Source of the DNA: Escherichia coli
GTDB lineage: Bacteria > Pseudomonadota > Gammaproteobacteria > Enterobacterales > Enterobacteriaceae
Length of the DNA stretch: 64,000 bases
Strand: one strand, 5' to 3'
Assembly: GCF_013315695.1 (NCBI RefSeq)
Contig: NZ_CP054353.1
In this document: piece after piece, positions 1-64,000 of the stretch
Layout of the letters: each line of letters begins with the position of its first letter
Position numbering within the stretch: position 1 is the first letter of the stretch
The notes under the pieces: model-generated
Databases searched by the model: none
What the model saw: the letters and a program-made list of their open reading frames with translations, nothing else
Told to the model about the DNA's origin: nothing
Made by a program: the position numbers and the translations under genes

Positions 1-947
<947 letters not shown>

Positions 948-1276
948 TACTTACCCGCAGAAATCATTCTGCGGGTATTAAGTTACTTTCTTATAAATTA
1001 ATACAGATTAATCCTGGTTATTTGCTTTATTTATCACCAGTCATCCGGTATAGTTCTTCATAATCTCTTCAAAATCATCGTGTTGTAATATTCTCTCATT
1101 ACTCTCCATCAAATTTTCTTTTTTTCTCCATAATTGGCGAAAAAGTGTTTTTTACACTTTCATTGTTTTACCGTTGCTCTGATTAATTGACGCTAAAGTC
1201 AGTAAAGTTAATCTCGTCAACACGGCACGCTACTTAAGAAAGCCGTAATAAATAACTGAAAGGAAGGATATAGAAT

Positions 1277-1762
1277 ATGCGTAAATTAACTGCACTGTTT
1301 GTTGCCTCTACCCTGGCTCTTGGCGCGGCTAACCTGGCCCATGCCGCAGACACCACTACCTCAGCACCGGCTGACGCGAAGCCGATGATGCACCACAAAG
1401 GCAAGTTCGGTCCGCATCAGGACATGATGTTCAAAGACCTGAACCTGACCGACGCGCAGAAACAGCAGATCCGCGAAATCATGAAAGGCCAGCGTGACCA
1501 GATGAAACGTCCGCCGCTGGAAGAACGCCGCGCAATGCATGACATCATTGCCAGCGATACCTTCGATAAAGCAAAAGCTGAAGCGCAGATCGCAAAAATG
1601 GAAGAACAGCGCAAAGCTAACATGCTGGCGCACATGGAAACCCAGAACAAGATTTACAACATCCTGACGCCGGAACAGAAAAAGCAATTTAATGCTAATT
1701 TTGAGAAGCGTCTGACAGAACGTCCAGCGGCAAAAGGTAAAATGCCTGCAACTGCTGAATAA
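1277..1762 (+). CDS. spy: periplasmic ATP-independent chaperone Spy
   Basis: 161 aa with a signal peptide (MRKLTALFVASTLALGAANLAHA) and an LTDAQKQQIREIM motif typical of the Spy/CpxP family. K-12 synteny. Confidence 0.95.
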   Translation: MRKLTALFVASTLALGAANLAHAADTTTSAPADAKPMMHHKGKFGPHQDMMFKDLNLTDAQKQQIREIMKGQRDQMKRPPLEERRAMHDIIASDTFDKAKAEAQIAKMEEQRKANMLAHMETQNKIYNILTPEQKKQFNANFEKRLTERPAAKGKMPATAE

Positions 1763-1783
1763 TCTTTCAGCCAAAAAACGTAA

Positions 1784-1848
1784 GACCGCCGGTCTTGTCC
1801 ACTACCTTGCAGTAATGCGGTGGACAGGATCGGCGGTTTTCTTTTCTC
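1784..1848 (+). terminator. long hairpin plus T-run after spy
   Basis: gaccgccggtcttgtccac ... gtggacaggatcggcggt followed by ttttcttttc. Confidence 0.6.
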
Positions 1849-1886
1849 TTCTCAAACAGATGCAAAAAAAGCCTGATCGCCACTAA

Positions 1887-3387
<1,501 letters not shown>

Positions 3388-3479
3388 TGTTGACTCCGAG
3401 TGCTGGTTATCTATCCAGTGTAACAGGCGGGGAGCGATTAAAAAAGAGGCGGGTTGATGACAAAGGTTACACCGTCAGA

Positions 3480-3582
3480 CGTGCTACGCCTGTCAGGCCT
3501 ATTCGACTCATGCAATATATTGAATTTGCATAGTTTTGTGGGGCGAATAAGGCGTTCACGCCGCATCCGGCGTGAACAAAGT
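3480..3582. repeat. REP/BIME-type extragenic palindromes
   Basis: aggcgttcacgccgcatccggcgtgaac is the classic REP consensus core. A second imperfect palindrome, gcctgtcaggcct, lies upstream. Confidence 0.6.
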
Positions 3583-3616
3583 ACTCTTTTTCGCACAAAC
3601 CAATATGTGCAAATTA

Positions 3617-4444
3617 TTACTTCTTCCAGAAATCATCGAAAACGGTAATTGGCGGACGGCGTTTATGTTCAGTTTTCAGATACCAGTTCTCTATTGTTCT
3701 GGCGACCTGTTCAGGTACGTTTTTCCCTTCCAGATAGTCGTCGATATTGTCATAGGTCACGCCGAGTGCCACTTCATCTGGTAGAGAAGGGCGATCATCT
3801 TCCAGATCGGCCGTTGGCGCTTTCTTATAAAGGTGTTCCGGGCAACCTAATGCCGCCAGTAACTGTTTACCCTGACGTTTGTTAAGACGATACAGTGGAT
3901 TAATGTCCGTACCGCCGTCACCATATTTAGTGAAGAATCCGGTAATGGCTTCTGCTGCATGATCGGTGCCCACCACGACACCGCTGGTCATACCCGCAAT
4001 GCTATATTGTGCTTTCATCCGCTCACGCGCTTTTTCATTGCCACGGACAAAATCGCTCAGTTCAATGCCTGCTTCCCGCAATGCCTGCTCGCTGGCCAAT
4101 ACCGCGCCCTTGATATTAACGGTTAATACGCGATCCGGTTGAATAAAGGCAATGGCATCCTGGCAATCTTGTTCGTCAGCCTGAACACCATAGGGCAGGC
4201 GTACGGCAATAAATTGCAGTGATTCGTTGCCAGTTTCCTGGCGCAGCTCATTAATCGCCATCTGGCACAGCTTTCCGGCAAGCGTGGAGTCCTGACCGCC
4301 GCTGATCCCGAGCACCAGTGATTTAATGAACGGATAAGTTTGCAGGTAGCTTTTCAGAAAATCGACACTACGACGAATTTCCTCTTCAGCATTAATCTGC
4401 GGTTTTGCGCCCAGCGCCTTTATTATTTGTTGTTGCAATGTCAT
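3617..4444 (-). CDS. nadE: NH3-dependent NAD+ synthetase
   Basis: 275 aa. SGGQDS PP-loop motif ([13 protein letters not shown]). K-12 length and position. Confidence 0.95.
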
Positions 4445-4645
4445 TGAACCCCTCCAGACAGAAAAGACAAAACTTCCTTAAAGCTAACCCGTTGCTACTG
4501 AAACGACAAGCGACAGCGGGCTGAATGGTGGTTAAAACGTCATACAGGAATCCTCTGAAAGCGGAGCCGTTTCGTTCACGGGCTTGAAAAAGCGCCCAAT
4601 GTATTCCAGGCTTATCTAACACGCTGATAAACAAGAGGACGGAAT

Positions 4646-4984
4646 ATGAACAAGAATATGGCAGGAATTCTGAGTGCAGCGGCGGTATTAACCATGCTGG
4701 CGGGTTGTACGGCTTATGATCGTACCAAAGACCAGTTTGTACAGCCTGTGGTGAAAGACGTCAAAAAAGGCATGAGCCGGGCGCAGGTTGCACAAATTGC
4801 GGGTAAACCTTCGTCTGAAGTGAGCATGATTCATGCTCGTGGTACTTGCCAGACCTACATCCTGGGTCAACGTGATGGTAAAGCAGAAACCTACTTTGTC
4901 GCGTTAGATGATACCGGACATGTCATCAACTCCGGTTATCAGACCTGTGCTGAATACGACACTGATCCACAGGCTGCGAAGTAA
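4646..4984 (+). CDS. osmE: osmotically inducible lipoprotein OsmE
   Basis: 112 aa. Lipobox LAGC. K-12 synteny. Confidence 0.95.
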
Positions 4985-5015
4985 TCACTTCGCCTGAAAG
5001 CTTGAGTTACAACGG

Positions 5016-5043
5016 AAACCGGCCATTGCGCCGGTTTTTTTTG
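5016..5043 (+). terminator. intrinsic terminator after osmE
   Basis: accggccattgcgccggt hairpin followed by T8. Confidence 0.8.
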
Positions 5044-5282
5044 GCCTGAGTTCTTAATTATCTTCGCGAATTATTTGCCCGAAATGTGAAGAGGGTCATA
5101 ACCGCAGGTCAAGGAGAGACAATTTATAAGGTCAAAGAAATACTATTGCTCAGGTCTATACCGTATACTCCTTTCAGCCACAAAAAAAGTCATGTTGGTT
5201 TCGCAAGTTACCCAGAGCATGGAAGCAGGTTAAGGCTTGCGGAGTGTCTGGCTTACAGATAATCGTCGATGAGGGCAGTTTT

Positions 5283-5603
5283 ATGGAAAAGAAACACATT
5301 TATCTGTTTTGTTCTGCGGGCATGTCTACCTCTTTACTGGTATCAAAAATGCGCGCACAGGCAGAAAAATATGAAGTTCCGGTCATTATTGAAGCATTTC
5401 CGGAAACACTGGCTGGTGAAAAAGGTCAGAATGCCGATGTCGTGTTATTAGGGCCGCAGATTGCTTATATGTTGCCCGAAATCCAGCGTTTGTTACCCAA
5501 CAAACCGGTCGAAGTAATTGACTCGCTGCTTTATGGCAAAGTCGATGGTTTAGGCGTGCTTAAGGCTGCGGTTGCAGCGATTAAAAAAGCCGCAGCAAAT
5601 TAA
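5283..5603 (+). CDS. chbB: PTS chitobiose-specific EIIB
   Basis: Internal start [17 protein letters not shown] gives 106 aa. The active-site Cys motif is [10 protein letters not shown]. Confidence 0.9.
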
Positions 5604-5687
5604 TTTATTTTAAATTTTCCCGTCAAAGAGTTATTTCATAAATCAATACCGCAATATTTAAATTGCGGTTTTTAAGGGTATTTTTCT

Positions 5688-7046
5688 ATGAGTAATGTTA
5701 TTGCATCGCTTGAAAAGGTACTCCTCCCTTTTGCAGTTAAAATAGGAAAGCAGCCACACGTTAATGCAATCAAAAATGGCTTTATTCGCTTAATGCCGTT
5801 AACCCTTGCGGGGGCCATGTTTGTATTAATTAACAACGTTTTTCTAAGCTTTGGGGAGGGGTCGTTTTTTTATTCCTTAGGTATTCGCCTGGATGCCTCA
5901 ACCATTGAAACACTTAATGGTCTGAAAGGTATTGGCGGTAACGTATATAACGGAACATTAGGGATAATGTCTTTAATGGCACCGTTCTTTATTGGCATGG
6001 CGCTGGCAGAAGAGCGTAAAGTCGATGCGCTGGCGGCCGGGTTGTTATCCGTTGCAGCATTTATGACCGTCACCCCATATAGTGTCGGTGAGGCCTATGC
6101 GGTTGGCGCAAACTGGTTAGGTGGGGCGAATATCATCTCCGGGATTATTATTGGCCTGGTGGTGGCAGAAATGTTTACCTTTATTGTCCGCCGCAATTGG
6201 GTCATTAAATTGCCCGATAGCGTACCTGCTTCAGTATCGCGTTCCTTCTCGGCTTTAATTCCCGGCTTTATTATTCTTTCCGTGATGGGGATTATTGCCT
6301 GGGCGTTGAATACCTGGGGCACCAACTTCCATCAGATCATCATGGATACCATCTCAACCCCACTGGCATCGTTGGGTAGCGTGGTGGGCTGGGCCTATGT
6401 GATCTTTGTTCCACTGCTCTGGTTCTTCGGTATTCATGGCGCGCTGGCGCTGACCGCACTGGACAACGGCATTATGACGCCGTGGGCGCTGGAAAATATC
6501 GCGACCTATCAGCAATATGGTTCCGTCGAAGCGGCGCTGGCAGCCGGTAAGACCTTCCATATCTGGGCCAAGCCGATGCTGGACTCCTTTATTTTCCTCG
6601 GTGGCAGTGGTGCGACTTTGGGTCTGATCCTGGCTATCTTTATCGCCTCTCGCCGTGCTGATTATCGTCAGGTGGCAAAACTGGCGCTGCCGTCCGGCAT
6701 CTTCCAGATTAACGAACCGATTCTGTTTGGTCTGCCAATTATCATGAACCCGGTGATGTTTATCCCGTTTGTACTGGTACAACCGATTCTGGCGGCAATC
6801 ACCCTGGCAGCGTACTACATGGGCATTATTCCTCCGGTGACCAATATTGCACCGTGGACCATGCCAACCGGTCTGGGAGCCTTCTTTAACACCAACGGTA
6901 GCGTCGCCGCATTGCTGGTCGCACTCTTCAACCTTGGTATCGCAACGTTAATTTATCTGCCCTTTGTTGTGGTCGCTAACAAAGCACAAAACGCGATTGA
7001 TAAAGAAGAGAGCGAAGAAGATATCGCTAACGCCCTGAAATTTTAA
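5688..7046 (+). CDS. chbC: PTS chitobiose-specific EIIC permease
   Basis: 452-aa polytopic membrane protein in the chb operon order. Confidence 0.95.
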
Positions 7047-7096
7047 TCGATGCCGGTACGGGTAATCGTGCCGGTAAGAAAAGAGAGGAACGATGT

Positions 7097-7447
7097 ATGA
7101 TGGATCTCGATAACATTCCCGATACGCAAACAGAAGCTGAAGAGCTGGAAGAAGTGGTGATGGGGCTTATCATCAACTCCGGGCAAGCGCGCAGCCTGGC
7201 GTATGCGGCACTGAAACAGGCGAAGCAGGGCGATTTTGCCGCAGCAAAAGCCATGATGGATCAGTCACGGATGGCATTGAATGAAGCGCATCTGGTACAG
7301 ACGAAACTGATTGAAGGCGATGCGGGCGAAGGTAAGATGAAAGTGAGTCTGGTGCTGGTCCACGCTCAGGATCATTTAATGACGTCCATGCTTGCGCGTG
7401 AACTGATTACTGAATTAATTGAGCTTCATGAAAAACTGAAGGCATAA
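7097..7447 (+). CDS. chbA: PTS chitobiose-specific EIIA
   Basis: 116 aa, with the lactose/cellobiose-family EIIA helical signature. Operon context. Confidence 0.95.
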
Positions 7448-7454
7448 GGAGTCG

Positions 7455-8297
7455 ATGATGCAGCCAGTGATTAACGCGCCGGAAATTGCCACTGCCCGAG
7501 AACAGCAGTTGTTTAATGGCAAAAACTTCCATGTGTTTATCTACAACAAAACTGAGAGTATCAGCGGACTGCATCAGCACGACTATTATGAATTTACTCT
7601 GGTATTGACCGGGCGTTATTTCCAGGAGATTAACGGTAAGCGCGTGTTACTGGAACGGGGCGATTTTGTTTTTATTCCGTTAGGTTCGCACCATCAAAGT
7701 TTTTATGAGTTTGGTGCCACGCGCATATTGAACGTTGGGATCAGTAAACGCTTTTTTGAGCAGCATTACCTGCCGTTGTTGCCTTATTGCTTTGTAGCTT
7801 CGCAGGTATACCGGACCAATAACGCTTTTCTCACCTATGTGGAAACAGTGATTTCTTCATTGAATTTCCGCGAAACAGGGCTGGAAGAGTTTGTTGAGAT
7901 GGTTACTTTTTATGTCATTAACCGTTTACGTCATTACCGCGAAGAACAGGTGATTGATGATGTACCGCAGTGGCTGAAAAGTACGGTAGAAAAGATGCAT
8001 GATAAAGAGCAGTTTAGTGAATCGGCACTGGAGAATATGGTGACGTTGTCAGCCAAATCACAGGAATATTTGACGCGAGCGACTCAACGATATTATGGCA
8101 AAACGCCAATGCAGATTATTAATGAAATCCGTATTAATTTTGCCAAAAAACAACTGGAAATGACCAACTATTCAGTGACGGATATTGCGTTTGAGGCCGG
8201 TTATAGTAGCCCGAGTTTGTTTATTAAAACGTTTAAGAAATTAACGTCCTTTACGCCTAAGAGCTATCGTAAGAAATTGACTGAATTTAATCAGTAA
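7455..8297 (+). CDS. chbR: AraC-family dual regulator of the chb operon
   Basis: 280 aa. C-terminal AraC HTH ([22 protein letters not shown]). Confidence 0.9.
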
Positions 8298-8401
8298 GTC
8301 GTTATACCTGACAATTCACATATCTGTCCTGTTGCTGGATTATTTATGTCCGGGGGGGCAGATATGCCAGATATCAGTATTCTGTACTGAAGGGAGAAAT
8401 T

Positions 8402-9754
8402 ATGAGCCAGAAATTAAAAGTCGTCACTATTGGTGGCGGGAGCAGCTATACCCCGGAGTTACTGGAAGGATTTATTAAGCGTTATCACGAATTGCCGGTC
8501 AGCGAATTATGGCTGGTGGATGTCGAAGATGGTAAAGAGAAACTGGATATTATTTTTGATCTCTGCCAACGGATGATTGATAACGCTGGCGTCCCGATGA
8601 AGCTTTATAAAACGCTGGATCGCCGCGAAGCATTGAAAGATGCTGATTTCGTTACTACCCAACTGCGCGTAGGCCAATTACCGGCGCGCGAACTGGATGA
8701 ACGTATTCCATTAAGTCATGGTTATCTTGGTCAGGAAACTAACGGCGCGGGCGGTCTGTTTAAAGGTCTGCGTACCATTCCGGTGATTTTTGACATCGTA
8801 AAAGATGTCGAAGAACTTTGTCCGAATGCATGGGTGATTAACTTCACTAACCCGGCGGGAATGGTCACTGAAGCCGTTTATCGTCATACCGGATTTAAAC
8901 GCTTTATCGGCGTGTGTAATATTCCGATCGGCATGAAGATGTTTATTCGCGATGTTCTGATGCTGAAAGACAGCGATGATTTATCTATCGATCTGTTCGG
9001 CCTCAACCATATGGTGTTCATTAAAGATGTGCTGGTAAATGGCAAATCACGCTTTGCCGAATTGCTTGATGGTGTGGCATCCGGGCAGTTAAAAGCATCT
9101 GGCGTTAAAAATATTTTCGATCTGCCATTTAGCGAAGGCTTAATTCGTTCTCTGAATCTGTTGCCGTGTTCTTATTTGCTTTATTACTTCAAGCAAAAAG
9201 AGATGCTGGCTATTGAAATGGGCGAATACTACAAAGGCGGCGCACGAGCGCAGGTAGTACAGAAAGTCGAGAAACAACTTTTTGAGCTGTATAAAAACCC
9301 GGAGTTGAAAGTTAAGCCGAAAGAACTGGAACAGCGCGGTGGGGCTTATTACTCTGATGCTGCGTGCGAAGTGATCAACGCTATCTACAACGACAAGCAA
9401 GCTGAACATTACGTTAATATCCCGCATCATGGGCATATTGATAATATTCCGGCAGACTGGGCGGTAGAAATGACCTGTACGCTGGGGCGCGATGGCGCGA
9501 CGCCACATCCGCGCATTACGCATTTCGATGATAAAGTGATGGGGCTGATTCACACCATTAAAGGCTTCGAGATTGCTGCCAGCAACGCCGCACTTAGCGG
9601 AGAGTTTAACGATGTGTTACTGGCCCTAAACCTTAGTCCGTTGGTGCATTCCGATCGCGATGCTGAGCTGCTGGCACGCGAGATGATTCTGGCGCACGAG
9701 AAATGGTTGCCAAATTTTGCCGACTGCATCGCAGAGCTTAAAAAAGCACATTAA
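8402..9754 (+). CDS. chbF: GH4 6-phospho-beta-glucosidase
   Basis: 450 aa. N-terminal Rossmann motif KVVTIGGGSSYTPE typical of GH4. Confidence 0.95.
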   Translation: MSQKLKVVTIGGGSSYTPELLEGFIKRYHELPVSELWLVDVEDGKEKLDIIFDLCQRMIDNAGVPMKLYKTLDRREALKDADFVTTQLRVGQLPARELDERIPLSHGYLGQETNGAGGLFKGLRTIPVIFDIVKDVEELCPNAWVINFTNPAGMVTEAVYRHTGFKRFIGVCNIPIGMKMFIRDVLMLKDSDDLSIDLFGLNHMVFIKDVLVNGKSRFAELLDGVASGQLKASGVKNIFDLPFSEGLIRSLNLLPCSYLLYYFKQKEMLAIEMGEYYKGGARAQVVQKVEKQLFELYKNPELKVKPKELEQRGGAYYSDAACEVINAIYNDKQAEHYVNIPHHGHIDNIPADWAVEMTCTLGRDGATPHPRITHFDDKVMGLIHTIKGFEIAASNAALSGEFNDVLLALNLSPLVHSDRDAELLAREMILAHEKWLPNFADCIAELKKAH

Positions 9755-10516
<762 letters not shown>

Positions 10517-10562
10517 GTAAGGTGGTAAGGTCACTCCCCAGGGGGCGTGACCTTATCCATAT

Positions 10563-12824
10563 TTACGCCGGAATTTTGTCAATCTTAGGAATGCGTGACC
10601 ACACGCGGTGTGCTGCCATCAGCGTTAACAGTTCATCCATAAAACTACCATCGGCGCTGTCAGCTTCCACAATCCCTTCTTCACCCTGATCAGCGACCTT
10701 GATTCTTACTTTAAACTTGCGCGCGTCTCCTGCCAGCGCAATCGGTTTAAGGTGTTTGTAGGCTTCCATCAGGTAGTAGTTGGCATCGCCGTTGTCAGCG
10801 ATATCCGCGATATTGCCGCAAGGGACAATAACCGCATCGACCGTCAGCGAAGGCGCTCCGGCAAATGTAGCGGCTATAGGCAGCACCGTACCGTCATCCG
10901 CAGTCACTTCACCCATTCGGGAGTAGAGCAGTTTGGCATGAACGCCTTTGGCCTTCAGCGCCTTGAGAATGGCCAGAAGGTCTGCCGATCTCACTTCATC
11001 ATTAAGTAAAATCGCTACCACGCGACCTTTCACATCACCGTCAGGAATGGCGTACAAACTTAAGGATGGATCCTTTTTCAGACCGTTGACGTCCGGAGGC
11101 GGGGTGATATTCAGCTGGTCGTCCGTCAGCTCGATACCGAGATTTTTCGCCACCGCCTGGGCCAGAGTGAGATCAATATGTGCCAGCTGGTCAACAACGC
11201 GCTCACGAATATACGGACGAACTACTTTGCTTAACTCAAAACTGAAACCATCGACAATATGGCGCTGCTCGAATGGCGTCTGACTTAGCCAGAACAGACG
11301 CGGATGGGAATAATATTCGCCAAACGATGGGCTGCGCTCGCGAACTTTATTGCCTTCCACGCGCTCCTGGTATGATTCAAAACCGCCGCGTTTCGGCCCC
11401 GGCGGTGTTTCGCGCGGCCAGTTATCGTTGATCGAGTTCGGTTCATAATTCGCCGGGTTAGTGTCGATCCCCATACGATGCATGCCGTCACGCTGGAAAT
11501 TATGGTAAGGGCAGGTCGGGCGGTTAATCGGAATCTCATGGAAATTTGGTCCGCCAAGACGACTGATTTGTGTATCGGTATAAGAGAACAAACGCCCCTG
11601 CAACAGCGGATCGTTGGTGAAGTCCAGACCAGGAACAATATGACCTGGATGGAATGCTGCTTGTTCGTTTTCGGCAAAGAAGTTATCCGGATTGCGATTG
11701 AGCACCATTTTGCCGACACGCTGAACGGGCACCAGTTCTTCCGGGATAAGTTTAGTTGGATCAAGAAGGTCGAAGTCGAACTTAAATTCATCTTCCTCAG
11801 GAATCAACTGGAAGCCCAGTTCGTATTCCGGAAAATCGCCGGCTTCAATCGCTTCCCACAACTCGCGGCGGTGGAAGTCCGGGTCACGTCCGGTTAGTTT
11901 TTGTGCTTCATCCCAAACGAGTGAGGCTTTACCTGCCAGTGGTTTCCAGTGGAAACGTACGAACGTTGCCTTCCCTTCGGCATTAATCAGGCGGAAGGTG
12001 TGAATACCGAAGCCTTCCATGGTGCGGTAACTGCGCGGGATACCGCGATCCGACATCGCCCACATCACGTTGTGCAGAGTTTCAGGTTGCAGAGAAACAT
12101 AATCCCAGAAAGTATCGTGGGCGCTTTGCCCTTGTGGAATTGCCCAGTGTGGTTCTGGTTTTACCGCATGCACAAAATCAGGGAATTTATGCGCATCCTG
12201 GATAAAGAAGATTGGCGTGTTATTGCCAACAAGGTCAAAAATACCCTCTTCGGTATAGAACTTGGTGGCAAAGCCACGGATATCACGCACGGTATCGGCA
12301 GAGCCAGCACCACCCTGAACGGTAGAGAAACGTACAAATACTGGGGTGATTTTGTTCGGATCTGAGAGGAAATCCGCTTTGGTAATATCGCTTAAGCTTT
12401 TATATGGCTGGAAATAACCGTGAGCGGCTGATCCGCGTGCATGAACAATACGTTCCGGGATGCGCTCATGGTCAAAGTGGGTGATTTTCTCGCGCAGAAT
12501 AAAATCTTCCAGCAGCGTTGGACCACGGTTACCGGCACGCAGTGAGTTTTGATCGTCGGCGATGCGCACGCCCTGATTAGTGGTCAGCGCATAATTTTCA
12601 CTGCCTTTGCGTACGTCTTCCAGAGAATTAAGTTTTTCGTTACGCGTATCAGGGGCTTTCAGGCTCCCAGGGGCGGTAGGTTGTGCACCTGGCGGTGTTG
12701 GTTCAGCCGCTGGACGATGAGATCCGTCTTCAGGTGCCAGTGAGTCCATCCCCGGTTTCGCTTCGCTGGAATCGTGTAGTGGTGACTGGTGCTGATGTGG
12801 GTTCTTTTCGTTATGTTGCGACAT
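10563..12824 (-). CDS. katE: catalase HPII
   Basis: 753-aa large-subunit catalase (..[22 protein letters not shown]..). Confidence 0.97.
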
Positions 12825-13027
12825 TGAACTCGTCTCCTTAAATTATTACTGAAAGGGCCGCTGTTTTGGTCAAAAAACCCTCTAACTATAGACCACCAGT
12901 CAGATCCCGCTTCGGAGACTATTCTGGAAACGGTGTTATGAAATACACGCAAAGCAGGACGTACAGGGGCTAAATCGGCTAAACTACAGTTTTTCTGATT
13001 TTTAATATGCGTTTAGTGAAGCCAGTA

Positions 13028-13270
13028 ATGAAGAAACCGCTCCGTCAGCAAAACCGCCAGATTATTAGCTATGTCCCACGCACGGAACCCGCGCCGCCAG
13101 AACATGCGATAAAGATGGATTCGTTTCGTGATGTCTGGATGCTGCGTGGCAAATATGTTGCGTTTGTACTGATGGGGGAGTCATTTATGCGCTCACCGGC
13201 GTTTACTGTGCCTGAATCCGCCCAGCGTTGGGCAAATCAGATCCGCCAGGAAGGGGAAGTGACTGAGTAA
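13028..13270 (+). CDS. cedA: cell division modulator CedA
   Basis: Track ORF 13007..13270. The internal start MKKPLRQQNRQ gives the 80 aa I recall for K-12 CedA. The upstream ATG at 13007 is not excluded. Confidence 0.8.
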   Translation: MKKPLRQQNRQIISYVPRTEPAPPEHAIKMDSFRDVWMLRGKYVAFVLMGESFMRSPAFTVPESAQRWANQIRQEGEVTE

Positions 13271-13558
13271 AGATTACGTACCTCCCGGTTTTGCCGGGAG
13301 TTACATGGCCTGAAATTTTGTATTTCATTGCTACATTCATTCAAACCACCTGTAACAAAAAGCTGCCTTTGACGATCTATTGCTATAAATAAGTGAACTT
13401 TTTTCTTTAATTGTTTATTTATTTTAAAATGGTTAAGTTTTGCTAATCATGATGAGCTATTTTTGATAGTTCATCCTGTGGCGTCGCTCTTAAACTTATA
13501 TTGTAAATGACTTAGATTTAAATGAGATAATAATTTTGTTAACAATATGAGGCGGGAG

Positions 13559-14362
13559 ATGCTTTCTACAAACTTAATACAGAGTAATTATGGTGATTTA
13601 AATATTAAAAGCCTGGCTTTCGACTCTTTTAAAGAAAGGCTGCAGTCTACTATGACAGCACTCACTTTCTTTATATCAACGGGTCAATGTGACTGCGATG
13701 AAATAGCAGAATCAAACTTTAATTATATGATTGCCTATATGTCTAACATTAACTATGATGCCTCAAAGCCAGGAGCGCCAGCACTTAGTTTTGATACATA
13801 TCTGCAGGACAATGTTAAATATAGAGTAATAATTAATAATCTTTATGGTAGTGAAATTCGGATAAGGGGTATAAATAAGGATTTTATTGGAATGGATGTC
13901 ACTTCTGTATTTCGCCCAGAAAAAATGACCAATTTGATCAATATAAAAAACAGGTTGGTTATTCACTATTTAAGGACTATATACTATGAACAAAATTATA
14001 TACATCCTGTCGGGAGCATTTTTGCTGCGATTCAAAAAAATGAGAGTCTCCTAAAGTTTCCTTCGATAATATCAATGCTTAATATCAGTCTTCTTTTTAA
14101 TCCACTAAATCTTCCGCGAATGGGAAATGGTGTGCTTGAAGATATTATGAGTATTCCAGATAGTTCACTTAGAAAACGTCTCGGGTATGAGGTTTTAAGC
14201 TTCTCGCTACAGGCACATTCATTGAGCCAGGAATGTATTGATAAGTTGGCCATTTTTTTCGCTGACGATCTGTTTCAATATGAGTCAGTATGCATCGCCG
14301 CGATGGAACATTTAAAAAGTAAGGCAACGGCTCCTATACAAAACGGACCGTTGCCAGCATAA
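13559..14362 (+). CDS. ydjO: uncharacterised protein YdjO
   Basis: AT-rich ORF at the K-12 ydjO position. Starting at MLSTNLIQ gives 267 aa. Confidence 0.7.
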   Translation: MLSTNLIQSNYGDLNIKSLAFDSFKERLQSTMTALTFFISTGQCDCDEIAESNFNYMIAYMSNINYDASKPGAPALSFDTYLQDNVKYRVIINNLYGSEIRIRGINKDFIGMDVTSVFRPEKMTNLINIKNRLVIHYLRTIYYEQNYIHPVGSIFAAIQKNESLLKFPSIISMLNISLLFNPLNLPRMGNGVLEDIMSIPDSSLRKRLGYEVLSFSLQAHSLSQECIDKLAIFFADDLFQYESVCIAAMEHLKSKATAPIQNGPLPA

Positions 14363-14365
14363 GAA

Positions 14366-15757
14366 TTAACGGTGTGCCAGTTCGGCGTCGTCTTCGCTAT
14401 CCAGAATGGCTTTATCGGTTTGCTTCAGCCACTGGCTGGTCAGCGTGCCAGCGGTCATCGAGCCACTAACGTTTAGCGCCGTACGCCCCATGTCGATAAG
14501 CGGTTCAACGGAGATTAACAATGCCACCAGCGTTACAGGCAGGCCCATCGCAGGCAGCACAATCAGTGCGGCGAAAGTTGCACCACCACCGACACCGGCA
14601 ACGCCTGCGGAACTAACGGTAACAATACCGACCAGCGTCGCAATCCACATCGGGTCCATCGGGTTAATGCCAACCGTAGGCGCAACCATCACCGCCAGCA
14701 TCGCCGGATACAAACCGGCACAGCCGTTCTGACCAATGGTTGCACCGAAAGAGGCGGCGAAACTGGCGATGGATTCAGGAACGCCCAGACGACGCGTTTG
14801 TGCTTCCACATTCAGTGGGATAGACGCAGCACTGGAACGGCTGGTAAAAGCAAACGTCAGAACTGGCCATACCTTACGGAAGTATTTCAGCGGGCTCACG
14901 CCATTAATGCCCAGCAGAAGGCCATGCACTGCAAACATAATCAGCAGACCGAGGTAGGACGCGACAACGAAACTTCCCAGTTTGATGATGTCTTGCAGGT
15001 TAGAACCTGCAACCACTTTGGTCATCAGCGCCAGAACGCCGTAAGGGGTCAGCTGCATGACCAGGCGAACCAGTTTCATCACCCAGCTTTGCAGGGTATC
15101 GATAGCGGTTAAGACGCGTTCACCTTTCGGCGCATCATCCTTCAGCAGCTTGAGCGCAGCTACGCCGAGGAATGCGGCAAAAATTACCACGCTGATAATT
15201 GACGTCGGATTGGCTCCGGTCAAATCGGCAAACGGGTTTTTCGGGATAAAGGACAAGACCAGCTGCGGAACGCTCAGGTCAGAGACTTTACCAACATAGT
15301 TACTTTCAATGGCGTTCAGACGTGCAGTTTCTGCACCACCCTGAACCAGACCTTCAGCCGTCAAACCAAACAGGTTGGTGACCAGCACACCGACCAGCGC
15401 CGCAATCAGCGTGGTAAACAAAAGCGTACCGATGGTCAGAAAACTAATTTTGCCTAACTGAGATGCGTTATGCAGACGGGCAACCGCGCTCAGAATAGAG
15501 GCGAAGACTAACGGCATAACGATCATTTGCAGCAGTTGAACATAGCCGTTACCAACAATGTTAAACCACTGTACAGAATCTTTAAGTACCTGGCTGTCAG
15601 AACCATAAATGGTATGCAGGGCGAGGCCAAAAACCACACCCATCACCAGACCCACCAGCACTTTTTTCGCCAGACTCCACTGTTTATGGCGGGTCTGAGC
15701 CAGCGCAAACAGCAGTACAACGAACACCACGATGTTCGCAATTAATGGAAAGTTCAT
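14366..15757 (-). CDS. tcyP: L-cystine/sodium:dicarboxylate-family transporter
   Basis: 463-aa polytopic DAACS-family protein at the K-12 ydjN position. Confidence 0.9.
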
Positions 15758-15889
15758 CCCCGTTCTCCTGATCTTATTATTTCTATCACTGCGTAGCAGT
15801 CATAGTGTTGGCGCAAGATTAACAGAACTGTGAGCTGGCTCTTATATTCAAATGGAATTGCTTATTCCAGAAAGGTGATTTTTGCCTTT

Positions 15890-16480
15890 TTAGTATTCAA
15901 CCTGATGCTTAATAAGCCGATGAAACTGGATCTGCAAAGTATTGATCATTTGCGATGACCAACGAACAGCGCTGTTTTCGGGTAATGAATGAGGCATCCA
16001 TACCGACCAGACAAATAATGCCATGCAGATAAAACGTTCCAGTTGGTTGCCCTTTTGGGGAACCAGGATAGGCAAGCGGAAACGCCAGCGGCATGGCCAG
16101 AGCAGGGGAACACCGGCGGGTGTCAGCATATCGGCAAGTATGTGGCTCAAATAACCCAGCACCATGCCCTGCAATGCATCAGCCGGAATGAACCAGCTTT
16201 CAGGAATCTTAAGGTAAAAGGTTGCCAGCAGCGCAAATACCGCCAGCAGACTGTGGGTAAAACCACGATGCCCAAAAGCGCGGGCGATCGGTTTTGATAT
16301 CCACTTTAATCGCTGCCCAAGAAACGACTTTGGGTGATCGATGTCCGGTAACAAACACGTCAGGATTGCGGAAGGGACAATATGCCACCAGTCACCCTGT
16401 GCCAGCACGGGCGTCAGCTCGGCATTTTTGGCAAATACCGCACAAGCAATAGAAAAGAGAAGGTGACCTTCCGCCGTCAT
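15890..16480 (-). CDS. ydjM: LexA-regulated inner membrane protein YdjM
   Basis: Track ORF 15890..16492. The MTAEGHLLF start gives 196 aa. LexA boxes lie immediately upstream. Confidence 0.85.
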   Translation of the reverse strand: MTAEGHLLFSIACAVFAKNAELTPVLAQGDWWHIVPSAILTCLLPDIDHPKSFLGQRLKWISKPIARAFGHRGFTHSLLAVFALLATFYLKIPESWFIPADALQGMVLGYLSHILADMLTPAGVPLLWPCRWRFRLPILVPQKGNQLERFICMALFVWSVWMPHSLPENSAVRWSSQMINTLQIQFHRLIKHQVEY

Positions 16481-16494
16481 GATAAAACTCACTA

Positions 16495-16532
16495 AACTGT
16501 CGATACGTACAGTATAGGATTTTTATACAGTG
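16495..16532 (-). promoter_or_regulatory. tandem LexA (SOS) boxes of ydjM
   Basis: aaCTGtcgatacgtaCAGta (16495-16514) is a full CTG-N10-CAG box. The adjacent tataggatttttataCAGtg is a half-conserved second box, as I recall for ydjM. Confidence 0.7.
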
Positions 16533-16642
16533 CGCGGAAGTGGTGACGGTGTAACTCTTTCTCTTAAATTGACGATTAATCCGTCAGTTGAATGCAAATT
16601 CAGATAAAGAACCAGGAGCAGTGTGATCACTGCCCCTGGTCA

Positions 16643-17311
16643 TTAACCGAGAAGGTCTTTTGCGGTGAGTTCTGTCAGCGATGAGAGTTTGACGTTTGCT
16701 AATACAAAACGTGGATCATTTTGCGCTTCTGGCGCAGGAACGACGATGGAACGCATGCGGGCTGCTTTAGAAGCGATCATGCCATTTACCGAGTCTTCCA
16801 GCGCCACGCAGGTCAGTGGGTCAACGCCCAGTTTTGCTGCACAGTCGAGATATACTTGCGGATGCGGCTTGCTGTAAGGCAATTTTTCAGCCGAGGCGAG
16901 GGCATCGAAACTGTCGCGTAAGTCAAACATGGTCAACACTTTTTCCAGCATATGTAGTGGTGACGCGGAGGCCAGTCCCACCAATAAACCTTGTTCTTTG
17001 CATAACGCAACGGCTTCACGCACGCCTGGCAATAATGGGCGTGTCTCTTCAACCAGTGAAATGGCACGAGCAATAACCCGTTCTACTACTTCCTGACGGC
17101 TTGGCCCATTCCAGGGTTGCCGGGCGTACCAAAGATCGACCACCATATCGATGCGTAAACCTAAAGTGTCCGGCAGCTCGTTACGACGGGAGATATCCAC
17201 CCCCAGGCTTGCCATCACATCCAGTTCAGCTCGATCCCATAAAGGTTCTGAGTCGATAAGTAATCCATCCATATCAAAAATTGCAGCAAGAATCTGACGC
17301 GGGGTTGACAT
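16643..17311 (-). CDS. hxpB: HAD-family hexitol/sugar phosphatase
   Basis: 222 aa. HAD motif I is FDMDGLLIDSEP. K-12 yniC position. Confidence 0.9.
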   Translation of the reverse strand: MSTPRQILAAIFDMDGLLIDSEPLWDRAELDVMASLGVDISRRNELPDTLGLRIDMVVDLWYARQPWNGPSRQEVVERVIARAISLVEETRPLLPGVREAVALCKEQGLLVGLASASPLHMLEKVLTMFDLRDSFDALASAEKLPYSKPHPQVYLDCAAKLGVDPLTCVALEDSVNGMIASKAARMRSIVVPAPEAQNDPRFVLANVKLSSLTELTAKDLLG

Positions 17312-17457
17312 TACAACCTCTCCTTTAGAGCATTATGTGTAAGGTATTAAGCCGTGCTTATGATTAAGCGCCTATCATATCGCCTTTAAAGAATGGGCGA
17401 AAACAGATATCTACAGGTAAACTAAGTGAAACGACGCGTCTTAATCAAGGAGAACTC

Positions 17458-17994
17458 ATGACGTATCAACAAGCTGGACGCATTGCTGTTTTGAAAAGGA
17501 TTTTGGGTTGGGTGATTTTTATACCTGCATTGATCTCTACATTGATTTCTTTGCTTAAATTTATGAATACCCGGCAGGAAAACCAGGAAGGCATTAATGC
17601 GGTCATGCTCGATTTTACTCATGTCATGATCGATATGATGCAGGCGAATACGCCTTTTTTGAATCTGTTCTGGTATAACTCCCCGACGCCCAATTTTAAT
17701 GGTGGCGTGAACGTTATGTTCTGGGTGATTTTCATCCTGATTTTTGTCGGACTGGCGTTGCAGGATTCCGGTGCCCGGATGAGTCGCCAGGCGCGCTTCT
17801 TGCGGGAAGGTGTTGAAGATCAACTCATTCTGGAAAAAGCCAAAGGGGAAGAGGGGCTAACGCGTGAACAAATTGAGTCACGTATTGTTGTGCCGCACCA
17901 TACTATTTTCCTGCAGTTTTTCTCGCTGTATATCCTGCCGGTTATTTGTATTGCTGCAGGTTATGTGTTCTTTTCTCTGCTGGGGTTTATTTAA
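17458..17994 (+). CDS. yniB: inner membrane protein YniB
   Basis: 178-aa membrane ORF. K-12 synteny. Confidence 0.85.
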   Translation: MTYQQAGRIAVLKRILGWVIFIPALISTLISLLKFMNTRQENQEGINAVMLDFTHVMIDMMQANTPFLNLFWYNSPTPNFNGGVNVMFWVIFILIFVGLALQDSGARMSRQARFLREGVEDQLILEKAKGEEGLTREQIESRIVVPHHTIFLQFFSLYILPVICIAAGYVFFSLLGFI

Positions 17995-18034
17995 TCAAAA
18001 GGCCGCACGGAGCGGCCATTATCCTCACCCCATA

Positions 18035-18895
18035 TTATGCTGCTAATAATCTATCCAGTGACTGCTGAGCAATAACCAAATGCTGACCGCCAAATAACCT
18101 TGCACGATTTAACAGCGTGTAGAGTTGGTAAACCGGTTGACGTTCAAGGAAATCGGCAGGTAGCGGGGATACTGACTGATAGCCGTCATAGATTTGTGGC
18201 GGCTGTTCAGTATGCAGCGGTAACATCGCCAGGTCGCACTCTCGGTCACCCCAGTAGCAGGCCGGGTCGAAAATGTACGGGCCATCCGGACCCAGCGCAC
18301 AGTTGCCGGACCATAAATCGCCGTGCAACAGAGAAGGCTGCGGTTGATGCGAGGCCAGACGCTGCTGAATATGCTCGACGATGGCATCGATATTGCCGAA
18401 AGCGATCCCTTTTTCTGCCGCCAGTTCCAGCTGCCAGCCAATCCGTTGTTCAGCAAAAAAAGTTGACCAGCGACGTTGCCAGGTGTTGGGCTGGGGAGTT
18501 GTGGAGAGCGCATTATCGAAATCGAGGCCAAATTGCGGTTGGTCGCTCCATTGATGTAAACGCGCAATTTGCTGACCAAGAATAAATGCGCTATGCGCAT
18601 CCAGCGGGCGAGGTGGGAGATAGTCCATCACCAGAAAACTGTAGTCACGGTCAGCGCCAACTGCCCAAACCTTAGGCACGGTGACGGTTTTACTACGCGA
18701 CAGTAACTCCAGTTGGTCGGCTTCGGCGGTAAAACCGGGAAGCAGTTCCCTTTCATCACATTTGACGAAAAAGTCACGTCCTGCATAGCGCAAATGCCAT
18801 GCGGCATGGACTTCTCCGCCAGGCAGTTCATTACGCAGTTCGATTTCGCCTTCACCTAACTGCTCGCTCAAAAGACGACTGATTGCCTGCCACAT
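18035..18895 (-). CDS. yniA: fructosamine/ketosamine kinase-family protein YniA
   Basis: 286 aa. Kinase-like motif LLHGDLWSGN. Confidence 0.85.
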   Translation of the reverse strand: MWQAISRLLSEQLGEGEIELRNELPGGEVHAAWHLRYAGRDFFVKCDERELLPGFTAEADQLELLSRSKTVTVPKVWAVGADRDYSFLVMDYLPPRPLDAHSAFILGQQIARLHQWSDQPQFGLDFDNALSTTPQPNTWQRRWSTFFAEQRIGWQLELAAEKGIAFGNIDAIVEHIQQRLASHQPQPSLLHGDLWSGNCALGPDGPYIFDPACYWGDRECDLAMLPLHTEQPPQIYDGYQSVSPLPADFLERQPVYQLYTLLNRARLFGGQHLVIAQQSLDRLLAA

Positions 18896-19000
18896 GATGT
18901 CTCTCCCATGTTGTCTGCCAGATCATAAGGTTAGCGCAAGAATGCGGTGTAAAAACACGAGCTAACGCACACCACAGACTGATTATTGCCCAAAAACCAT

Positions 19001-19291
19001 TTATTTTCTGTTGCTATTCCATTCCTCCCAGGTCGTGATGGTGATTTCAGGATCTTTGCCGGTTGCACTTTGGGTAAGCCCCGAAACCAGTACTCTAATT
19101 TCTTCTTCACTTTGGGTACTGATAAGTCCAAAAGTGTTAGTCCCCAGCTCATGGATATTTCCATCATCATCCGTCATGGTGAGCAAAAAACCGTCGCGTG
19201 TCAGGTAATTATTCAACTCATTAATTTCAGTCAATGTATCCTCATGCAACATGACGGTTATGACATAACGGACAAGATCGCCACTGGCCAT
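19001..19291 (-). CDS. ydiZ: uncharacterised protein YdiZ
   Basis: 96-aa ORF between yniA and pfkB, as in K-12. Confidence 0.8.
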   Translation of the reverse strand: MASGDLVRYVITVMLHEDTLTEINELNNYLTRDGFLLTMTDDDGNIHELGTNTFGLISTQSEEEIRVLVSGLTQSATGKDPEITITTWEEWNSNRK

Positions 19292-19391
19292 AGTTCACCC
19301 CTTTGTTATCACATGACTTTTGAGCATAGTCGGAGAAACGCGTTGCCGACAGGTTGGTGGTGATTCCCCCAATGCAGGGGGAATGTTTCAG

Positions 19392-20321
19392 TTAGCGGGA
19401 AAGGTAAGCGTAAATTTTTTTTGTATCGTCATGGGAGCACAGGCGTGTTCCCTGATTGAGTGTGGCTGCACTCCCCGCAGCTACGCCAAAACGAACCATC
19501 TCTTCAAGAGAGGCATTTTCTGCCAGTTTCAGTGTCATCGCGCCGACCATGCTGTCACCAGCGCCAACGGTGCTCTGGCTTTTCACCGGTGGTGGCACAA
19601 CCTGAATGCAGTTTTCACTATCAACGCCCAGCGCCCCTTGTGGACCCAGGGAAACGACAACTCGTTTGGCCTTGCCGCTATTAACGATTTCCTGCGCGGC
19701 TTTGCGGACATCGTCTGGCTGGGTGAGTTCGCGATTCACTAGCGCACTGAGTTCTTTTTGGTTAGGCTTAACCAACTCGATATTACCAATCGCCAGTGCT
19801 GCACTTAACGCTTCGCCAGAACTGTCGACGATGCAGCGAATCCCTTGGTTTTGCGCAGCGGAAATCAGTTGGGTTAATTTTTCTAGCTTCACACCTGGCG
19901 GCAGGCTTCCGCTTATGACCAGGATAGCACCGGATTCAATTTCCAGAACTTGCTCTTCAAGCTGGCGAAACTCATCTTCACTTAATGCCGCGCCTGGCAT
20001 GACAAAACGATACTGCTCACCGCTTGCTTCCACATGTACGTGTAAATTCTGCCGGGTCCAGTCTTTGGCTTCTACAGTAGCGACGGGGACATTTTCATCC
20101 GCCAACAGTGAAACCAGATGTTCGCCGGTCGCACCACCCGCCGGGAAGATCGCTGTGGCACTGCCTCCAAGATGGGCAATGGCGCGGGCGACGTTGATAC
20201 CGCCGCCTCCGGGTTCGAATACCGGTGCGGTACAGCGCAGCTTTCCTTCGGGATAAATTTGCGGGGTAATTGTTGCGCTATCGAGTGAGGGCGCAAGTGT
20301 CAACGTATAGATACGTACCAT
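19392..20321 (-). CDS. pfkB: 6-phosphofructokinase II
   Basis: Second Met (MVRIYTLTLAPSLD) gives 309 aa. Ribokinase-family motifs GGGINVA and GAGDSMVGA. Confidence 0.95.
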   Translation of the reverse strand: MVRIYTLTLAPSLDSATITPQIYPEGKLRCTAPVFEPGGGGINVARAIAHLGGSATAIFPAGGATGEHLVSLLADENVPVATVEAKDWTRQNLHVHVEASGEQYRFVMPGAALSEDEFRQLEEQVLEIESGAILVISGSLPPGVKLEKLTQLISAAQNQGIRCIVDSSGEALSAALAIGNIELVKPNQKELSALVNRELTQPDDVRKAAQEIVNSGKAKRVVVSLGPQGALGVDSENCIQVVPPPVKSQSTVGAGDSMVGAMTLKLAENASLEEMVRFGVAAGSAATLNQGTRLCSHDDTKKIYAYLSR

Positions 20322-20607
20322 CATTTCCTCCTATAGGCTGATTTCAGTCTGGCACCGAATCAGCGGAAAGTGAAGAAATTAACAACATGATTTATTAGAT
20401 CTTTATTTAAAATTTTGCAGATAAATATATATAAATAAAAATCTGTTTTCGCCACATGCTTATTCAAAAAATGAAATAAGAATACATTGCTAAGTTATTC
20501 GCGCCTTTTTATAATTCGTTACCTTTCCAGGGACGCTAATCTTTGATCCTTAAGAAAGTTTCCGGGACCGCGATGGTCTCTTTTTTTGTTGTACGGACTC
20601 TTGATAA

Positions 20608-21366
20608 ATGAAGCTTTTGAAGACAGTTCCTGCCATCGTTATGTTGGCGGGGGGCATGTTTGCGTCACTGAATGCAGCTGCCGATGATTCCGTTTTTACT
20701 GTCATGGACGATCCTGCCAGCGCTAAAAAACCTTTCGAAGGTAATCTGAACGCAGGATATCTTGCACAATCAGGCAATACGAAAAGCTCCTCACTTACGG
20801 CTGACACCACCATGACCTGGTATGGACAAACCACTGCCTGGTCGCTGTGGGGGAACGCCAGTAATACTTCTTCTAATGATGAGCGTTCTTCAGAAAAATA
20901 TGCGGCGGGCGGGCGTAGCCGTTTTAATTTAACTGATTATGACTATTTATTTGGTCAGGCAAGCTGGCTGACAGACCGTTATAACGGCTATCGAGAGCGC
21001 GATGTGTTGACCGCGGGTTATGGTCGCCAGTTTTTGAATGGCCCGGTACACAGTTTCCGCTTTGAATTCGGTCCAGGTGTGCGTTACGACAAATATACCG
21101 ACAATGCCAGTGAAACCCAGCCGCTGGGTTATGCCTCCGGGGCTTATGCATGGCAGTTGACTGACAACGCTAAATTTACGCAGGGTGTTTCCGTCTTTGG
21201 CGCGGAAGACACAACGCTGAACTCTGAAAGCGCATTAAATGTTGCTATTAATGAACATTTTGGACTGAAGGTGGCTTACAACGTCACATGGAACTCTGAA
21301 CCTCCAGAGTCTGCACCGGAACATACCGATCGTCGGACAACCTTATCGCTGGGCTACAGCATGTAA
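20608..21366 (+). CDS. ydiY: acid-inducible putative outer membrane protein YdiY
   Basis: 252 aa. Signal peptide and a beta-barrel-like alternating pattern ending ..LSLGYSM. Confidence 0.85.
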   Translation: MKLLKTVPAIVMLAGGMFASLNAAADDSVFTVMDDPASAKKPFEGNLNAGYLAQSGNTKSSSLTADTTMTWYGQTTAWSLWGNASNTSSNDERSSEKYAAGGRSRFNLTDYDYLFGQASWLTDRYNGYRERDVLTAGYGRQFLNGPVHSFRFEFGPGVRYDKYTDNASETQPLGYASGAYAWQLTDNAKFTQGVSVFGAEDTTLNSESALNVAINEHFGLKVAYNVTWNSEPPESAPEHTDRRTTLSLGYSM

Positions 21367-21418
21367 CATTATCTGCCGGACCGTAGTATGCGGTCTGGCT
21401 GTTTTCGTTTGTCACTGC

Positions 21419-21526
21419 TCAGCCCCAAATCATTGCTGCCCAACGTAGCAACAACATAGCGCCACAGATTGCCAGTAGCACCACCACCATCTTCCAGTGT
21501 TTTTTATCAAAGCGTTTAGTCGGCAT
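21419..21526 (-). CDS. yniD: small membrane protein YniD (35 aa)
   Basis: The C-terminal 35 codons of track ORF 21419..21637 read MPTKRFDKKHWKMVVVLLAICGAMLLLRWAAMIWG. This is the K-12 YniD sequence as I recall it. Confidence 0.7.
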   Translation of the reverse strand: MPTKRFDKKHWKMVVVLLAICGAMLLLRWAAMIWG

Positions 21527-21692
21527 ACCAGTGTCCTGCATATCTCTTGTGCGTGATAACGGAGTGTAACAAAAGGGACAGGCATCAAGGGATTTTTTGT
21601 TATTACAGCCGTTGGGTGGCGTTGTACACCTGATCACTGTTTTTGCGGTTTATGGAAAAAATAAAATTATGTATCGATATATAAATATCTGG

Positions 21693-23591
21693 TTATAAAT
21701 ACGTCTTTAGTTCATCAGCACTAAAACTCAGGCTTTGGCTGATTACGTTTATAGCAGCATAATATGTTTCTACAGTTTTATAATGATTATGATGAATGGC
21801 TATATGAACAGCTGACATGTTGTCATGATTTTTAGCGGCCAACAATGTGAATAACTGACATTGACTAAAAGAATATTTTTTTGCAAAAGTACCCAGCGTT
21901 GATATATAAGATAACACGACGTCTTTATTACCCTTACTCATGGCGATGTATAAAGCAGGGGTTCCATGTGCTGTTGCGCCTTTTAATAAATCCATGATGT
22001 TAATTTTGCTGAGGTTATATTTAACAGCGATTCCATAAACTTTAGAGAGGAACCGTGTGACACACAAAGGGTGATTATTTTCCATTGCGGCATATAATCC
22101 TGGCTCACCATCACGTGTTTTCATTGCTAAAATATCCATCACCATTTTTTTGCTTAAAAGCTCTTGTGTTATTGGAGTGGTTAATGCATTCAGAAAGATA
22201 TCGATTATTTCATCGAATCCATACAACATGGAGATATAGAGTCCAGGTGTTTCGTTAGCACTTTTAGTTTGCAGTAATTTAACCAGATTATCTTCATGAA
22301 TGATATGATTATCTACCAGTGACTGAACTTCTTGCATAAATATTTTCACGTTGTCAGTATGTCCGTTCATCATAGCCAAAAATAATGTAGGTGTACCAAC
22401 GCTATTCTGCGCAGTTATTATTTCAATGATTTCTTTTTCAGGGAGTATGGGTAACTGTTTGAATAATGTAATAAGCTGTTGAGTCTGGCCTGTGGCCATT
22501 ATTAACAACATTGCCGATGGATGTATAGGGGCAAATGGCATTCGTGATGCAATACCCGCGAAAATAGCCCCTGGAACTCCCTCAGGTAATAGGGGCAGAA
22601 AAGCAATTGCACAGTTGCGAACATACATATCAGCCCAGGTCTGAGCATCGGGACCTGAACTGATGAATTTATCGAGCGAGAGAAAGCCCCGTGCTGTCCT
22701 GTGGGTGCCTCTGACGGCAACGTTGGTATCGTTCGGGTCGTAAACGGACACAACATAATTTAATTGCCCATACGCCGACTGCTTTATTCGTAGCCTTACT
22801 GACAAAGTATGATTGTCTATATATAAAATCGCGGACATATGACTGACATTGTTTGCCATCATTCGACAGAAGAAAATATCTAAAGCGAAGCCAAAATCTT
22901 TACTCGCGATAACGCGACTCCCTGCAGGAGGATGGCGAAGTAATGATCTGAACTCTGCGTCCCGGACTAAGGGAACATGCTGCTGTATGGATTCAACGGA
23001 GGAGTAATGTTTAATCAGATTGACTTTGCCTTTTCCATTTCTCAGTGAATCAAGTGCGTATTGCAATGACAGATGGCGACAAAAAATAGCGTCAGAAGGA
23101 GATTGCGAAAAAAATGCACTACCATTGAGATTTACTGTTGGTTGTATAGTTTTTTCTCTATGGATTTTTTTAGACAGTTTCATACAATGGTTACGATTTT
23201 CGGCAGTTAACTGTTCCTGTTCAATATAATCCAGTATGCTTCGCAAATGGTTAGCTTTAATGGGCGTGGTTTCCAGAAGTAAGGAAATGATTTCTTTTTT
23301 ATAGTGTAATGTAATGAGTATATTTTCTGCATGGATGGGTGAAGTGGCAAAGTTAATGGTAAAAAGGGCAGTGGAATAACAATTTTGTGATATTTTTCGA
23401 CAGTTTGCGGTAAATTCCTGAGTAACACAGTATGACAGCATCGAACTTAAGTCAGAGGTATCAAGTAGGGTGATGAGTTGGCGCGCAAATTGATTAATAG
23501 GCTCTGATGAAGGCGTTGGTATGTCGCTATCGATGTGCATTCTATGAGGAGACTTATAATGAGTTCTGATAATAATGTCGTTTTGACTCAT
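21693..23591 (-). CDS. arpB: ankyrin-repeat protein ArpB, uninterrupted 632-aa reading frame
   Basis: K-12 arpB position (between yniD and thrS). The C-terminal half carries repeated ..TPLYIAM..G..D.V..F.. ankyrin-like units. AT-rich. Confidence 0.75.
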
Positions 23592-23995
23592 AATCTTTTC
23601 GCCTTATATATGTCTGGAGGTTTTGAGGATGATGATTAATTATTATCGCCAGAACGAAATGTGCACGAAAAATTGCTATAAGAATTGTGTCACTTTTATC
23701 ATTGTGATATGACCACTTCGTCATTAATCTTATGATCGTTTAAATAGTACCGCCAAATCACGCAACGAACTTTGCTGGATTCAGTTTATGCTGCTGCAAA
23801 TCCGCTCGCAGTAAACTTTTCAGACGCTCCGTGATGTTATCAGTGGTTCTTTAAGCGTTTTGCTGGTGTACTCACTACAAACGAATTGCGAATCGAATCA
23901 ATGTGAAACGGAAAGGTACAATCTCCCTTTTTTTAGTGTTAACATCGTTCAACCGGGTGGAAGGTGAGAGGTTAATGTCTTTCATTTGTGTACCT

Positions 23996-24113
23996 GATTG
24001 CGAACCAATTTAGCATTTGTTGGCTAGATGGTTTCGCAATGAACTGTTAATAAACAAATTTTTCTTTGTATGTGATCTTTCGTGTGGGTCACCACTGCAA
24101 ATAAGGATATAAA
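23996..24113 (+). promoter_or_regulatory. thrS translational operator (tRNA-Thr anticodon-arm mimics)
   Basis: Hairpin gtgatc-tttCGTgtg-ggtcac (24072-24092) with a CGU-containing loop lies just 5' of the SD/ATG. An upstream long stem pairs attgcgaacca with tggtttcgcaat. This matches the remembered ThrRS autoregulation site. Confidence 0.6.
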
Positions 24114-26042
24114 ATGCCTGTTATAACTCTTCCTGATGGCAGCCAACGCCATTACGACCACGCTGTAAGCCCCATGGATGTTGCGCTGGACATTGGTCCA
24201 GGTCTGGCGAAAGCCTGTATCGCAGGGCGCGTTAATGGCGAACTGGTTGATGCTTGCGATCTGATTGAAAACGACGCACAACTGTCGATCATTACCGCCA
24301 AAGACGAAGAAGGTCTGGAGATCATTCGTCACTCCTGTGCGCACCTGTTAGGGCACGCGATTAAACAACTTTGGCCGCATACCAAAATGGCAATCGGCCC
24401 GGTTATTGACAACGGTTTTTATTACGACGTTGATCTTGACCGCACGTTAACCCAGGAAGATGTCGAAGCACTCGAGAAGCGGATGCATGAGCTTGCTGAG
24501 AAAAACTACGACGTCATTAAGAAGAAAGTCAGCTGGCACGAAGCGCGTGAAACTTTCGCCAACCGTGGGGAGAGCTACAAAGTCTCCATTCTTGACGAAA
24601 ACATCGCCCATGATGACAAGCCAGGTCTATACTTCCATGAAGAATATGTCGATATGTGCCGCGGTCCGCACGTACCGAACATGCGTTTCTGCCATCATTT
24701 CAAACTAATGAAAACGGCAGGGGCTTACTGGCGTGGCGACAGCAACAACAAAATGTTGCAACGTATTTACGGTACGGCGTGGGCAGACAAAAAAGCGCTT
24801 AACGCTTACCTGCAGCGCCTGGAAGAAGCCGCGAAACGCGACCACCGTAAAATCGGTAAACAGCTCGACCTGTACCATATGCAGGAAGAAGCACCGGGTA
24901 TGGTATTCTGGCACAACGATGGCTGGACCATCTTCCGTGAACTGGAAGTGTTTGTTCGTTCTAAACTGAAAGAGTACCAGTATCAGGAAGTTAAAGGTCC
25001 GTTCATGATGGACCGTGTCCTGTGGGAAAAAACCGGTCACTGGGACAACTACAAAGATGCAATGTTCACCACGTCTTCTGAGAACCGTGAATACTGCATT
25101 AAGCCGATGAACTGCCCGGGTCACGTACAAATTTTCAACCAGGGGCTGAAGTCGTATCGCGATCTGCCGCTGCGTATGGCCGAGTTTGGTAGCTGCCACC
25201 GTAATGAGCCGTCAGGTTCGCTGCATGGCCTGATGCGCGTGCGTGGATTTACCCAGGATGACGCGCATATCTTCTGTACTGAAGAACAAATTCGCGATGA
25301 AGTTAACGGATGTATCCGTTTAGTCTATGATATGTACAGCACTTTTGGCTTCGAGAAGATCGTCGTCAAACTCTCCACTCGTCCTGAAAAACGTATTGGC
25401 AGCGACGAAATGTGGGATCGTGCTGAGGCGGACCTGGCGGTTGCGCTGGAAGAAAACAACATCCCGTTTGAATATCAACTGGGTGAAGGCGCTTTCTACG
25501 GTCCGAAAATTGAATTTACCCTGTATGACTGCCTCGATCGTGCATGGCAGTGCGGTACAGTACAGCTGGACTTCTCCTTGCCGTCTCGTCTGAGCGCCTC
25601 CTATGTGGGCGAAGACAACGAGCGTAAGGTACCGGTAATGATTCACCGCGCAATTCTGGGGTCGATGGAACGTTTCATCGGTATCCTGACCGAAGAATTC
25701 GCTGGTTTCTTCCCGACCTGGCTTGCGCCGGTTCAGGTTGTTATCATGAATATTACCGATTCACAGTCTGAATACGTTAACGAATTGACGCAAAAACTAT
25801 CAAATGCGGGCATTCGTGTTAAAGCAGACTTGAGAAATGAGAAGATTGGCTTTAAAATCCGCGAGCACACTTTGCGTCGCGTCCCGTATATGCTGGTCTG
25901 TGGTGATAAAGAGGTGGAATCAGGCAAAGTTGCCGTTCGCACCCGCCGTGGTAAAGACCTGGGAAGCATGGACGTAAATGAAGTGATCGAGAAGCTGCAA
26001 CAAGAGATTCGCAGCCGCAGTCTTAAACAATTGGAGGAATAA
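24114..26042 (+). CDS. thrS: threonyl-tRNA synthetase
   Basis: 642 aa, full-length class II aaRS with the TGS domain start [12 protein letters not shown]. Confidence 0.98.
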
Positions 26043-26588
<546 letters not shown>

Positions 26589-26660
26589 GGCCTTCAAGTA
26601 GCACTGTCTGTGGAGCCTTCGGGCTTCACAGGCTTTGTTCGCCTTTGTTTCGTTTATTAA

Positions 26661-26882
<222 letters not shown>

Positions 26883-26908
26883 GCCGTTAACGTTTTTTAA
26901 CTTTTTAA

Positions 26909-27292
<384 letters not shown>

Positions 27293-27300
27293 GCCAGTTG

Positions 27301-27330
27301 AAAGAGGGAGCTAGTCTCCCTCTTTTCGTT
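27301..27330 (+). terminator. intrinsic terminator after rplT
   Basis: agagggagctagtctccctct hairpin followed by a T-run. Confidence 0.75.
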
Positions 27331-27414
27331 TCAACGCCATCAAAACATTGACTTTTATCGCCGTAGCCTTTTCAATAAAGGTCTTTTGAAAAGTACCAAA
27401 AGGTAACGCAAGCA

Positions 27415-27459
27415 ATGAATGCTGCTATTTTCCGCTTCTTTTTTTACTTTAGCACCTGA
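27415..27459 (+). CDS. pheM: pheST leader peptide (14 aa, Phe-rich)
   Basis: atg aat gct gct att ttc cgc ttc ttt ttt tac ttt agc acc tga translates to [14 protein letters not shown]. Below the track cutoff. Confidence 0.85.
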
Positions 27460-27505
27460 CTCCAGGAGGCTAGCGCGTGAGAAGAGAAACGGAAAACAGC
27501 GCCTG

Positions 27506-27531
27506 AAAGCCTCCCAGTGGAGGCTTTTTTT
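27506..27531 (+). terminator. pheST attenuator terminator
   Basis: aaagcctcccagtggaggcttt hairpin plus T-run, between pheM and pheS. Confidence 0.75.
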
Positions 27532-27555
27532 GTATGCGCGTTTTGAAAAAATTAA

Positions 27556-28581
<1,026 letters not shown>

Positions 28582-28592
28582 GGCAGGAATAG

Positions 28593-30983
<2,391 letters not shown>

Positions 30984-30987
30984 ACCT

Positions 30988-31287
30988 ATGGCGCTTACAA
31001 AAGCTGAAATGTCAGAATATCTGTTTGATAAGCTTGGGCTTAGCAAGCGGGATGCCAAAGAACTGGTTGAACTGTTTTTCGAAGAGATCCGTCGCGCTCT
31101 GGAAAACGGCGAACAGGTGAAACTCTCTGGTTTTGGTAACTTCGATCTGCGTGATAAGAATCAACGCCCGGGACGTAACCCGAAAACGGGCGAGGATATT
31201 CCCATTACAGCACGGCGCGTGGTGACCTTCAGACCCGGGCAGAAGTTAAAAAGCCGGGTCGAAAACGCTTCGCCCAAAGACGAGTAA
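30988..31287 (+). CDS. ihfA: integration host factor alpha
   Basis: 99 aa, [35 protein letters not shown]. Confidence 0.97.
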
Positions 31288-31300
31288 TCTGATCTAACTA

Positions 31301-31327
31301 AAAAGGCCGCTCTGCGGCCTTTTTTCT
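31301..31327 (+). terminator. intrinsic terminator after ihfA
   Basis: aggccgctctgcggcct hairpin plus T6. Confidence 0.8.
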
Positions 31328-31556
31328 TTCAATAACCAATTGATTTATAATGTTTTATATCTCTTCGTTCCACGATGTGTCCACATTTAGTGGGGGGAGG
31401 GGAGTAAGCCCGCTACATTGTGGGCTTTGTCTTATAGTCTGATCACTGCTTCAAGTCGGTGAGGACACCAAAAAGAAAACCCGTAGTTTTTATGCTGCGG
31501 GTTTGTTTCATGTCTGTGAGATAGGGTGCCTTATCGACCTTACCCTGGCAACCGAT

Positions 31557-31583
31557 TGACGGGGGATTGCTCCCCCGTCGCGG
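31557..31583 (-). terminator. GC hairpin 3' of the hok-like ORF (candidate mRNA terminal stem-loop)
   Basis: gacggggg-attgct-cccccgtc, an 8-bp perfect stem that begins 6 nt after the hok-like stop. Confidence 0.5.
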
Positions 31584-31588
31584 TTTCC

Positions 31589-31729
31589 TTACTGCTTACA
31601 CTGTAAGAACGCCGCAAACTCCGCTCCCCAGAAGCTCATCCGTATTTCGCACAGTGAACCGTGCAGCATCCAGATGATGAGGATTGCCGTCACGCAGAAC
31701 GTGATGGCCGTAAGCGATTTTTGCGACAT
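31589..31729 (-). CDS. hok: Hok/Gef-family type I toxin (46 aa)
   Basis: An ATG at 31729 with AAGGAG 8 nt upstream opens MSQKSLTAITFCVTAILIIWMLHGSLCEIRMSFWGAEFAAFLQCKQ. One TM helix plus the SLCEIR...AAFL.CK signature of Hok proteins. Not in the track (<60 aa). Confidence 0.75.
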   Translation of the reverse strand: MSQKSLTAITFCVTAILIIWMLHGSLCEIRMSFWGAEFAAFLQCKQ

Positions 31730-31859
31730 AGCACTTGCTCCTTTTCCGGAGAGGCGCTAACCTTTCACTTGTCAAGGTAATGCGGTTAGGGCCTCGGTTA
31801 AACAGAGATGTTTTCCGGGGCCTTTCCACATCTGGCCTTCGGGTATTCCCTCCGACCAT
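31596..31859 (-). CDS. mok-like overlapping reading frame (translational coupler of hok); start uncertain
   Basis: The track's 87-aa ORF overlaps the whole hok-like ORF in another frame, as mok does in R1 hok/sok. No independent protein similarity recognised. Confidence 0.4.
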   Translation of the reverse strand: MVGGNTRRPDVERPRKTSLFNRGPNRITLTSERLAPLRKRSKCYVAKIAYGHHVLRDGNPHHLDAARFTVRNTDELLGSGVCGVLTV

Positions 31860-31957
31860 CAGCCGAAAGGCACCCGCGCGTAATTTACCGTTTCCTGAGT
31901 AAATTCTCCAAATAAAATTCCACAGTCAAAAGTACAGAAACAAAAACAGGTATGTGA

Positions 31958-32215
31958 TCACATCGCCGGAAGTGGCAGCGACATCTGCGCATCACCACGG
32001 TGTGACGCTGGCAGGCTCTGCCACGGAATATCCGGTGAAGTACCACCGCTGCGCTTTACGGTGAGTTTTTCGAAGCTCTCCAGCGTCGAGAAGGAGAGAC
32101 TGCATTCGGGATTGTTGCACTGGTAGAGCTTCTGCCGGACAGTGCGTGAGTCGTTCGCGGCGCGGCTTGTGCGGGTGCGCGTGCTCGCACCACAAAAAGG
32201 ACACGGAAAAGACAT
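31958..32215 (-). CDS. ogr: Ogr/Delta-family zinc-finger late transcription activator
   Basis: MSFPCPFCGASTRTRTSR...YQCNNPECSLSFSTLESF carries the CxxC-N22-CxxxxC pattern of P2 Ogr. Lies downstream of D as in P2. Confidence 0.85.
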   Translation of the reverse strand: MSFPCPFCGASTRTRTSRAANDSRTVRQKLYQCNNPECSLSFSTLESFEKLTVKRSGGTSPDIPWQSLPASHRGDAQMSLPLPAM

Positions 32216-32267
32216 GACGGAGACCTCCTTTTTTTCATGAAGGTGAATCTCCGTGATTTTATTCCTG

Positions 32268-33383
32268 TTATTCCTGTTGCGCTATCCATTCAGGAATTTT
32301 TAATTCCAGCTCAAGCCGCGTGGTGAAGCCGCTGTCGTCGATGTTGTGCTCCACCTTCGCCAGTACCCAGTCCTCCGCGTCGATGTCACTCTTGAAACCG
32401 GATACCGTGCCGCGCATTTCGGGGTACAGGTCGGGGCGACCGCGTGCCAGCGTGATGGAGAACTCAGCCGCGCCGCGCTGTAGCTGCTGCCATTTTGCCG
32501 CCGCTGCACGGCGTGCGGCCTCCTCGTTTTTGAAGGTTTTACGCATGACGTACACATTGCCGTCTGCGCCCTCCATGTAATCCCCCTCGCGGCTGCTGCT
32601 TTTCTCCTTTTTTGTTTTTTGGGCAGAACCACGTTTTGTCACGCTGACTTTTTTCTTTTTGCCAAAGTCCAGATCCAGCCAGTAAGCGCGCACCCCCGTG
32701 TACGCCTGCCGGTCTGCAATGCGGAAGTGATGGCTGTCACCGCTGCTGCGGGTGATGGCGAATGAGGGCAGCGGCTTTCCGCTGGCGCTCACCCCCTGTC
32801 CGGGCACGATGAAAAGCAGGGCACCGTTTTTGACGGTGGCGATGGCGCCCAGCATGTCCGCCATGCGCGTGAGAAACGAGATGTCACTTTCCTCCGTCTG
32901 GTCGGCGTGGTCGATTTCCACCTCTGCCAGCGAGGCGCTGATTTGTGCCTTCAGTCCGTAGCGGTACGCGATGGCAGAAACAACCTGTCCCACCGTCACG
33001 TCATGCCAGGACACTTCACGCTTCACGTTGAACTCCTGCCGGAAGTCTGCGCTGCTGGCCGTGATGGTGAGCCTATCCGGTGGTCCCTCATGTGTCACCT
33101 CGTCAACGATGAAGGTTCCCTTGTCTGTCAGCGCCTCACCTTTCCAGCCCAGCGCCAGACCCAGCGTCTGTCCGCGCTTCGGGAGTTGCACTCCGCCGTC
33201 GCAGTCGTCAATCGTGAGGGTTAACTGGTCCGCCTCAAATCCCCGGTTGTCGGTCATCGCCAGCGAGATGACCCGTCGGGTCAGCGCCGCGTTTTCCGTG
33301 CCCTTAACCGTGATGGAAAAATCAGGGATCTTCACGCACTCTGACAGACCGTTCAGGTATCCGCTTACGTCCGCAGGGTTCAT
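32268..33383 (-). CDS. P2 gpD-like tail/late control protein
   Basis: Track ORF 32268..33566. The internal start MNPADVSGYLNG gives 371 aa. Similarity to the gpD family is judged by eye. Confidence 0.85.
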   Translation of the reverse strand: MNPADVSGYLNGLSECVKIPDFSITVKGTENAALTRRVISLAMTDNRGFEADQLTLTIDDCDGGVQLPKRGQTLGLALGWKGEALTDKGTFIVDEVTHEGPPDRLTITASSADFRQEFNVKREVSWHDVTVGQVVSAIAYRYGLKAQISASLAEVEIDHADQTEESDISFLTRMADMLGAIATVKNGALLFIVPGQGVSASGKPLPSFAITRSSGDSHHFRIADRQAYTGVRAYWLDLDFGKKKKVSVTKRGSAQKTKKEKSSSREGDYMEGADGNVYVMRKTFKNEEAARRAAAAKWQQLQRGAAEFSITLARGRPDLYPEMRGTVSGFKSDIDAEDWVLAKVEHNIDDSGFTTRLELELKIPEWIAQQE

Positions 33384-33455
33384 CGCAATTTCTCCGTCTG
33401 TGTCTTCGTCCGGCGAAATACTCCCACGCGCACGGAGGCGCTGTAATCCTGCGTA

Positions 33456-33481
33456 TGTTGTCGGAGAACGGTGAGAACAGG
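33456..33481 (+). promoter_or_regulatory. candidate Ogr-dependent late promoter element (copy 1)
   Basis: tgttgtcggagaacggtgagaacagg, 23/26 identical to 52014-52039. Centred in the D/FI divergent spacer. Confidence 0.35.
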
Positions 33482-33545
33482 CAGCGCGTGAATGCGGGGC
33501 TGTTTTTCGGGAGGATGTCGCCACACAAAACACCAGGAGGTGCTC

Positions 33546-34727
33546 ATGAGTGAAACACGCTTTCACGGTGCACGCGTCAAAGAAAACACCGACCTTGTGA
33601 CCGCGATTAATGACATTGATTCCAGTGTCATCGGTATCGTGGCCACGGCGGACGATGCAGACAGCGACGCGTTCCCGTTAAACAAACCCGTATTGATCAC
33701 CCGCGTGGCGAATGTGCTGGGTAAGGCAGGCACAACAGGCACGCTGTACAAAACGCTCAAGGCGATTTCCGACCAGACCAGCCCGAAGGTTATCGTGGTG
33801 CGTGTGGCTGAAGCCGGAGAGGAAGGTGAGACACAGGATCAGCTTGTCATCGGTGGCTCGCAGGCTGACGGCAGCTACACGGGCATGTATGCCCTGCTGG
33901 TTGCTGAACAGGACGAGAGCATTGGTTACCGCCCGCGCATTCTGGCGGCTCCCGGCCTGGATACCGAAGCAGTCACATCCGCCCTGTGCGTCATTGCGGA
34001 CAAGCTCCGCGCCTTTGTGTACGCCGGATGTAACGGGTGCGACACGATGGCGGAGGCAATCACTTACCGTGCGAAGTTCTCCGCGCGTGAGCTGATGCTG
34101 CTGTGGCCTGACTTCATTGCCTACAACCCGGTGAGCGGAAATAACGAAACATTTCCGGCAGCGGCGTATGCGTGCGGGTTGCGTGCGCGGATTGACAGTG
34201 AACAGGGCTGGCACAAGTCACTGTCCAACGTGGCGCTGAAAAATGTTCTCGGTATGTCGCAGCAGGTGTTCTGGTCGTTGCAGGCCGAAGACAGTGATGC
34301 GAACAACCTGAACAACAAGGAAATCACCACGATTATTCGCCGTAACGGCTTCCGCTTCTGGGGGAACCGTACTGCCGAAACCAGCGACTACATCTTTGAG
34401 GTGTACACGCGCACAGCGCAGATTCTGGCAGATACCATCGCTGAGGCGCAGTTCGAAACCATTGACGAACCGCTGACCCCGGCGAACGTGAAGGACGTGA
34501 TTAGCGCCATCCGCGCAAAACTCAACGCCCTGGTCACCGCCGGGAAACTCATCGGTGCGGAGTGCTGGTATGACGTGCTGGACAACGGCACGACGGATTT
34601 GCGTCAGGGGCGCGTGCGCATCCGCTACAAGTACACGCCAGTGCCGCCGATGGAAGATCTGACGCTGTATCAGACCTTCACGGATGAGTATTTCGACTCC
34701 GCTTTTGCAACGCTGGGAGGTGCGTAA
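33546..34727 (+). CDS. contractile tail sheath protein (gpFI-like)
   Basis: Internal start MSETRFHGARVKE preceded by caggagg. FPLNKPVLITRV and the overall match to P2 FI. 393 aa. Confidence 0.9.
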   Translation: MSETRFHGARVKENTDLVTAINDIDSSVIGIVATADDADSDAFPLNKPVLITRVANVLGKAGTTGTLYKTLKAISDQTSPKVIVVRVAEAGEEGETQDQLVIGGSQADGSYTGMYALLVAEQDESIGYRPRILAAPGLDTEAVTSALCVIADKLRAFVYAGCNGCDTMAEAITYRAKFSARELMLLWPDFIAYNPVSGNNETFPAAAYACGLRARIDSEQGWHKSLSNVALKNVLGMSQQVFWSLQAEDSDANNLNNKEITTIIRRNGFRFWGNRTAETSDYIFEVYTRTAQILADTIAEAQFETIDEPLTPANVKDVISAIRAKLNALVTAGKLIGAECWYDVLDNGTTDLRQGRVRIRYKYTPVPPMEDLTLYQTFTDEYFDSAFATLGGA

Positions 34728-35243
34728 ATGGCTGTACCACGTTACGTTCGCCAGTTCACGCTGTTTGTGAACGGCAAAAACAAAATCGGCACGGTGACAG
34801 GCGTCACTCTGCCCAAGCTGACCCGAAAAACCGAAGCCTATCGCGGTGGCGGGATGCTGGGTGCGGTGCATATTGACCTCGGACTGGATGACGGCGCACT
34901 GGATGCCTCGTTCACCACCGGTGGGGTTGAAAAAGAGCTGCTCCAGGAATACGCCACTGACATTAACGAAGTGGCGCTGCGCTTTGTGGGTGAGCTGTTC
35001 ACCGATGGTGAGGAAAGTCAGCTCCTTGAGGTGGAGATGCGCGGACGCATCACGGAAATCGACCGTGGCGAAACCAAACAGGGCGACACCACACAGTACA
35101 CCTTCGCCGTCAAAAACACCTACTACAAGGAGTCGGTGGATGACAGTGATGTGACAGAAATCGACCTGCTGAACTTCATCTACAAAAAAGACGGCCAGAA
35201 CGTCTTTGGTGACCGCGTGAGTTCGGCGCTCGGTCTGAACTGA
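34728..35243 (+). CDS. tail tube protein (gpFII-like)
   Basis: 171 aa, immediately after the sheath gene. P2 FII size and position. Confidence 0.9.
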   Translation: MAVPRYVRQFTLFVNGKNKIGTVTGVTLPKLTRKTEAYRGGGMLGAVHIDLGLDDGALDASFTTGGVEKELLQEYATDINEVALRFVGELFTDGEESQLLEVEMRGRITEIDRGETKQGDTTQYTFAVKNTYYKESVDDSDVTEIDLLNFIYKKDGQNVFGDRVSSALGLN

Positions 35244-35289
35244 CAGCATTAACAGGGCGGCACATTGTGCCGCCACAGGAGAAAGAAAA

Positions 35290-35673
35290 ATGGCAGCAAA
35301 GAAAGATGACATCATGAACAGCGAAATCGTCGCAGGTGACACCACCACTGAAAACATCGATGTGGCAGAGGAAAAAACGGGGGTGAAGTTATCCTGCCCG
35401 GTGGTGCGTGGCGAACGCGTTATTGACTACGTGGAGATTGGCGAGGAAATCCGTCAGGCAGGCTCGTTGCGCGGGCTGTCTCTGATTGAGGTGCTGAACC
35501 TCAAAACGGACCCGATGATGACGCTGCTTTCGCGCGTGACCGCACCACGCCTGAAGCTGGCAGAAATCCAGACACTGGACACCGGTGATTTCGTGGCGCT
35601 GGCGACTATGGCTGCGAATTTTTTTGCTCCCACGGAGTCTGCGAAACCGTCCGTGGCGGTGATGGAAGCGTAA
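35290..35673 (+). CDS. tail assembly chaperone gpE-like (zero-frame product)
   Basis: 127 aa, between tube and tape measure. Contains the slippery run near its 3' end. Confidence 0.8.
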   Translation: MAAKKDDIMNSEIVAGDTTTENIDVAEEKTGVKLSCPVVRGERVIDYVEIGEEIRQAGSLRGLSLIEVLNLKTDPMMTLLSRVTAPRLKLAEIQTLDTGDFVALATMAANFFAPTESAKPSVAVMEA

Positions 35674-35837
35674 TCACGCTGGCGAAGTTCGACAACGTTG
35701 AAGAACTGGTCGCTGATATAGCAGTCGTGTTTAACTGGTCGCCCGGCGAGATATTCTCAATGCCTCTCGTCGAGGTGATGAGCTGGCGTGAGCGGGCGGC
35801 GCAACGTAGCGGAGTCCGCAACAGTGAAATCCCTTGA
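35290..35837 (+). CDS. gpE+E'-like fusion made by programmed -1 frameshift at T7G (about 35619-35626)
   Basis: After a -1 slip the frame stays open for 70 codons (..ITLAKFDNVEELVADIAVVFNWSPGEIFSMPLVEVMSWRERAAQRSG..) to the tga at 35835. This is the P2 E/E' and lambda G/GT paradigm. Confidence 0.65.
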
Positions 35838-38800
35838 TATTCGTGTCAGCTTTGGCGCAATTGACCGGCTGACATGCCCGACCGAAAACGCCCGCCGTCA
35901 GGTGGGCGCTCTCACTGAATCCCTTCAGAAGACGCAGAACAACATACAGGCGCTCGACAGACAGTCGAAGGTGTTCGATCGTGCCGCCGGAAATCTCAGT
36001 AAATACCGCGAACAGATTGCCCGCGCGGAGCAGAGGCTCGCCGGGCTGCGAAAGGCAGAGCAGAACGGTAACATCCTCTCCGAAAAGCAGCGCGAAACGC
36101 TGGCGGCACTCTCCGCGCGGCTTGAGCGCCTGAACGAGCTGCGCACGCGCGAGCGCGAAAAACTCCAGGCGGCGGCTGGCGAAATGCGTAAACATGGCAT
36201 TCTGCTTTCCGGCAGCAGCCGCACCATCGAAAGTGCCGTTCGTCGCACGCAGCAGTACAACGAGCAGCTCGAGCGTGAACGGCAGGCTCTGGCTCGCGTG
36301 ACGCAGGCACAGAGCCGCTATGAGGCCGCGAAGGCACAGGCGGAAAAACTGCGCAACACAGGGGCTGTGGCGATGGCGGCGGGTACAGGCGGCCTGTATG
36401 CGGCGCAGCGCATGATGGCTCCGGCGATGGAGTCCGAACAGCACGGTGCGGTCATCGCAGCCGGTTCGGGGGAAGGCGCACAGGATGGCGCACGTTACAC
36501 CCACATCATCCGTAACATACAGGCTGACGGTCTCGCTGATTTTGCCGGTGCTGCGGAGGCCGTGAGTGCGGTACGCAGCACGCTCGGCGCACTGGGCGAC
36601 ACCGGTGACAGGGAGCTTGAGCGCATCAGCCGTCGTGCGCTGGATATGCGGACCGTCTTTGGTGTTGATGTGCCGCAGAGCATTCAGGCCGCTGCCATCA
36701 TGATGAAGAACGGGCTGGCCGCCAGCAGTGACGAGGCTACTAACCTGATGACGGCAGGGATGCAGCGCATGTCCGCTGAAATGCGCGATGAACTGCCGGA
36801 AATTCTGCATGAGTATTCCACCCACTTCCGCAACATGGGCTTCACCGGCAGCGAGACAATGAGTCTGCTGGTTGAGATGGCAAAGCAGGGCAAGTTTGCG
36901 CTGGACAAAACCGGCGATGCCGTGAAGGAGTTCAGTATCCGTGGTTCGGATATGTCGAAATCCAGTGTTTCAGCGTATGAGACACTTGGCCTGAATGCCG
37001 AACGGGTGTCTGCTGCCATTGCTCAGGGGGGCAGTACCGCACGCCAGGCGATGCAGGTGACCGCCCGTGCACTGCTGGCCATCCGTGACCCGGCAGAGCG
37101 GGCGAACACGGCCATTGCGTTATTCGGCACCCCCGTTGAAGACCTTTCCGTTGACCAGATCCCGCAGTTCCTGAGGGCGCTGGCTGATGTTCGTGACAAT
37201 CTGGGCGATGTCACCGGTGTGGCAGACCGCATGGGGCAGACGCTGCGCGGTAATCTCTCCGGCGATATTCAGGCGCTGAGTGGTGCGTTCTCAGGGCTAC
37301 GCACGGACATCTTCGGTACTGTGACCGAGGATTTGCGCGGGCTGGTTCAGACGGTGAGCGCGTGGGTGACCCGGATGCGCGAATGGGTCGGAGAGCATCA
37401 GGCGCTGGTCAGGGTGCTGGTACTGGCGGGCGGGAGTGTTCTGGCGCTGTCTTCTACGTTCGGTGCGCTGTCACTGACGCTCGGGCTGATTGCGGGGCCG
37501 CTGGCAAAACTGCAACTGGGACTGGGGCTGCTGACGGGGGGCGGCGGCATTGGTGGTGCTGTCCGGCTTGTGTCTGCGATGGCGCTGCGCCTGACGGGGC
37601 TGCCTGCGCTGTGGGGGCTGGTCACGGGGGCGGTGTCGGTACTGGGTGGTGCAGTGGGGGCGCTGTTCAGCCCGGTCGGGCTGATTGTTGCCGCCCTGGT
37701 GGGCGGCGCGGTTCTGGTGTGGAAATACTGGGATCAGATCAGTGCGTTTTTTTCCGGCTTTTTTGCCGGAGTGTGGGAGGCGCTGCAACCGCTGCGGGAA
37801 GCCTTTGCGTCGCTGGCTCCGGTGTTCGGGCTGATTGGCGATGGCATCAAAGCCGTGTGGGAATGGTTCACCCGCCTGCTTGAACCTGCAAACGCCTCAA
37901 AAGAGACACTCGACAAATGCACCAGCGCCGGGGAGTCGTTCGGGAAAACGCTGGGGTGGGTCATTCAGAACATTGTGCTGGGGCCGCTGACACTGCTTCT
38001 TGATGGCCTCGGCACAGTGCTGAAGTGGCTGGGTGTTATCCCGGATGGCATCAGGGAAGCGCAGAAGGAGACGCAAAAACTCCAGGAGAGCGCCGCAAAA
38101 CAGGCCACACAAAAAGCGCCGGTTGCGTGGGAGTGGGATCCTGCACAGAAAAAAATGGTGCAGAAAACATGGTCGTGGTCATCAGATGCAGCGGAAAACA
38201 ACGGTGACAATAAACCCGCAATACCTGCCCCTGCGGTTCCCGGAGAGGTGAAGGGAACGTCAGACAATCCGGTCGGCAAACCCGGTAGTAAATCCCCGCT
38301 GGATGAGGCATGGTTCCGGCAGGGGATACAGAAAACCGCCAGCAACACCGGCGGGCTGCTTGAGGAAACCAAAAAACGTACTGGTCCCGGCGATATTGTT
38401 TTCAAAAACCTGCCCGGACCCGAAATCATTCACGGCGAGTGGAAAGCACCGCAGGTTATCCGGACAGTGCAGGCGGTATCGGCGGGCGGAGGACTGGCGG
38501 ATGCGCTGACAACGCTCTGGCAGAAACTCACCGGAAGACAGACTGCTTCACCCGTTCCGGTCGTGAATATTCCTGCGCCAGTGGAGAGAGTGGCACGTCA
38601 GGTATCCACGCTGCCACAGCCGCAGCACAACGAGGCAAATACAGAACTGGTTGCCGGTATTCAGCGCGTGCATGAGGCTGTGAACAGTCCGGGGGGAGAG
38701 ACGGTATCGCCTCCACCTGTGGTGAACGTTCTGATGCCAGCAGTGAATGTTCCTGCGCCAGTGGTGAGTGTGGCGCGTCAGGTATCCACGCTGCCGCAGC

Positions 38801-39288
38801 ACAACGAGGCAAATACAGAACTGGTTGCCGGTATTCAGCGTGTGCATGAGGCGGTGAACAGTCCGGGTGGAGAGACGGTATCGCCTCCACCTGTGGTGAA
38901 CGTTCTGATGCCAGCAGTGAATGTTCCTGCGCCAGTGGTGAGCGTGGCCCGTCAGGTATCCACGCTGCCGCAGCACAACGAGGCAAATACAGAGCTGGCT
39001 GCCGGTATTCAGCGCGTGCGTGAGGCTGTGAACAGTCCGGGTGGAGATGTGGCTTTATCTGTTCCTGTTGCGGAGGTTATCCGTCCACCGCTGCGACCGG
39101 AGTCCGTCAAAAAAGAAACCGCGCCACAAACGCAGGCTGCGGTATTTTCCGGTGAGATACACGTGCATCTGCACAACGTCAACACGCAGAATCCGCGTGA
39201 ACTGGCAAAACTGGTTGGCGAGGCTGTCCGCGAAGAGATGCGCAGACAGGTGCGTACAGGCATGAACAGCTTCCGTGACAGGGACTAA
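35788..39288 (+). CDS. tail tape measure protein (gpT-like), 1166 aa; start may be GTG 35824
   Basis: Long Ala/Gly/Leu-rich ORF with a central hydrophobic glycine-zipper region (..GLLTGGGGIGGAV..). Position between E/E' and U. Confidence 0.85.
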   Translation: MSGRRNVAESATVKSLDIRVSFGAIDRLTCPTENARRQVGALTESLQKTQNNIQALDRQSKVFDRAAGNLSKYREQIARAEQRLAGLRKAEQNGNILSEKQRETLAALSARLERLNELRTREREKLQAAAGEMRKHGILLSGSSRTIESAVRRTQQYNEQLERERQALARVTQAQSRYEAAKAQAEKLRNTGAVAMAAGTGGLYAAQRMMAPAMESEQHGAVIAAGSGEGAQDGARYTHIIRNIQADGLADFAGAAEAVSAVRSTLGALGDTGDRELERISRRALDMRTVFGVDVPQSIQAAAIMMKNGLAASSDEATNLMTAGMQRMSAEMRDELPEILHEYSTHFRNMGFTGSETMSLLVEMAKQGKFALDKTGDAVKEFSIRGSDMSKSSVSAYETLGLNAERVSAAIAQGGSTARQAMQVTARALLAIRDPAERANTAIALFGTPVEDLSVDQIPQFLRALADVRDNLGDVTGVADRMGQTLRGNLSGDIQALSGAFSGLRTDIFGTVTEDLRGLVQTVSAWVTRMREWVGEHQALVRVLVLAGGSVLALSSTFGALSLTLGLIAGPLAKLQLGLGLLTGGGGIGGAVRLVSAMALRLTGLPALWGLVTGAVSVLGGAVGALFSPVGLIVAALVGGAVLVWKYWDQISAFFSGFFAGVWEALQPLREAFASLAPVFGLIGDGIKAVWEWFTRLLEPANASKETLDKCTSAGESFGKTLGWVIQNIVLGPLTLLLDGLGTVLKWLGVIPDGIREAQKETQKLQESAAKQATQKAPVAWEWDPAQKKMVQKTWSWSSDAAENNGDNKPAIPAPAVPGEVKGTSDNPVGKPGSKSPLDEAWFRQGIQKTASNTGGLLEETKKRTGPGDIVFKNLPGPEIIHGEWKAPQVIRTVQAVSAGGGLADALTTLWQKLTGRQTASPVPVVNIPAPVERVARQVSTLPQPQHNEANTELVAGIQRVHEAVNSPGGETVSPPPVVNVLMPAVNVPAPVVSVARQVSTLPQHNEANTELVAGIQRVHEAVNSPGGETVSPPPVVNVLMPAVNVPAPVVSVARQVSTLPQHNEANTELAAGIQRVREAVNSPGGDVALSVPVAEVIRPPLRPESVKKETAPQTQAAVFSGEIHVHLHNVNTQNPRELAKLVGEAVREEMRRQVRTGMNSFRDRD
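38563..39050 (+). repeat. about 2.7 tandem copies of a 174-180 bp coding repeat within the tape measure gene
   Basis: Units start at 38563, 38743 and 38917 (gtgaat(a/g)ttcctgcgccagtgg..). Protein repeat: PAVNVPAPVVSVARQVSTLPQHNEANTELVAGIQRVHEAVNSPGGETVSPPPVVNVLM. Confidence 0.85.
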
Positions 39289-39301
39289 AGGAGACGCAAT
39301 T

Positions 39302-39760
39302 ATGATGATGATTTTTGGCATGTTTGTGTTTGAACTGAAAACGCTGCCGCATCAACAGATTCAACAAAACAAAACGTGGCGGCATGTGAAAAATGAGCGA
39401 ATCAACCGTTCTGCGGCCTGGCAGTATATTGGCGCAGGTGACGACCAGATCACGCTGTCCGGTCTGCTGTACCCGGAAATTACCGGCGGTGAGGTGTCGC
39501 TGACACTGCTGAACACCCAGGCCTACACCGGATGTCCCTGGCCGCTGATTGATGGTACGGGGCAGATTTACGGAATGTACGTGATTACGGGATTACAGAC
39601 CACCCGCTCCGAACTGGATCGCTACGGGAAGGCAAAAAAGATTGAGTTCTCCATCAGCTTTCAGCGGTGTGATGAGGATATGCGGGAGAGGCTTCAGTCT
39701 GCTTCTGCAGGTGATTTACTGAACACGCTTAAAGACAAAATGGCGATAGCGGCATTCTGA
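39302..39760 (+). CDS. tail protein gpU-like
   Basis: Internal start MMMIFGMFVFELKTLPHQQ after taaaggag. Resembles P2 U (MMVLGLFVF..TLPYQ..). 152 aa. Confidence 0.85.
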   Translation: MMMIFGMFVFELKTLPHQQIQQNKTWRHVKNERINRSAAWQYIGAGDDQITLSGLLYPEITGGEVSLTLLNTQAYTGCPWPLIDGTGQIYGMYVITGLQTTRSELDRYGKAKKIEFSISFQRCDEDMRERLQSASAGDLLNTLKDKMAIAAF

Positions 39761-39761
39761 A

Positions 39762-39793
39762 TAAAAAAAGAGGGAGTGTAAAAAGCACTCCCT
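39762..39793 (-). terminator. intrinsic terminator T1 (minus-strand polarity)
   Basis: The minus strand reads agggagtg-cttttta-cactccct followed by cttttttt. Confidence 0.65.
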
Positions 39794-39880
39794 TATTGCC
39801 TTCATGGAAAAGAAGCAAATGTTGTCAATACATTCTGACTATATATAAATCGCCCGATGAAGGCAATGGTGATGTTCGGG

Positions 39881-39907
39881 AAATAAAAAAGCCCTCACAA
39901 AGAGGGC
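39881..39907 (-). terminator. intrinsic terminator T2 (minus-strand polarity)
   Basis: The minus strand reads gccctc-tttgt-gagggc followed by ttttttattt. Confidence 0.7.
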
Positions 39908-40070
39908 GGCATGCATTGTGTGAAGATTTAATTTTTCTGCTTGCAGGGGGATTATATTGAACGGTATTCATTCAATGCAATATTTTTAATTGTCATTATC
40001 ATTAATGAAAATGTTTCTTGTGTTTTTGTTGCTCTGATTACAATCCCGTTTATTACTGTGTCTTTGCGGC

Positions 40071-40096
40071 AAAAAAAAAGCCCGCACGGGGCGGGC
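40071..40096 (-). terminator. intrinsic terminator T3 (minus-strand polarity), downstream of the tfa pseudogene
   Basis: The minus strand reads gcccgc-cccgt-gcgggc followed by T9. Confidence 0.75.
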
Positions 40097-40140
40097 AAAG
40101 AATGTTTGCATGTGTAGAACAGTGCGGGATTATAAATATA

Positions 40141-40710
40141 TTATGCGTTCTGAAAAGTCCCCTTTGATGGAGATTCAGGCCATACCAGCGCATTATAACA
40201 ATCTTTATTCATCACGGAAGTGAACGTCAACTGCTGAAGTTCCCTAATATATTCAATCCACGTAGCCAACCTTCCCTTGTCTGCATTGCTGATGGTGCCG
40301 GGCAATAACTCAGATTGCCAGATTCTGATCCTCTCTTTTGCCTCCGGCAGCAGGGGATTTCGTTGTCATTCTGCTTTAGCCTGCCACTTTTCAGGTGGCA
40401 GCACATGACGAACAATATTTTCATCATCAAATATCCAGTTACCTGAGTCATCAGCACGTTGGTTAGCGTTAATATCAGAAGTATTAACAACACTAAAACC
40501 GACATGATTAAGTGTTGATGCCTCTCTGGTAATGGTGACAATAATATTATTTCGTTGTAAATCATTTTGATTTTATCTGGTCGAAAGGTCCCTGCTTCGT
40601 TATGTCAGTTTTATCGCCTTCAGAGGAAACCAGATTACTTTGTGCTTCTTTTTCTAACACATACAGTCCCGGAGTTAATATTGCCTGTTTTATGTTCTTG
40701 AGTGCATCAT
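40141..40710 (-). pseudogene. P2 gpG-like tail fibre assembly (Tfa) gene, disrupted
   Basis: Pieces in shifted frames: (MM)..LKNIKQ.. ; ..NNIIVTITREASTLNHVGFSVVNTSDINANQRADDSGNWIFDD.. ; an in-frame TGA at 40366-40368 ; ..RLATWIEYIRELQQLTFTSV..ALVWPESP. Compare P2 G [44 protein letters not shown]..VD...PEWP (from memory). Confidence 0.7.
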
Positions 40711-40765
40711 ATTAATCTCTTACATATTGTATCTGGTGAAATTTATAATTTTCTGAAGCTGCCTG

Positions 40766-40905
40766 AAAGAATTGAGTTTCCTGCAGGCTTTCAATGGTGT
40801 GATGAGGATATGTGGGAGAAACTCCAGTCTGCTCCTGCAGGGGGGGCTTACTGAACACTATCAAAGACAAATCTTCGTCGTTGATCGCATTCCCTTAACC
40901 TGACG
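40766..40905 (+). pseudogene. duplicated, frameshifted 3' fragment of a second gpU allele (U')
   Basis: About 80% nt identity by eye to 39636-39760 (..attgagtt..ctttca..ggtgtgatgaggatatg.gggaga..ct.cagtctgct.ctgcagg..ttactgaacac...aaagacaaa). No 5' part, and a G-run frameshift. Confidence 0.7.
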
Positions 40906-40938
40906 CCACCACCCCACACAGATGACGGGGTGGTGGCG
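40904..40938. other. 12-bp perfect GC-rich hairpin between U' and the convergent tail-fibre-side genes
   Basis: cgccaccacccc-acacagatgac-ggggtggtggcg. No T-run on either side. Confidence 0.6.
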
Positions 40939-40943
40939 TGATT

Positions 40944-41240
40944 TCACCAGTAACTAACCAGCAGCCAGAACAACAGGCATATTGCCACTGGTGCAGCAAA
41001 ATCCATCAGGCTTCCGGCATCCCACACGCGCGGATCAAAACCACCCCACCAGGGCATGTTAATTCGTTTCCCTTTCCCGAATTTTTCAATCCAGCGATAT
41101 TCTGCCTGGGTGTGTTCACGCGCAATGAAGAACGAGCAACCGGCTATCGCTCCGTAAACCCAGTTTCCCGTAAGAATGCCAGCCAGTACCTGCGCAGCCA
41201 CGGCACAAAGTGCATGAAGGACAGGCGTTATATCCATCAC
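40944..41240 (-). CDS. small hydrophobic (2-3 TM) protein of unknown function
   Basis: 98-aa ORF, last gene of the tail-fibre transcription unit. Hydrophobic N- and C-termini (..VLHALCAVAAQVLAGIL.. / ..FAAPVAICLLFWLLVSYW). Confidence 0.6.
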   Translation of the reverse strand: MMDITPVLHALCAVAAQVLAGILTGNWVYGAIAGCSFFIAREHTQAEYRWIEKFGKGKRINMPWWGGFDPRVWDAGSLMDFAAPVAICLLFWLLVSYW

Positions 41241-41249
41241 TCCCTCCCT

Positions 41250-41528
41250 TCAGCTCCATTCCCGAAGCGGTGCTTCCAGCTCCACCACATAATCAGAGAA
41301 CACAGAAACATCAAACGTATCATCAAGAATACGAATGTTGACAAAATAACCGTCATTCCGGATACAGACAGGTTCTCCCTCTTCATTTTCCCCTGTTTCT
41401 GTATAGGTGAAACCAATTTCATCGACTAACAGTTTGTTCTGGAGGTCTTCATTTTCCTCCCAGCCAAGAGATGACAGGAGGGCTTTAAACTGCTGTTTGT
41501 CATGAAACTTCAAAGTCAAATCTTTCAT
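41250..41528 (-). CDS. 92-aa acidic protein, occupies the position of the tail fibre assembly gene but is not Tfa-like
   Basis: ORF overlaps the H stop by 4 nt (coupled). No gpG motifs. Confidence 0.6.
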   Translation of the reverse strand: MKDLTLKFHDKQQFKALLSSLGWEENEDLQNKLLVDEIGFTYTETGENEEGEPVCIRNDGYFVNIRILDDTFDVSVFSDYVVELEAPLREWS

Positions 41529-43306
41529 ATTGCCTCTCTTAATTGCCTGTCATTTAATTCTTTATGCCATATGCGGAAATTACGAATGTGACCAAACAGA
41601 TGTCGTTCTCCAGTACTCGTTCGCCCTCCAATACGGATAATTGCGGAGTTCTGAATATATGACCATGTGGTTTTTGTTTCGCCGGATAACCGTCCGTTAC
41701 TGACTGAGCATGTAGACTGATCTGACTTTACTCGCATCCCTATAACCATTTTTTCAAGTGATGCGTTTTCGTTTACCCGCATGTTAGCCCCGCCTATATC
41801 GCAATAAGGAAATCCGTCGTAATCCGTCGAACGACCGAATCCAAGAATAATTTCCTCTCCAGTTTGATGACCACTGGTATTAAGAACACGCGGTGCTGCA
41901 TTTGGCGTTTTATACCAGTTCTTATGTACCTCACAAAGAACAGTAAAAGGAGGATTATAAAGATTATTCTTAACCGGAACTGTCACAATATCACTTGCAC
42001 GTGTTGCTGGTGTTGCACCCGATATAATAAATGATGATGCGCAGGGGCCATTTTCAACCTGAGGGGTGGACAGGAAAACATAATCTCCTGATTCAACGAC
42101 ACCACCTTCTTTCGGAGTGTATTGTATTGCCGATGTTATGTAGGACTCATCAATTGCCTGAATCGTTGCCTCTGCAAAAATCCAGCCGGTAACCTCATCT
42201 TTGTTAACTCGGGCAGTGATCCTGTCGGCAGCTCCTCCTGTGATTTTAACTGATAAAGATCGCGTATTAACAATGGCATATCCAAGGTTAGATGATGTGT
42301 TGCCATCGTAAGATTCAAACCTGATCCTTAACATGAGTTCCAGATCAGTTTTAAATCTGCACGATGTCGTCACGCACTTATTATCGCCTGAAACATCGAC
42401 GGCTCCGGTTACTGCAACTGATGCCATGTTAACAGGCAGGGACTGCCCAATCAGAGAATCGTTACAGACGAACTTTCCATAGGTAAAACCAGAACTGTCC
42501 GTCCCGGTTTCGGGAACATCCATATTTACCGACTTGCCCCAGTTGACCGGGGTTTCCGAATTGAGCATGTAGTTTGTTCTTTGCCCTTCAATAAGCAGTC
42601 CATCGCGTTCAAATCGCGGCTCATTAATTTCAGCTATTTTCAGTTCACCGGATTTATTGATATAGGTTGCCGTTGATGCGCGACTGAAACTAACCTGTTT
42701 ATCACTGGCAACCTGAACCACATCGTCACCAATGGTGATTTTTTTATAGCCCGGTGCGAACCCCGTAAGCATATCCAGTGAATCGTTAAACGGTATCCAC
42801 ACATCAGGCAGCGGCGGTACAGACTCCTTTTCCTGCGCAACATATTCTTCAACATAGGCGCGGGTGGCGAGCACGACAGAGGGATCAACTTTCAGTTCGA
42901 CAGACGAAGCACTGGAAACCACAACAATCATGCGAATCGTCTGCGTGCGCCCGCTTCCCTCGGTGAGTACAGGCTTGTAGGTTTCGGGGCAGTTCGCCAC
43001 GGCAATCATCACGCCGTCGCTGTCAAAAAGCCCAATCTCGCGGATCCAGAACCCCCCTTTATCTTCCGGGATAATCATCTCGGCGATAAGCTGGCTGGCA
43101 TCAGACGCGCTGATGCTCAGTTGATTCAATGGGGCGCTGTATACCGTGTTCACCAGATTTTCCATGGAAGCCTCCGGTTCCGGCAGGCTGCCGCCGCCAT
43201 CCCCCAGTTTCATGGTGGTGATGGATATTTTCGAGCCGCTGGCCACCGCCTTTGCCAGACGGGCGGCACCCTTGTCAGTCAGAACAGAAAAATATTTTAC
43301 AGTCAT
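41525..43306 (-). CDS. tail fibre protein, gpH-like N-terminus with divergent C-terminal receptor-binding part
   Basis: N-terminal 150 aa align by eye with P2 H (..ITTMKLGDGGG.LP.P....L...V.......IAE..IP...GGFW.RE.GL.D..G..IAVAN..E.YKP...EGSGR.Q..R..). The C-terminus ends ..LFGHIRNFRIWHKELNDRQLREAI, which is LamG/ConA-like. Confidence 0.85.
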   Translation of the reverse strand: MTVKYFSVLTDKGAARLAKAVASGSKISITTMKLGDGGGSLPEPEASMENLVNTVYSAPLNQLSISASDASQLIAEMIIPEDKGGFWIREIGLFDSDGVMIAVANCPETYKPVLTEGSGRTQTIRMIVVVSSASSVELKVDPSVVLATRAYVEEYVAQEKESVPPLPDVWIPFNDSLDMLTGFAPGYKKITIGDDVVQVASDKQVSFSRASTATYINKSGELKIAEINEPRFERDGLLIEGQRTNYMLNSETPVNWGKSVNMDVPETGTDSSGFTYGKFVCNDSLIGQSLPVNMASVAVTGAVDVSGDNKCVTTSCRFKTDLELMLRIRFESYDGNTSSNLGYAIVNTRSLSVKITGGAADRITARVNKDEVTGWIFAEATIQAIDESYITSAIQYTPKEGGVVESGDYVFLSTPQVENGPCASSFIISGATPATRASDIVTVPVKNNLYNPPFTVLCEVHKNWYKTPNAAPRVLNTSGHQTGEEIILGFGRSTDYDGFPYCDIGGANMRVNENASLEKMVIGMRVKSDQSTCSVSNGRLSGETKTTWSYIQNSAIIRIGGRTSTGERHLFGHIRNFRIWHKELNDRQLREAI

Positions 43307-44079
43307 GAAAAAATCCTCAAAGAATCCTCCAGAAATACCACTGATGCTGTCAGGGTTCCGGTTGTGGCGGTCAGTTGCATCACCGCCTGTGGCTCCACGG
43401 TCACCGCATCATCGCCCGTAACCTGTAATCCCATGACAATCCCCGCATCGACAGATACCGACGGTGTCGGCGGGTAAATGGTGAGCATGTCGCCGTCAAA
43501 GAAAGCCGGAGATGCCCGGAACACCGAAACAGTCTCAACACCGGCAGAAGCGGCTGGCCAGATTGTTGTTTCACTGCCGTCGTGCATGCCGGAAAACACA
43601 CGTGCGACTCCCTGCGTATCCAGCATAATGTTCAGCGAGGCAAGGTGGCGGCTGACCGGACGGGCATCGTCGATCAGTCGTGTCAGCTCGGAGTACGTTT
43701 CCTCTGTGATACCCGCGTCCTGCACGCCAATATCAATGCGGAACGTGCCGCGCGGGTCGCCGTTCTGCCACCACTCCGTCACGTTAATGACATAGCCAAA
43801 GGGTTCAACCACACGCCTGATGGCGCTGATGGTTCCCTTATGGCGGTGGATTGCCCAGGCATCACGGATCACCTGGCGCTTTGTTTCTTCCGTCCAGTCA
43901 CGATCCCACCTGTCCACGGACAGCGCCCACGCCAGATAAGGCAGCAGGGCTGCCGGGCAGGTGTCAGGATCCCAGAGCTGGTTAAGGCTGACAGGTAATG
44001 CTGACAACCGGGCGGTTCCCCGCTCCACGCAGCGCATGAAATCGCTGGCTGAAGGGGGGAGAAGTGACGGTTCACTCAT
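43303..44079 (-). CDS. baseplate/tail fibre attachment protein gpI-like
   Basis: Internal start MSEPSLLPPSAS overlaps the J stop. The motif LLPYLAWALSVD.W is typical of the gpI family. Confidence 0.8.
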   Translation of the reverse strand: MSEPSLLPPSASDFMRCVERGTARLSALPVSLNQLWDPDTCPAALLPYLAWALSVDRWDRDWTEETKRQVIRDAWAIHRHKGTISAIRRVVEPFGYVINVTEWWQNGDPRGTFRIDIGVQDAGITEETYSELTRLIDDARPVSRHLASLNIMLDTQGVARVFSGMHDGSETTIWPAASAGVETVSVFRASPAFFDGDMLTIYPPTPSVSVDAGIVMGLQVTGDDAVTVEPQAVMQLTATTGTLTASVVFLEDSLRIFS

Positions 44080-44968
44080 TGGTTCCCCCTGTGCTGACCG
44101 TGAACGATGTGCAGTACGCTGACTGCACATCACTGATAACAATATTCTGTGCGGGGCTGGTCAGTTCCACGCGCTGAACGCCCTGAACATGCAGTGCGGC
44201 CATGATGGCGGAGAGCGCGACATCGCGACCGATTTTGCCCTGTTCGGCAAGCCAGGTTTCCAGATTGTTTCTGGCGGCATTCAGGATGGGTTCCGACTCC
44301 GGCCCCGGATAAAAGTAAAGCCGGGCATCAATCTGATACCGTATGATTTCTGCGCTCTGCACCGTCAGACGGTCACCGACCGGGCGAACGTCTTCGGCAT
44401 TCAGCGCATTTCTGACCGTTGTCAGGAGTTCTTCGGTCGCCGTGCCGTCGCCTTCTGTGGACAACACTGTCACCACCACTTCCGCCGGTGCGGGGCTGGT
44501 TGCGCGCGCGTCCGCCACCTGACCGCTGGCACTGCGGGCAAAATATTCATACGCCCCGGTGGGACCGGCCACGCTGAGGCCATCAAATGCAGACTGCGCA
44601 CGCAGCCGCAGGGCGGAGTCGCTTTCCATGACGGCCTCCGTGGTGTCCATGGCCGGTGTGATGACCAGCCGCGCGGTGTTCATGTTGGCAGCGAGGTTGT
44701 CCAGGTCATCACCTGTGGAATGGCTCAGCATACAGGCCGCTGCGCCCTCATTAATGCGCTGGCGAAGCAGCAGTTCACGCAGCGCGAAAGCCTGGGCAAT
44801 GACCGTGAGCGGTTCGGACTCCAACGCCATGGCTGACCGGATGGCAGCCTGCTGTGTCTGTGGAAATGACGTAATGATGTCTTCTTTCACTTCCGCTAGG
44901 ATGACTTCAAAATCCGGCGTTTCAATAATCTGTGGTGTCGGCAGTTCCGACAGGTCAACGGCTGGCAT
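44072..44968 (-). CDS. baseplate assembly protein gpJ-like
   Basis: 298 aa. Order W-J-I as in P2. Confidence 0.9.
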   Translation of the reverse strand: MPAVDLSELPTPQIIETPDFEVILAEVKEDIITSFPQTQQAAIRSAMALESEPLTVIAQAFALRELLLRQRINEGAAACMLSHSTGDDLDNLAANMNTARLVITPAMDTTEAVMESDSALRLRAQSAFDGLSVAGPTGAYEYFARSASGQVADARATSPAPAEVVVTVLSTEGDGTATEELLTTVRNALNAEDVRPVGDRLTVQSAEIIRYQIDARLYFYPGPESEPILNAARNNLETWLAEQGKIGRDVALSAIMAALHVQGVQRVELTSPAQNIVISDVQSAYCTSFTVSTGGTNE

Positions 44969-45320
44969 TGTCGCTCCTGAGTGTCAGTGTGTTCTGTACG
45001 GTTTCCAGGCTTTCTGTCAGTGTGCCGGTGAGGGTGATAACGGCTTTTCCGCCCGCCTCCCACTGAATGTCAACGGCATTCAGGGCGATGCGTGGCTCCC
45101 ACTGTGTCAGGGCAATCACCACGGCGCTCATGCACTGAAGGCGCGTGGTGGCATTCATCGGTGCATCCAGCAAATCCGGCAGCAGGCTGCCGTATTCCCG
45201 GCGCATCACCCGGCTGGCGAGCGGTGTTAACAGAATATCCCTCACGCTGTTCCACAGATGGTCCGTGTCGCTGAGCGTGCCGGTGGCCTCGGGGTTCATC
45301 CCCAGAAAACGGGCACTCAC
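44955..45320 (-). CDS. baseplate wedge protein gpW-like (GPW/gp25 family)
   Basis: 121 aa. ..SVRDILLTPLASRVMRREYGSLL.DLLD.P motif. Confidence 0.85.
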   Translation of the reverse strand: MSARFLGMNPEATGTLSDTDHLWNSVRDILLTPLASRVMRREYGSLLPDLLDAPMNATTRLQCMSAVVIALTQWEPRIALNAVDIQWEAGGKAVITLTGTLTESLETVQNTLTLRSDNASR

Positions 45321-45898
45321 TGCGGGCCTCCTGTGCTGTCACCGCCGCTCTTCACGCCACTGTGTTTGTGCGTGTGCAGCGTCACACCGTTTGAGGTGAA
45401 ATCACCGCCGCTGTGCGAGATACTGCCACTCATGGTTCCGCCTTCTGTCACCTCAATCGTTGTCGTCTTCAGATGGTTTGTGCAGGTGACGGTGGGGGTA
45501 TCCAGCGTCACGCCTGTTCCGGCCTGAATGGTGGCAGTTTTGATTCCGCTGGCGCTCAGTGCGCCAGCGTCCGCATCGTAGCGGAACACCGCGCCGTCAG
45601 GCGCTGTAACCACGATTTCCGTCAGGCTGCTGCCGGGCGCCGGATGTTCGCTGCTCCAGAGACTGCCGATGACGGACGCGGTCGCGGGGTCGCCACCGAT
45701 GCAGGCAATCATGACCTGTTCGCCCACGGCAGGCGGCAGCCAGACGCTGAACGCGCCCGCGCGTGGTGTGTTCCAGCGCAGCCAGTCGGTTTCCAGCTCT
45801 CCGCTGCGCACGCGAACGCGCCACGTTGTTTCGTCCACGGCAAAAATCACGCCCGTGCGGATGATATTTGCAAGCAGTCGCATGATTTCCGCTGTCAT
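45317..45898 (-). CDS. baseplate spike/assembly protein gpV-like
   Basis: 193 aa. ..VRVRSGELETDWLRW.. motif and position before W. Confidence 0.85.
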   Translation of the reverse strand: MTAEIMRLLANIIRTGVIFAVDETTWRVRVRSGELETDWLRWNTPRAGAFSVWLPPAVGEQVMIACIGGDPATASVIGSLWSSEHPAPGSSLTEIVVTAPDGAVFRYDADAGALSASGIKTATIQAGTGVTLDTPTVTCTNHLKTTTIEVTEGGTMSGSISHSGGDFTSNGVTLHTHKHSGVKSGGDSTGGPQ

Positions 45899-46533
45899 CG
45901 TGCTGCACTCCCCAGGGAACGGATAATCGCGTCACGCATCCGGCGTTCGTCGGCTGCGGTCACACCCAGCAGTTCACGCACCGGGTAGGTGGTCATCACG
46001 CCCGGTGTCACCTCGTCGCGTAACCCCGCCTGATGCACGCGGGCAATCCGCGCAGCCAGGCCATCAAAGCCCACCACAGCGCCTTCCGCATCTGAGCGCA
46101 TTTTTAACCAGCGATATGTGCGAAGACGCGCGAACATCGGCGTGCTTTTCTTGCTGGTCTGGCGGGCAGACATGGACGATACAGCGAGGTATCGTTCAAT
46201 ATCATCGCGGTAAAACGTCCTCAGTGCGCCGCCACGGTCAGGGTCGCGCCCGATGATGGCGCGGCCTTTCCGGTAACGTTTGTGCCCCCACTGGCGCAGC
46301 GTGCGGACCTCGCCGTTCCAGACAAACTTCACCTCCCGGCGGGTGTGCATTACCTGCTGTTTTCGCGCCGGATACGGCGAACCGTCTGCGTTCTTCTGCG
46401 TACGGATACGCGCCTGCTGGCTCTGGCGCAGCGCCTGCCCGACAGCCCTCGCCGTGCGTGCACGTCCGGCGGTGGAAAGTCCGTTCAGGATGTCGCGGAA
46501 AACCGCGTCCGGGTCATGCGTCGTCGTGTTCAT
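45895..46533 (-). CDS. tail completion / virion morphogenesis protein gpS-like
   Basis: 212 aa, between R and V. Start uncertain. Confidence 0.75.
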   Translation of the reverse strand: MNTTTHDPDAVFRDILNGLSTAGRARTARAVGQALRQSQQARIRTQKNADGSPYPARKQQVMHTRREVKFVWNGEVRTLRQWGHKRYRKGRAIIGRDPDRGGALRTFYRDDIERYLAVSSMSARQTSKKSTPMFARLRTYRWLKMRSDAEGAVVGFDGLAARIARVHQAGLRDEVTPGVMTTYPVRELLGVTAADERRMRDAIIRSLGSAAR

Positions 46534-46996
46534 CCGTCAAATCCTTAAAGGTCACATCCTCAACAATCAGCTCTCCCCAGGCTCCTGTCAGTGCGGCAGG
46601 CGGGCGGGGTTCCGGCAGGTGCACCGGATACAGTTCCCCCTGTTCATTGCGACAGACTTTCACGCGCTCGCGCACGGGAATTTCCAGTAACAGGTCGGTG
46701 CTGTCGTCGTCATTGACGGCAACGGAAAACTTAACGTCCTTGTTTTTCTCCGGGTTGAGCAGCAAATCCGGCTGGTTGTGCATGAGCCAGACAATCAGCG
46801 GCAGCATCAGCTCGTCGATGTGTCCCGGAAAATCCATGACGAAGGCCACGAGCGTGTAACGGTAGACAAACGTCGGGGTTTCACCCGTGGTCTCAATACT
46901 TCCGCTTTCTGCAAACACGGTGAGTTTTTCCGGATTCGCGCGACACCACCGGGATGAGGCGGTGAGGGCTTCGCGCAGACGGTTCATTTTCAGCAT
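46514..46996 (-). CDS. tail completion protein gpR-like
   Basis: 160 aa. ..LR.AL......NP..L..F...GSI.. and ..W...NQPD.. as in P2 R. Confidence 0.8.
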   Translation of the reverse strand: MLKMNRLREALTASSRWCRANPEKLTVFAESGSIETTGETPTFVYRYTLVAFVMDFPGHIDELMLPLIVWLMHNQPDLLLNPEKNKDVKFSVAVNDDDSTDLLLEIPVRERVKVCRNEQGELYPVHLPEPRPPAALTGAWGELIVEDVTFKDLTDEHDDA

Positions 46997-47005
46997 GACT
47001 TCTCC

Positions 47006-47299
47006 TTACGGTCGCATCCGGCGTTGTTGTTCGGTTGCTTTAATGGCTGCCTTGTCAGCGTTGCAGCTCTCCAGTGCGTCCAGCAGCCGGTCACTCCAGA
47101 CGGCCAGTCCGCCCCACGTCAGCGGACGGGGCAGGGACGGCACCGGCGTTGGCTGTGTCAGACTTTCCGGCAGCGGTGCGTGCTGCGTCTGAGTGACCAC
47201 GACGGGGCGCGGCGCGCTGTTGCAGGCGGTCAGCAACAGCGGCAGGCACAGCAGCAGCCGCGCACGGATTTTCCCGGAGTGTGTTGCGTATCTCTTCAC
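47006..47299 (-). CDS. o-spanin (LysC/Rz1-like lipoprotein), embedded out of frame in the i-spanin gene; start uncertain (GTG assumed)
   Basis: Signal plus lipobox ..RARLLLCLPLLLTAC followed by a Pro-rich mature part. Overlaps 47091..47537 in another frame. Confidence 0.6.
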   Translation of the reverse strand: MKRYATHSGKIRARLLLCLPLLLTACNSAPRPVVVTQTQHAPLPESLTQPTPVPSLPRPLTWGGLAVWSDRLLDALESCNADKAAIKATEQQRRMRP

Positions 47300-47537
47300 G
47301 GCGTTTTTCTCCCTCCTGATTCCGGTGCTGCTCTGCGGCGCGGACCTGCGCCAGCAGGTCGCTGATGCCCCGGAGTTCCGCATGAAGTGCATCCACGGCG
47401 GCATTTGTTCCCGCCAGCGCCTGTTCGTGATATTCCCGGCGCGCCCGTTCATGCCCTGCCTGCCAGGCCAGACGCAGTGACACCAGATACAGCGCCCCCG
47501 AAAACAGGGCGACGACGGCGGCGGTGGTCAGCCTCAT
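47091..47537 (-). CDS. i-spanin (LysB/Rz-like)
   Basis: Internal start MRLTTAAVVALFSGALYLVSL (N-terminal TM) then a coiled, charged region. ATGA overlap with the endolysin stop. Confidence 0.65.
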   Translation of the reverse strand: MRLTTAAVVALFSGALYLVSLRLAWQAGHERARREYHEQALAGTNAAVDALHAELRGISDLLAQVRAAEQHRNQEGEKRREEIRNTLRENPCAAAAVPAAVADRLQQRAAPRRGHSDAARTAAGKSDTANAGAVPAPSADVGRTGRLE

Positions 47538-48076
47538 TTCTGTTTCTCCACATCCCGCAGACACCAGGCGCGAAAATCGCTGCGGCGGTTAACCAGTCCC
47601 TGACTGCGCTTCCCGCCTGCATTCACAAAATCAGTGAGGCGGGCACACATCCGCGCCCAGTTATGCGCCTGTGCCTGTTTCCAGATGGTGGTGCGCTGGC
47701 GCTTACCGTTGCGGTCCCTGAACCACATCAGACCGGAGCACCCCAGATTGAAGGCTGCATCCGTCATCGCCTCGAAGGCCGACTGCGGCATGGCTGCCCC
47801 CTGAAAATTCTGGTTAATACAGCTCTCCGCCCGCTGCATGTCATTCACCCAGCGACGGGCCACCTCCTGCTCGCTGTACAGGTGTTTCTGTACGTTCCCC
47901 GTGGAGCCGCAGCCCACGGTGGCAACACCCGCGATGTCCGTGTAGGGTGTGGCGCGGCAGTCTTCCCACGTGGCAATTTTTATCTGTGCCTCCTGTGAGG
48001 TGCGCAGTGCTTCAGGAGCCAGCGAGACACCCAGCGCCACAATCACGGCGGCGGCATATCGCTTAATGTTTTTCAT
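47534..48076 (-). CDS. GH24 lysozyme with N-terminal signal-anchor-release (SAR)-like segment
   Basis: Start MKNIKRYAAAVIVALGVSLAP (weakly hydrophobic, Gly/Ala-rich). E-x8-D-x5-T catalytic motif in WEDCRATPYTDIAGVATVG. Confidence 0.85.
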   Translation of the reverse strand: MKNIKRYAAAVIVALGVSLAPEALRTSQEAQIKIATWEDCRATPYTDIAGVATVGCGSTGNVQKHLYSEQEVARRWVNDMQRAESCINQNFQGAAMPQSAFEAMTDAAFNLGCSGLMWFRDRNGKRQRTTIWKQAQAHNWARMCARLTDFVNAGGKRSQGLVNRRSDFRAWCLRDVEKQK

Positions 48077-48356
48077 CGTTATCCCGTTGCAGTGCGGCAA
48101 GCGCCCGTTGTTCACTTTCATGAAGCCCGCGCGTTCCGGCCTGTGCCAGAATCTGTGCAATCAGCGCATTGCGGCGGACCTGCGCACGCTCCATGCGGCG
48201 ACGGTGAAGCCAGCCCTGAAAGAGTGAAAGCGCACCCAGCAGCAGCCCGGCCAGCGCGATTTTTTCGCTGATGGTCATCGCGCCAATCGTGACCGCAGAG
48301 ACGGAGGCGGCGAAGGCGATGTGGTCGTAAATACTGCGAAAAAAACCTAATCCCAT
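48063..48356 (-). CDS. putative holin
   Basis: Internal start MGLGFFRSIYDHIAFAASVSAVTIGAMTISEKIALAGLLLGALSLF gives two TM segments and a charged C-terminus, 97 aa. Position between X and the endolysin. Confidence 0.6.
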   Translation of the reverse strand: MGLGFFRSIYDHIAFAASVSAVTIGAMTISEKIALAGLLLGALSLFQGWLHRRRMERAQVRRNALIAQILAQAGTRGLHESEQRALAALQRDNDEKH

Positions 48357-48553
48357 AACTGCACCGTCTCCCGTGTTTTTTTCTCTTCCTGCTCCGGTAA
48401 TTCCACTTCCTGTCCGGCCTCCAGAAAAATCTGTCCGCACAGCCCCGGATTGGCGGCCAGCACCTTTTCGGTCACGCCCTGCGTTGTGCCGTAGTGCCGG
48501 AAGCACAGCAGGTCAACGGTGTCGTCCTGTAATGCCTTCACCTTCATCAGCAC
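48347..48553 (-). CDS. tail protein gpX-like (LysM-like)
   Basis: ..ALQDDTVDLLCFRHYG.T.GV.E.VLAANPGL.. matches the remembered P2 X. Confidence 0.8.
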   Translation of the reverse strand: MLMKVKALQDDTVDLLCFRHYGTTQGVTEKVLAANPGLCGQIFLEAGQEVELPEQEEKKTRETVQLWD

Positions 48554-49041
48554 AGCCTCGCAAAGATGCGCGGTGCGCCCTGAATATCGGCAATGGCCCA
48601 GCGCACGTCGCGCCAGAGGTCACCGGTCTGGGCTTCCAGTGCGTCCGCTTTCCGGTCGCCCTGTTCGGTGGTGTCCACATCGCGCACGCGCTCCAGTATC
48701 AGGGCGCGGGTGGCGGCATACACCGCAAGACGGAAGCGGTGCACGTTGACGCTTTCGCCGTTCACGCGGGAAGCCGGAACGTCCGCCAGCGTGCGGTATC
48801 CGTCATTCATCTGCTGCGTCTGCCAGTTGCGCAGCTCACCGGTGACGTGTGCCACGGCTTCGGTTGCCGCGTGCATCAGGCGCGACGTGGTGGTGCGACC
48901 GGGCAGGCGCACGGCAAGACGCAGCGCGCGCAGTTCTGTCTCCGGCCAGAAGTCGTCCGTGGTGATGCGTGCATCACCGTCGTCCGTGTCCGCGACATCC
49001 TCCGTCGCGGCAGTGATACCGGGTTTTGCAATCATGCTCAT
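48547..49041 (-). CDS. head completion/stabilisation protein gpL-like
   Basis: 164 aa, between M and X. Confidence 0.8.
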   Translation of the reverse strand: MSMIAKPGITAATEDVADTDDGDARITTDDFWPETELRALRLAVRLPGRTTTSRLMHAATEAVAHVTGELRNWQTQQMNDGYRTLADVPASRVNGESVNVHRFRLAVYAATRALILERVRDVDTTEQGDRKADALEAQTGDLWRDVRWAIADIQGAPRIFARLC

Positions 49042-49160
49042 GACGAGCCTCCGTTAAAAAGTCAGGCGGTGGGCGAACGGTCAGAAGGTCGCGGAGTTAA
49101 AAAACCAGGTGACCGTTCGCGCCGCCTGTCGCCGGGGCGAAGTCGGTATGCGTGAGAGTC

Positions 49161-49958
49161 TCACGCGGATTTTTTGCTTTTCCGTGTGGCAGTGGCTTTT
49201 GTGGCGCTCTTTTTGCCTGCCTTTTTCGTCACGGTTTTCGCGGTACTTTTGCCTTCCGCGTTGTTCTCCGCACCGTCGGTACTGGTCAGCTTTTTCACTG
49301 CACGGGACAGCGTGGCAATCTCGCGCTTCACGCCCGCGTTCGGGTTCAGGTGCATCGCTTCGCGCAGCAGTTTCAATGATGAAGCCATACTGTCCGCATC
49401 GGTCAGACCACGGCGGGAAAAGGCGCACGCCTTGCAGAGTTTGGCGCGGACCTCGTCCGGCATGTCCCGACCGGCGATAATTTCCTGTAGCGTGTCCAGC
49501 GGGGCGATGTATCCGGACAAATCCGCGTCCTGGTCAGTGCCTGCCAGCGTCAGCACCGGGTTACAGATTTCCTCTGTCAGCAGCGTGGCGGCATCGCGCC
49601 CGAAGCTGTCCGGTGTGCTGAGGTTATGGCGTACCACGTACTCACCGATGCGCAGCGCCAGCGGCAAATCACCGCAGTCAACGGCCCAGACCATGAGGGT
49701 GACTATCACCTCATCCTGGCGTCCGCTGTCGCTCTCGAGCGTGCCGTCAATCCAGCCGGAAAAATCCGGCAGCAGCGTCTTTTTCAGTTCCGCTTTCGCT
49801 GCCTTTGACTGAATGCCTTTCAGTCGTGCCTGTGCCAGTCGCAGGCGATGCAGGATTTGTTCGTGAGCCGTGCGCACCGTCTGTGACTGACTGTCATCGG
49901 TCAGTCCGGCGCGTTGTGCCATCGTGCGCTGAAAATGCGCCTGTGCCGGTGTCAGCAT
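49161..49958 (-). CDS. terminase small/endonuclease subunit gpM-like
   Basis: ..DMPDEVRAKL.K...F.. and a basic Lys-rich C-terminus as in P2 M. 265 aa. Confidence 0.85.
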   Translation of the reverse strand: MLTPAQAHFQRTMAQRAGLTDDSQSQTVRTAHEQILHRLRLAQARLKGIQSKAAKAELKKTLLPDFSGWIDGTLESDSGRQDEVIVTLMVWAVDCGDLPLALRIGEYVVRHNLSTPDSFGRDAATLLTEEICNPVLTLAGTDQDADLSGYIAPLDTLQEIIAGRDMPDEVRAKLCKACAFSRRGLTDADSMASSLKLLREAMHLNPNAGVKREIATLSRAVKKLTSTDGAENNAEGKSTAKTVTKKAGKKSATKATATRKSKKSA

Positions 49959-50007
49959 TGTTCTCTCCTCTTACGGGCGGTCAGCGCCCGCCCGTGGTTC
50001 AGGTAAA

Positions 50008-51069
50008 TCAGTCTTCGTGATGGCTTTCATCAGCCAGTTTCAGCCCCGTGATAAGGGCGCACTTGCCGAAGTCTTCCACCACCCACGCATCGTTGGAGGA
50101 CTGATAGGTTGCGATGCGGTTGTAGTCCGGCTCTTCACGCATCAGACGACGTAATGCTCCCACCTGGTAGTAGATGGACAGGTTGTCGAACGAGGTGATG
50201 AGCAGCGCGTCTTTCGGGAAGAACGGCGCGAGATATACCGGCAGACCACCAATCAGGCGTGAGGAGGTAATCAACTGACCGGCCATCAGTTCCGTGTTCG
50301 GCGCGGCGGCACTCATGGCGTTAATGAGTGGCAGGCGCAGCGTGTTGAACAGGTCGCGTCCCATCATCACCACAAGGTCGGATGAATCCTTGTACCACTC
50401 ATCCAGCAGTGATGAGCGCGCATCCTGTACCAGCGCGTCCGGGTTGTTGTACTTGCCTTTGTAGGTGACGGCGTTGTCCATATCGCGTGCCGTAATGGTG
50501 ACATCAGACATCACGCGCTGGGCTGCATTCTGGCGGATGCTTTCCAGCCAGCCCACGCCACAGTCCTGCAACAGCGGGTTACTGCTGCGGTCGGACTTCA
50601 CGGCGCGGGACGTGCCGTTGAAACCAATCATGATGCGATCAAGGGCGATACGGCGGGCAATCTGCGCGCTGACCCGAGCCTGAAAATCCGGGTGTGCGGA
50701 CCACGCGTCCAGTTGTGCGTAGCTGATAAATGTGTCGTAGTTGACCTGCTCGCAGGCGTACTGGCGTGCCGCCAGCTCGTGGAGTGATGCCGGTTCGCGG
50801 CGCTCACTTGTACTGGTGTTCACACTGGCAGACGGACCGTTGATGCCGATCAGGACTTTTTCGCCTTTCTGGTCGGTCACACCGATGACGTTGATTCTTT
50901 GCAGCAGCTCGTCGCTCTGCTGAATGGCGTTTTCCATGCGCTGCTGCACGGCGGGCTGAACGTTAAAACGCTGAGCAAGCGCTGCGGGAGAAACATTGTT
51001 CATGCCCGCCTGCTGCTGCATATACATCGCCAGAGCGCCACGGGTGGTGGATGAAAGAGTCAGGTTCAT
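50008..51069 (-). CDS. major capsid protein gpN-like
   Basis: 353 aa. Order O-N-M. Confidence 0.9.
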   Translation of the reverse strand: MNLTLSSTTRGALAMYMQQQAGMNNVSPAALAQRFNVQPAVQQRMENAIQQSDELLQRINVIGVTDQKGEKVLIGINGPSASVNTSTSERREPASLHELAARQYACEQVNYDTFISYAQLDAWSAHPDFQARVSAQIARRIALDRIMIGFNGTSRAVKSDRSSNPLLQDCGVGWLESIRQNAAQRVMSDVTITARDMDNAVTYKGKYNNPDALVQDARSSLLDEWYKDSSDLVVMMGRDLFNTLRLPLINAMSAAAPNTELMAGQLITSSRLIGGLPVYLAPFFPKDALLITSFDNLSIYYQVGALRRLMREEPDYNRIATYQSSNDAWVVEDFGKCALITGLKLADESHHED

Positions 51070-51078
51070 GGTTAATCC

Positions 51079-51948
51079 TCAGAAATCACAGGCGGTGTAA
51101 GCAATGCCGCCGCCGGTTACGCCAGTGTGAGCAGGTGCGTCAGCGCCCGTTGCGGAGAAGCGCTGATGCGTGTCGCTGTCCTGTGCCTGTAGCTGCGTAC
51201 GTAGCGTGGTCAGTTCGCGGGTCAGACGGGTGATTTGTGCGCGGTCTTCGTCGCGCTGGCGTTCCTGTGCGTTGAAACGGTCAAGCAGGTCAGCGTGCGC
51301 AGAGGCCACGCGCTCCACAACGTCACGCATCTGCGCAAACTGTTCGCCGTCCGTTTTACGGCTGCCGCTGATGAGGTTCATGACACGCGCGAACCACTGA
51401 ACGCCTTCGTCGTTCTGGCGCTGGTTCAGGGCAATGACGCCAGCCTCAATGGCATCGGTGAAAAACGGCGGCTCACACTGCTGATTGTTAAACGCCATCG
51501 CCTGCGCACGCTGCTGTGCGGCAAACTGCAGACGCTCAGTGCCAAGACTTGCCGGGCTGTCGGTCATCGCCAGTCCCTGAACATACGGTCCGCCCGTGAT
51601 GAATGACTGCGGGTAAAGCTCGATGCTGGCATAAATCTTTTTGCCGTCATCCAGCAGTTTCTTCATGCGTCCGGTGGGTTCAATTTCGGCATACAGCGCC
51701 GTGCGTCCCGCCAGCGGCCCGTCAGTGATGTCTTCTGCGCTCAGTGCCACCACATCCCCCATCGCCGCGAAGGCGCTGTCCGGGTGCGGTGAAAGGATGT
51801 GCTCAACGTTCACACGTGCGCCGTAGACGGACGGGTCATAACTGGCGGCGGCAGCTTTCAGCATGTCGCCACAGATTTCGCGCCCGTCTGAGGTCGTACC
51901 GGAAACGGCCACGCGGAATTTTTTTCGTTCAGGTTTCTTGTCTGCCAT
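51079..51948 (-). CDS. capsid scaffold/protease gpO-like
   Basis: Internal start MADKKPERKKFRVAVSGTTSDGR gives 289 aa. Confidence 0.85.
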   Translation of the reverse strand: MADKKPERKKFRVAVSGTTSDGREICGDMLKAAAASYDPSVYGARVNVEHILSPHPDSAFAAMGDVVALSAEDITDGPLAGRTALYAEIEPTGRMKKLLDDGKKIYASIELYPQSFITGGPYVQGLAMTDSPASLGTERLQFAAQQRAQAMAFNNQQCEPPFFTDAIEAGVIALNQRQNDEGVQWFARVMNLISGSRKTDGEQFAQMRDVVERVASAHADLLDRFNAQERQRDEDRAQITRLTRELTTLRTQLQAQDSDTHQRFSATGADAPAHTGVTGGGIAYTACDF

Positions 51949-52013
51949 ACGGCCTCCTCGAATATCGTTGTGCTCATGATGACGCGCCCTGCGGCCCGCG
52001 CTCAACGCGGCGT

Positions 52014-52039
52014 TGTTGTCGGAGAACCGCCAGAACAGG
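52014..52039 (+). promoter_or_regulatory. candidate Ogr-dependent late promoter element (copy 2)
   Basis: tgttgtcggagaaccgccagaacagg in the O/P divergent spacer. See copy 1. Confidence 0.35.
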
Positions 52040-52087
52040 AACAGGAAGCGCAGACGGGACGCGCGCGGGTAGCCTGTATGACAGGAG

Positions 52088-53842
52088 GTGACAGACGGCA
52101 TGATTCAGGACGCATTCATCAGGCTGCGGGCAAAACAGCTTTACTGGCAGGGTTACCCGCCCGCTGAAATATCGCGGCTGATGGGTATCAGTCAGAACAC
52201 GATTTATTCGTGGAAAAAGCGCGACGGATGGGATGAAACGCCGCCCGTGGAGCGGGTCACGCAGTCGATTGATGCGCGACTGGTTCAGCTGACCTCAAAA
52301 GCTGAAAAGAGCGGCGGTGATTTTAAGGAAATCGACCTGCTGACACGCCAGCTCGCAAAACTGAATGACAACAGGGGTGGAGCGGAAAAAAGCCCGCGAA
52401 AACGAAAGCTGAAAAACCATTTTTCCGAATCGCAGGTTGCCGCACTGCGCGAACACATCACCGGTCAACTGGCAGAGCATCAGCGACGCTGGTATGAGGC
52501 GCTGGAAGTCTGCCGTCGTGCCGGTGTTGATATTCGCATCATTGTGAAATCCCGACAGATAGGCGCGACCTGGTATTTTGCGCAGGAGGCACTGCTGCGT
52601 GCGCTGGATGAGAGCGTGAAATATCCGTACCAGCGAAACCAGATTTTTTTGTCAGCCTCGCGCCGTCAGGCTTTTCAGTTTAAAGGCGTGATTCAGAAGG
52701 CGGCACAGGCTGTGGATGTCGAGCTGAAAGGCGGTGACAAAATTGTGCTTTCCAACGGCGCGGAACTGCATTTTCTGGGGACATCCGCCGCGAGTGCACA
52801 GTCATACACGGGCAATCTGTATTTTGACGAATTTTTCTGGGTGTCGAACTTCATCACGCTGCGCAAGGTGGCAGGTGCGATGGCCACGCTGAATGGCCTG
52901 ACGCAGACCTACTTTTCCACGCCGTCATCGGAGATGCACGAGGCGTTTCAGTTCTGGAACGGCGCGCGGTGGAATGCCGGGCGACCACGCAGTGAGCGCA
53001 GGGAGATTGATGTGTCCCACCGCGCCCTGAAGAGTGGAGTGCTGTGCCCCGACAGTGCGTGGCGGCAAATCGTGACGATTCAGGATGCAGTGGACCTGGG
53101 CTGGACGCTCACCAGTATCGACAAAATCCGCAACATGAACTCGCCGGATGAGTTCCGCAATCTCTACATGTGCGAGTTTGTCAGCGACGGCGAATCCGCC
53201 TTCGACCTTAATGCCCTGCTGGGCTGTGGCGTGGATGGCTATGACGAGTGGAATGACTGGAAACCGTTCGCAGCACGTCCGGTGGGTAATCGTCCGGTGT
53301 GGATTGGCTACGACGCTAACGGCAGCAGCGGTAACGGCGACAGCGGGGCGCTGTCTGTTGTTGTACCGCCTGCTGTCAGGGGCGGCAAATTCCGCACGGT
53401 GGAGACGTTGCAGGTGCAGGGGCTGGAATTTGAAGAGCAGGCCCGTGTGATTGAACAGTTCACGCACAAATACAACGTCCAGCATATTGGTATCGACGTG
53501 ACCGGCGGTAACGGCGAGGCGGTGTACCAGATAGTGCGGCGGTTCTGGCCTGCCGCCGTACCGTACACGTTCACGCTGGCATCCAAACGCGCGCTTGTGC
53601 TGAAGATGTTGCAGATTATTCGTGCGGGGCGCTGGGAGTATGACCGGGGCGAACGTGAGCTGGTCAGGGCATTCAACGCCGTGCGCAAGGCAAAAACGGC
53701 GGGCGGCGCAATAACGTATGAAACAGACCGCACGCGCGGCGTAAACCACGGCGACCTCGCGTGGGCAACCATGCTTGCCGTCATTAACGAGCCGCTGGGC
53801 GATGAGGACGGTGCAACAGGAATGCGGGTGATTGAGTTCTGA
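52088..53842 (+). CDS. terminase large (ATPase) subunit gpP-like
   Basis: 584 aa, divergent from O and followed by the portal gene, as in P2. Confidence 0.9.
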   Translation: MTDGMIQDAFIRLRAKQLYWQGYPPAEISRLMGISQNTIYSWKKRDGWDETPPVERVTQSIDARLVQLTSKAEKSGGDFKEIDLLTRQLAKLNDNRGGAEKSPRKRKLKNHFSESQVAALREHITGQLAEHQRRWYEALEVCRRAGVDIRIIVKSRQIGATWYFAQEALLRALDESVKYPYQRNQIFLSASRRQAFQFKGVIQKAAQAVDVELKGGDKIVLSNGAELHFLGTSAASAQSYTGNLYFDEFFWVSNFITLRKVAGAMATLNGLTQTYFSTPSSEMHEAFQFWNGARWNAGRPRSERREIDVSHRALKSGVLCPDSAWRQIVTIQDAVDLGWTLTSIDKIRNMNSPDEFRNLYMCEFVSDGESAFDLNALLGCGVDGYDEWNDWKPFAARPVGNRPVWIGYDANGSSGNGDSGALSVVVPPAVRGGKFRTVETLQVQGLEFEEQARVIEQFTHKYNVQHIGIDVTGGNGEAVYQIVRRFWPAAVPYTFTLASKRALVLKMLQIIRAGRWEYDRGERELVRAFNAVRKAKTAGGAITYETDRTRGVNHGDLAWATMLAVINEPLGDEDGATGMRVIEF

Positions 53843-54891
53843 TGAAAAAACAAAAACGAAAATATACCCGCCGCGATGACGGCGTGGAGCTGGCAGAGGC
53901 ACTGCGCCGCCAGCCGTCGTTAAGCGCCTTCTCGTTCGATGGCCCTTACGATGCGCACGCGCTCGACCTGCTGGATAACGCATACTGCCTGAGTAACGGC
54001 AGATACTATGAAACGCCCGTTGACTGGTACGGGCTGGCGCGGGCATCCCGGCAGACCTCGTGGCATCAGTCGGCGCTGTACTTCAAACGAAATGCCATTC
54101 TGGGCTGCTTCATTCCGCACCGGCTGTTGTCCCGGCAGGCGTTCTCCGCCTTTGCGCTGGACTGGTTTGTCTTCGGGAATGCGTTTCTTGAACTGCGTAC
54201 CAACAGGCTGGGCGGAAAACTGGAACTGCGCCATGCCCTGGCAAAATACGTCCGTCGTGGTGTTGAGCCGGATGTGTACTGGTTTGTGCAGACGGGCGAG
54301 CAGGAGCACGAGTTCCGTCAGGGGCGCGTCTGTCATGTGCTGAACCCTGACATCAACCAGGAGATGTACGGAATGCCGGAATATCTCGGCGGCCTGTTGT
54401 CTGCCAGTCTGTCGCATTCGGCAGATCGTTTTCGCAAACTCTACTATGACAACGGTTCACACGCAGGCTGCATTATTTACGTGGGAGCAGCACAGGTTGA
54501 CCGCGAAAGCATGCAGGCGCTCGAAAGAGCGTTGCAGGGCGCAAGAGGCGGTGGGGCATTCAAAAACCTGCTGCTCCAGGCACCGAACGGCGGGAAGGAC
54601 GGTGTGCAAATCCTGCCGTTCCAGCAGATCACCGCCCGGGATGAGTTTATGAACGTCAAGGCTGCCTCCCGCGATGATGTGCTGGCTGCTCACCGCGTAC
54701 CACCACAACTGATGGGCGCAATGCCCAGCGGACAGGGGTCATTTGGTGATGTGGAGAAGGCGGCAAGAGTGTTTGCGATCAACGAACTGATGCCGGTGAT
54801 GGAGGCGATGAAGCACGTTAATGACTGGCTGGGCGAGGAGGTGATCCGCTTTAACCCTTACGCACTGCTGGATACCCCGCCCACATCCTGA
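53842..54891 (+). CDS. portal protein gpQ-like
   Basis: 349 aa. ATGA-coupled to P. Confidence 0.9.
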   Translation: MKKQKRKYTRRDDGVELAEALRRQPSLSAFSFDGPYDAHALDLLDNAYCLSNGRYYETPVDWYGLARASRQTSWHQSALYFKRNAILGCFIPHRLLSRQAFSAFALDWFVFGNAFLELRTNRLGGKLELRHALAKYVRRGVEPDVYWFVQTGEQEHEFRQGRVCHVLNPDINQEMYGMPEYLGGLLSASLSHSADRFRKLYYDNGSHAGCIIYVGAAQVDRESMQALERALQGARGGGAFKNLLLQAPNGGKDGVQILPFQQITARDEFMNVKAASRDDVLAAHRVPPQLMGAMPSGQGSFGDVEKAARVFAINELMPVMEAMKHVNDWLGEEVIRFNPYALLDTPPTS

Positions 54892-54918
54892 CGCGCTCCG
54901 CTTGTCTGCTGCTTCGCC

Positions 54919-54941
54919 GGGGCATAAAAAATTTATGCCCC
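54919..54941 (+). other. 10-bp hairpin after the portal gene
   Basis: ggggcataaa-aaa-tttatgcccc. Confidence 0.6.
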
Positions 54942-55169
54942 GACTCACCAGCTCCGGTGTGTCACGCACCAGGCATCTCAGGGATCTACCAGGTTGAATA
55001 ACCTGTCAGCACACGCCGCACCAAAGCGCATCACAGGGCGTGTGATGCATCAGCCCATACTTCACACACAACCAATAAAACATCGCGTCAGGGGCGCAAT
55101 CAGCCGCATTTCTGGCGATTTCTGAGGGTGCTTTCAGACCCCAAATTGCGGGCTGTTCCCCGGCACCTG

Positions 55170-55300
55170 CGCGCAGAAAAAACGCGTTTTTTTGTGCACG
55201 CACGGATCCTTGACGGATCCAGCCGCCACGGGGGCCGGAAGGGCAAAAAGTCGTTCAAAAAAATTGTGCAAATTTGTGCACTATTGTGCAGTAGAGCGAT
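55170..55300. other. presumed cos / packaging-site region with repeats
   Basis: Position after Q as in P2. agCCGCCACGggggccggaagggc loosely resembles the complement of the remembered 186/P2 cohesive ends. Palindrome a6cgcgt7. acggatcc x2. TTGTGCA x4. Confidence 0.3.
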
Positions 55301-55449
55301 ACATGATTTTCGCCTTTATTTCAGTGTGTTCAGGTGGTCATTCTCAATACCCATTTGGTGAGAGACAGGAATAAAAATGATCTTTATCAGTAGGTTATGT
55401 GTGTGATTAAATTAGATGCAGCACGTTTAGTCCCCAGAACCCAAGACCA

Positions 55450-56256
55450 ATGAAAGATAACAATCAGAAAAAAATGATATGGCATGTTGCCTGTGATGAA
55501 TCTGGCGTTGATGGGCAGCCATTCTACGGGTTTGGGAGTCTCTGGATGAGCTATCAGAGGCGCGCTGAACTCACTCGCATGGTACAGGATTTGAGAAAAA
55601 AGCATGGATGCAGTGATGAGCTCAAATGGCAGAAAGCACATTCAAAGCGTAATGCAGCTTTTTATAGCGACGTCATTGATGTGTTTTTTAGGCACAACTG
55701 GATGGCTTTTCACTGTATTATTGTTGAGAAGTCTAAAGTAGAAAAATCATATCATGGTGGGGATTATGATCTTGCAATGCGTAAGCATTTTTGCAAGCTT
55801 ATTGAAACAAAAATAGGTAACGTGATCCAAAGGTGGCCTCATGCGGAATGTGAGTTCCTTATAGAAGTTGATCCCCTGCCATCTCGTTACAAAAAAGCCG
55901 ATGAAGAGTTTCACATAATTGCCAACCATTCTCTGGCCCGAAAGTATGGGCGCAAGGACATAATTAAACTAGTTGAAACAAAAGACTCAAAAACATCGGA
56001 ACATATTCAGCTTGTCGATTTTTTATTAGGGGCTGTAATGTGTGCATATCAAAGGAAAGCCACTTCTCCAGCGAAACTGGCTATGGCAGAGAAAATCGCT
56101 TCTTATCTTGGGTGGGAATCATTACGGCACGATACCTGGCCGACAGAGCGAAAATTCAATATCTGGTTGTTTTTTGATAAAAAGAAGGGGCCAAGAGATA
56201 TTGAAACGAAAGAGGTTAATTTGCGATATAAATTACCCCCTTTGCGTAAAAAATAG
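55450..56256 (+). CDS. DUF3800-like protein (268 aa), function unknown
   Basis: N-terminal MIWHVACDESGVDG and C-terminal IQLVDFLLGAVMCAY resemble the two hallmark motifs I recall for DUF3800. Visibly AT-rich compared with flanking phage genes. Opposite strand to the early operon. Confidence 0.7.
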   Translation: MKDNNQKKMIWHVACDESGVDGQPFYGFGSLWMSYQRRAELTRMVQDLRKKHGCSDELKWQKAHSKRNAAFYSDVIDVFFRHNWMAFHCIIVEKSKVEKSYHGGDYDLAMRKHFCKLIETKIGNVIQRWPHAECEFLIEVDPLPSRYKKADEEFHIIANHSLARKYGRKDIIKLVETKDSKTSEHIQLVDFLLGAVMCAYQRKATSPAKLAMAEKIASYLGWESLRHDTWPTERKFNIWLFFDKKKGPRDIETKEVNLRYKLPPLRKK

Positions 56257-56487
56257 CGCCAACCTCTCAGCTGGCGTGGTTGGAGTCCCAGTCTGACGAC
56301 GAAGTTACCAACTAGGCGGTATCAACTTTTGGGGGGCCGCCTCTAAATCCCCAAAACCTTGAAATCTGCGTAAAACATAACGTTGAAAACGTTTAAATTC
56401 AATAAATTTTTCTGTGAATCGGGGCGTCTATATCCGCCCCTCTTAAGTTTAGCTTCACTTCCCCTGGGGATGCTTCACCGTATTGCC

Positions 56488-56799
56488 TTATTCGGGGAAT
56501 AACGCCCTGATATTTCCGGCCATCTGATTGGTTATCTGTGCGGTTGGTACTGGCTGTGACACGGGGCGTTCTGTCCTGGTTTGTGTCACGGATAACGCCT
56601 CATCGTCAGCCCATGCAGCCAGTCGGTGAGCCTCTGCTGGATTCATTTTCAGAAGTGCCAGCCCGGCCAGAAAAGCCACGCGTTGGCCGCTTTTGCGGGC
56701 TTCTGGTGTAAGGCTGTCCAGCCAGGCGCATGCTTCGCTTTCGTTCTTGACGGCCGCAGGCTTCAGATAGAAACTTATCCGTCTGGTTGGTGTCGTCAT
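56488..56799 (-). CDS. parR: ParR-like centromere-binding protein (103 aa)
   Basis: The internal start MTTPTRRISFYLKPAAVKNESEACAWLDSLTPEARKSGQRVAFLAGLALLKMNP lies 4 nt after the parM stop. Compare R1 ParR ..RRTIAFKLNPDV...LDSIPQGERS..AALTAGLALYRQNP (from memory). Confidence 0.75.
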   Translation of the reverse strand: MTTPTRRISFYLKPAAVKNESEACAWLDSLTPEARKSGQRVAFLAGLALLKMNPAEAHRLAAWADDEALSVTQTRTERPVSQPVPTAQITNQMAGNIRALFPE

Positions 56800-56803
56800 T
56801 GGT

Positions 56804-57763
56804 TTACTCCTTGTCCATTGCGTACAGCCCATTAACCAGAGCAAACTGTGGCACCCCGTCCGCGATGAAAGTCGCATTAACTCCGCAGGCTTCGCGGATA
56901 GCGGGTGCCACAATCTCCGCCCCTCCACCGACAACCATCACCCGCCCATAACCCGAAAAACCCGCCAGCGCGCGGATCACGCGTTGTTTCAGTGTTTCTT
57001 CCTTTTCACGAATAACCGCCATCAGGCTGTCGTAATGCGCGTCATTGTGGATGTGCTGGCGCAGCCAGGCTTCATCATGGCGATGTTCGATAATGGTATT
57101 GGCGATATGGTGGCTGGTACGCATACCGTTAGTGGCCATCACCGACAGTACGGCATCGGCCATCAGAGAAACGCCTACGTGTGGATCGCAAAACACCTGG
57201 CTGATACCTGCCAGTTGTCCCTGAACCTTTGCCACATCCAGCGTGGTTCCGCCCAAATCCACAATCAGCAGTGATTCAAACGGACTCATGTCAGCCAGTG
57301 CCTTAAAGCCAGCCGGAATGGATTCAGGCATAACCCGTACGTTACGGATAGTGAATGCTTCGCCGTTCTGGTACTCCACCGGGCGCATAACGTTCGCTTT
57401 TTTGCGGTTGATGTTGGCCATGTCCGGCTGTGCGTTTGTGTCGAAATACTCGCTCAGTGGCAGGGTGACAACCACATCCACCTCCTGTGGCGTGATGCCT
57501 GATTTGACCAGCGCGTGATGAATGGCAATGACATTCACATCGCTGTACTGGTATTGCGTGTCGGTCGTCTGGACAAAGCGATCGCTGACCGGATCAAAAC
57601 CATAGCGCACGCCATCAAGCATGTAGTTCGCGGGCTGCGTGCCACCGAACGGCGCAGACCATTCCGACTTGAAGCTGTTCGGGCTGATGGCGTTGCGGCG
57701 TTCGCCGTTCTCAGTCCATGCCAGCTTGATGTTGGTGGAGCCGTCGTCGATACAAATTTTCAT
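56804..57763 (-). CDS. parM: ParM-like actin-family segregation ATPase (319 aa)
   Basis: MKICIDDGSTNIKLAW.., LIVDLGGTTLDV, VMVVGGGAEIV (phosphate-1, phosphate-2 and adenosine motifs). Collinear by eye with plasmid R1 ParM over the whole length. Confidence 0.9.
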   Translation of the reverse strand: MKICIDDGSTNIKLAWTENGERRNAISPNSFKSEWSAPFGGTQPANYMLDGVRYGFDPVSDRFVQTTDTQYQYSDVNVIAIHHALVKSGITPQEVDVVVTLPLSEYFDTNAQPDMANINRKKANVMRPVEYQNGEAFTIRNVRVMPESIPAGFKALADMSPFESLLIVDLGGTTLDVAKVQGQLAGISQVFCDPHVGVSLMADAVLSVMATNGMRTSHHIANTIIEHRHDEAWLRQHIHNDAHYDSLMAVIREKEETLKQRVIRALAGFSGYGRVMVVGGGAEIVAPAIREACGVNATFIADGVPQFALVNGLYAMDKE

Positions 57764-57794
57764 GTCGCTTTTCCTTATGTTGATTAATTAATCG

Positions 57795-57908
57795 TTTACA
57801 GGATTTTTAAATCCCGTTTTTGCCTGTTTTGTGCGCACTTCATATATCGCGGCACGTTTTTTGCTCATTTACGGGATTTGTGAATCCCGTTTCTGTCTGT
57901 TTTTTGTT
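57795..57908 (-). repeat. two 39-bp direct repeats, each with an internal palindrome, upstream of parM (parC-like candidate)
   Basis: tttacaGGATTTttAAATCCcgtttttgcctgttttgtg (57795-57833) and tttacGGGATTtgtgAATCCCgtttctgtctgttttttg (57868-57906). 33/39 identical, 73-bp spacing. Confidence 0.5.
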
Positions 57909-60686
57909 TCCACTGGTCAGGCTACCCCGCAGCAGGTCTGCTTTGCGGCGGGCGCGTTCAGTGGTTTCACTGATTCTCTGTGCGTGCTCTGCGTCACGGA
58001 TGGCGTGCAGCATGTCAGAAAGCACGGTAACAGGGGTTTTCATGGTGTTCTGGTCCTGCTGAAGTGTGGATGCCAGGCGTGCGGCGGCTTCGGGGTCTGA
58101 TGCCCCCAGCTGTTCCAGATAGCTGGCGACCGGGTTATGGCGGATCTCCGTGCTGCTTACGCCGTGATTACGGCTCAGGCGCTGCCAGAGCTGCGTGATT
58201 CGGCTGTCCGGGCGGGTATCCGGTTTGCGTACAATTTCAAATCCCTGCGGTGCAATGATGCTGCCGTCAACGTACAGACTGCCGCCCCGTAACAGGTGCT
58301 GCATCTGCTGTTCACCAATATGCAGGCCGAGAGATTCAGCAGACTCCCGCCATTCTTTTGCGAGTAACTCGTGGTTATCAGGCAAAGGCTGTGGCTGTTT
58401 GCGGCTCTGTGTCCAGCTCTGCATTTCATAACTGCTGTTTTTGGCCTGTTTGTCACGCAGCGAACGCATCAGCGCCCGGCGTTCGTGCCGTTTCAGTGAG
58501 CGCATCCATTCATTCACTTCAATTTCAATGCCGTCAGGAAGCTGCGGCCACTGTGCTGGCCGTTCTTCCGGCTGTTCTGTCCCGTTGTTGTCCGTTTCCT
58601 GTACACGGGGACAGTTATTGCCACGAGTCCAAGGGGCGGCAGGGCCGCCCTGAAGGTCAAAACCATTTTCGCGGGCGCTGTCTTCCGCTTCCGGTTTGCG
58701 TCTTACCAGCTTCCAGTTATCCGGATGCGTGCATACGCGGGAAGACTCCCCAATGAGCGGCGACCAGATCCCGTAAATCTGTACGCTCTGTTCACCGTAA
58801 TCGTTCAGCTCATCTGCGAGGTCGTAGGCGGTGCGAATCAGGTAGTCTTTGCGTGGAACAAGTACGCCACCCTGTTTCTCAATGTAGGTGGCAAAACATC
58901 CGGCATCAGCGGCAGCGAGTACCGCGTCCATTGCGTCATCCTTCAGCCGTTGCGGGCCTTCCGGGTTGCGTGCCATCTGGCTGGCAAGGCGGCGCAGTTC
59001 ACGCCACACCTGACGGGAGGGGATACCAAAGAACTGGAACTGGCGGACCCGGTGAAGGCGCGCCCAGCCGATGGCGCGTTCCACGCTCTCGGCCATTGAT
59101 TTTCCGGTTTCGTGGTCAACGCGTGGCTTGCCCGTTTTCGGGTCGATGCCATCCACGGCGCGGCTGTCCAGGTTCTTTCCGATGTAGGTGGCGATGTAGC
59201 TGGTTGGTGTGCCTTTTGAGCCGTCTACGTACTCCGCCTTAAAACGCGGAGTTATGTCATCGCCCAGCTCGTGGCGGTCTTCCTGAATGGCAATATCGCA
59301 GACGTGGGACACGATGGTTTCAATCTCGTCCTGATGTGCAAAGACCATCATATGCCAGTGCACAGTGCCGTCATGGTGAGGCTCCACCGTGCGGATGCCA
59401 TACCAGCGCAGACCGTCGCGGTTCAGTTTTTTGCGGACCGCCGCAAAAAACGTGTTAACCAGGTAATCGCTGGAGTCGCGCATGGTGGCCCCGTTCCATT
59501 TGGGATTCGGATGACCGTTCTCCGTTGTTGCGTGGTATTTTGACGGGCAGGTGACAGTCAGAAACACCGCTCTGTCGCCACGGGCTTCGGCCAGAAGTTC
59601 CAGTCCCTTCATGGTGGCCATCATTTCTGCCTTACGGTGAACCGGGTTACTTACTCCCGCGTAATACACTGTCTCGAGATCAATCGTGAACCCGTCTTCG
59701 TTTTCCAGCATGAAACTTTTCAGGAAATCGCGTGTTTTCTCGCGCTGTGCGCGAAACTCGCTTAACGCGTCCTGGCTCAGATAGGGTGATGTTTTTCTGG
59801 AAACCAGACAGGCGGCGCGGAGTTGTTCTTCTCTCCACTCGCAACGTAACAGCCACAGTTTGCGTTTCCACCATTCCGCACAGGTCAGGCGAAGGATTGC
59901 GCCCGGCAGCAGCTCCGTGTCCGGTTCGTTCCTCCGGTCTTTGTCTGTTGTCAGTGCGTCATAATGTGGAGGCATGGCGTGCAGGTGTAACGCCATGCGG
60001 GCCAGCATCTGATACGCCTTCAGCGTTACATCCATGGTCAGTTCGCCATCAGTCGCACCAAAGCCATCGCAGAGTTTTTCGAAGGTGCTGCTGAACATCG
60101 CCGCCGTCATGGTGGCCAGCGTCTGTATCTGGTGTTTGTTGAGCTGCGGCAGGTAAAGCAAATCGTCCAGGCGTTCGCGTCCGGCAAGGGAGCGATAACC
60201 CGGTGTCAGCCAGCGGTGATCGGTGCGGTCCAGGCGTTCGAATATTTTGCGCAGGGTTCCGCGCGCGTAGCGTTCAGCCTGCCAGCTCTTTTTGCCTTTC
60301 TGGCGATCGGCTTCCTGTTTTTTGCGCAGGAAAGAGAGGTGGCGGCTCAGAGGTTCACGCAGATAAACGGGAAGCACCTTCAGTGTGGCAAAAGCACGGG
60401 CCACCGGGTCTTGTTCTGTTGCCTGACGCTTGCTGATGATGCTTTGTGCCAGCTTTTCACGCTGTCCGGCTTCCTCAAGGGATGCCATGAGTTTTTTACC
60501 CACGGTGGATTGTGCGAAAAAGGCTTCCTCCTTCGCTTCCTGTTCTTCCAGAGCCTTTTTGTCTGCCTCAAGGTAGTAACGGATGGCGCGTTGTAGGTCG
60601 GTTTCAGTTTCCTGCCTGTGCTCCGTAAATCTGGCCGGATCAATGGCTGGCCGTGGTTCATTCCAGCTCCATGCAAACTCACTCAT
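57840..60686 (-). CDS. gpA-like HUH rolling-circle replication initiator endonuclease (about 948 aa)
   Basis: HUH motif TVHWHMMVF and paired tyrosines TSYIATYIGKN as in P2 A. The start at MSEFAWSW gives an ATGA overlap with the upstream ORF stop. The track's upstream ATG at 60713 is not excluded. Confidence 0.85.
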   Translation of the reverse strand: MSEFAWSWNEPRPAIDPARFTEHRQETETDLQRAIRYYLEADKKALEEQEAKEEAFFAQSTVGKKLMASLEEAGQREKLAQSIISKRQATEQDPVARAFATLKVLPVYLREPLSRHLSFLRKKQEADRQKGKKSWQAERYARGTLRKIFERLDRTDHRWLTPGYRSLAGRERLDDLLYLPQLNKHQIQTLATMTAAMFSSTFEKLCDGFGATDGELTMDVTLKAYQMLARMALHLHAMPPHYDALTTDKDRRNEPDTELLPGAILRLTCAEWWKRKLWLLRCEWREEQLRAACLVSRKTSPYLSQDALSEFRAQREKTRDFLKSFMLENEDGFTIDLETVYYAGVSNPVHRKAEMMATMKGLELLAEARGDRAVFLTVTCPSKYHATTENGHPNPKWNGATMRDSSDYLVNTFFAAVRKKLNRDGLRWYGIRTVEPHHDGTVHWHMMVFAHQDEIETIVSHVCDIAIQEDRHELGDDITPRFKAEYVDGSKGTPTSYIATYIGKNLDSRAVDGIDPKTGKPRVDHETGKSMAESVERAIGWARLHRVRQFQFFGIPSRQVWRELRRLASQMARNPEGPQRLKDDAMDAVLAAADAGCFATYIEKQGGVLVPRKDYLIRTAYDLADELNDYGEQSVQIYGIWSPLIGESSRVCTHPDNWKLVRRKPEAEDSARENGFDLQGGPAAPWTRGNNCPRVQETDNNGTEQPEERPAQWPQLPDGIEIEVNEWMRSLKRHERRALMRSLRDKQAKNSSYEMQSWTQSRKQPQPLPDNHELLAKEWRESAESLGLHIGEQQMQHLLRGGSLYVDGSIIAPQGFEIVRKPDTRPDSRITQLWQRLSRNHGVSSTEIRHNPVASYLEQLGASDPEAAARLASTLQQDQNTMKTPVTVLSDMLHAIRDAEHAQRISETTERARRKADLLRGSLTSGNKKQTETGFTNPVNEQKTCRDI

Positions 60687-61072
60687 GGCTGGTATCCCGT
60701 CACGCGCTGCCACTCCTGCGAGAAGAGGGCAGAAAGGCGGTTAAATTCAGCGGTGTATTCACTCAGCGAGGCACACCCGCCAGCAGTGCGATGCGCCAGC
60801 ATTGCCGCAAATACGGAGGCCGGGGAGTCGTAATACGCCAGCAGTGATTCTCCGTGTGGTGTCAGGCAATGCAACGCCAGCCCGTGTGGTGTGAAGTCCA
60901 CGCGGTAGCAGTCGTCTACTGTGAAATAAAGGGTGTCTGCATTTTCCGGTTTTGTGGTGCGTGCTCTGTTGTCACGACCACGGATGTAGAGATCAAATAA
61001 TCCCTGAAGAACGGGAGCCAGACGGGTGTCCTGTGTGCGCACCCATCTTGTGAAGTCATGAGCGTCAATCAT
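60683..61072 (-). CDS. hypothetical early protein (129 aa)
   Basis: ORF translationally coupled to A. No family recognised. Confidence 0.6.
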   Translation of the reverse strand: MIDAHDFTRWVRTQDTRLAPVLQGLFDLYIRGRDNRARTTKPENADTLYFTVDDCYRVDFTPHGLALHCLTPHGESLLAYYDSPASVFAAMLAHRTAGGCASLSEYTAEFNRLSALFSQEWQRVTGYQP

Positions 61073-61144
61073 GCTGCAATTCTCTTTACTACAGATGTGC
61101 GAAGGCCTCCCGCCGCAAGGTGCAGGAAAGGCCCGGAACAGGAA

Positions 61145-61375
61145 TTAATGGAGTTTGTTTTGCTGCTGGAAGAGTTGTTGCAGCTCGCGCAGATCATCCG
61201 CCAGATAGCTGAAAACAGAGGCGGAATAGATGTTCGATAGCGCGTGGCTGCGCTCATGCAGCATATTGATGTGCATGATTTGCGCGACGCGTGATGCGCG
61301 GAAAAGTCTACGGTTGATTTCAGTCTGGATGTGACGACGCGCAGCGTATGCGCGCTGTTGTTTGCGGTTTGCCAT
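61145..61375 (-). CDS. hypothetical early protein (76 aa, basic N-terminus)
   Basis: ORF in the early-operon orientation. No family recognised. Confidence 0.55.
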   Translation of the reverse strand: MANRKQQRAYAARRHIQTEINRRLFRASRVAQIMHINMLHERSHALSNIYSASVFSYLADDLRELQQLFQQQNKLH

Positions 61376-61552
61376 GGTGTGGCCTCTTTGCTCGGTGATA
61401 GAAATAGCTCACCATCCAGAGTTGAGAATCTCGGGGTGGCGAGACGTACAGGGTTCTCAACACCGGAGAGCAAAGAATCCGGCCCGACCGAAGTCGGCCC
61501 CGTACGTCCCGCCATAATTCTGACGCGAAAAAGACGTGGCAATACAGTACGC

Positions 61553-61575
61553 ACAAAAAAACCGCTGGCGCGGTT
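61553..61575 (-). terminator. intrinsic terminator within the early operon (minus polarity)
   Basis: The minus strand reads aaccgc-gcca-gcggtt followed by T7-8. Confidence 0.6.
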
Positions 61576-61647
61576 ATGCGCTTTGCTCTGTATCGGGTTG
61601 AGAATCCCGGCACCCGTTTTATGAGGTGCAGCGGAAATGTAACCTGA

Positions 61648-61676
61648 CCGATTGCGGCATGGCAAGCGGTTTTTTT
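61648..61676 (+). terminator. intrinsic terminator of plus polarity (antisense to the early operon)
   Basis: ccgattgc-ggcatg-gcaagcgg (one mismatch) followed by T7. Confidence 0.55.
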
Positions 61677-61697
61677 GTGTGTGCATGTTCTGGTTTC

Positions 61698-61997
61698 TTA
61701 CTGGTTCAGAAAAAAATCAAAAACCTTGTCAATGCGTTGCAGCAGCTCTTGCTGTATTGCTTCCGGCGTTTCCGGTTCGCCGGGTGCCTCCAACGTCGCG
61801 CAGAAATCAGCGATTTCATGATGGAGTGTCAGGCGAATGGCAGGAGCCGTGGTTCTGGCGTGCTCCAGCTGATCCAGCAGTGCCAGCACAGCAGACGGCG
61901 AGAGCATTGCGCGAAATGCCAGTAATTTTTGAGGCGTTGCCATTCGTTGCAGGGCAAATGCCAGTTCGCGTAGCTTCTGGTGGTTGATGGTGCTCAT
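61698..61997 (-). CDS. hypothetical early protein (99 aa), faint Ead/Ea22-like resemblance
   Basis: ..LRELA....ATP...LA......VLALLDQLE.. pattern. Low confidence in the family. Confidence 0.6.
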   Translation of the reverse strand: MSTINHQKLRELAFALQRMATPQKLLAFRAMLSPSAVLALLDQLEHARTTAPAIRLTLHHEIADFCATLEAPGEPETPEAIQQELLQRIDKVFDFFLNQ

Positions 61998-62260
61998 GTT
62001 CTGGCTTCCTTCAGTAGCTGGTTAAACATGTGAGTAAGTGGATTGCTACACCCGAACGGCATCGGGTTTACGTGGTAAGAAGCCTGGCCTCCAGTTTTGC
62101 GAGCGCGACCACCTGTGCTGCGGTTTGTTCTGATGACTAAGCCGCCGCGCCAAAGTTGGCGTAACTCAGCATTAATGGCTGTGGTTGGAGTATTCAGTGC
62201 TGCGGCGATCTCTCCGCCGCTACAACCCGGATGAGTAGCGATGTAGTCCAGAATGGTCAT
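61994..62260 (-). CDS. small winged-helix DNA-binding protein (88 aa)
   Basis: MTILDYIATHPGCSGGEIAAALNTPTTAINAELRQLWRGGLVIR is a wHTH-like layout. Coupled overlaps with both neighbours. Confidence 0.6.
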   Translation of the reverse strand: MTILDYIATHPGCSGGEIAAALNTPTTAINAELRQLWRGGLVIRTNRSTGGRARKTGGQASYHVNPMPFGCSNPLTHMFNQLLKEART

Positions 62261-62460
62261 CTGCGTGGCTCCTGTACCTGTCGGATAAGATTCACCCGCG
62301 CCACGTTGGTGGCGCAGAAGTAAGTGCCGTCAGTGAGGTAGATGTGGTGTGCATCCTTTTCCGAACGATGTTTGTCGATAGTGGTAATCAGGCGTTCGTC
62401 GACCTCGTATTCGCGCCCTCTGGAGGTAAAGCGAACGACGGGAAAATGCTTAATTGCCAT
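62257..62460 (-). CDS. hypothetical early protein (67 aa)
   Basis: ORF with a 4-nt overlap to the downstream gene. Confidence 0.55.
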   Translation of the reverse strand: MAIKHFPVVRFTSRGREYEVDERLITTIDKHRSEKDAHHIYLTDGTYFCATNVARVNLIRQVQEPRR

Positions 62461-62483
62461 TGCACCCCCTTTGTCCAGTAACC

Positions 62484-62894
62484 CTATGCGTTAAATACGG
62501 TGTGTCGGGCGTCATCAATGAATGCAACTTGAGAGCGCTCTATCAGGCGGAGATTTGTCAGAAGCGCTGATTCCCTTATGGGGTGAGGAGTGATCAGGTA
62601 TTTGTTCTGTAATCCGGCGATAATGGTGTATCGCTGTGGCTCCGAGCCAATAGTGTAAATAAGGCGTCCGGTGTCAGATAAATCCAGTCCGGTGACTGGT
62701 TTAGTTTTGAGAAGCGCAAGTTCCACACCCTGTTCTTCGATGATTTTGGCAGCTTCTGCCGTGACTTTTGCGACTATCATTGTGTGGGTTGCGACGTCCA
62801 TGTGAGCATTGGCCACGGCTTTTTTCGCTACTTCGCTTTCCATCTTTGAAATTTCTTTCAGTGCTCTGATGATACCTTCTTCTTTTGCGTGCAT
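62484..62894 (-). CDS. hypothetical early protein (136 aa)
   Basis: ORF with acggagatacaaaaATG as RBS. Confidence 0.6.
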   Translation of the reverse strand: MHAKEEGIIRALKEISKMESEVAKKAVANAHMDVATHTMIVAKVTAEAAKIIEEQGVELALLKTKPVTGLDLSDTGRLIYTIGSEPQRYTIIAGLQNKYLITPHPIRESALLTNLRLIERSQVAFIDDARHTVFNA

Positions 62895-62987
62895 TTTTGT
62901 ATCTCCGTTATTTGCGTGTGCGAATACCTCCGTTAATACGGATGGTTTTCACGTTTTCTTATTTAATTTGATGTTTTATTTGTATCG

Positions 62988-63101
62988 TTATTCATCAGAG
63001 AAAAAACGCTCGATCTTTTTCACTGAATTAATAATTCGCATAATCCCAATGGCGCAGGCCACCGAAATAATCAGAACAAGCCATGAGATAAATATACTCA
63101 T
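62988..63101 (-). CDS. 37-aa single-TM peptide
   Basis: MSIFISWLVLIISVACAIGIMRIINSVKKIERFFSDE. The ATG overlaps the TGA of the upstream 80-aa ORF (ATGA). Below the track cutoff. Confidence 0.4.
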   Translation of the reverse strand: MSIFISWLVLIISVACAIGIMRIINSVKKIERFFSDE

Positions 63102-63340
63102 GCGATATTCCCCAGCTTATACGGTTCAATATGTTCTCCGCATTCTGCGGCACAGATCAGCTCGGAAAGTTCGTTAAGTGCATCCAGATCATCAGCGTAA
63201 AAAGCCACGTCATACAGACTCCGGATTGCCCTGGTCAATGAGTCACGGGCTGCACGTTCAGCATGAACGCCTGATGCACTTAAGCGAAAATAAAAACGCT
63301 CAAGTGCTTTGTTGATGAGTGTTTTATATTCTTTGTCCAT
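63098..63340 (-). CDS. hypothetical early protein (80 aa)
   Basis: ORF in the operon orientation. Confidence 0.55.
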   Translation of the reverse strand: MDKEYKTLINKALERFYFRLSASGVHAERAARDSLTRAIRSLYDVAFYADDLDALNELSELICAAECGEHIEPYKLGNIA

Positions 63341-63351
63341 TGCAACACCCT

Positions 63352-63639
63352 TTAATCTGCTTTCTGTATTTCAGCTTCTGAATCCATACAAATAATTTCG
63401 ATATAGGGTTCATCGCCATTAACTTGGCGTGCCTTTTCAGCTTCGCTAATGATTTCTCGTACGGTCTGGTACGGAAGTTCCACAAGCAGTCGCGTGCCGT
63501 TCAGATAGACGTAAGTGGCTTCGTCGGCTCCGTTTTTACCCGCCGGAGTCACTCCGTCAATAGCGGATGCACGTAATAACAGTTCACCGCGAAAATCAAT
63601 AAAACGGATAAATACACCTTGTGCATGGTCTTTGGTCAT
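63352..63639 (-). CDS. hypothetical early protein (95 aa from internal Met MTKDHAQG)
   Basis: Track ORF 63352..63753. The upstream part overlaps the preceding ORF, so the internal start is preferred. Confidence 0.5.
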   Translation of the reverse strand: MTKDHAQGVFIRFIDFRGELLLRASAIDGVTPAGKNGADEATYVYLNGTRLLVELPYQTVREIISEAEKARQVNGDEPYIEIICMDSEAEIQKAD

Positions 63640-63649
63640 AAAGCACCCG

Positions 63650-63988
63650 TTATAAATCAGCCTGTTTAATAAAACTTTGCCCGCGAAGCAGACGATCAAC
63701 CGTGCGAAGTGCTTCGTATAATGTGAAATCCTGCCCGAACTGATTGTCGCCACAGCTCAATGCAAAAATGCGGTTTCCGGTAAACGGATTGCGTGGGCAT
63801 TTGTGGATCACGATTCCAGCTTTCTCAATCAGCCAGGCGTGCTCGCCGATTTGTTTTACTGGGTAGCCATCCGGCGTTGCGTGTGTATCACTCAGGCTGT
63901 AGCGGATGTTGCTGCGTGATGCACTGGTAGTGAAACGGTTAGCGTGGCGTTCTGTTCCGGTACGAAAATTACGGCGTTGCTTCAGCAT
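63650..63988 (-). CDS. hypothetical early protein (112 aa)
   Basis: ORF in the operon orientation, near the window edge. Confidence 0.5.
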   Translation of the reverse strand: MLKQRRNFRTGTERHANRFTTSASRSNIRYSLSDTHATPDGYPVKQIGEHAWLIEKAGIVIHKCPRNPFTGNRIFALSCGDNQFGQDFTLYEALRTVDRLLRGQSFIKQADL

Positions 63989-64000
63989 AAAATGACACCT

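Follow-up and report, generated by a model that had tools for sequence, protein, structure and literature searches.

One of the closest described systems to the locus analysed here is the hok/mok/sok (parB) locus of plasmid R1. Its elements tac, fbi, ucb and dcb have been defined and assembled into a model of alternative stems (PMC9841398; for the R1 elements, see also PMC4147584), and Sok represses hok by blocking the translation of mok. The present locus, which lies in a 64-kb window (the whole stretch of DNA that was analysed), is predicted to share with R1 a Hok/Gef toxin, a long structured leader, the tac/fbi, tac/ucb and GAGG/dcb stems, a stem-loop that marks the 3' processing stop, a Sok -35 hexamer overlapping the hok Shine-Dalgarno sequence (as also seen in hokC) and a Sok RNA composed of a 5' tail followed by a GCCUCG...CGGGGC hairpin. 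It differs from R1 in the mok frame, a defining R1 feature which is not conserved in the present subfamily and is missing in most alleles, and in the toxin itself, which has 46 aa and ends in ...AAFLQCKQ, whereas R1 Hok has 52 aa and ends in ...AFMAYESGK. In addition, the R1 locus is carried by a plasmid, while the present one resides in a prophage and has an Rfam score below the gathering threshold.

Among the chromosomal loci, the nearest named homologue of the toxin is HokA from E. coli K-12 (43% identity, compared to 30% for HokC), and the K-12 hokA and hokC loci are flanked by insertion sequences. With hokC, the present locus shares the -10/+1 layout (TATAAT-AGCGGC-GGGTGC) and the arrangement of Sok, and with the annotated SokC it shares the 5' tail, the GCCUCG...CGGGGC hairpin and a short pyrimidine tail. 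The sokC gene starts just inside mokC, which is an in-frame extension with an AUG located 8 nt after GAGGCC; such a start is missing in the present locus.

Genes of the hok family are known to be enriched in prophages. For one of these systems, hokW-sokW from the Stx2 prophage Sp5, a toxin and an antisense antitoxin have been demonstrated experimentally, and the system has been shown to aid phage release after induction (PMC8621323). Like the present locus, hokW-sokW is a prophage-borne hok/sok system; however, HokW is a HokD-like peptide of 51 aa. The subfamily studied here is represented in both Sp5 and 933W by a further, distinct copy (81% DNA identity), which adjoins lom and is outside the scope of that study.

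The toxin gene and its prophage setting

A preliminary description of this DNA had proposed an unannotated type I toxin-antitoxin locus of the hok/sok kind, located between ogr and the prophage end. It was built around a minus-strand ATG at 31729, preceded 8 nt upstream by AAGGAG and opening a 46-codon ORF. Minus-strand reading over 31400-32300 and the ORF listing show that all these elements are present, including the peptide that had been given:

31589..31729, minus strand: hok coding sequence, 46 aa plus stop, MSQKSLTAITFCVTAILIIWMLHGSLCEIRMSFWGAEFAAFLQCKQ (ORF listing, Pfam, PHROG); the stop codon is 31591-31589
31738..31743, minus strand: hok Shine-Dalgarno sequence (AAGGAG, 8 nt upstream of the start codon), paired in the folds with an upstream CCUCU anti-Shine-Dalgarno
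31958-32215, minus strand: ogr, encoding an Ogr/Delta zinc-finger protein (Pfam Ogr_Delta, 50.4 bits), upstream neighbour of hok with its stop at 31958

The assignment of the peptide to the Hok/Gef family was borne out by the Pfam HOK_GEF profile (PF01848), which matches residues 7-44 (profile positions 5-42 of 42) with a score of 29.9 bits, above the gathering cut-off of 22 (E 4.1e-7). Furthermore, phrog_251 ('MokW-like host killing', PHROG 251, classified as a phage moron) matches the full length of the peptide, residues 1-46, with 80.6 bits (E 1.3e-22). These two matches argue that the 46-codon ORF is no chance ORF. The best NCBIfam match is the HokA model (NF007290), with a score of 34 bits, well below its equivalog cut-off of 89; judged by its sequence, the peptide is a relative of HokA without being HokA itself. 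With 46 aa it falls within the size range of the family (about 45-55 aa). Its hydrophobic stretch, the presumed single N-terminal helix, spans approximately residues 7-22 (TAITFCVTAILIIWML), and the pattern C..T...LCE...E is found. When compared to a published logo of 1264 Hok peptides (bioRxiv 10.1101/2025.08.07.668861), six of the seven residues conserved at more than 80%, the initiator Met aside, are readable in the peptide, namely C12, T14, L26, C27, E28 and E37. Across 26 distinct coding sequences from the subfamily, synonymous changes make up 50% of the codon differences when these are read in the hok frame versus 14-18% in the other two frames, which indicates that the hok frame alone is under purifying selection at the protein level.

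Regarding the genomic setting, the pheT-ihfA region of E. coli K-12 is 100% identical to positions 30840-31329. This identity ends at 31329, directly past the ihfA terminator, placing the junction between chromosome and prophage at 31329/31330. P2-like tail, capsid and replication-sized ORFs extend to at least ~62 kb, and btuC was not found in the 64-kb window. K-12 identity up to the ihfA terminator and P2-like ORFs beyond it thus indicate a P2-like prophage inserted behind ihfA, with the locus at its ogr-proximal end. The same order of ihfA, a Hok/Gef gene and ogr is found in E. coli O104:H4. Homology among copies taken from unrelated contexts spans 31893 to ~31514-31524, which delimits a unit of ~370 nt coinciding with the predicted hok mRNA. 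The preliminary description had considered a unit of roughly 400 nt filling the interval between the ogr stop and about 31550; the ogr stop is indeed at 31958, but the other end of the unit as given falls short, as the fbi element reaches 31524. Collectively, the Pfam and Rfam matches and the evidence for tac/fbi and Sok support its central proposal, a type I toxin-antitoxin locus of the hok/sok kind between ogr and the prophage end. The cassette is very probably a non-essential 'moron' located between ogr and the attachment end of the P2-like prophage.

In contrast, the designation 'unannotated', with the novelty it implied, has to be abandoned. It holds true only for a track of ORFs of at least 60 aa, owing to the 60-aa floor of that track, and ORF tracks with such a floor hide genes such as hok. 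Equivalent loci are annotated in RefSeq. The gene, its family, its distribution and its toxicity are all on record already, the last by the exclusion statement of a preprint. The identical peptide is RefSeq WP_000078916.1 ('Hok/Gef family protein') and the public protein collection lists the exact peptide under this label for at least 1000 contigs. It is also construct LRP137/72_1621 of Table S2, assigned to Hok 'cluster 72' (Escalera-Maurer et al., 2026; bioRxiv 10.1101/2025.08.07.668861). Among the 45 constructs tested in that preprint, only 19_179, 60_1482 and 69_1540 are named as non-toxic (bioRxiv 10.1101/2025.08.07.668861); since 72_1621 is not one of these three, the identical peptide is by exclusion reported as toxic. 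At the protein level, no difference thus separates the present locus from cluster 72, WP_000078916.1 or phrog_251, and its genomic setting is that of O104:H4. As the preprint treated neither Sok, mok nor the structure of the mRNA, the RNA layout described below is an addition to this knowledge and not the discovery of a locus.

The 400-nt unit was matched in 1749 of 5426 complete E. coli genomes (about a third), in up to nine places per genome and almost always beneath an annotated Hok/Gef gene. It adjoins ogr in P2/P88-like phages and lom in Stx phages, with further homes on IncI1 and IncF plasmids and, separately, beside ykgM. Isolated P88-like phages (Xuanwuvirus) carry the unit, viable isolates with it include P88, Chuche and PhiR44_2, and a plasmid copy of the subfamily in E. 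albertii has a broken hok ORF. A literature search for a hok gene adjoining ogr returned nothing. The scan of species-representative genomes yielded only six loci, three of them with implausible taxon labels and probably due to contamination; it therefore added no diversity for covariation analysis. In viral contigs, 80 loci were found with an identical protein in all of them, many being clipped 3 nt past the stop codon, and these loci served to document leader variation only. More generally, prophage catalogues often clip the cassette at the hok stop codon, with the loss of the 3' regulatory element.

The predicted hok mRNA and its antisense RNA

The following RNA features were identified or predicted around the toxin gene:

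31882..31911, minus strand: putative hok promoter, with -35 TTGGAG (31911-31906), an 18-nt spacer, -10 TAAATT (31887-31882) and ACGCGC before +1
31524..31875, minus strand: predicted body of the hok mRNA, ~352 nt, from +1 GGGUGCC (Rfam model position 1) to the end of fbi
31861..31875, minus strand: tac element, mRNA nt 1-15, pairing with fbi in the full-length or ucb in the truncated RNA; nearly invariant in 40 sequences
31817..31829, minus strand: ucb-like element (GUGGAAAGGCCCC), mRNA nt 47-59, alternative partner of tac; in the closed form its CCCC is base-paired to GAGG
31792..31795, minus strand: conserved GAGG, mRNA nt 81-84, positional equivalent of the R1 and hokC mok Shine-Dalgarno sequence, followed by no conserved start codon
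31751..31755, minus strand: dcb-like GCCUC, mRNA nt 121-125, pairing with GAGGC (nt 81-85) in the open form (consensus and truncated fold)
31550..31585, minus strand: 3' stem-loop, with a 9-bp core CGACGGGGG/CCCCCGUC(G) extended by AACCG/CGGUU (fold)
31524..31538, minus strand: fbi element (GGUCGAUAAGGCACCC region), which pairs with the 5'-terminal tac
31470..31504, minus strand: terminator-like hairpin and U-run downstream of fbi (sequence and fold)
31735..31763, plus strand: Sok promoter, with -35 TTGCTC (31735-31740), a 17-nt spacer and -10 TAACCT (31758-31763)
31771..31832, plus strand: predicted Sok RNA, ~55-62 nt, starting near the G at 31771, with a hairpin at 31790-31822 and a CUUUCC tail; ends inferred

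Among 15 aligned loci drawn from different contexts, 14 preserve the -10 hexamer (TAnAnT) of the putative hok promoter together with its 6-nt gap to GGGTGCC. A consensus promoter scan called no promoter on either strand, including the hok and Sok candidates, and the hok promoter is accordingly regarded as weak and inferred. Both promoters are proposed from comparison with relatives and not from consensus strength.

A scan with Rfam, suggested in the preliminary description, returned a full-length match (1-157) at 31875-31716 to RF01794, the sok family, whose model describes the leader strand of hok. The match is significant (E 2.1e-9), but its score of 48.4 bits is under the gathering threshold of 59, which points to a divergent relative of the seed sequences. 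The long-range tac/fbi pairing that had been anticipated on the minus strand was recovered in the minimum free energy fold of 31875-31515 (-162.1 kcal/mol, z -6.8), in which nt 1-15 pair with 31538-31524. As MAFFT places the 3' tails of divergent copies out of register, column-wise covariation of tac and fbi was dropped and replaced by duplex folding of each sequence. With this approach, the end pairing from nt 1 was found to be kept in all 30 distinct combinations of tac and tail, with dG values of -24.7 to -35.9 kcal/mol and z-scores of -3.2 to -5.9 versus shuffled tails, and the 3' tails differ in sequence and in the position of bulges. Both the RNAalifold consensus of the alignment and the fold of the 3'-truncated RNA pair nt 1-14 with nt 47-59, i.e., tac with ucb.

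An 8-bp GC hairpin had been described 6 nt past the hok stop codon. It is the extended stem (CCG...CGG) which starts at this position, whereas the 8-bp core itself, GACGGGGG/CCCCCGTC, lies 9 nt past the stop. The proposal that it matches the 3' stem-loop of hok mRNA is upheld by the fold and by compensatory changes in four base pairs, GC being replaced by AU in two and seven sequences, and AU by GC or CG in three and six. In R1, the equivalent stem-loop protects the processed mRNA; the present one is probably the stop for 3' exonucleolytic processing. Downstream of fbi, the hairpin at 31470..31504 is common to the P2/P88-like copies and absent from copies in other contexts; the consensus scan reports it on the plus strand only. 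In P2-like contexts, the primary transcript likely ends there.

On the opposite strand, Sok had not been placed in the preliminary description, which expected it around 31760-31870. A promoter and a hairpin can now be assigned as predictions, the promoter starting at 31735, just below that range. The R1 Sok promoter has the layout TTGCGC-17-TATCCT, and the present locus has a similar one. The Sok -35 hexamer overlaps the complement of the hok Shine-Dalgarno sequence, and 23 of 26 distinct alleles have both hexamers unchanged at the 17-nt spacing while their flanks vary. The predicted RNA is complementary to hok mRNA nt 44-105. Its 5' tail of ~19 nt is variable, and the target of this tail sits in a hairpin loop of the open hok mRNA fold. 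The Sok hairpin (-27.5 kcal/mol, z -4.4) is formed by all 25 parsable alleles, with two versions of the inner stem (10+5 bp or 16-18 bp), and the tail which follows it, just CUUUCC, is a poor intrinsic terminator. In silico, an antisense Sok encoded in cis, with its own promoter and complementary to the hok leader, is thus predicted at this locus.

The mok frame and rival readings

The preliminary description had also assigned a mok role to an 87-aa ORF (31859..31596) overlapping hok in another frame. The overlap is real, but start, frame and codon evidence speak against the role. If the locus were a canonical hok/mok/sok system, this ORF or a shorter version of it would be mok and Sok would repress hok by blocking mok translation, as in R1. 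In favour of this reading, no stop codon interrupts the overlapping frame of the window allele between mRNA nt 2 and 280, and GAGG, the equivalent of the R1 mok Shine-Dalgarno sequence, is conserved; the sole UUG, at nt 101-103 (31775-31773), lies under the predicted 5' end of Sok as the mokC start lies under SokC. However, this UUG is 16 nt away from GAGG and has no Shine-Dalgarno sequence, and most alleles lack it. The ATG of the 87-aa ORF, at nt 17, is located in the tac stem, beyond the Sok target, also has no Shine-Dalgarno sequence and reads ACG in 3 of 15 aligned copies. Furthermore, 20 of the 38 distinct leaders (obtained from 100 loci) contain no ATG, GTG or TTG upstream of the hok ATG in either non-hok frame, and half of the 14 representative alleles with an intact hok stay start-less even when near-cognate codons are allowed. 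Such start-less alleles include the isolated phage P88 and a Stx-phage variant whose peptide is in the test set of the preprint. The hok frame itself is closed upstream by a conserved UAG at nt 117-119. Finally, only 14% of the codon differences in the frame of the 87-aa ORF are synonymous, compared to 50% in the hok frame, so that it looks non-coding, and its product has no Pfam or PHROG family match. Start context, start-less leaders and non-coding substitutions led us to reject the 87-aa ORF as mok. From these comparisons of alleles we conclude that this ORF is incidental and that the subfamily appears to have no conserved mok, and a canonical hok/mok/sok arrangement is considered improbable.

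The locus might instead be a decayed or silenced hok relic, in which an intact ORF persists without working regulation or expression, like the IS-inactivated hok loci of K-12. Inactivation is frequent among hok loci on chromosomes, K-12 hokA and hokC adjoining IS150 and IS186, and the broken ORF of the E. albertii plasmid copy and the weakness of both promoters by consensus are in line with such a decay. In the present case, however, no insertion sequence interrupts the unit. The -10 hexamer, tac, ucb, the Sok promoter and hairpin, the Shine-Dalgarno sequence, the ORF, the 3' hairpin and fbi are all intact and match the commonest allele. In addition, the hok frame shows purifying selection, the viable phages named above retain the unit, and the identical peptide is reported as toxic, by exclusion among the preprint constructs. 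Taken together, this makes a relic very unlikely. Even less credence can be given to a small hydrophobic ORF arisen by chance in an intergenic spacer and devoid of function: its small size is all that speaks for this explanation, while family matches with E values of 4e-7 and 1.3e-22, strong structural z-scores and a discrete unit of ~370 nt recurring in 1749 of 5426 complete E. coli genomes oppose it so strongly that it is almost certainly wrong. By far the most probable explanation is a complete type I toxin-antitoxin cassette of the hok/sok type, resembling that of R1.

Proposed regulation and significance

A mechanism can be proposed for this cassette. A weak promoter would produce a stable hok mRNA of ~350-400 nt from the minus strand. 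In the full-length RNA, pairing of tac with fbi would keep the leader closed and the hok Shine-Dalgarno sequence paired, allowing neither translation nor Sok binding. Slow 3' trimming back to the GC stem-loop would then remove fbi, after which tac would pair with ucb and the leader would open. At this stage, a short (~60 nt) and constitutive Sok RNA from the plus strand would pair with leader nt 44-105 and block expression, the Sok-hok duplex being probably marked for RNase III. Should the supply of Sok stop, upon prophage loss, transcription shut-off or perhaps infection, the 46-aa Hok would be made, insert into the inner membrane and kill the cell. The RNA half-lives, the processing and trimming steps and the role of RNase III that this mechanism supposes are drawn by analogy from R1 hok/sok (PMC4147584; PMC9841398) and from hokW-sokW (PMC8621323). 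Likewise by analogy, prophage retention, help in lysis and phage exclusion may be considered as candidate roles.

Since mok is not conserved, Sok may act through the RNA switch and decay and not through a leader peptide. It is conceivable, albeit as a tentative proposal which we hold to be somewhat less probable than its opposite, that the cluster 72 Hok (46 aa, ...AAFLQCKQ) belongs to a natural mok-less variant of hok/sok, in which GAGGC is the link of an RNA relay and not a ribosome-binding site. In such a relay, the capture of ucb by tac would free GAGGC, which would in turn capture GCCUC and thereby release the hok Shine-Dalgarno sequence; Sok would sequester GAGGC and trigger decay, with no leader peptide involved. 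In a model of ten alleles, the unpaired probability of the hok Shine-Dalgarno sequence was 0-0.02 in the full-length and in the Sok-masked truncated RNA for all ten, and accessibility rose in the truncated RNA for six of them, where the sequence was partly freed. For the window allele, the result depends on the 3' end which is chosen: no rise was obtained in the ten-allele model, whereas the open form was obtained with an end at 31549.

As a discovery, this locus carries little weight, its toxin being annotated in RefSeq, catalogued and carried by roughly one in three complete E. coli genomes. In this respect it is ordinary, a real but already catalogued cassette of the Hok/Sok type. The regulatory RNAs of the widespread cluster 72 prophage subfamily had not been previously described, and the apparent absence of mok from this subfamily would offer a cheap test of how far the translational-coupling model of R1 reaches.

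Relatives of the window hok locus in Stx phages and plasmids

The subfamily of the window hok locus is also represented in Stx phages, where a second hok locus (DNA identity 81%) adjoins lom. This locus is without annotation in the original VT2-Sakai record (AP000363) and, in the 933W record (AF125520), only the hypothetical protein L0129 lies beneath the match. It differs from hokW-sokW, the hok/sok locus of the Stx2 prophage Sp5 which has been studied by experiment. On an IncF plasmid of E. albertii, a further copy is annotated as a hok/gef family protein. Its stop codon directly after the hok ATG, together with a deletion within the coding region, marks it as a decayed copy despite this annotation.

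Homologous loci outside the window
L004/L005 1501-1873, and AP000363 44534-44906: hok locus adjoining lom, Shigella phage 75/02 Stx and VT2-Sakai
L015 378-479: hok copy of E. albertii plasmid pEA5_1, 102 nt, annotated 'hok/gef family protein'
L103 352-561: mokC/hokC of K-12, as annotated

The preliminary description had proposed an out-of-frame 87-aa ORF as the mok of the window. In the K-12 annotation, mokC consists of MLNTCRVPLTDRKVKEKRA followed by HokC and is an in-frame N-terminal extension of hokC; it does not overlap hokC out of frame.

Catalogue boundaries and taxon labels

Numerous IMG/VR prophage contigs (L026, L028, L032 and about 45 other loci) stop exactly 3 nt past the hok stop codon. 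The boundaries set in this catalogue therefore remove the hok 3' UTR and, with it, both the 3' hairpin and fbi, the 3' element pairing with the mRNA 5' end. Copies were also retrieved from assemblies labelled as a Planococcaceae MAG (L016), Vagococcus sp. (L017) and Xanthomonas pisi (L020), with protein identities of 98%, 98% and 72%, respectively, and most likely represent enterobacterial contamination of these assemblies.

The prophage-chromosome junction

Comparison with K-12 showed that the pheT-ihfA match (100% identity) stops at 31329, immediately past the ihfA terminator, and no btuC was found within the window. Together, these two observations place the start of the P2-like prophage, which reaches past ~62 kb of the window, at 31330.

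Features around the junction
31229-31373, plus strand: match to STnc540, an enterobacterial sRNA (Rfam; 41.1 bits, gathering threshold 38)
31406-31427: first terminator-like hairpin, in the interval from the end of the hok mRNA to the chromosome junction
31470-31504: second terminator-like hairpin in the same interval, U-run on the minus strand

The second hairpin is probably the end of the hok primary transcript; the first could be part of the attachment-site arm. The STnc540 match spans the ihfA 3' end and terminator, and its alignment decays beyond the prophage junction; insertion of the prophage may therefore cut short the stretch with homology to this sRNA.

Follow-up and report, generated by a model that had tools for sequence, protein, structure and literature searches.

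The element in the 64,000-nucleotide stretch of Escherichia coli DNA analyzed here (the window; contig NZ_CP054353.1) is a temperate P2-family phage of the ordinary, integrating kind. The junction of prophage and chromosome is a 25-bp att core (attR; AAAGAAAAAAGGCCGCAGAGCGGCC, 31305–31329), which is identical to the ihfA terminator hairpin and adjoins ihfA itself (30988–31287). An Rfam STnc540 match spans the junction, and the same 25 bp form a direct repeat at both ends of a same-site relative, E. coli A24 (locus L004, 8025–8049 and 45679–45703), confirming that the prophage is integrated next to ihfA, as a preliminary description of the locus had proposed. On the circular phage map, one contiguous block reads hok/sok, attP, int, C, cox, early genes, gene A, candidate parC, parM, and parR. 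The arm for lysogeny, early functions, and replication resembles that of P88 (Xuanwuvirus); the late arm is divergent. The late-gene activator ogr (31958–32215, minus strand; PF04606 Ogr_Delta, E = 2e-13) is followed by the virion and lysis genes from D to portal Q (32268–54891), recognized by blastn against P88, A24, and pZ1323 and by a Pfam GPD match. By blastn, the late region (32281–54958) is only 70–75% identical to that of P88, and this arm is therefore mosaic; at least 80% of the block is covered in just three complete E. coli genomes, at 94–96% identity. Between portal Q and parR lies a variable slot (54892–56487) whose flanks, but not the stretch itself, are common to relatives, which hold other cargo there. 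In this prophage the slot carries a DUF3800 gene (55450–56256, plus strand; PF12686; PADLOC PDC-M04A, E = 3e-35), a candidate defense gene. Gene A (57840–60686, minus strand; PF05840 Phage_GPA, E = 5e-129) encodes a rolling-circle replication initiator of 948 aa, and its A24 counterpart is labeled “replication endonuclease” by PGAP.

A hok/mok/sok-type type I toxin-antitoxin cassette occupies 31470–31893 on the minus strand. Sequence shared with P88, Chuche, A24, and Stx phages begins and ends at these bounds, delimiting a discrete mobile unit; the preliminary description had started the feature at 31550, cutting off the 3′ part of the cassette. The hok gene (31589–31729, minus strand) encodes a 46-aa toxin matching Pfam PF01848 HOK_GEF (29.9 bits, cut-off 22) and PHROG 251, “MokW-like host killing” (E = 1e-22), and is 39% identical over 31 aa to R1 Hok. 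An ORF in another frame overlaps hok (31596–31859, minus strand) and, by analogy with the known R1 hok/mok architecture, probably plays the mok role. The predicted fold of the 353-nt hok transcript has a z-score of −6.96 relative to shuffled sequences, and in the minimum-free-energy structure the 5′ tac element (GGGUGCCUU, 31875–31867) is paired with the 3′ fbi element (AAGGCACCC, 31535–31527), which together with a terminator hairpin (31504–31477) makes up the mRNA 3′ end (31477–31535, minus strand). The Hok/Gef toxin, the overlapping mok-like ORF, and the tac-fbi closure of the mRNA are shared with R1 hok/sok (parB) and with hokW/sokW of 933W; hokW of Stx phages is the nearest relative, at 81% nucleotide identity, and killing by the prophage cassette is predicted from this likeness.

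A Sok promoter and antisense RNA may lie on the opposite strand (31735–31827, plus), inside the region matched by the Rfam sok model RF01794 (31716–31875, minus strand; 48.4 bits, E = 1e-9, below the gathering score of 59). The candidate promoter, read from the sequence, consists of TTGCTC (31735–31740), a 17-nt spacer, and TAACCT (31758–31763), and its assignment follows from likeness to the R1 sok promoter; a consensus promoter scan gave no match there at its threshold. The putative RNA, of about 58 nt, would end in a hairpin (31790–31822) followed by TTT, so that candidate promoter and terminator are placed as in R1 sok. At 90% identity or more, the cassette occurs in 984 E. coli records, and it is kept in five relatives with a mean column identity of 87%. 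The hok module is an independently mobile cassette.

At the other end of the block, 76 bp downstream of gene A, lie parM (56804–57763, minus strand) and parR (56488–56799, minus strand). The former encodes an actin-like ATPase of 319 aa (PF06406, E = 1e-82; PF21523, E = 1e-68) in which the motifs DDGSTNIK, DLGGTTLD, and GGGAE are kept, and which aligns end to end with R1 ParM (PDB 1mwk; E = 1e-92, 47% identity). The latter encodes a centromere-binding adaptor of 103 aa (PF10784, E = 3e-23; PHROG 2515, E = 8e-57). Three divergent allelic types of ParR were found, all sharing the first 18 residues and a C-terminal NIxxLFPE motif, while ParM is invariant (98–100% identical across loci). Both family assignments in the preliminary description (Hok and ParM/ParR) are thus correct, as are the positions it gave, with hok/sok after ogr next to att and parMR after gene A. 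Its reading of these positions as the two accessory slots of the P2 map is less apt: in P2, no cargo slot separates ogr from attP, and parMR is a conserved flank of the variable slot, not its cargo.

Upstream of parM, two 42-nt direct repeats 73 bp apart (57792–57906, minus strand) each contain one conserved 20-bp palindrome (ACGGGATTnAnAAATCCnGT, 57798–57817 and 57871–57890), and the pair straddles the gene A stop codon. The palindrome pattern gave four strand-matches in the window, all at these sites, against 0.15 expected by chance. Both palindromes are present in nine of 12 related loci, and in the other three (O157 L005, phage 520873 L009, and Salmonella L012) one site passes the pattern, the second O157 site being one base off; in a Plesiomonas relative, a pair of repeats spaced 72 bp apart occupies the corresponding location. 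The palindromes may be parC, bound by ParR, or perhaps no more than an operator. They do not track which of the three ParR types a locus carries, which could be explained by the conservation of the 18 N-terminal ParR residues, but this pattern lends binding no positive support. Since a promoter scan found no consensus promoter upstream of parM, parMR may have to be expressed by read-through of early-operon transcription. The arrangement resembles R1 parMRC (parA) in the end-to-end ParM alignment, the Pfam family of ParR, the order cis-site, parM, parR, and the repeats on either side of a central region that precedes parM. It differs in the ParM identity of 47% and in its setting, an integrated phage in which it immediately follows the gene for a rolling-circle initiator. 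R1 parC has two sets of five direct 11-bp iterons where the prophage has two 20-bp palindromes. A stabilizing function like that of R1 is predicted from sequence.

The parMR-gpA module was found in 1306 of 5426 complete E. coli genomes, against 1327 with the gpA type of this prophage, and P2-like prophages of Plesiomonas, Serratia, and Enterobacter show the same gpA-parM-parR-[cargo]-portal order, although their ParM is just 54–63% identical. Together with parM dN/dS values of 0–0.2 (nine loci, 36 pairs) and a ParM that stays intact even in degraded prophages, this indicates that parMR is a fixed part of the replication module under purifying selection. The preliminary description had suggested that both modules might be independent morons, which suits hok but not parMR, fixed in the gpA lineage and syntenic across genera. 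Decay of parMR and hok into relics without current function would accord with the degraded state of some host prophages, and in E. coli K-12 many of the hok loci on the chromosome are inactive. However, the dN/dS values, the intact ATPase motifs, and a hok ORF, fold, and terminator that are intact in all relatives examined make it very improbable.

Neither module is new: they are regular, previously annotated features of a known phage lineage, and roughly one E. coli genome in four carries that lineage. P88 and other Xuanwuvirus phages (P884B11, Chuche, PhiR44_2) and Citrobacter phage phiSM carry the same int-C-cox...gpA-parM-parR arm at 96–98% nucleotide identity and, beside attP, the same hok cassette at 92–98%, annotated as “plasmid segregation protein ParM” and “MokW-like host killing.” The prophage differs from P88 in its late region, which is rare in E. 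coli, its attachment site (the ihfA terminator), and its DUF3800 cargo. phiSM and P88 are plaque-forming integrating phages, phiSM being spontaneously active and P88 inducible (PMC6456863). An earlier study reported the partition system in roughly one in four P2-like phages of E. coli and suggested that the phage may be maintained as a plasmid (Rousset et al., 2022; PMC9122126). No experiments on this parMR/hok system were found in the literature searched.

It has also been documented that the gpA-gpQ interval is a hotspot of anti-phage systems (PMC9122126), which raises the possibility that parMR has been co-opted away from moving phage DNA, either to interfere with ParMRC plasmids or rival phages or for lysogenic conversion or defense. 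The adjoining PADLOC candidate, the divergence of ParR alleles around an invariant ParM, and the retention of intact ParM even in degraded O157:H7 and ST131 prophages are compatible with such a role. However, neither ParM nor ParR has a PADLOC match, the position and content of parMR are invariant across genera, unlike hotspot cargo, and the cis repeats lie on the phage's own DNA beside its replication gene, as expected of self-partition. We therefore consider co-option rather unlikely.

A recent origin of both modules by recombination with an IncFII/R1-like plasmid, which the preliminary description had also entertained, is refuted by comparison with plasmid homologues and has next to no probability, although the same two families of stability loci co-occur on R1-type plasmids, e.g., pAA of enteroaggregative E. 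coli (EAEC) 042 (PMC2808357). Among at least 5000 plasmid ParM matches, genuine plasmid ParM proteins reach about 52% identity at best, none falls at 60–95%, and those at 95% or more are only copies of the prophage itself; the nearest relatives are instead the ParM proteins of other P2-like prophages. The hok cassette matches just 35 of 72,556 plasmid records (at blastn sensitivity), and the two modules lie about 26 kb apart and differ in distribution. The low identities of ParM and Hok to their R1 counterparts given above point the same way. An ancient plasmid origin of parMR is nonetheless likely.

The element combines a partition system, an addiction cassette, and a replicon, as plasmids do, which accords with the idea of a facultative phage-plasmid, the main proposal of the preliminary description and also a suggestion of Rousset et al. 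(2022). In some hosts or conditions, the integrated state would alternate with a circular, low-copy episome that lasts many generations, with gpA for replication, ParMRC for partition, and hok/sok to enforce its upkeep. A circular form of the phage does exist: pZ1323PEC0009-2, deposited as a plasmid, is a 34,461-bp circle in which the int arm, a 20-bp core, and the hok arm make a precise attP. A Plesiomonas relative likewise assembles as a separate 32-kb contig starting at int, while among 21 PLSDB records whose gpA is of the P2 type, which comes without parMR, none has the size of a phage. Within the phage collection, ParM occurs in one other phage, D6, a tailed temperate phage and P1-like plasmid prophage whose ParM/StbA-type partition protein is 47.8% identical. 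However, D6 is kept as a plasmid, whereas 1452 of the 1454 places of the parMR-gpA module in complete E. coli genomes are chromosomal and two are on plasmids. The 72,556 plasmid records held merely one circular and one partial linear record of phage size, counts too small for statistics, and spontaneous induction, as in phiSM, would explain circular contigs equally well. Integrase and att sites are present in every annotated relative examined, no plasmid-type or theta-type Rep was found in the element or its fully annotated relatives, and gpA lies in a repressor-controlled early operon. A stable plasmid prophage is thus unsupported, and long-term alternation appears unlikely.

We favor, with slightly better than even confidence, an explanation in which parMR and hok/sok act on the transient circular genome after excision or injection, by analogy with two other integrated elements; the circle pZ1323PEC0009-2 and the fixed place of parMR in the replication module also speak for it. 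The best functional analogue is found in the SXT/R391 integrative and conjugative elements (ICEs), where rolling-circle replication, the ParMRC-type system srpMRC, and the toxin-antitoxin hipAB stabilize the excised form (Carraro et al., 2015; PMC4489591). These elements are conjugative, not phages, their proteins are just distantly related, and their stabilizing function was shown by experiment while parMR and hok are known from sequence. In Corynebacterium glutamicum, the prophage CGP3 encodes AlpAC, an actin-like protein together with a DNA-binding adaptor whose target lies upstream of the operon itself; induced early after excision, AlpAC ties circular phage DNA to actin-like filaments and is required for its efficient replication (Donovan et al., 2015; PMC4446434). 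Here the likeness is one of role, AlpAC belonging to another actin-like family in a Gram-positive host. Several points count against the favored explanation: a cell already bound for lysis would gain nothing evident from partition, there are just two candidate ParR sites against the ten iterons of R1 parC, and the promoter scan upstream of parM, the comparison of palindromes with ParR types, and the literature search all came out negative.

Under the transient-circle explanation, parMR would most likely be a type II partition or positioning machine, in which ParR binds the palindrome pair beside gene A. The circular copies that gpA produces outside the chromosome by rolling-circle replication would then be moved by ParM filaments, presumably after infection or excision. 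The hok/sok cassette beside attP would most likely penalize loss of the element or abort superinfection. The benefit to the phage would be that its transient episome is neither lost nor clumped before integration or packaging.

pheT and ihfA (30988-31287) precede a P2-family prophage that continues beyond the window. The att core, 25 bp at 31305-31329, is identical to the ihfA terminator, and in E. coli A24 the same site is occupied by a prophage whose early arm is 98% identical, with the core recurring at its far end by btuC together with an integrase gene. The prophage is therefore integrated, as the preliminary description had stated, and the phage inserts at the ihfA terminator, restoring it. 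An Rfam match to the STnc540 sRNA (31229-31373) reaches across the junction of chromosome and prophage, and the 3′ portion of this sRNA region is therefore of phage origin here.

The P2-type gene set and order (ogr and D through to portal gene Q, a cos-side slot, gpA, the early operon, C and int) place the element in the Peduoviridae, as judged from Pfam matches, collinearity with A24 and with P88 (genus Xuanwuvirus), and comparison with the P2 reference map. Inward from attR the first unit is the hok cassette (31470-31893, minus strand), followed by ogr (31958-32215), D, and a 22-kb late block ending at portal gene Q (53842-54891). Beyond it lie a cargo slot occupied by a DUF3800 gene (55450-56256, plus strand), parR (56488-56799, minus strand), parM (56804-57763), and gene A (57840-60686, minus strand; Phage_GPA), with the early operon after that. 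The two modules had been described as filling two accessory slots of the P2 map. Their positions hold, hok near att by ogr and parMR after gene A. On the circularised map, however, a single contiguous arm runs from hok through attP, int, the early genes and gene A to parMR, and the two slots are therefore two ends of one conserved arm. P2 itself is empty between ogr and attP. The gene A product has 948 aa, compared with 761 aa in P2, and its extra C-terminal part has no Pfam match. In the early operon, Rfam matches to the C4 antisense RNA (61432-61519, 79 bits) and isrK (61555-61629, 63 bits) fall within 61145-61629 (minus strand), directly upstream of the gene for a 76-aa "derepression protein" (61145-61375, PF25738); the arrangement resembles the immI modules of P1 and P7, where an antirepressor is under antisense-RNA control.

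The assignment of parMR to the R1 family is well founded. ParM aligns over its whole length (residues 2-316) with R1 ParM (PDB 1mwk; E 1e-92, 47% identity), has both expected domains (PF06406 and PF21523), and keeps the nucleotide-binding motifs DDGSTNIK, DLGGTTLD and GGGAE. ParR, whose gene starts 4 nt past the parM stop codon, matches the R1 ParR/StbB family (PF10784, E 3e-23) over model positions 1-71 of 72 and has no sequence relative among solved structures. Upstream of parM, two 42-nt direct repeats 73 bp apart lie across the gene A stop codon, each containing a 20-bp palindrome, ACGGGATTnAnAAATCCnGT, of a type with no further copies in the window (0.15 expected). Such palindromes precede parM in every related locus fetched (E. 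coli, E. albertii, and Salmonella); both pass the search pattern in 9 of 12 related loci, and the other three have one copy and a degenerate second site. At the equivalent position a Plesiomonas relative, with a ParM just 62% identical, shows a pair of repeats 72 bp apart. The two repeats of the prophage are a reasonable candidate for parC or an operator. The last codons of gene A overlap the first of these candidate ParR sites. The parC of plasmid R1 comprises ten iterons, whereas the candidate here, with two sites, is far smaller. A consensus promoter scan found no promoter for parM. Across related loci (L005-L007 included) ParR occurs in three allelic types that have in common the first 18 residues and a C-terminal NIxxLFPE motif and are just ~50% identical between these two parts; ParM is 98-100% identical across the three types, and the upstream palindromes are constant. 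A comparison of palindromes with ParR types for co-variation, meant as a check on binding, is for that reason uninformative.

The second module likewise belongs to the family proposed for it. A 46-aa Hok/Gef ORF matches PF01848 (29.9 bits, cut-off 22) and PHROG 251 ("MokW-like host killing"), and is overlapped in a different frame by a longer, mok-like ORF (31596-31859). In a 353-nt RNA running from 31876 to 31524, the first 15 nt pair with the last 15 nt: 31875-31861 with 31541-31527, in the minimum-free-energy and centroid folds alike (z = -6.96). This predicted end-to-end pairing is characteristic of hok mRNAs (tac-fbi closure), and a terminator hairpin lies downstream of the closed RNA. 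Rfam at its gathering threshold returned no sok; in a permissive scan the sok model RF01794 matched the leader at 48.4 bits, under the gathering score of 59. On the opposite strand, the elements TTGCTC and TAACCT, 17 nt apart, and a hairpin with a T-run are a putative sok promoter and terminator, by analogy with the position of these elements in R1, and consensus promoter scans found none for hok or sok. Similarity to relatives starts and stops at 31470 and 31893, and the cassette, by its alignment limits, is a discrete unit. Copies in P88-like phages are 92-98% identical to it and hokW of Stx phage 933W 81%, while just 35 of 72,556 plasmid records give a match; the cassette is therefore distinct from the R1-type hok/sok, and its Hok is 39% identical to R1 Hok over 31 residues. 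In PLSDB, large E. coli plasmids of 142-165 kb (e.g., NC_022333.1 and NZ_CP023347.1) carry copies at 96.6% identity (31516-31893), indicating that the cassette moves between prophages and plasmids.

The prophage is a mosaic, a recombinant of two P2-family lineages. Membership in Xuanwuvirus was judged by genome-wide nucleotide similarity to P88, in a window that stops short of the far end of the prophage: the early arm is 97-98% identical to that of P88 and the hok cassette 92%, while the 22-kb late arm reaches merely 70-75%. Relative to A24, 55148-64000 is 98% identical and the hok cassette with its flank 97.5%. The late block (32281-54958; G+C 58-63%) is 70-75% identical to P88 and A24 alike, and just 3 of 5426 complete E. 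coli genomes contain 80% or more of it. A24 is 100% identical to the window over parMR but differs in the late region and has an additional hxsABCD insertion, a His-Xaa-Ser radical SAM cluster between a truncated gene D and ogr (41174-44571 in that locus), which marks another cargo site close to att. What differs among relatives is the sequence separating parR from the portal gene, which is the gpA-gpQ defence hotspot of Rousset et al. 2022 (PMC9122126). The DUF3800 protein found there has a Pfam domain match and also matches PDC-M04A, a candidate defence family in PADLOC (E 3e-35); relatives carry in the same slot, for example, an AAA ATPase with an S8 peptidase, DUF4760, or HicAB. PADLOC gave no match for ParM, ParR, or Hok. 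In the tail-gene region, 39800-41500 is low in G+C (44-46%), and ORFs 40227-40565 (minus strand) and 40938-41429 (plus strand), which have no Pfam or PADLOC match, may be further cargo.

The joint presence of both modules on an integrated peduovirus is confirmed, and it was already known: the description restates annotated genes and published speculation. Both modules are present and annotated in P88, P884B11, Chuche and PhiR44_2 (Xuanwuvirus) and in Citrobacter phage phiSM; phiSM (spontaneously active) and P88 (inducible) are functional, integrating phages, and the same study lists the partition gene merely as a "fitness" gene (PMC6456863). Literature searches found nothing on the function of ParMR or hok in P88-type or other P2-like phages. 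parMR and hok occur together in every complete element examined (P88, A24, AR_0085, pZ1323PEC0009-2, and 520873). Some phage records (500465-2, 520873, 569R5, and Entero_P88(23)) apparently lack one module, but independent presence and absence was rejected, the single-module records being truncated predictions or remnants. Of 5426 complete E. coli genomes, 1306 contain the 1.5-kb parMR stretch (O157:H7, O104:H4, O111, and ST131 among them) and 1327 a gene A of the matching type, which makes parMR a virtually fixed part of this replication module. A contig titled Vagococcus sp. WN89Y, a Gram-positive, contains the gpA-parM-parR-portal block of the E. coli type, its ParM being 98% identical; that assembly is probably contaminated.

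A proposed descent by recombination with an IncFII-like plasmid is refuted, at least as a recent event. PLSDB holds no ParM at 60-95% identity to that of the prophage, and the best genuine plasmid ParMs there are ~52% identical, whereas the nearest ParMs outside Escherichia, those of Plesiomonas, Hafnia, Serratia, and Enterobacter, reach 54-63%. Where contexts are visible, in Plesiomonas, Serratia, and Enterobacter, they lie in P2-like prophages in the order gpA-parM-parR-[cargo]-portal. A neighbour-joining tree, rough and without support values, groups the prophage ParMs separately from the R1 clade. Together with the scarcity of the hok cassette in plasmid records, the gap in PLSDB makes recent capture of the two modules from a plasmid exceedingly improbable. 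Cross-genus synteny, the ParM tree, and a parM dN/dS of 0-0.2 indicate instead that the association of parMR with a P2-type replication gene is old and has been kept by selection; that the modules are relics is scarcely more credible than recent capture.

The interpretation offered for the two modules held in part only. Alternation between integrated and episomal states was not borne out. Neither extrachromosomal maintenance nor a plasmid-type replication initiator active in lysogeny, which define phage-plasmids of the P1, N15, SSU5, and D6 type, was found. No replication protein other than gpA was found in the early arm within the window, which ends before int, and gpA is the sole one found in the complete relatives P88, A24, and AR_0085. 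Some records do suggest a stable plasmid state. In PLSDB, pZ1323PEC0009-2 (34,461 bp) is the entire phage in circular form, and its junction is exactly the int arm, a 20-bp core, and the hok arm, a true attP; the Plesiomonas relative assembles as a separate 32-kb contig; and in a PLSDB control none of 21 plasmid records with a P2-type gene A was phage-sized, numbers too small to discriminate. Spontaneous induction accounts equally well for the circular and separate records, which are too few to weigh, and against a plasmid state stand the att junction at ihfA, the invariable occurrence of int and att, the 1452 chromosomal versus 2 plasmid parMR sites in complete E. coli genomes, and the absence of a plasmid-type replication gene. 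A stable plasmid state is thus unlikely. The same doubt attaches to P88-type P2-like phages as facultative episomes, in which gpA would drive a circle that ParMRC partitions and hok/sok guards against loss; it is equally doubtful that, after excision or infection, such a circle would be inherited for generations in a carrier or pseudolysogenic state before reintegration or lysis. If facultative episomes they were, a quarter of E. coli P2-like prophages would be the phage counterpart of SXT/R391 ICEs.

The reading we favour, with modest confidence, is that the ParM-type system acts on the transient circular phage genome, because its best analogues are integrated elements whose excised, rolling-circle form is handled by a ParM-type system. 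In SXT/R391 ICEs, srpMRC and the hipAB toxin-antitoxin reduce element loss (PMC4489591), and in prophage CGP3, AlpA links the circular phage DNA with filaments of AlpC and is required for efficient replication (PMC4446434). Action on the transient circle ranks ahead of the stable plasmid and, slightly less likely again, co-option of parMR for a role other than partition, with relic status and recent plasmid capture far behind. About one in four complete E. coli genomes contains the partition system, which is under strong purifying selection. If it stabilises or positions the excised circle, the rarity of prophage loss would be explained, and the boundary between integrated and plasmid-like elements, known to be blurred for ICEs, would be so for phages as well.

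Follow-up and report, generated by a model that had tools for sequence, protein, structure and literature searches.

In phages P2 (Peduovirus) and 186 (Eganvirus), the late tail genes FI-FII-E/E'-T-U-D-ogr form one co-directional unit downstream of H-G, with D overlapping or abutting U; the annotated records of both phages confirm this order, on which the original prediction for the present DNA relied. A second order is annotated in P88 and its Xuanwuvirus relatives, including Citrobacter phage Shae_phiSM. There, ogr and D lie together with V-W-J-I-H, and FI-FII-E-E'-T-U diverges from them over a spacer of approximately 157 bp and converges on the tail-fibre genes. The identical layout is annotated in an E. 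coli TUM9803 prophage, in Novemvirus phiT5282H, Reipivirus ST16-OXA48phi5.4 and Reginaelenavirus 3LV2017, and in Serratia phage KSP20, and at least four named Peduoviridae genera thus have the inverted order as their rule. The P2-like Stenotrophomonas phage Smp131 is also described as having its tail operons rearranged, with a putative PP'/PO' site shared by both directions (PMC3931495). As described, its rearrangement is a different one, with V/W moved relative to J-I-H-G, and its host belongs to another group.

The window analysed here is a stretch of 64,000 nucleotides of E. coli DNA containing a prophage that adjoins ihfA. Its P2-family late genes were identified using PHROG, Pfam and tblastn searches with P2 proteins, and FI, FII, E, T, U and D of the tail module are all represented by homologues, as is the Ogr/Delta zinc-finger activator (Table 1). 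The canonical P2/186 order is absent. D and ogr share the minus strand with V-W-J-I-H, and FI-FII-E/E'-T-U lies on the plus strand, where it diverges from D and converges on the tail-fibre genes. These gene identities and strands are as originally predicted, and the predicted 162-bp spacer is exact, since D starts at the ATG at 33383, preceded by a GGAG Shine-Dalgarno sequence, and FI at the ATG at 33546. The layout is of the P88 type, in which D-ogr diverges from FI over some 150-160 bp and U converges on the tail fibres. Compared by gene order, the block runs opposite to its counterpart in P2 and 186 and matches the P88-type genera.

Table 1. Features of the prophage late region, with positions in the 64,000-nucleotide window.
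Feature	Position	Strand	Evidence or remark
ogr-like late activator gene, 85 aa, C4 zinc finger	31958..32215	-	Pfam Ogr_Delta PF04606 E = 2e-13; 40% identity to P2 Ogr
D, tail/baseplate hub protein, 371 aa	32268..33383	-	phrog_52 tail protein E = 2e-151; 48% identity to P2 D
D/FI divergent spacer, 162 bp	33384..33545		sequence read directly
-10-like hexamer GAGTAT, predicted D-ogr promoter (predicted start near 33412)	33418..33423	-	44.5-49.5 nt from dyad centre
Dyad GTTGT-N12-AGAAC, candidate Ogr-type activator site for two divergent late promoters	33457..33478		motif search, spacer comparison
-10-like hexamer GAGGAT, predicted pF promoter (predicted start near 33523)	33511..33516	+	43.5-48.5 nt from dyad centre
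FI, tail sheath	33546..34727	+	phrog_23 E = 1.6e-127; 47% identity to P2 FI
FII, tail tube	34728..35243	+	phrog_55; 43% identity to P2 FII
E and E+E' tail chaperones	35290..35837	+	phrog_103; 41% identity to P2 E
T, tape measure; start GTG 35788 or GTG 35824	35788..39288	+	phrog_28 E = 9.5e-111
U, tail protein	39302..39760	+	phrog_76 E = 1e-65; 47% identity to P2 U from 39302
Three terminator-like hairpins between the converging operons	39771-39793, 39891-39907, 40080-40096		terminator scan
G' pseudogene, tail-fibre assembly gene remnant without N-terminus, in-frame stop	40249..40551	-	tblastn, P2 G residues 56-156, 44% identity
U' relic, degraded copy of the last ~41 U codons	40766..40905	+	direct repeats D3, D15 with U
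GC-rich hairpin, abuts U' and faces the tail-fibre operon	~40903-40940		-29 / -30.8 kcal/mol on the two strands, z about -5.4 to -5.5
Two small ORFs downstream of H	41250-41528, 40944-41240	-	88% identity to lambdoid phage DNA
Tail fibre H	41525-43306	-	Pfam Phage_tail_fib N-terminus, phrog_1419 C-terminus
I, J, W, V baseplate genes	43303..45898	- (same as D, ogr)	tblastn with P2 proteins, 43-57% identity
Second dyad GTTGT-N12-AGAAC, in the divergent spacer between O (scaffold, -) and P (large terminase, +)	52015..52036		motif search

The flipped tail-gene block is thus an ordinary one, being the normal order of a large catalogued group of P2-like phages formed by P88 and its relatives. We consider it probable, taking this together with the in-place inversion and shared activator site proposed below, that the prophage is a P88-like (Xuanwuvirus-type) member of the P2 family with the gene order typical of its lineage. 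Like the Xuanwuvirus genomes it carries a hok/mok-type toxin gene beside ogr, and nucleotide identity to them is approximately 74-81%, a figure that applies only to queries of 2.2-3.4 kb spanning ogr-D-FI(-FII); megablast covered 18-27% of a 10-kb query. In P88 a DNA invertase and a tail-fibre segment that can be inverted lie between U and H, where the window prophage has only the G' pseudogene and the U' relic. Its T protein is also longer, at about 1155-1166 aa compared to 935 aa in P88. The Novemvirus, Reipivirus and Reginaelenavirus phages of Enterobacter and Klebsiella, and Serratia KSP20, share the inverted layout but are more distant (66-72% amino-acid identity in D). They also have different cargo after U, ahead of the tail fibres; Reipivirus, for example, carries a DUF262 protein in that position.

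Of the 5426 complete E. coli genomes, 1188 (22%) carry the divergent D/FI junction in collinear form, with at least 80% of a 2.2-kb query covered, and 1686 (31%) have the canonical P2 T-U-D junction. Among phage records, a query made by fusing U and D found the two genes adjacent in 382 of 516 and in separate places in about 48. In the records that were sampled, D proteins of more than 66% identity all belonged to the separated group, and those from records with adjacent U and D were all at or below about 50%. As a discovery, then, the layout matters little, as it is standard in a catalogued phage group and common in E. coli. The original prediction had allowed that its novelty would be lost if the order proved to be the norm in a described clade, and this is indeed the case. 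We found no explicit description of the inversion in the literature on Xuanwuvirus, on P88, on P2-like gene order, inversion, diversity and hotspots, or on the C. rodentium prophage, so the statement that the layout is already known rests on public annotated and classified genomes and not on a paper discussing it. Thousands of P2-like genomes have by now been catalogued (PMC13100340), and where P2 serves as the template, annotators and synteny tools should expect two tail-region layouts at roughly similar frequency in E. coli.

Because the inversion severs D-ogr from the FI operon, D needs a promoter of its own, as had been reasoned from the gene order, and the D/FI spacer offers a plausible predicted candidate. 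The pattern GTTGTN12ASAMC has two exact matches in the 64 kb, at 33457 and 52015, compared to 0.44 expected, and a 27-nt version of the D/FI dyad recurs solely in the O/P spacer, the two dyads being nearly identical. A third dyad of the pV type was not found in the window as an exact match; matches with one mismatch were at chance level (15 vs 13.4 expected) and none lay at an obvious promoter position, although there may be a weaker site. At the expected offset, the O/P dyad is followed by TAGCCT, the hexamer that occupies -12 to -7 of the P2 pP start. The core of the D/FI dyad, TGT-N12-AGA (33459-33476), is one mismatch from the P2 Ogr site consensus TGT-N12-ACA (PMC3931495), as its right half-site reads AGA and not ACA; the D/FI dyads of relatives carry a perfect ACA. 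The dyad is also similar to the activator sites that the P2 record annotates. A reading of the dyad as TGT-N15-ACA was rejected, as anchoring on GTTGT gives N12, which is the P2 consensus spacing. The D/FI spacers of nine related loci measure 151-162 bp, with those of Novemvirus, Reipivirus, Reginaelenavirus and KSP20 at 151-154 bp and carrying a central GTTGT-N12-A(C/G)A(A/C)C dyad. One such dyad is found, centrally placed, in ten of the ten loci compared, among which a Klebsiella locus (L010, CP052639) with a scrambled tail region contributed its spacer only. No RNA family was detected by Rfam in the D/FI spacer or in the convergence zone between U and the tail fibres.

Predicted promoter elements flank the dyad on both sides. 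Towards FI, a GA..AT hexamer occurs at the pF-side offset, or at most 3 nt from it, in the 10 spacers (hand count), and P2 pF has GAAAAT at the same offset as the predicted pF hexamer of the window. Towards D, the placement of the predicted -10 element appears to mirror the geometry of P2 pP and pO, for which the P2 record annotates a single activator site, with each start 55.5 nt from the dyad centre as read from the sequence. We suggest that one dyad drives both pF and a D-ogr promoter, by analogy with the way in which one site serves the divergent pP and pO of P2. A single central site would then activate pF, rightward from FI to U, and a leftward promoter for D and probably ogr.

The rival view is that D-ogr is not driven by the shared dyad, and that D is instead read from a sigma-70 promoter or another Ogr-independent one, conventional or internal, or that only ogr has a separate promoter, as it does in P2 and 186, both of which have distinct ogr/B promoters. 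The D-side -10 candidates are indeed weak, with a hexamer that differs among genera, and the leader length varies: the dyad lies 68.5-71.5 nt from the D start codon in most genera and approximately 84 nt from it here, so if the shared-site model holds the extra length must sit in the leader. A consensus scan detected no sigma-70-like promoter on the minus strand of the spacer, however, and the gap between D and ogr is only 52 bp and has no evident promoter. In addition, a D-side sequence block lies at a fixed distance from the dyad in the window and in Novemvirus, and resembles the O-side block of the O/P spacers. We therefore regard a separate promoter as rather unlikely, and retain the shared dyad as the preferred reading. 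The regulatory point is a modest one: the inversion sets a symmetric candidate activator site between D and FI, giving a simple account of the late control of D and ogr. We would add, with a confidence falling a little short of even, that late transcription in this clade may start from just two bidirectional Ogr-type sites (O/P and D/FI) serving four units, namely P-Q, O through the tail fibres, FI-U and D-ogr, and that the inversion was tolerated since the dyad works both ways. If this two-site reading is true, D-ogr gained a promoter, and ogr a positive feedback loop, once cut off from the F operon.

With respect to origin, the late gene set is shared with P2 and 186, as are the E/E' slip site and an Ogr-type activator. 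Candidate sites of the TGT-N12-ACA type, one of them probably serving the divergent P and O promoters together, are further points in common. The late genes are evenly diverged from P2, at 37-57% amino-acid identity with the exceptions of S (26%) and T (24%); tblastn values include 47% for FI, 43% for FII, 47% for U, 48% for D, 47% for V, 48% for P and 49% for Q. This evenness fits an old inversion in place and not an imported module. From these comparisons we infer that, in an ancestor of the enterobacterial clade, a segment comprising pF, its Ogr site and FI-FII-E/E'-T-U was flipped in situ between G and D, which would have broken the P2-type coupling of U and D and brought the dyad-symmetric Ogr site upstream of D.

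Three other histories can be weighed against such an inversion. A foreign sheath-tube-tape-measure cassette, taken from another contractile-tail lineage and inserted in reverse, might account for a T protein that is some 350 residues longer than P2 T as well as poorly conserved, and the adjoining tail-fibre end clearly undergoes mosaic exchange. Tape measures are generally very variable, though, and FI, FII, E and U resemble their P2 counterparts (41-47%) as closely as do the flanking genes D, V, W, P and Q (43-49%). The pF-type dyad has also kept its spacing to the FI start codon, at 90 nt compared to 94 nt in P2, and we judge such a replacement improbable. A tail module that is flipped by a site-specific invertase of the Gin/Cin/Pin type comes to mind because in both P88 and Shae_phiSM a gene for a DNA invertase separates U from the tail-fibre genes. 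In P88 the invertase borders alternative tail-fibre ends, the usual role of such an enzyme, and the window gave no significant match to it (best tblastn E = 0.017 over 35 residues). The opposite orientation was seen in none of the close relatives examined, and no inverted repeats link the two borders of the block, making a switchable segment very improbable.

Least credible of all is an assembly artefact in which the FI-U block was oriented wrongly, a reading whose sole point in favour is the difference from P2 and 186. Misassembly is excluded, in line with the original prediction, because the junction is collinear in the 1188 independent complete E. coli genomes, and it is equally so in independently sequenced phages such as P88, which was chemically induced, and PhiSM, which is spontaneously active. 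Each border moreover carries coherent features, the conserved dyad at the D/FI end and the terminators and relics at the tail-fibre end. An old in-place inversion thus remains our preferred history. A search for inverted repeats at its two borders had been suggested as a check, and the repeat search found no inverted pair linking 33384-33545 with 39761-40940, as would be expected of an old event.

The zone where U converges on the tail fibres is probably a recombination scar, made up of terminators, the G' pseudogene and the U' relic, that was left by later exchanges of tail-fibre ends between phages already having the inverted layout. The first of its terminator-like hairpins folds at -18 kcal/mol (z = -3.9). 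The U' fragment is plus-stranded and abuts a hairpin, as had been claimed, and it repeats, in the same orientation, the 3'-terminal part of U, with 79% identity at 40766-40841 and 88% at 40848-40871, and is broken by a frameshift. The same relic is present in the TUM9803 prophage, which is itself approximately 90% identical over this region. The plus-strand relic shows, as proposed earlier, that the inverted layout is older than the last tail-fibre-end exchange. An ORF at 40227-40565 (112 aa) was considered as cargo and rejected, because the homology to P2 G is in another frame, with an in-frame stop and no start.

Within the inverted block, E ends at 35673 and has a putative -1 slip site, TTTTTTG, at 35620-35626, from which the -1 frame is open to 35837 as a predicted E' that overlaps the start of T. 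T contains a tandem repeat at 38563-39047, with 2.8 copies of a 174-nt unit. The U ORF opens at a GTG at 39275, and its homologues match from the ATG at 39302.

Gene calls made with PHROG and Pfam scans and with tblastn using P2 proteins place a P2-family prophage just past ihfA, from where it reaches at least the window end; the host flank of pheS, pheT and ihfA is 99% identical to E. coli. The original prediction held that FI-FII-E/E'-T-U is inverted relative to P2 and 186, diverging from D across a 162-bp spacer. The ATG codons of D (33383) and FI (33546) give this spacer length, and the annotated P2 and 186 records run V-W-J-I-H-G and then FI-FII-E-E'-T-U-D-ogr on one strand, so the gene layout is borne out in full.

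Features of the prophage and its flank, with amino acid identity to P2 (tblastn) where determined
Feature	Coordinates	Strand	Identity to P2 (%)	Remark
Low-GC part of host flank	21000-24500			
632-aa ORF	21693-23591	-		
STnc540 match	31229-31373	+		Rfam
hok/sok-type locus	31579-31875	-		
Ogr/Delta zinc-finger gene	31958-32215	-		PHROG/Pfam/tblastn
D	32268-33383	-	48	PHROG/Pfam/tblastn
Dyad in D/FI spacer	33457-33478			
FI	33546-34727	+	47	PHROG/Pfam/tblastn
FII	34728-35243	+	43	PHROG/Pfam/tblastn
E	35290-35673	+	41	slip site TTTTTTG 35620-35626; E' frame open to 35837
T	ends 39288	+	24	PHROG/Pfam/tblastn
Tandem repeat in T	38563-39047	+		
U	ends 39760	+	47	PHROG/Pfam/tblastn
Promoter match	40129-40156	-		sigma-70-like
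G fragment (G')	40249-40551	-		
U' relic	40766-40905	+		
Zone of tail fibre H	40944-43306	-		
H, I, J, W, V, then S, R, lysis genes, X, L, M, N, O		-	J 56, W 43, V 47, S 26	PHROG/Pfam/tblastn
P, Q		+	P 48, Q 49	PHROG/Pfam/tblastn
Q-A cargo	54900-57800			
DUF3800 protein	55450-56256	+		
StbB	56488-56934	-		
ParM/StbA	56804-57763	-		

In a megablast search of phage records, 31500-41500 hit the Xuanwuvirus phages P88, P884B11, PhiR44_2 and Citrobacter Shae_phiSM in single places (2-3 pieces) covering ogr-D-spacer-FI-FII, and in the annotated matches the arrangement equals that of this prophage gene for gene. A second search, run at higher sensitivity with only the junction as query, added Enterobacter phiT5282H (Novemvirus), Klebsiella ST16-OXA48phi5.4 (Reipivirus), Klebsiella 3LV2017 (Reginaelenavirus), many Klebsiella Kp48xx phages and Serratia KSP20, where D again lies on the strand opposite FI-FII-E-T-U, which converges on the tail-fibre genes. 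When a fused U+D protein was used as an adjacency probe, 516 phage records held a D homologue; U and D were side by side on one strand, the canonical order, in 382 of these and apart in about 48. In sampled records, D identity above 66% went with the separated type in every case, and D identity was at most about 50% in every case of adjacent U and D. The inverted layout thus marks a coherent enterobacterial subgroup. The divergent junction is collinear in 1188 of 5426 complete E. coli genomes (2.2-kb query, at least 80% covered), and the P2 T-U-D equivalent is found in 1686. The closest prophage in this collection, from strain TUM9803, has 92% identity and the same order throughout.

The same junction in phages and in so many E. 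coli genomes excludes misassembly, which had been raised as a possible source of the arrangement. It had also been foreseen that novelty would fall if a described peduovirus clade had this order as its norm, and Xuanwuvirus and the other genera bring this about: a large clade has the layout as its norm. Inverted-layout genomes are already public, annotated and classified, and both P88, which was induced chemically, and PhiSM, which is spontaneously active, are active temperate phages, so the layout is known and works, though it has drawn little comment; searches and term look-ups found no explicit discussion of the FI-U inversion in papers on P88, the C. rodentium prophage, P2-like diversity and defence hotspots. 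In short, the original prediction was right in what it observed and in how it read the structure, but the feature itself is ordinary. Among the phage records, a 32-kb Klebsiella pneumoniae 'plasmid' (CP052639) has a P2-like genome in which the sheath gene is split and the tail block displaced; this element may have been rearranged or misassembled.

Identity to P2 is even over the late region, with only T and S well under the range, so the FI-U block is no more foreign than the neighbouring late genes. The simplest history is that the segment between G and D was inverted once. Alternatively, FI-U could be a switchable segment. P88 does have an invertase, which flanks alternative tail-fibre ends, the usual job of such enzymes. 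Here, no inverted repeats survive at the inversion borders, where a search had been proposed, and an invertase gene is absent from the 64-kb window, which together argue against switching.

In the zone where U meets the tail-fibre genes, three terminator-like hairpins lie 3' of U, and beyond them a fragment homologous to P2 G residues 56-156 contains an in-frame stop and lacks a start, and so is a tail-fibre-assembly pseudogene, G'. A 112-aa ORF at this site is spurious, the G homology being in another frame. The U' relic, a degraded copy of the U end (79-88% identity, frameshift in a G run), adjoins a strong hairpin, as had been claimed. Past this hairpin come two small minus-strand ORFs with 88% identity to DNA of lambdoid and Stx-converting phages, and then H, a mosaic whose N-terminus is P2-like (residues 1-163, 49% identity) and whose C-terminal part matches the PHROG tail-protein family phrog_1419, not P2 H. 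Together, the mosaic and the lambdoid ORFs indicate that phage families have exchanged the receptor-binding end. In the TUM9803 prophage, U, G', U' and the hairpin follow one another in the same way. We read the zone as the scar of exchange between two phages in which U already faced the tail-fibre genes, so that the layout would predate the last exchange, in support of the original prediction. The top sigma-70-like promoter match of the region (TTTTCA-16-TATAAT, 10/12) lies in non-coding sequence here; it faces the stacked terminators, and no gene is evident downstream of it.

The D/FI spacer contains one dyad, GTTGT-N12-AGAAC. Its 27-nt version, TTGTTGTCGGAGAAC-N4-AGAACAGG, has one further copy only in 64 kb, inside the divergent O/P spacer, and GTTGTN12ASAMC matches exactly twice, in these two spacers, against 0.44 expected. 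The dyad fits the P2 late-promoter consensus TGT-N12-ACA (PMC3931495) with one mismatch, has the same GTTGT half-site as each of the three annotated P2 activator sites, and lies 90 nt from the FI start codon (94 nt in P2). In the P2 record, the divergent promoters pP and pO have one annotated activator site in common, 55.5 nt from each mapped start when measured from the dyad centre read off the sequence. Four points of likeness to P2 thus support the dyad as a candidate Ogr-type site. Among D/FI spacers from 10 loci (151-162 bp; E. coli prophages and phages of at least four genera), all ten carry a single dyad of this kind close to the middle, with a GA..AT hexamer on the FI side at, or at most 3 nt from, the expected offset, and the conserved D-side block resembles the O side of O/P spacers.

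The pP/pO geometry also fits this spacer. Relative to the dyad centre (33467.5), two -10-like hexamers stand at +43.5 to +48.5 (GAGGAT) and, on the other strand, at -44.5 to -49.5 (GAGTAT); they predict one start near 33523 with a leader of about 23 nt and another near 33412 with a leader of about 29 nt. The inversion would have carried a symmetric Ogr site to a place upstream of D, where one site would serve both pF, the predicted FI-side promoter, and a D-ogr promoter. The conserved central dyad and the mirrored hexamers suggest that the site is probably shared. Weak points of this model are the half-site mismatch, weak D-side hexamers and variable leader length, the distance from dyad to D ATG being 68.5-71.5 nt in most genera and about 84 nt here. 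This predicted bidirectional late promoter is the remaining point of modest interest.

The tape-measure gene T contains a tandem repeat of 174 nt (58 codons; 2.8 copies, 93% identity). Its product is about 1155-1166 aa, compared to 815 aa in P2, and this greater length suggests a longer tail. At the prophage end, adjoining ogr, is a hok/sok-type toxin-antitoxin locus with a small Hok-like ORF (Rfam sok match 48.4 bits, under the gathering score of 59, E = 1.6e-8); P88 has a MokW/hok gene at the same place. Just ahead of the prophage start, a match to the enterobacterial sRNA STnc540 (41.1 bits, gathering score 38) overlaps the ihfA 3' end, and further into the host flank is a part with about 40-43% GC that includes a 632-aa ORF. 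Cargo flanked by Q (portal) and the replication gene A, a position equivalent to that of old and tin in P2, includes a DUF3800 protein matching the PADLOC candidate defence family PDC-M04A (E = 2.6e-35) and a plasmid-partition pair, ParM/StbA and StbB, that is unusual in an integrated P2-like prophage.

Follow-up and report, generated by a model that had tools for sequence, protein, structure and literature searches.

Tail-fibre genes are exchanged horizontally among P2, Mu, P1, lambda, and the T-even phages, and the resulting mosaicism is textbook knowledge. Such exchange crosses phage families and combines a conserved baseplate-binding N terminus with an exchangeable distal part that comes with one or more accessory genes. 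The classical work on the P2 genes H and G, reportedly by Haggard-Ljungquist and colleagues in 1992, dealt with the horizontal exchange of tail fibres, and the shuffling of fibre motifs is said to have been reviewed by Sandmeier in 1994. In the lambdoid phages 21, mEp460, ev017, and PhiR57_1, the distal part of the side tail fibre (stf) is accompanied by a 92-aa protein and a 97-aa membrane protein. Genes of a fibre module can also be lost by mutation, since in the laboratory lineage lambda PaPa the stf fibre gene is inactivated by a frameshift relative to Ur-lambda (PMC11990801).

The locus described here shares features with each of these systems. As in the classical exchanges, a conserved N terminus, here P2-type, carries an exchanged distal part, here lambdoid, with accessory genes beside it, and the old tail-fibre assembly gene (tfa) and old fibre gene end that it retains resemble those of P2, P1, and Mu. 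Unlike the classical cases, leftovers mark the junction (a dead tfa and the 3' ends of an old H and of a second U gene, U', 17 and 44 codons long, respectively), and the module brings two accessory genes that are not of the Tfa type. The module has the composition and the PHROG families of the lambdoid one, but it is fused to a P2-type N terminus and sits in a myovirus tail cluster. As in lambda PaPa, a gene of the fibre module has been killed by frameshift and is carried along as a pseudogene; there it is the fibre gene itself, with a single lesion, whereas here it is the chaperone gene, with ten lesions, and its partner fibre has been replaced. The scar is thus ordinary fibre mosaicism, a well-preserved new example and not a new kind of thing.

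The window, by which we mean the whole 64-kb stretch of DNA that was analyzed, consists in its left part of Escherichia coli chromosome (thrS-infC-pheS-pheT are 100% identical to those of E. coli MS 21-1) and, from ∼32 kb onward, of a P2-like prophage, as judged by gene content and the annotation of close relatives. Among sequenced phages, there was no DNA-level match to the P2-like backbone. The plus-strand block FI-FII-E-T-U (33492-39760) is convergent with the minus-strand genes R-S-V-W-J-I-H, which end at 41525. Because the same layout was found in every one of the best 80 IMG/VR relatives of U that had a long enough flank, it is a family trait and not a local rearrangement. The scar lies within the 1.2 kb that separate the U stop codon from the last gene of the fibre operon, and the features of this region are as follows.

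39275..39760, plus strand: U, intact tail gene (Pfam PF06995, Phage_P2_GpU, E 9e-40)
39761..40140, no strand assigned: spacer between U and the dead tfa, with three minus-strand hairpins that resemble intrinsic terminators
40141..40710, minus strand: dead tfa (psi-tfa) of the P2 G/Caudo_TAP type, with seven frameshifting indels and three nonsense codons
40712..40765, minus strand: what remains of the old fibre gene H, ∼17 3'-terminal codons and the TAA stop (40714-40712)
40766..40898, plus strand: U' fragment, ∼44 codons from the 3' end of a second U gene, closed by a TAA of its own (40896-40898)
40903..40939, no strand assigned: hairpin whose 13-bp stem is perfect, flanked by the stop codons of U' and orf97
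40944..41237, minus strand: orf97, small predicted membrane protein, last gene of the fibre operon (phrog_1443, E 1.5e-52)
41250..41528, minus strand: orf92, small acidic protein directly downstream of H (phrog_1361, E 3.6e-42)
41525..43306, minus strand: H, present fibre gene, 593 aa, a chimera of a P2-type N terminus and a lambdoid side-tail-fibre distal part
43303..44079, minus strand: I, baseplate gene, 258 aa (177-179 aa in relatives), with an identity break at ∼43609-43639 relative to tfa-type and ST131-type relatives

The intact U closes the block that converges with the fibre operon. Gene callers place its start in identical loci at 39302, which gives a product of 152 aa, and it is annotated as a phage tail protein in E. 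coli relatives. The hairpins of the spacer that follows it lie, on the minus strand, at 39771-39793, 39891-39907, and 40080-40096, the last being the old terminator of the H-tfa operon. A terminator scan of the region returned seven sites where 1.5 were expected, and an Rfam search of 39500-41300 gave no significant family match. The spacer is 86-92% conserved across all E. coli relatives, including one with an intact tfa.

The original prediction had placed an orphaned, decayed gene of the P2 gpG type on the minus strand next to this spacer, and the data bear this out. The peptides LKNIK, NNIIVTITREASTLNHVGFSVV..RADDSGNW, and WPESP are present in three minus-strand frames of 40100-40760, and P2 G matches the window at 40638-40422 with 76% nucleotide identity. 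For a codon-guided alignment to intact relatives, the guides were the tfa genes of E. coli AR_0069 and of a P2 variant for the N-terminal half (77-78% nucleotide identity, codons 1-98) and the tfa of E. coli 135 for the C-terminal half. The two halves resemble P2/P1/Mu-type tfa and E. coli 135 tfa, respectively. In this alignment, all seven frameshifting indels fall within codons 1-55, near 40701, 40687, 40676, 40654, 40629, 40615, and 40552, and the nonsense codons are TAA at 40613-40611, TGA at 40607-40605, and the predicted in-frame TGA at 40368-40366. The repaired translation matches Pfam PF02413 (Caudo_TAP) with 59.3 bits (cut-off 22.1, E 5.5e-16), but the gene lacks the intact reading frame of that family, which contains P2 G, lambda Tfa, and Mu U. 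It is a pseudogene of the Caudo_TAP family, and no working member is present. A 112-aa ORF at 40227-40565 proved to be an out-of-frame artefact inside psi-tfa and has no family matches.

Across 10 independent assemblies, the sequence of 40100-40960 is either identical or differs in homopolymer length and one or two SNPs, and the lesions of psi-tfa are the same in all of them, so they are real and not sequencing errors. The C-terminal remnant of the gene has a dN/dS of 0.25-0.45, as opposed to 0.04-0.07 for U when each is compared with relatives; we count this difference, as relaxed selection, toward the explanation favored below, and the value below 1 may mean that part of the divergence predates inactivation or that weak constraint persists.

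A tfa gene directly downstream of a fibre gene survives in this prophage only in fossil form, and the present fibre gene lies 815 bp away from psi-tfa. From the tfa start to U' there are 54 bases, which are the 3' end of an old H whose TAA abuts the tfa ATG; the resulting TAAT-ATG is the arrangement found at the fibre/tfa junctions of AR_0069 and the P2 variant. In blastn searches, alignments continue through the remnant into the "tail fiber protein | tail fiber assembly protein" junctions of AR_0069, P1, the P2 variant, and SfMu. Taken alone, the remnant is short and only marginally significant (score 25 compared with 14.5 ± 2.3 for shuffled sequences, z ∼4.5). Its ST131 ortholog reads QKYLNGT, compared with QKYINGTWYNV at a fibre C terminus. 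With this remnant identified, the position of the old-H/U' junction is fixed at 40765/40766, precise to a base or two. The 3' end of the old H at 40712-40765 had been overlooked in the original prediction.

On the other side of the junction is a partial second 3' end of U, located, as had been predicted, between psi-tfa and the present module. Local alignment of 39637-39739 with 40766-40871 gave a score of 107, whereas 500 shuffles had a mean of 16.8 (S.D. 2.1) and a maximum of 26, and by blastn U' is 79-82% identical at the nucleotide level to U codons ∼118-161. It reads in frame from 40766 with one frameshift, in a G-run at 40840-40846 whose length varies between strains. Since U' has no full-length homology to P2 gpU (PF06995) and the sequence upstream of 40766 is old H and not U, we conclude that it is a gene fragment. 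Its nearest relative is the U of its own prophage family, with 80% nucleotide identity, and at the amino acid level it is 69% identical to the U of the window and 47-66% identical to other U proteins.

The perfect hairpin that had been noted after U' is present, although its stem is 13 bp long and not 12. Its arms (40903-40915 and 40927-40939) give an RNA folding energy of -30.8 kcal/mol (z -4.6 compared with shuffles). It differs from a Rho-independent terminator in that neither strand has a U-tract, and the terminator scan was silent there; it is at most a putative stem-loop at the operon end. In E. coli TUM9803 and SWHEFF_58, a compensatory pair of changes, C>T and G>A, is found in the stem. 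Both the hairpin and U' lie outside the DNA homology to lambdoid phages described below, and those phages have neither of them.

H in its present form is chimeric, and its two parts meet, as predicted, where the conserved N-terminal domain ends (codons ∼150-163). Codons 1 to ∼150 encode a P2-type tail-collar N-terminal domain (Pfam PF12571, residues 1-149, E 1.1e-56), and the start of the gene overlaps the I stop codon, so that both the domain and the place after I are those of a P2 H-type tail-collar fibre. Codons ∼162-593 (41525-42820) are the distal part of a lambdoid side tail fibre; phrog_1419 covers residues 148-593 (E 6e-214), and the NCBIfam family GTA_spike_fiber covers residues 238-437. 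DNA homology to phages 21, mEp460, ev017, PhiR57_1, and others, at 76-85% identity, extends from 40955 to ∼42820 and thus spans orf97, orf92, and codons ∼162-593 of H, which are arranged as in those phages. The families phrog_1419, phrog_1361, and phrog_1443 therefore follow one another as in a lambdoid side-tail-fibre module, with homology at the DNA level.

The two small genes of this module have no match in Pfam or NCBIfam. Homologs of orf92 were found only in E. coli and Shigella, and its AlphaFold model (pLDDT 90) has no fold match in the PDB at E ≤ 0.001. Proteins 75-83% identical to orf97 are encoded after the side tail fibre gene in lambdoid phages, and the one in phage 21 is annotated as a putative membrane protein. 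In these searches, neither gene product showed similarity to a known fibre chaperone (Tfa, T4 gp38 or gp57A, or an intramolecular chaperone domain). From their linkage to the fibre gene, we infer that orf92 and orf97 are putative fibre accessory genes. Farther upstream, a duplicated C-terminal motif in the 258-aa I was considered as a possible second scar and rejected, as it has no support in the DNA (score 14 compared with a shuffle mean of 14.7).

A relative that retains the intact order of U, tfa, and H had been predicted, and E. coli 135 (NZ_CP080260.1) contains one. Its prophage backbone is 94-99% identical to that of the window (FI to T and I to V), with the same convergent layout, the same U and spacer, and the same tfa C-terminal half (∼88% identity). 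Unlike the window, it follows the spacer with an intact 187-aa tfa and then a 1079-aa fibre gene, and it is without U', orf97, and orf92.

The scar itself was found in three other E. coli strains. TUM9803 and SWHEFF_58 have the same scar and junction at ∼91% identity. Unlike the window, they have a different fibre tip and two deletions in psi-tfa, which removed 40370-40548 and ∼40570-40725 and are bordered by short direct repeats (ATTTCGTTGT at 40360/40549, and TATCTGG); SWHEFF_58 has an additional stop codon in the tfa remnant. An ST131 prophage (NZ_OX637961.1) has the same old-H/U' junction at ∼70% identity and an internal deletion of ∼350 bp in psi-tfa. Its copy of the second U end, U'', keeps its own U-like terminator, unlike the one after U' in the window, directly abutting an orf97 homolog (78% amino acid identity), and it differs further in its 948-aa fibre and the lack of orf92. 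In two IMG/VR contigs, an ST131-type scar abuts the terminase region after a large deletion.

The wider distribution of these pieces is consistent with a single origin of the scar. Only 2 of the best 80 IMG/VR loci for orf97 are P2-like, and both bear the scar. In the remaining 78, neither a P2-type U or I nor a P2-type H N terminus was seen, and 74 of them have homologs of the stf distal part, orf92, and orf97 in lambdoid order. Among the 80 U relatives, a second U 3' end is found in scar-bearing loci only, and the old-H/U' junction is common to every P2-like orf97 carrier identified. We conclude that the scar goes back to one event in a common ancestor of several E. coli prophage lineages, which have since diverged and have inherited it. 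The original prediction had read the locus as a dated snapshot of module exchange; the junction is instead old, since prophages that share it are only 70-91% identical in the scar and the event thus predates the diversification of the family. Since then, the fibre, including its tip, has been exchanged again left of orf97. The decay of the stranded chaperone gene, which had also been proposed, is seen in the sister lineages as different deletions and an extra stop, and it took place independently in each lineage.

We think it probable that 40141-40939 is the scar of one illegitimate (unequal) crossover between two related P2-like genomes that had different fibre modules. The first parent would have had the order U-spacer-tfa-H that is still found in E. 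coli 135. The second, hypothetical parent would have had the order U'-hairpin or terminator-orf97-(orf92)-H', in which the distal part of the fibre derived from a lambdoid side tail fibre. The crossover would have cut H of the first parent 17 codons from its 3' end and linked it there to U' of the second parent, near codon 118. Its product would still have possessed a complete set of working genes, T and U being derived from one parent and orf97, orf92, H, and I from the other, together with three useless leftovers, namely a tfa without its cognate fibre and the 3' ends of the old H and of U'. A tfa whose cognate fibre was gone would have had nothing left to fold and would have been freed from selection; it would then have acquired frameshifts and stops in the lineage of the window and internal or microhomology-flanked deletions in the sister lineages.

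Parts of this reading depart from the original prediction, which had a single event replace the C terminus of a resident H with a donor segment. A single event with its left crossover inside H is not borne out by the alignments, in which the nearest identity break relative to tfa-type relatives lies in I, at ∼43609-43639, and the fusion of H to stf may be an event separate from the crossover that made the scar. Nor can the structure decide which side was donor and which was resident. No genome with an intact U' beside the cassette was found in any of the collections searched. Identity in sliding windows across 39300-41600 is 79-94%, compared with 95-99% over most of the flanks, in scar-bearing and intact relatives alike, so it is uninformative on this point. 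The claim that the border next to U is a recombination hotspot is in part reflected in the data: the interval from U to the fibre gene is highly variable among the 80 relatives, but the 3' end of U is seen to have been used only once, and a hotspot is therefore suggested only.

A parent of the orf97 type was sought in several collections. The intact arrangement of U', hairpin, and orf97 was found in none of 5,426 complete E. coli genomes, 50,697 phage records, the GTDB species representatives, and IMG/VR. By blastn, 40711-40960 matched only the family's own U (∼80%) and the three scar-bearing strains among the complete E. coli genomes, and nothing among the phage records. The 19 loci with orf97 relatives in GTDB species representatives had no U gene nearby, and a back-translated U'-specific pattern and a hairpin pattern retrieved from IMG/VR the same prophage only, or nothing. 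The repaired 43-aa U' peptide had one match in an index of 5.8 billion proteins, which revealed no donor: a 66-aa product on a 550-base contig, 100% identical over 60% of the query, that is presumably a call on the same remnant. The best IMG/VR matches, 80 for U and 80 for orf97, contained no clean arrangement and no duplication intermediate.

The absence of a clean orf97-type P2-like parent from all the collections searched favors an alternative in which duplication came first, which we consider possible but unlikely. An unequal sister exchange in one tfa-type genome would have created a tandem copy of the stretch that begins near codon 118 of U and stops 17 codons short of the end of H, giving U-spacer-tfa-ΔH/ΔU'-spacer'-tfa'-H, and the cassette of orf97, orf92, and a distal fibre would later have replaced spacer'-tfa'-distal H. 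The upstream tfa copy would have been redundant at first and useless later. This order of events would agree with the similarity of U' to the family's own U and with the terminator of the ST131 U'', which is laid out like that of the resident U (TGAA, A-run, GC stem). The 20% divergence of U' from U is about what neutral drift would have produced since the event, judged from the 9-30% divergence of the scar between lineages, and it fits a duplicate of the resident U equally well. Once the missing parent is granted, however, the two-parent crossover makes do with fewer illegitimate joins than duplication, by at least one; none of the 80 relatives combines a U' fragment with two tfa-type modules, as an intermediate would, and the hairpin after U' in the window is unlike the terminator after U.

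One can go further and propose that a single founding event brought the lambdoid (siphovirus) module and its two accessory genes into this P2-like (myovirus) family and that the leftover, meaning the C-terminal 70-74 codons of tfa plus the spacer with its many terminators, was in part kept to serve the new operon as a 3' end or a small protein. We regard this extended version as improbable; were it true, every P2-like carrier of orf97 would descend from one recombinant.

It is more doubtful still that the remnant has kept a function, either as a small protein from the 70-74 C-terminal codons of tfa or, with the spacer, as the 3' UTR and terminator cluster of the fibre operon. TUM9803 and SWHEFF_58 do keep the C-terminal remnant while the rest of the gene is deleted, its dN/dS is below 1, gene callers annotate a 70-aa product, and the spacer, at the conservation given above, is better preserved than the U'/old-H part of the scar in ST131. 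In addition, the hairpin after orf97 has no U-tract, so transcripts probably continue to the old terminator at 40080-40096. The 70-codon frame starts at CTG with no evident start signal, though, and it is interrupted by the stop codon in SWHEFF_58 and altered by indels in ST131, where only ∼40 codons are left; moreover, no role is known for the C-terminal domain of a Tfa that has lost its cognate fibre. Finally, we give almost no credence to sequencing or assembly errors in an intact, expressed tfa at 40141-40710, the outcome against which the original prediction had staked itself, because, although several lesions lie in short A/T runs, three of the ten are base substitutions that create stops, all ten recur in independent assemblies from different projects, and sister lineages carry deletions of the same gene.

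The scar leaves current understanding unchanged. Temperate phages and tailocins change their host range mainly by exchanging fibre modules, and such exchanges are usually inferred from identity breaks only, whereas at this locus the junction physically survives and can be compared with an intact relative and with three sister lineages that have decayed to different extents. It therefore provides a clean teaching case of two points, that one border of a fibre exchange can be illegitimate rather than homologous and that a chaperone gene dies after its fibre is replaced. The natural fusion point at codon ∼150-162 of a P2-type fibre, which accepts a lambdoid distal part, may aid fibre engineering. 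For the prophage family itself, the scar is a lineage marker in E. coli, including ST131.

When the present fibre gene, H (41525-43306, minus strand), was compared with the fibre of the scar-bearing TUM9803 prophage, identity was 94-96% over the proximal part and fell to 67-78% over codons ∼250-420, and a stretch of H at ∼41605-41961 could not be aligned with the TUM9803 fibre at all. This drop in identity and the unalignable stretch, both in distal H (41605-42550), indicate that the receptor-binding region was exchanged once more, and more recently, within the lambdoid-type part of H.

The scar (40141-40939; a dead tfa, the end of an old H, the U gene fragment U', and a hairpin) adjoins the following feature.

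39761-40140, spacer after U: three consecutive minus-strand terminator-like hairpins within an AT-rich stretch

Conservation of this spacer was 86-92% across all relatives, compared with a lower identity (∼70%) for the neighbouring scar in the ST131 prophage, and an Rfam search of the spacer returned no match. In the scar hairpin, the TUM9803 and SWHEFF_58 prophages carry a compensatory double change in the 40903-40939 stem (C>T at 40914 and G>A at 40928), which hints that this stem-loop has been maintained, despite having no U-tract. Among otherwise identical assemblies of the window's prophage, the U' G-run at 40840-40846 was read as G6, G7, or G9, and the hairpin G-run at 40927-40930 showed a +2 length difference; these differences reflect slippage that is neutral, or else sequencing noise in homopolymers.

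Two further structural genes of this prophage vary in length.

43303-44079, minus strand: baseplate gene I, 258 aa
35788-39288: tape measure gene T, with internal repeats in its 3' part (38557-39056)

The I protein of relatives is 177-179 aa, and the ∼80-residue extension of the window's protein contains a second DGDxxTIYP-like motif; a DNA-level internal repeat sought in gene I was not found (score 14 versus a shuffle mean of 14.7). The I orthologs of TUM9803 and SWHEFF_58 are truncated pseudogenes by PGAP annotation. Across near-identical prophages, the T protein is 1166, 1154, 1096, or 1094 aa, and in the L006 genome T is broken into several ORFs.

The host backbone of the window matches complete E. 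coli genomes at 100% identity, yet the prophage region 39700-41000 was found at >90% identity in 0 of 5,426 such genomes. In a wider collection, the exact protein of orf97 (a small predicted membrane protein gene) occurred in 153 indexed blocks and was present on all 23 contigs read; the nine places shown were all of the window's prophage type. Similar small membrane proteins (35-60% identity) were observed in GTDB representatives of Comamonas, Pantoea, Silvania, Aeromonas, and Leclercia (L020-L034), and are also encoded by jumbo Aeromonas phages (H222-H230). Because neither a linked fibre nor orf92 (a small acidic protein gene) lies beside these genes, orf97 may be an independent cargo gene and not a fibre helper.

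Two IMG/VR loci, L039 and L040, are defective derivatives in which an ST131-type scar and the terminator of U'' (the ST131 counterpart of U') adjoin a match to window 53338-55291, the terminase/portal region; their fibre, baseplate, lysis, and head genes are gone through a large deletion. In other relatives (L047, L061, L078, L082, L086, L092, L094, L096, and L116), two opposed tfa genes lie downstream of U. Such an arrangement is characteristic of invertible fibre segments (Mu G or P1 C type) and is another route of host-range switching, at the same position as the scar.

Follow-up and report, generated by a model that had tools for sequence, protein, structure and literature searches.

The cos-proximal variable slot of a P88-like Escherichia coli prophage carries a gene for a DUF3800 protein together with a convergent, previously uncatalogued gene for a structured small RNA, which is a new result of this analysis. 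The two genes lie in a window of 64,000 nucleotides (contig NZ_CP054353.1), the whole stretch of DNA that was analysed. Nearly all relatives of the protein gene are faced by the same RNA gene, and a protein-plus-RNA module is therefore probable rather than a lone gene. We hold with moderate confidence that the pair forms a two-part accessory cassette, in which an RNase H-like effector is coupled to a cognate regulatory or antitoxin RNA and which is possibly anti-phage. The original prediction had described a single-gene anti-phage candidate at this position; its observation was confirmed and its interpretation was partly supported.

Features of the DUF3800-RNA cassette and its borders (window positions)
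Feature	Position	Strand	Description
Probable cos region	55148..55290	.	Conserved phage backbone; left border, outside the cassette
Promoter-like site of the DUF3800 gene	55384..55412	+	-35 TTATCA 55384-55389; 17-nt spacer; extended -10 TG 55404-55405; TTAAAT 55407-55412
DUF3800 protein gene	55450..56256	+	268 aa; ATG start; RNase HII-like fold
Structured small RNA	56248..56367	-	About 120 nt; convergent with the ORF; near-invariant among divergent loci
RNA pseudoknot helix	56356-56349 with 56334-56327	-	
RNA helix P3	56341-56337 with 56319-56315	-	
RNA helix P4	56312-56308 with 56283-56279	-	
RNA helix P2	56300-56298 with 56293-56291	-	
RNA helix P1	56276-56270 with 56263-56257	-	
Intrinsic terminator of the RNA	56248..56276	-	P1 stem-loop (7 bp, loop UGAGAG, invariant G·U), then CUAUUUUUU
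Promoter-like site for the RNA	56374..56402	-	-35 TTGAAT 56402-56397; 17-nt spacer; -10 TATGTT 56379-56374
G+C-rich hairpin	56421..56440	+	Terminator-like (terminator scan); between the RNA promoter and the stbB end

The host prophage is a P88-like (Xuanwuvirus), P2-like element of E. coli, in which the portal gene (53842-54891, plus strand) is followed by the DUF3800 gene and then by StbB, ParM and gpA on the minus strand. Comparison with P88 delimited a variable slot at 55291-56487, flanked by the probable cos site on one side and by StbB/ParM/gpA on the other. In the reference layout of P2, the interval from gene A to cosR contains old and tin, and Q lies directly beyond cosL. The slot therefore belongs to the P2-like cos-proximal hotspot by its location between gpA and gpQ beside cos and by its variable content, as had been predicted. 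The hotspot report to which the prediction referred (Rousset et al. 2022, PMC9122126) exists and says what the prediction attributed to it; like the old/tin hotspot described there, the slot lies between replication gene A and portal gene Q, beside cos, and varies in content, whereas the phage here is P88-like and has ParM and StbB between gpA and the slot. In relatives, the slot holds Doc/Phd, PIN+HTH, TOPRIM, DUF4760, ead/Ea22, ClpX-ZnF, IS1 and other cargo. The cassette was found in 37 of 5,426 E. coli genomes, among them A24, H22 and DEC5B, compared with approximately 1,450 genomes showing a full or partial match to the portal-ParM stretch, indicating that it is accessory and not core. Its ORF is indeed AT-rich, with a GC content of 0.408 (GC3 0.394) against 0.581 for the portal gene (GC3 0.680), 0.554 for stbB, 0.550 for parM and 0.566 for gpA. 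The description of this ORF as lying on the opposite strand holds relative to the early and partition genes, but not relative to the portal and terminase genes, which share its strand.

The spacers on either side of the ORF had been described as rich in repeats and hairpins. A repeat search recovered three TTGTGCA repeats at 55260-55289 on the left; this side, however, is conserved backbone, and the right spacer (56257-56487) holds the RNA gene. The left stretch, 55148-55290, shares 94% identity with P88 while the flanking DNA is dissimilar. The two termini of LR595891.1 (P88_4B11), a linear record, meet at window position 55245|55246, suggesting that cos probably lies near 55245/55246. A comparison of the 19-nt P2 cos sequence with the window yielded no clear similarity, only chance 8-mers.

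We then consider the protein. A Pfam search matched PF12686 (DUF3800) with E=3.5e-10 and a score of 41.2 bits where the cut-off is 21, residues 15-196 aligning with positions 4-146 of the 149-position profile, in agreement with the family assignment first made by eye from the motifs WHVACDESG (D16, E17) and IQLVDFLLGAV (Q187, D190). These four residues are invariant in 27 homologues, and the conserved acidic set listed for the protein comprises D16, E17, D141, D151/E152, D179, Q187 and D190. The structure check that had been proposed recovered an RNase H-like fold of type 2, whose nearest named structures are RNase HII and RNase H2A (PDB 1io2, 1eke, 3puf). Unlike RNase HII proper, the DUF3800 protein has a QxxD motif and an additional helical region at its C terminus. 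At the sequence level it does not belong to RNase HII: there was no Pfam RNase HII match at E up to 0.1, a PDB profile search returned one irrelevant match (E=0.67), and hhalign against a provisional E. coli RnhB sequence gave a probability of 0.2. The orphan status that had been assigned to the protein did not survive, given a match to PHROG 3732 (E=7e-133), 184 homologues in a protein search and the identical protein on at least 1,000 contigs. NCBIfam gave no match to the protein.

PADLOC, another check that had been proposed, matched the defence-candidate model PDC-M04A (PDLC04353, E=2.6e-35, residues 12-241; PDLC04354, E=1.9e-18). The "M" in PDC-M04 presumably denotes a multi-gene candidate series. 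With the PADLOC models, no PDC-M04 partner protein was detected among StbB, ParM, the three small slot ORFs and the neighbours of homologues. In the literature searched, no nuclease activity, toxicity or defence was shown for any DUF3800 protein, and nothing relevant was found on PDC-M04, the RNA core sequence or rlfA. Upstream of the gene, an alignment showed that the promoter-like block is kept 5' of homologues in unrelated prophage contexts; its hexamers were read from the sequence, and a consensus promoter scanner did not report the site.

The RNA gene was identified by comparison of divergent loci. A covariance model matched 56254-56365 on the minus strand with 116.9 bits, and the 5' end (about 56367) was inferred from the promoter position. 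The RNA folds into five helices, including a pseudoknot, with 27 pairs; 96.9% of cells are paired, and compensatory change was observed in 15 of the 27 pairs, in all helices but P3, which is invariant. The covariation score was 0.283, compared with 0.092 in shuffles (none of 500 as high) and at most 0.085 in slid controls. Across the pairs, G·U outnumbers A·C by 111 to 22, a bias that assigns the RNA to the minus strand. An RNA on the plus strand, as the 3' UTR of the ORF, was rejected: the mismatches that would be C·A there are G·U on the minus strand, and a U-tract follows P1 on the minus strand only. A tRNA-like reading was likewise set aside, as the T-arm-like GGTTGGAGTCC lies on the non-functional strand; tRNA and tmRNA scans of the window and six loci were negative. 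An extension of P2 by CUU/GGG pairs, proposed by an energy fold, is doubtful since G92 varies (A, U) uncompensated. The folding energy of the RNA is not unusual (z = -0.79 and -1.01 on the two strands).

No Rfam 15 family was found for the RNA, either with the 161-nt region on both strands (E up to 10) or with five variant loci (E up to 1). Across these scans and one of the slot (E up to 5), the matches in or beside the slot were all sub-threshold and due to chance: gyrA RNA at the portal terminator, CRISPR-DR6 and blv_FSE. Above-threshold Rfam matches (C4, isrK) fell elsewhere in one locus, L007.

The RNA appears to be an independent transcription unit. A terminator scan reported a minus-strand site from 56276 to 56257, coinciding with P1, which covaries in four of six pairs, and the U-tract behind it is the complement of the last codons of the ORF, AAA AAA TAG. 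At a fixed position before the RNA, a promoter match of at least 9/12 was observed at 51% of 69 unique loci versus 12% in shuffles, the end of the -10 element lying 29 nt before P3 (IQR 27.5-30.5). The window's own promoter matches the consensus at only 8/12 positions and was not reported by the promoter scanner; many loci have a terminator immediately upstream of the RNA promoter. The hairpin at 56421-56440 could terminate the DUF3800 mRNA, the 3' UTR of which would then be wholly antisense to the RNA.

To establish how closely protein and RNA are linked, we surveyed loci carrying a DUF3800 homologue. The RNA was present at 66 of 73 such viral loci, six of the seven exceptions ending at a contig edge (these counts ignore shared ancestry), and at three of the four loci returned by a single-protein scan of GTDB genomes. 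It always converges with the gene; in the non-lambdoid contexts it accompanies the gene at protein identities of 43-100%, never more than about 25 nt from the stop codon. At the lower end, Mannheimia PHL101 carries the RNA at 43% protein identity, and its pseudoknot, P4 and P1 contain compensatory changes. The RNA was missing beside a full-length Kangiella homologue (56%) and at one viral locus (L100). Protein and RNA diverge together (Spearman 0.86 over 47 loci, uncorrected for shared ancestry), and the RNA is conserved at 79-89% compared with 62-76% for the protein. It is this linkage that tells against the single-gene moron of the original prediction.

The RNA occurs in prophages of Enterobacterales and Pasteurellaceae. 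Insertion contexts comprise at least four unrelated ones without a common protein neighbour. The cassette occupies the cos slot in P2-like prophages and the Q-holin gap in lambdoid ones; further copies were seen at an integrase-adjacent site, on an E. coli plasmid of 70 kb and in a Mannheimia phage, where tail D and the cI side flank the cassette. Such presence in unrelated phage types at differing positions is more in keeping with an accessory function that can be exchanged than with a core role.

On the basis of these findings, we propose the following model for the two-part cassette. Its first part is the DUF3800 protein of 268 aa, which has an RNase H-like fold of type 2, a D-E...D...QxxD acidic set and apparently its own conserved promoter; its second part is the pseudoknotted RNA of approximately 120 nt, which would be transcribed from a promoter of its own towards the gene and end in a terminator hairpin adjoining the stop codon. 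The two travel as a unit among the variable sites of prophages. The protein may act as a nuclease effector, and the RNA may bind it, or pair with the 3' end of its mRNA, and thereby restrain the effector in the manner of an RNA antitoxin. Infection by a different phage, or some other disturbance, could lower or alter the RNA and free the nuclease, which would then abort or exclude the invader. In this model the gene with its fold and motifs, the structure and strand of the RNA, the linkage, the accessory status and the hotspot position are observed; we infer the nuclease activity, the interaction of the RNA with protein or mRNA, the toxicity and the anti-phage effect. The model is supported by the fold, the hotspot, the PDC-M04A match, the covariation, the linkage, the unrelated contexts, the co-divergence, the stronger conservation of the RNA than of the protein, the promoter and terminator of the RNA and the published precedents given below. 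It is weakened by RNA copies lacking the gene, by the late-leader place described below, by the Kangiella and L100 loci, by the 8/12 promoter, by the ordinary folding energy (z = -0.79), by the missing PDC-M04 partner protein and by counts uncorrected for ancestry.

A stronger form of this model, which we offer tentatively, is that an RNase HII-like nuclease has the RNA as its obligate partner, be it as inhibitor, as sensor or as specificity factor, that the pair constitutes a new anti-phage module and that stand-alone RNA copies are decoys neutralising the nuclease. Possible, if doubtful, decoys of this kind are the RNA 3' of the lambdoid Q gene and the RNA beside the P2-like ogr-like gene.

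Those same copies lend themselves to a different explanation, namely that, as in the original prediction, the DUF3800 gene is a stand-alone defence or exclusion moron. The RNA would then have no connection with it, being a phage terminator, or a small RNA of the late leader or operon end, next to which morons happen to insert and which is carried along. Fifteen of 65 RNA copies (approximately 23%) have no adjacent DUF3800 gene, which means that the RNA can occur, and may even function, by itself. In lambdoid loci it lies directly 3' of Q, exactly where the late promoter (pR') and its leader are expected, and is followed by another terminator; in P2-like loci it adjoins the ogr-like gene, and P1 doubles as a terminator. 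A lambdoid RNA-only variant (L022) had no match in complete E. coli genomes. However, the RNA also accompanies the gene, at the same close spacing and over the whole range of protein identity, in the non-lambdoid contexts (the cos slot, the integrase-adjacent site and Mannheimia), protein and RNA co-diverge, and a conserved pseudoknot with invariant loops would be needless for a passenger terminator. We therefore consider this explanation unlikely.

It is rather improbable that the pair serves the prophage's own biology, for instance with a small RNA that regulates late transcription or lysogeny and with an RNase H-like protein that processes this RNA or replication intermediates. The late-leader place in lambdoid phages would suit such a role, as would the distant DUF3800 relatives (RlfA/RapA) carried by P1 and P7 and the replication and partition genes that adjoin the cassette in the window. 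Most related prophages, however, lack the cassette and have toxin-antitoxin and nuclease genes there instead, and its AT-rich composition is foreign to the backbone. A selfish addiction module, in which a nuclease toxin and an RNA antitoxin stabilise the carrier prophage or plasmid with no benefit against other phages, would have the identical architecture, a plasmid as well as a prophage distribution and ParM/StbB partition genes beside it in the window, but is very unlikely, as truncation affects 13 of the 57 lambdoid-variant copies in E. coli, so that loss appears tolerated, and as the nuclease and toxin-antitoxin genes in relatives' slots and the validated defence systems of other P2-like phages favour defence. 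Toxin-antitoxin and defence roles are compatible and not exclusive.

The two-part cassette was further compared with known systems. Eleven structured RNA motifs, DUF3800-I to -XI, have been associated with DUF3800 genes; they may lie on either strand and often have a Rho-independent terminator 3' (Weinberg et al. 2017, PMC5737381). Like them, the present RNA is a complex conserved non-coding RNA adjoining a DUF3800 gene; it differs in that no Rfam 15 model, DUF3800-I and -IX among them, matches it, and in its occurrence in Enterobacterales and Pasteurellaceae prophages, its always convergent orientation and a terminator that abuts the stop codon. Retron type VII combines a reverse transcriptase and msDNA with DUF3800 (Mestre et al. 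2020, PMC7736814), and likewise couples a DUF3800 RNase H2-like protein with a non-coding nucleic acid that is structured; the system is classed with defence retrons. The retron-associated proteins lack the Q of QxxD (PMC7736814), which the protein described here keeps; no reverse transcriptase was found by Pfam among portal, StbB, ParM and gpA, the other slot ORFs being short overlapping frames. DUF3800 is also encoded beside CRISPR effectors (PMC10910872, PMC13594972).

RNA antitoxins are known to neutralise prophage and defence toxins, as in AbiF/RCd22 (PMC12373285) and AvcID (PMC10511110), and for AbiF an RNA motif from comparative genomics was proved to neutralise the toxin by direct binding (PMC12373285). 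Like these and ToxIN-type type III systems, the cassette pairs a mobile-element protein with a structured small RNA under a promoter of its own, here a predicted one. Unlike them, it has an RNase HII-like fold rather than an Abi_2, ToxN or deaminase fold, and a single pseudoknotted RNA, convergent at the 3' end, rather than tandem repeats upstream; a repeat search of 54850-56560 found no tandem repeats, which sets it apart from type III in the strict sense. Nor is it a type I toxin-antitoxin system, as it encodes a 268-aa soluble RNase H-like protein and no small hydrophobic peptide; the sole resemblance is a possible 3' antisense overlap.

Among hotspot systems, "StbA + DUF3800 + Plasmid_stab_B" is listed in Table S5 of Rousset et al. 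2022 (PMC9122126), and the validated P2-hotspot systems named in its text are DUF4238, a three-gene system and DprA+PRTase, DUF3800 not being among them. The RNA was missed there because the table lists proteins only, and protein-only hotspot catalogues (Rousset Table S5, PADLOC) can overlook RNA components.

In summary, DUF3800 recurs beside structured nucleic acids, including eleven orphan RNA motifs, retron type VII, and Cas12a2/a3 and Cas13 loci, and our analysis adds a compact DUF3800-RNA pair of approximately 1.1 kb, with promoters of its own, in E. coli prophages. Since phage panels, genetics and RNA methods are routine in E. coli, the question of how DUF3800 and RNA relate becomes directly testable. 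Were the RNA to control a nuclease effector, the repertoire of defence or toxin-antitoxin systems would gain an RNase H-like member under RNA regulation, and orphan RNA copies might represent counter-defence. Should the RNA be an obligate partner of the nuclease, this would account for the other eleven DUF3800-associated RNAs, which have been unexplained since 2017.

The prophage backbone is P88-like (Xuanwuvirus, Peduoviridae), and an identical DUF3800 protein is carried by Escherichia phage Chuche. Homology to P88 covers 54601-54958, 55148-55290 (94%) and then 56488 onward, thus delimiting a variable stretch at 55291-56487. The conserved block 55148-55290 holds three TTGTGCA repeats, 10 nt apart, and is probably cos plus terminase-binding repeats because 55245|55246 is the point at which the linear record LR595891.1 (P88_4B11) begins and ends, a placement that depends on how this record was linearised. 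Comparison with the 19-nt cos (cohesive end) of P2 gave no convincing match in the block. In P2, the interval from gene A to cosR contains tin and old, with Q just beyond cosL, and this interval has been described as a defence hotspot (Rousset et al. 2022), so the original prediction of an old/tin hotspot position beside cos is supported. The portal-ParM stretch is matched, at least in part, by ~1,450 of 5,426 complete E. coli genomes. Examination of the slot occupants, as originally proposed, revealed varied cargo in these genomes (ead/Ea22, ClpX-ZnF, DUF4760, Doc/Phd, PIN+HTH, TOPRIM, XF1762, IS1 and others), and the cassette, consisting of the DUF3800 gene and a convergent small RNA gene, is present in only 37 of the 5,426 (identity at least 99.4%), which makes it an accessory rather than a core element. 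In Table S5 of Rousset 2022, "StbA + DUF3800 + Plasmid_stab_B" appears ~15 times, and the validated systems named in the paper's text are others.

Coordinates of the cassette and its surroundings in the window
Feature	Position	Strand	Detail
Terminase	52088-53842	+	
Portal	53842-54891	+	
DUF3800 gene	55450-56256	+	ATG start, 268 aa
Small RNA (inferred extent)	~56367 to ~56248	-	
RNA promoter-like site	56402-56374	-	TTGAAT-17-TATGTT, only 8/12
StbB (Plasmid_stab_B)	56488-56934	-	mechanical ORF
ParM	56804-57763	-	
gpA replication protein	57840-60713	-	

Between gpA and the slot, the integrated P2-like prophage has a partition pair of plasmid type (56488-57763, minus strand), ParM (StbA_N + ParM, E=1.8e-82) and StbB, likewise found in P88 and ~1,400 E. 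coli genomes, which raises the question of whether plasmid maintenance of such phages is possible. The mechanical StbB ORF (148 aa, TTG start) overlaps the parM end by 131 nt; its Pfam and PHROG matches begin at residues 51 and 46, respectively, the gene annotated in Chuche and P88 is 312 nt long, and the true start is probably near 56799. The 957-aa gpA-like protein has a Phage_GPA domain restricted to residues 194-518, flanked by long N- and C-terminal extensions without a Pfam match. A hairpin with 21-nt arms lies at 54908-54952, directly after portal, where P2 has the tQ terminator; an Rfam "gyrA RNA" hit to its minus strand is sub-threshold (22 bits vs 45) and almost certainly due to chance.

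The DUF3800 gene is the single long ORF in the slot. Its GC content of 0.408 (GC3 0.394), compared with 0.581 for portal (GC3 0.680), 0.554 for stbB, 0.550 for parM and 0.566 for gpA, bears out an AT-richness previously judged by eye and marks foreign DNA. The gene was described as lying on the opposite strand, which holds relative to the early and partition genes but not to portal, whose strand it shares. Family membership was confirmed by PF12686 (E=3.5e-10, 41.2 bits vs a gathering score of 21), the DUF3800 motifs noted earlier were found in the protein, and C15-D16-E17-S18-G19, D141, D151-E152, D179, Q187 and D190 are invariant in 27 homologues (44-76% identity). Contrary to the earlier view, the gene is no orphan: PHROG 3732 matches it at E=7e-133, 184 homologues at E ≤ 1e-5 are spread over Gammaproteobacteria, and at least 1,000 contigs carry the identical sequence as "DUF3800 domain-containing protein". 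The PADLOC candidate model PDC-M04A also matches (E=2.6e-35), and no PDC-M04 partner model matched its neighbours.

The AF2 model is of high confidence (pLDDT 89.2, pTM 0.89), and its top PDB matches by Foldseek are RNase HII 1eke (E=5e-6) and human RNase H2A; an RNase H-like fold was among those originally suggested for checking. The predicted fold is RNase HII-like, in agreement with published modelling of DUF3800 (PMC7736814, PMC10910872). No link to RNase H was detectable at the sequence level; the protein resembles the RNase HII family in fold, yet is not a member of it.

Homologues at 63-76% identity are single, opposite-strand genes in very different prophage sites: the Q-holin gap of lambdoid prophages in E. 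coli and Serratia, and the neighbourhood of the integrase in a 186-like prophage of Salmonella. They have no common protein neighbour. Alignment of their 3' flanks revealed an almost invariant non-coding block of ~100 nt. Searching with a 30-nt core pattern returned 44 IMG/VR contigs and 21 metagenome contigs, whose unique sequences carry compensatory changes in four helices. In a model-based alignment of 59 related sequences, with divergent variants included and nested helices fitted to the model, 27 pairs in 5 helices were 96.9% paired, both sides had changed in 15 of the 27, and the covariation score was 0.283 vs 0.092 in shuffles (0/500 as high) and at most 0.085 for slid partners. A MAFFT-only alignment gave the same covariation picture. 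The pseudoknot has been rebuilt in different clades from unrelated sequences (UUUUGGGG/CCCCAAAA, UUCAGGA/UCCUGAA, UAACAAG/CUUGUUA, CACAAAG/CUUUGUG). No Rfam 15 family matches the RNA or its variants, though Rfam holds DUF3800-I and -IX, and a full-text literature search for the core sequence returned nothing relevant.

Non-Watson-Crick cells read on the minus strand comprised 111 G·U vs 22 A·C, and a G·U beside the P1 loop is invariant, which together assign the RNA to the minus strand and make it convergent with the ORF. There, P1 (56276-56257) is reported as a terminator by the scan and is followed by CUAUUUUUU, and the U-tract is complementary to the closing AAA AAA TAG of the ORF. At 51% of 69 unique loci, vs 12% in shuffles, a sigma-70 match scoring 9/12 or better lies upstream on this strand, with the -10 ending 29 nt (IQR 27.5-30.5) before P3; in many loci, a terminator sits just ahead of the promoter.

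The RNA is present at 66 of the 73 IMG/VR loci found via the protein, starting within ~25 nt of the gene end on the opposite strand by the returned coordinates; six of the remaining loci are truncated by the contig end, and one (L100) has no RNA. This runs against the original description as a single gene, and a truly single-gene moron with the RNA as a passenger appears unlikely. Among four GTDB loci, three carry the RNA and a Kangiella homologue (56% identity) does not. In the P2-like Mannheimia phage PHL101, a 43%-identical protein occupies a further kind of site, flanked by the cI side and by tail gene D, and its RNA (54.6 bits) shows compensatory substitutions in the pseudoknot as well as in P4 and P1. 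Across 47 loci, protein and RNA distances correlate (Spearman 0.86, without a probability as pairs are non-independent), the RNA being more conserved than the protein. Collectively, these findings support a mobile cassette of a convergent pair, [promoter, DUF3800] facing [RNA, promoter].

The gene accompanies the RNA in 50 of the 65 core-pattern matches; the remaining 15 lack it, indicating that the RNA can persist alone. These fall into two main kinds, plus one locus of neither (L045): lambdoid loci with the RNA directly after a Q-like gene and a further terminator behind it, the expected place of a late-promoter leader, and P2-like loci with the RNA facing an ogr-like gene. That the pair serves regulation or replication of the phage itself is, in our estimate, quite improbable.

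Some Xuanwuvirus-like prophages (L003 4001-4157; L024, L037, L052, L152) keep the RNA without DUF3800; this copy is 93% identical (megablast), promoter included, and within the same slot it points towards an Ogr/Delta-like zinc-finger gene. Possible roles for it are those of an orphan antitoxin, a decoy or a small RNA acting independently. In lambdoid prophages of non-E. coli hosts (L020, L022, L028, L039, L040, L047, L154, L155), a variant with another pseudoknot sequence, a longer leader and the promoter TTGCAA-17-TATATT follows a 204-aa Q-like gene where a pR' late leader is expected, succeeded by ~570 nt free of ORFs and then a holin gene; loci L149 and L151 resemble these in their upstream terminator. 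Of 57 E. coli genomes with the lambdoid-type cassette, 13 (e.g. NZ_AP027902.1, NZ_CP047010.1, NZ_CP058719.1) align only over its first 48-73% and lack the gene 3' end and RNA, which suggests recurrent decay. An E. coli lambdoid prophage with a 63%-identical DUF3800 (L007) carries C4 antisense RNA (74.2 bits) and isrK (61.2 bits) at 10572-10772 (-), adjoining a Bro-N/P22 antirepressor-type gene in an immI-like module unrelated to the cassette. In a Salmonella locus (L004), a conserved 197-aa protein (5009-5602, +) without a Pfam domain, weakly matching PADLOC PDC-M18B (E=0.0012), lies directly upstream of a 76%-identical DUF3800 gene.

DUF3800 has been tied to eleven RNA motifs (PMC5737381), retron type VII (PMC7736814), and Cas12a2/a3 and Cas13 loci (PMC10910872, PMC13594972, 10.64898/2026.08.25.746378). 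An RNA motif found by comparative genomics beside an Abi protein proved to be an RNA antitoxin (AbiF/RCd22, PMC12373285), and a small-RNA antitoxin can sense phage-induced transcription shut-off (AvcID, PMC10511110). Because of these ties and precedents, we lean towards a model in which the DUF3800 protein would be a nuclease effector, restrained by its RNA and acting in exclusion or abortive infection. Gene-RNA coupling is more likely than the defence role, and pure addiction seems very doubtful. Should the DUF3800 transcript continue as far as the hairpin at 56421-56440, the 3' UTR of that message would lie entirely antisense to the RNA, which would add a type-I-like layer.

The DUF3800 gene and its position are already known and catalogued, and DUF3800-plus-RNA is a known, unexplained kind of arrangement; the RNA here is new and absent from Rfam. 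The value of the finding lies in providing a tractable E. coli prophage context for DUF3800 and its RNA.
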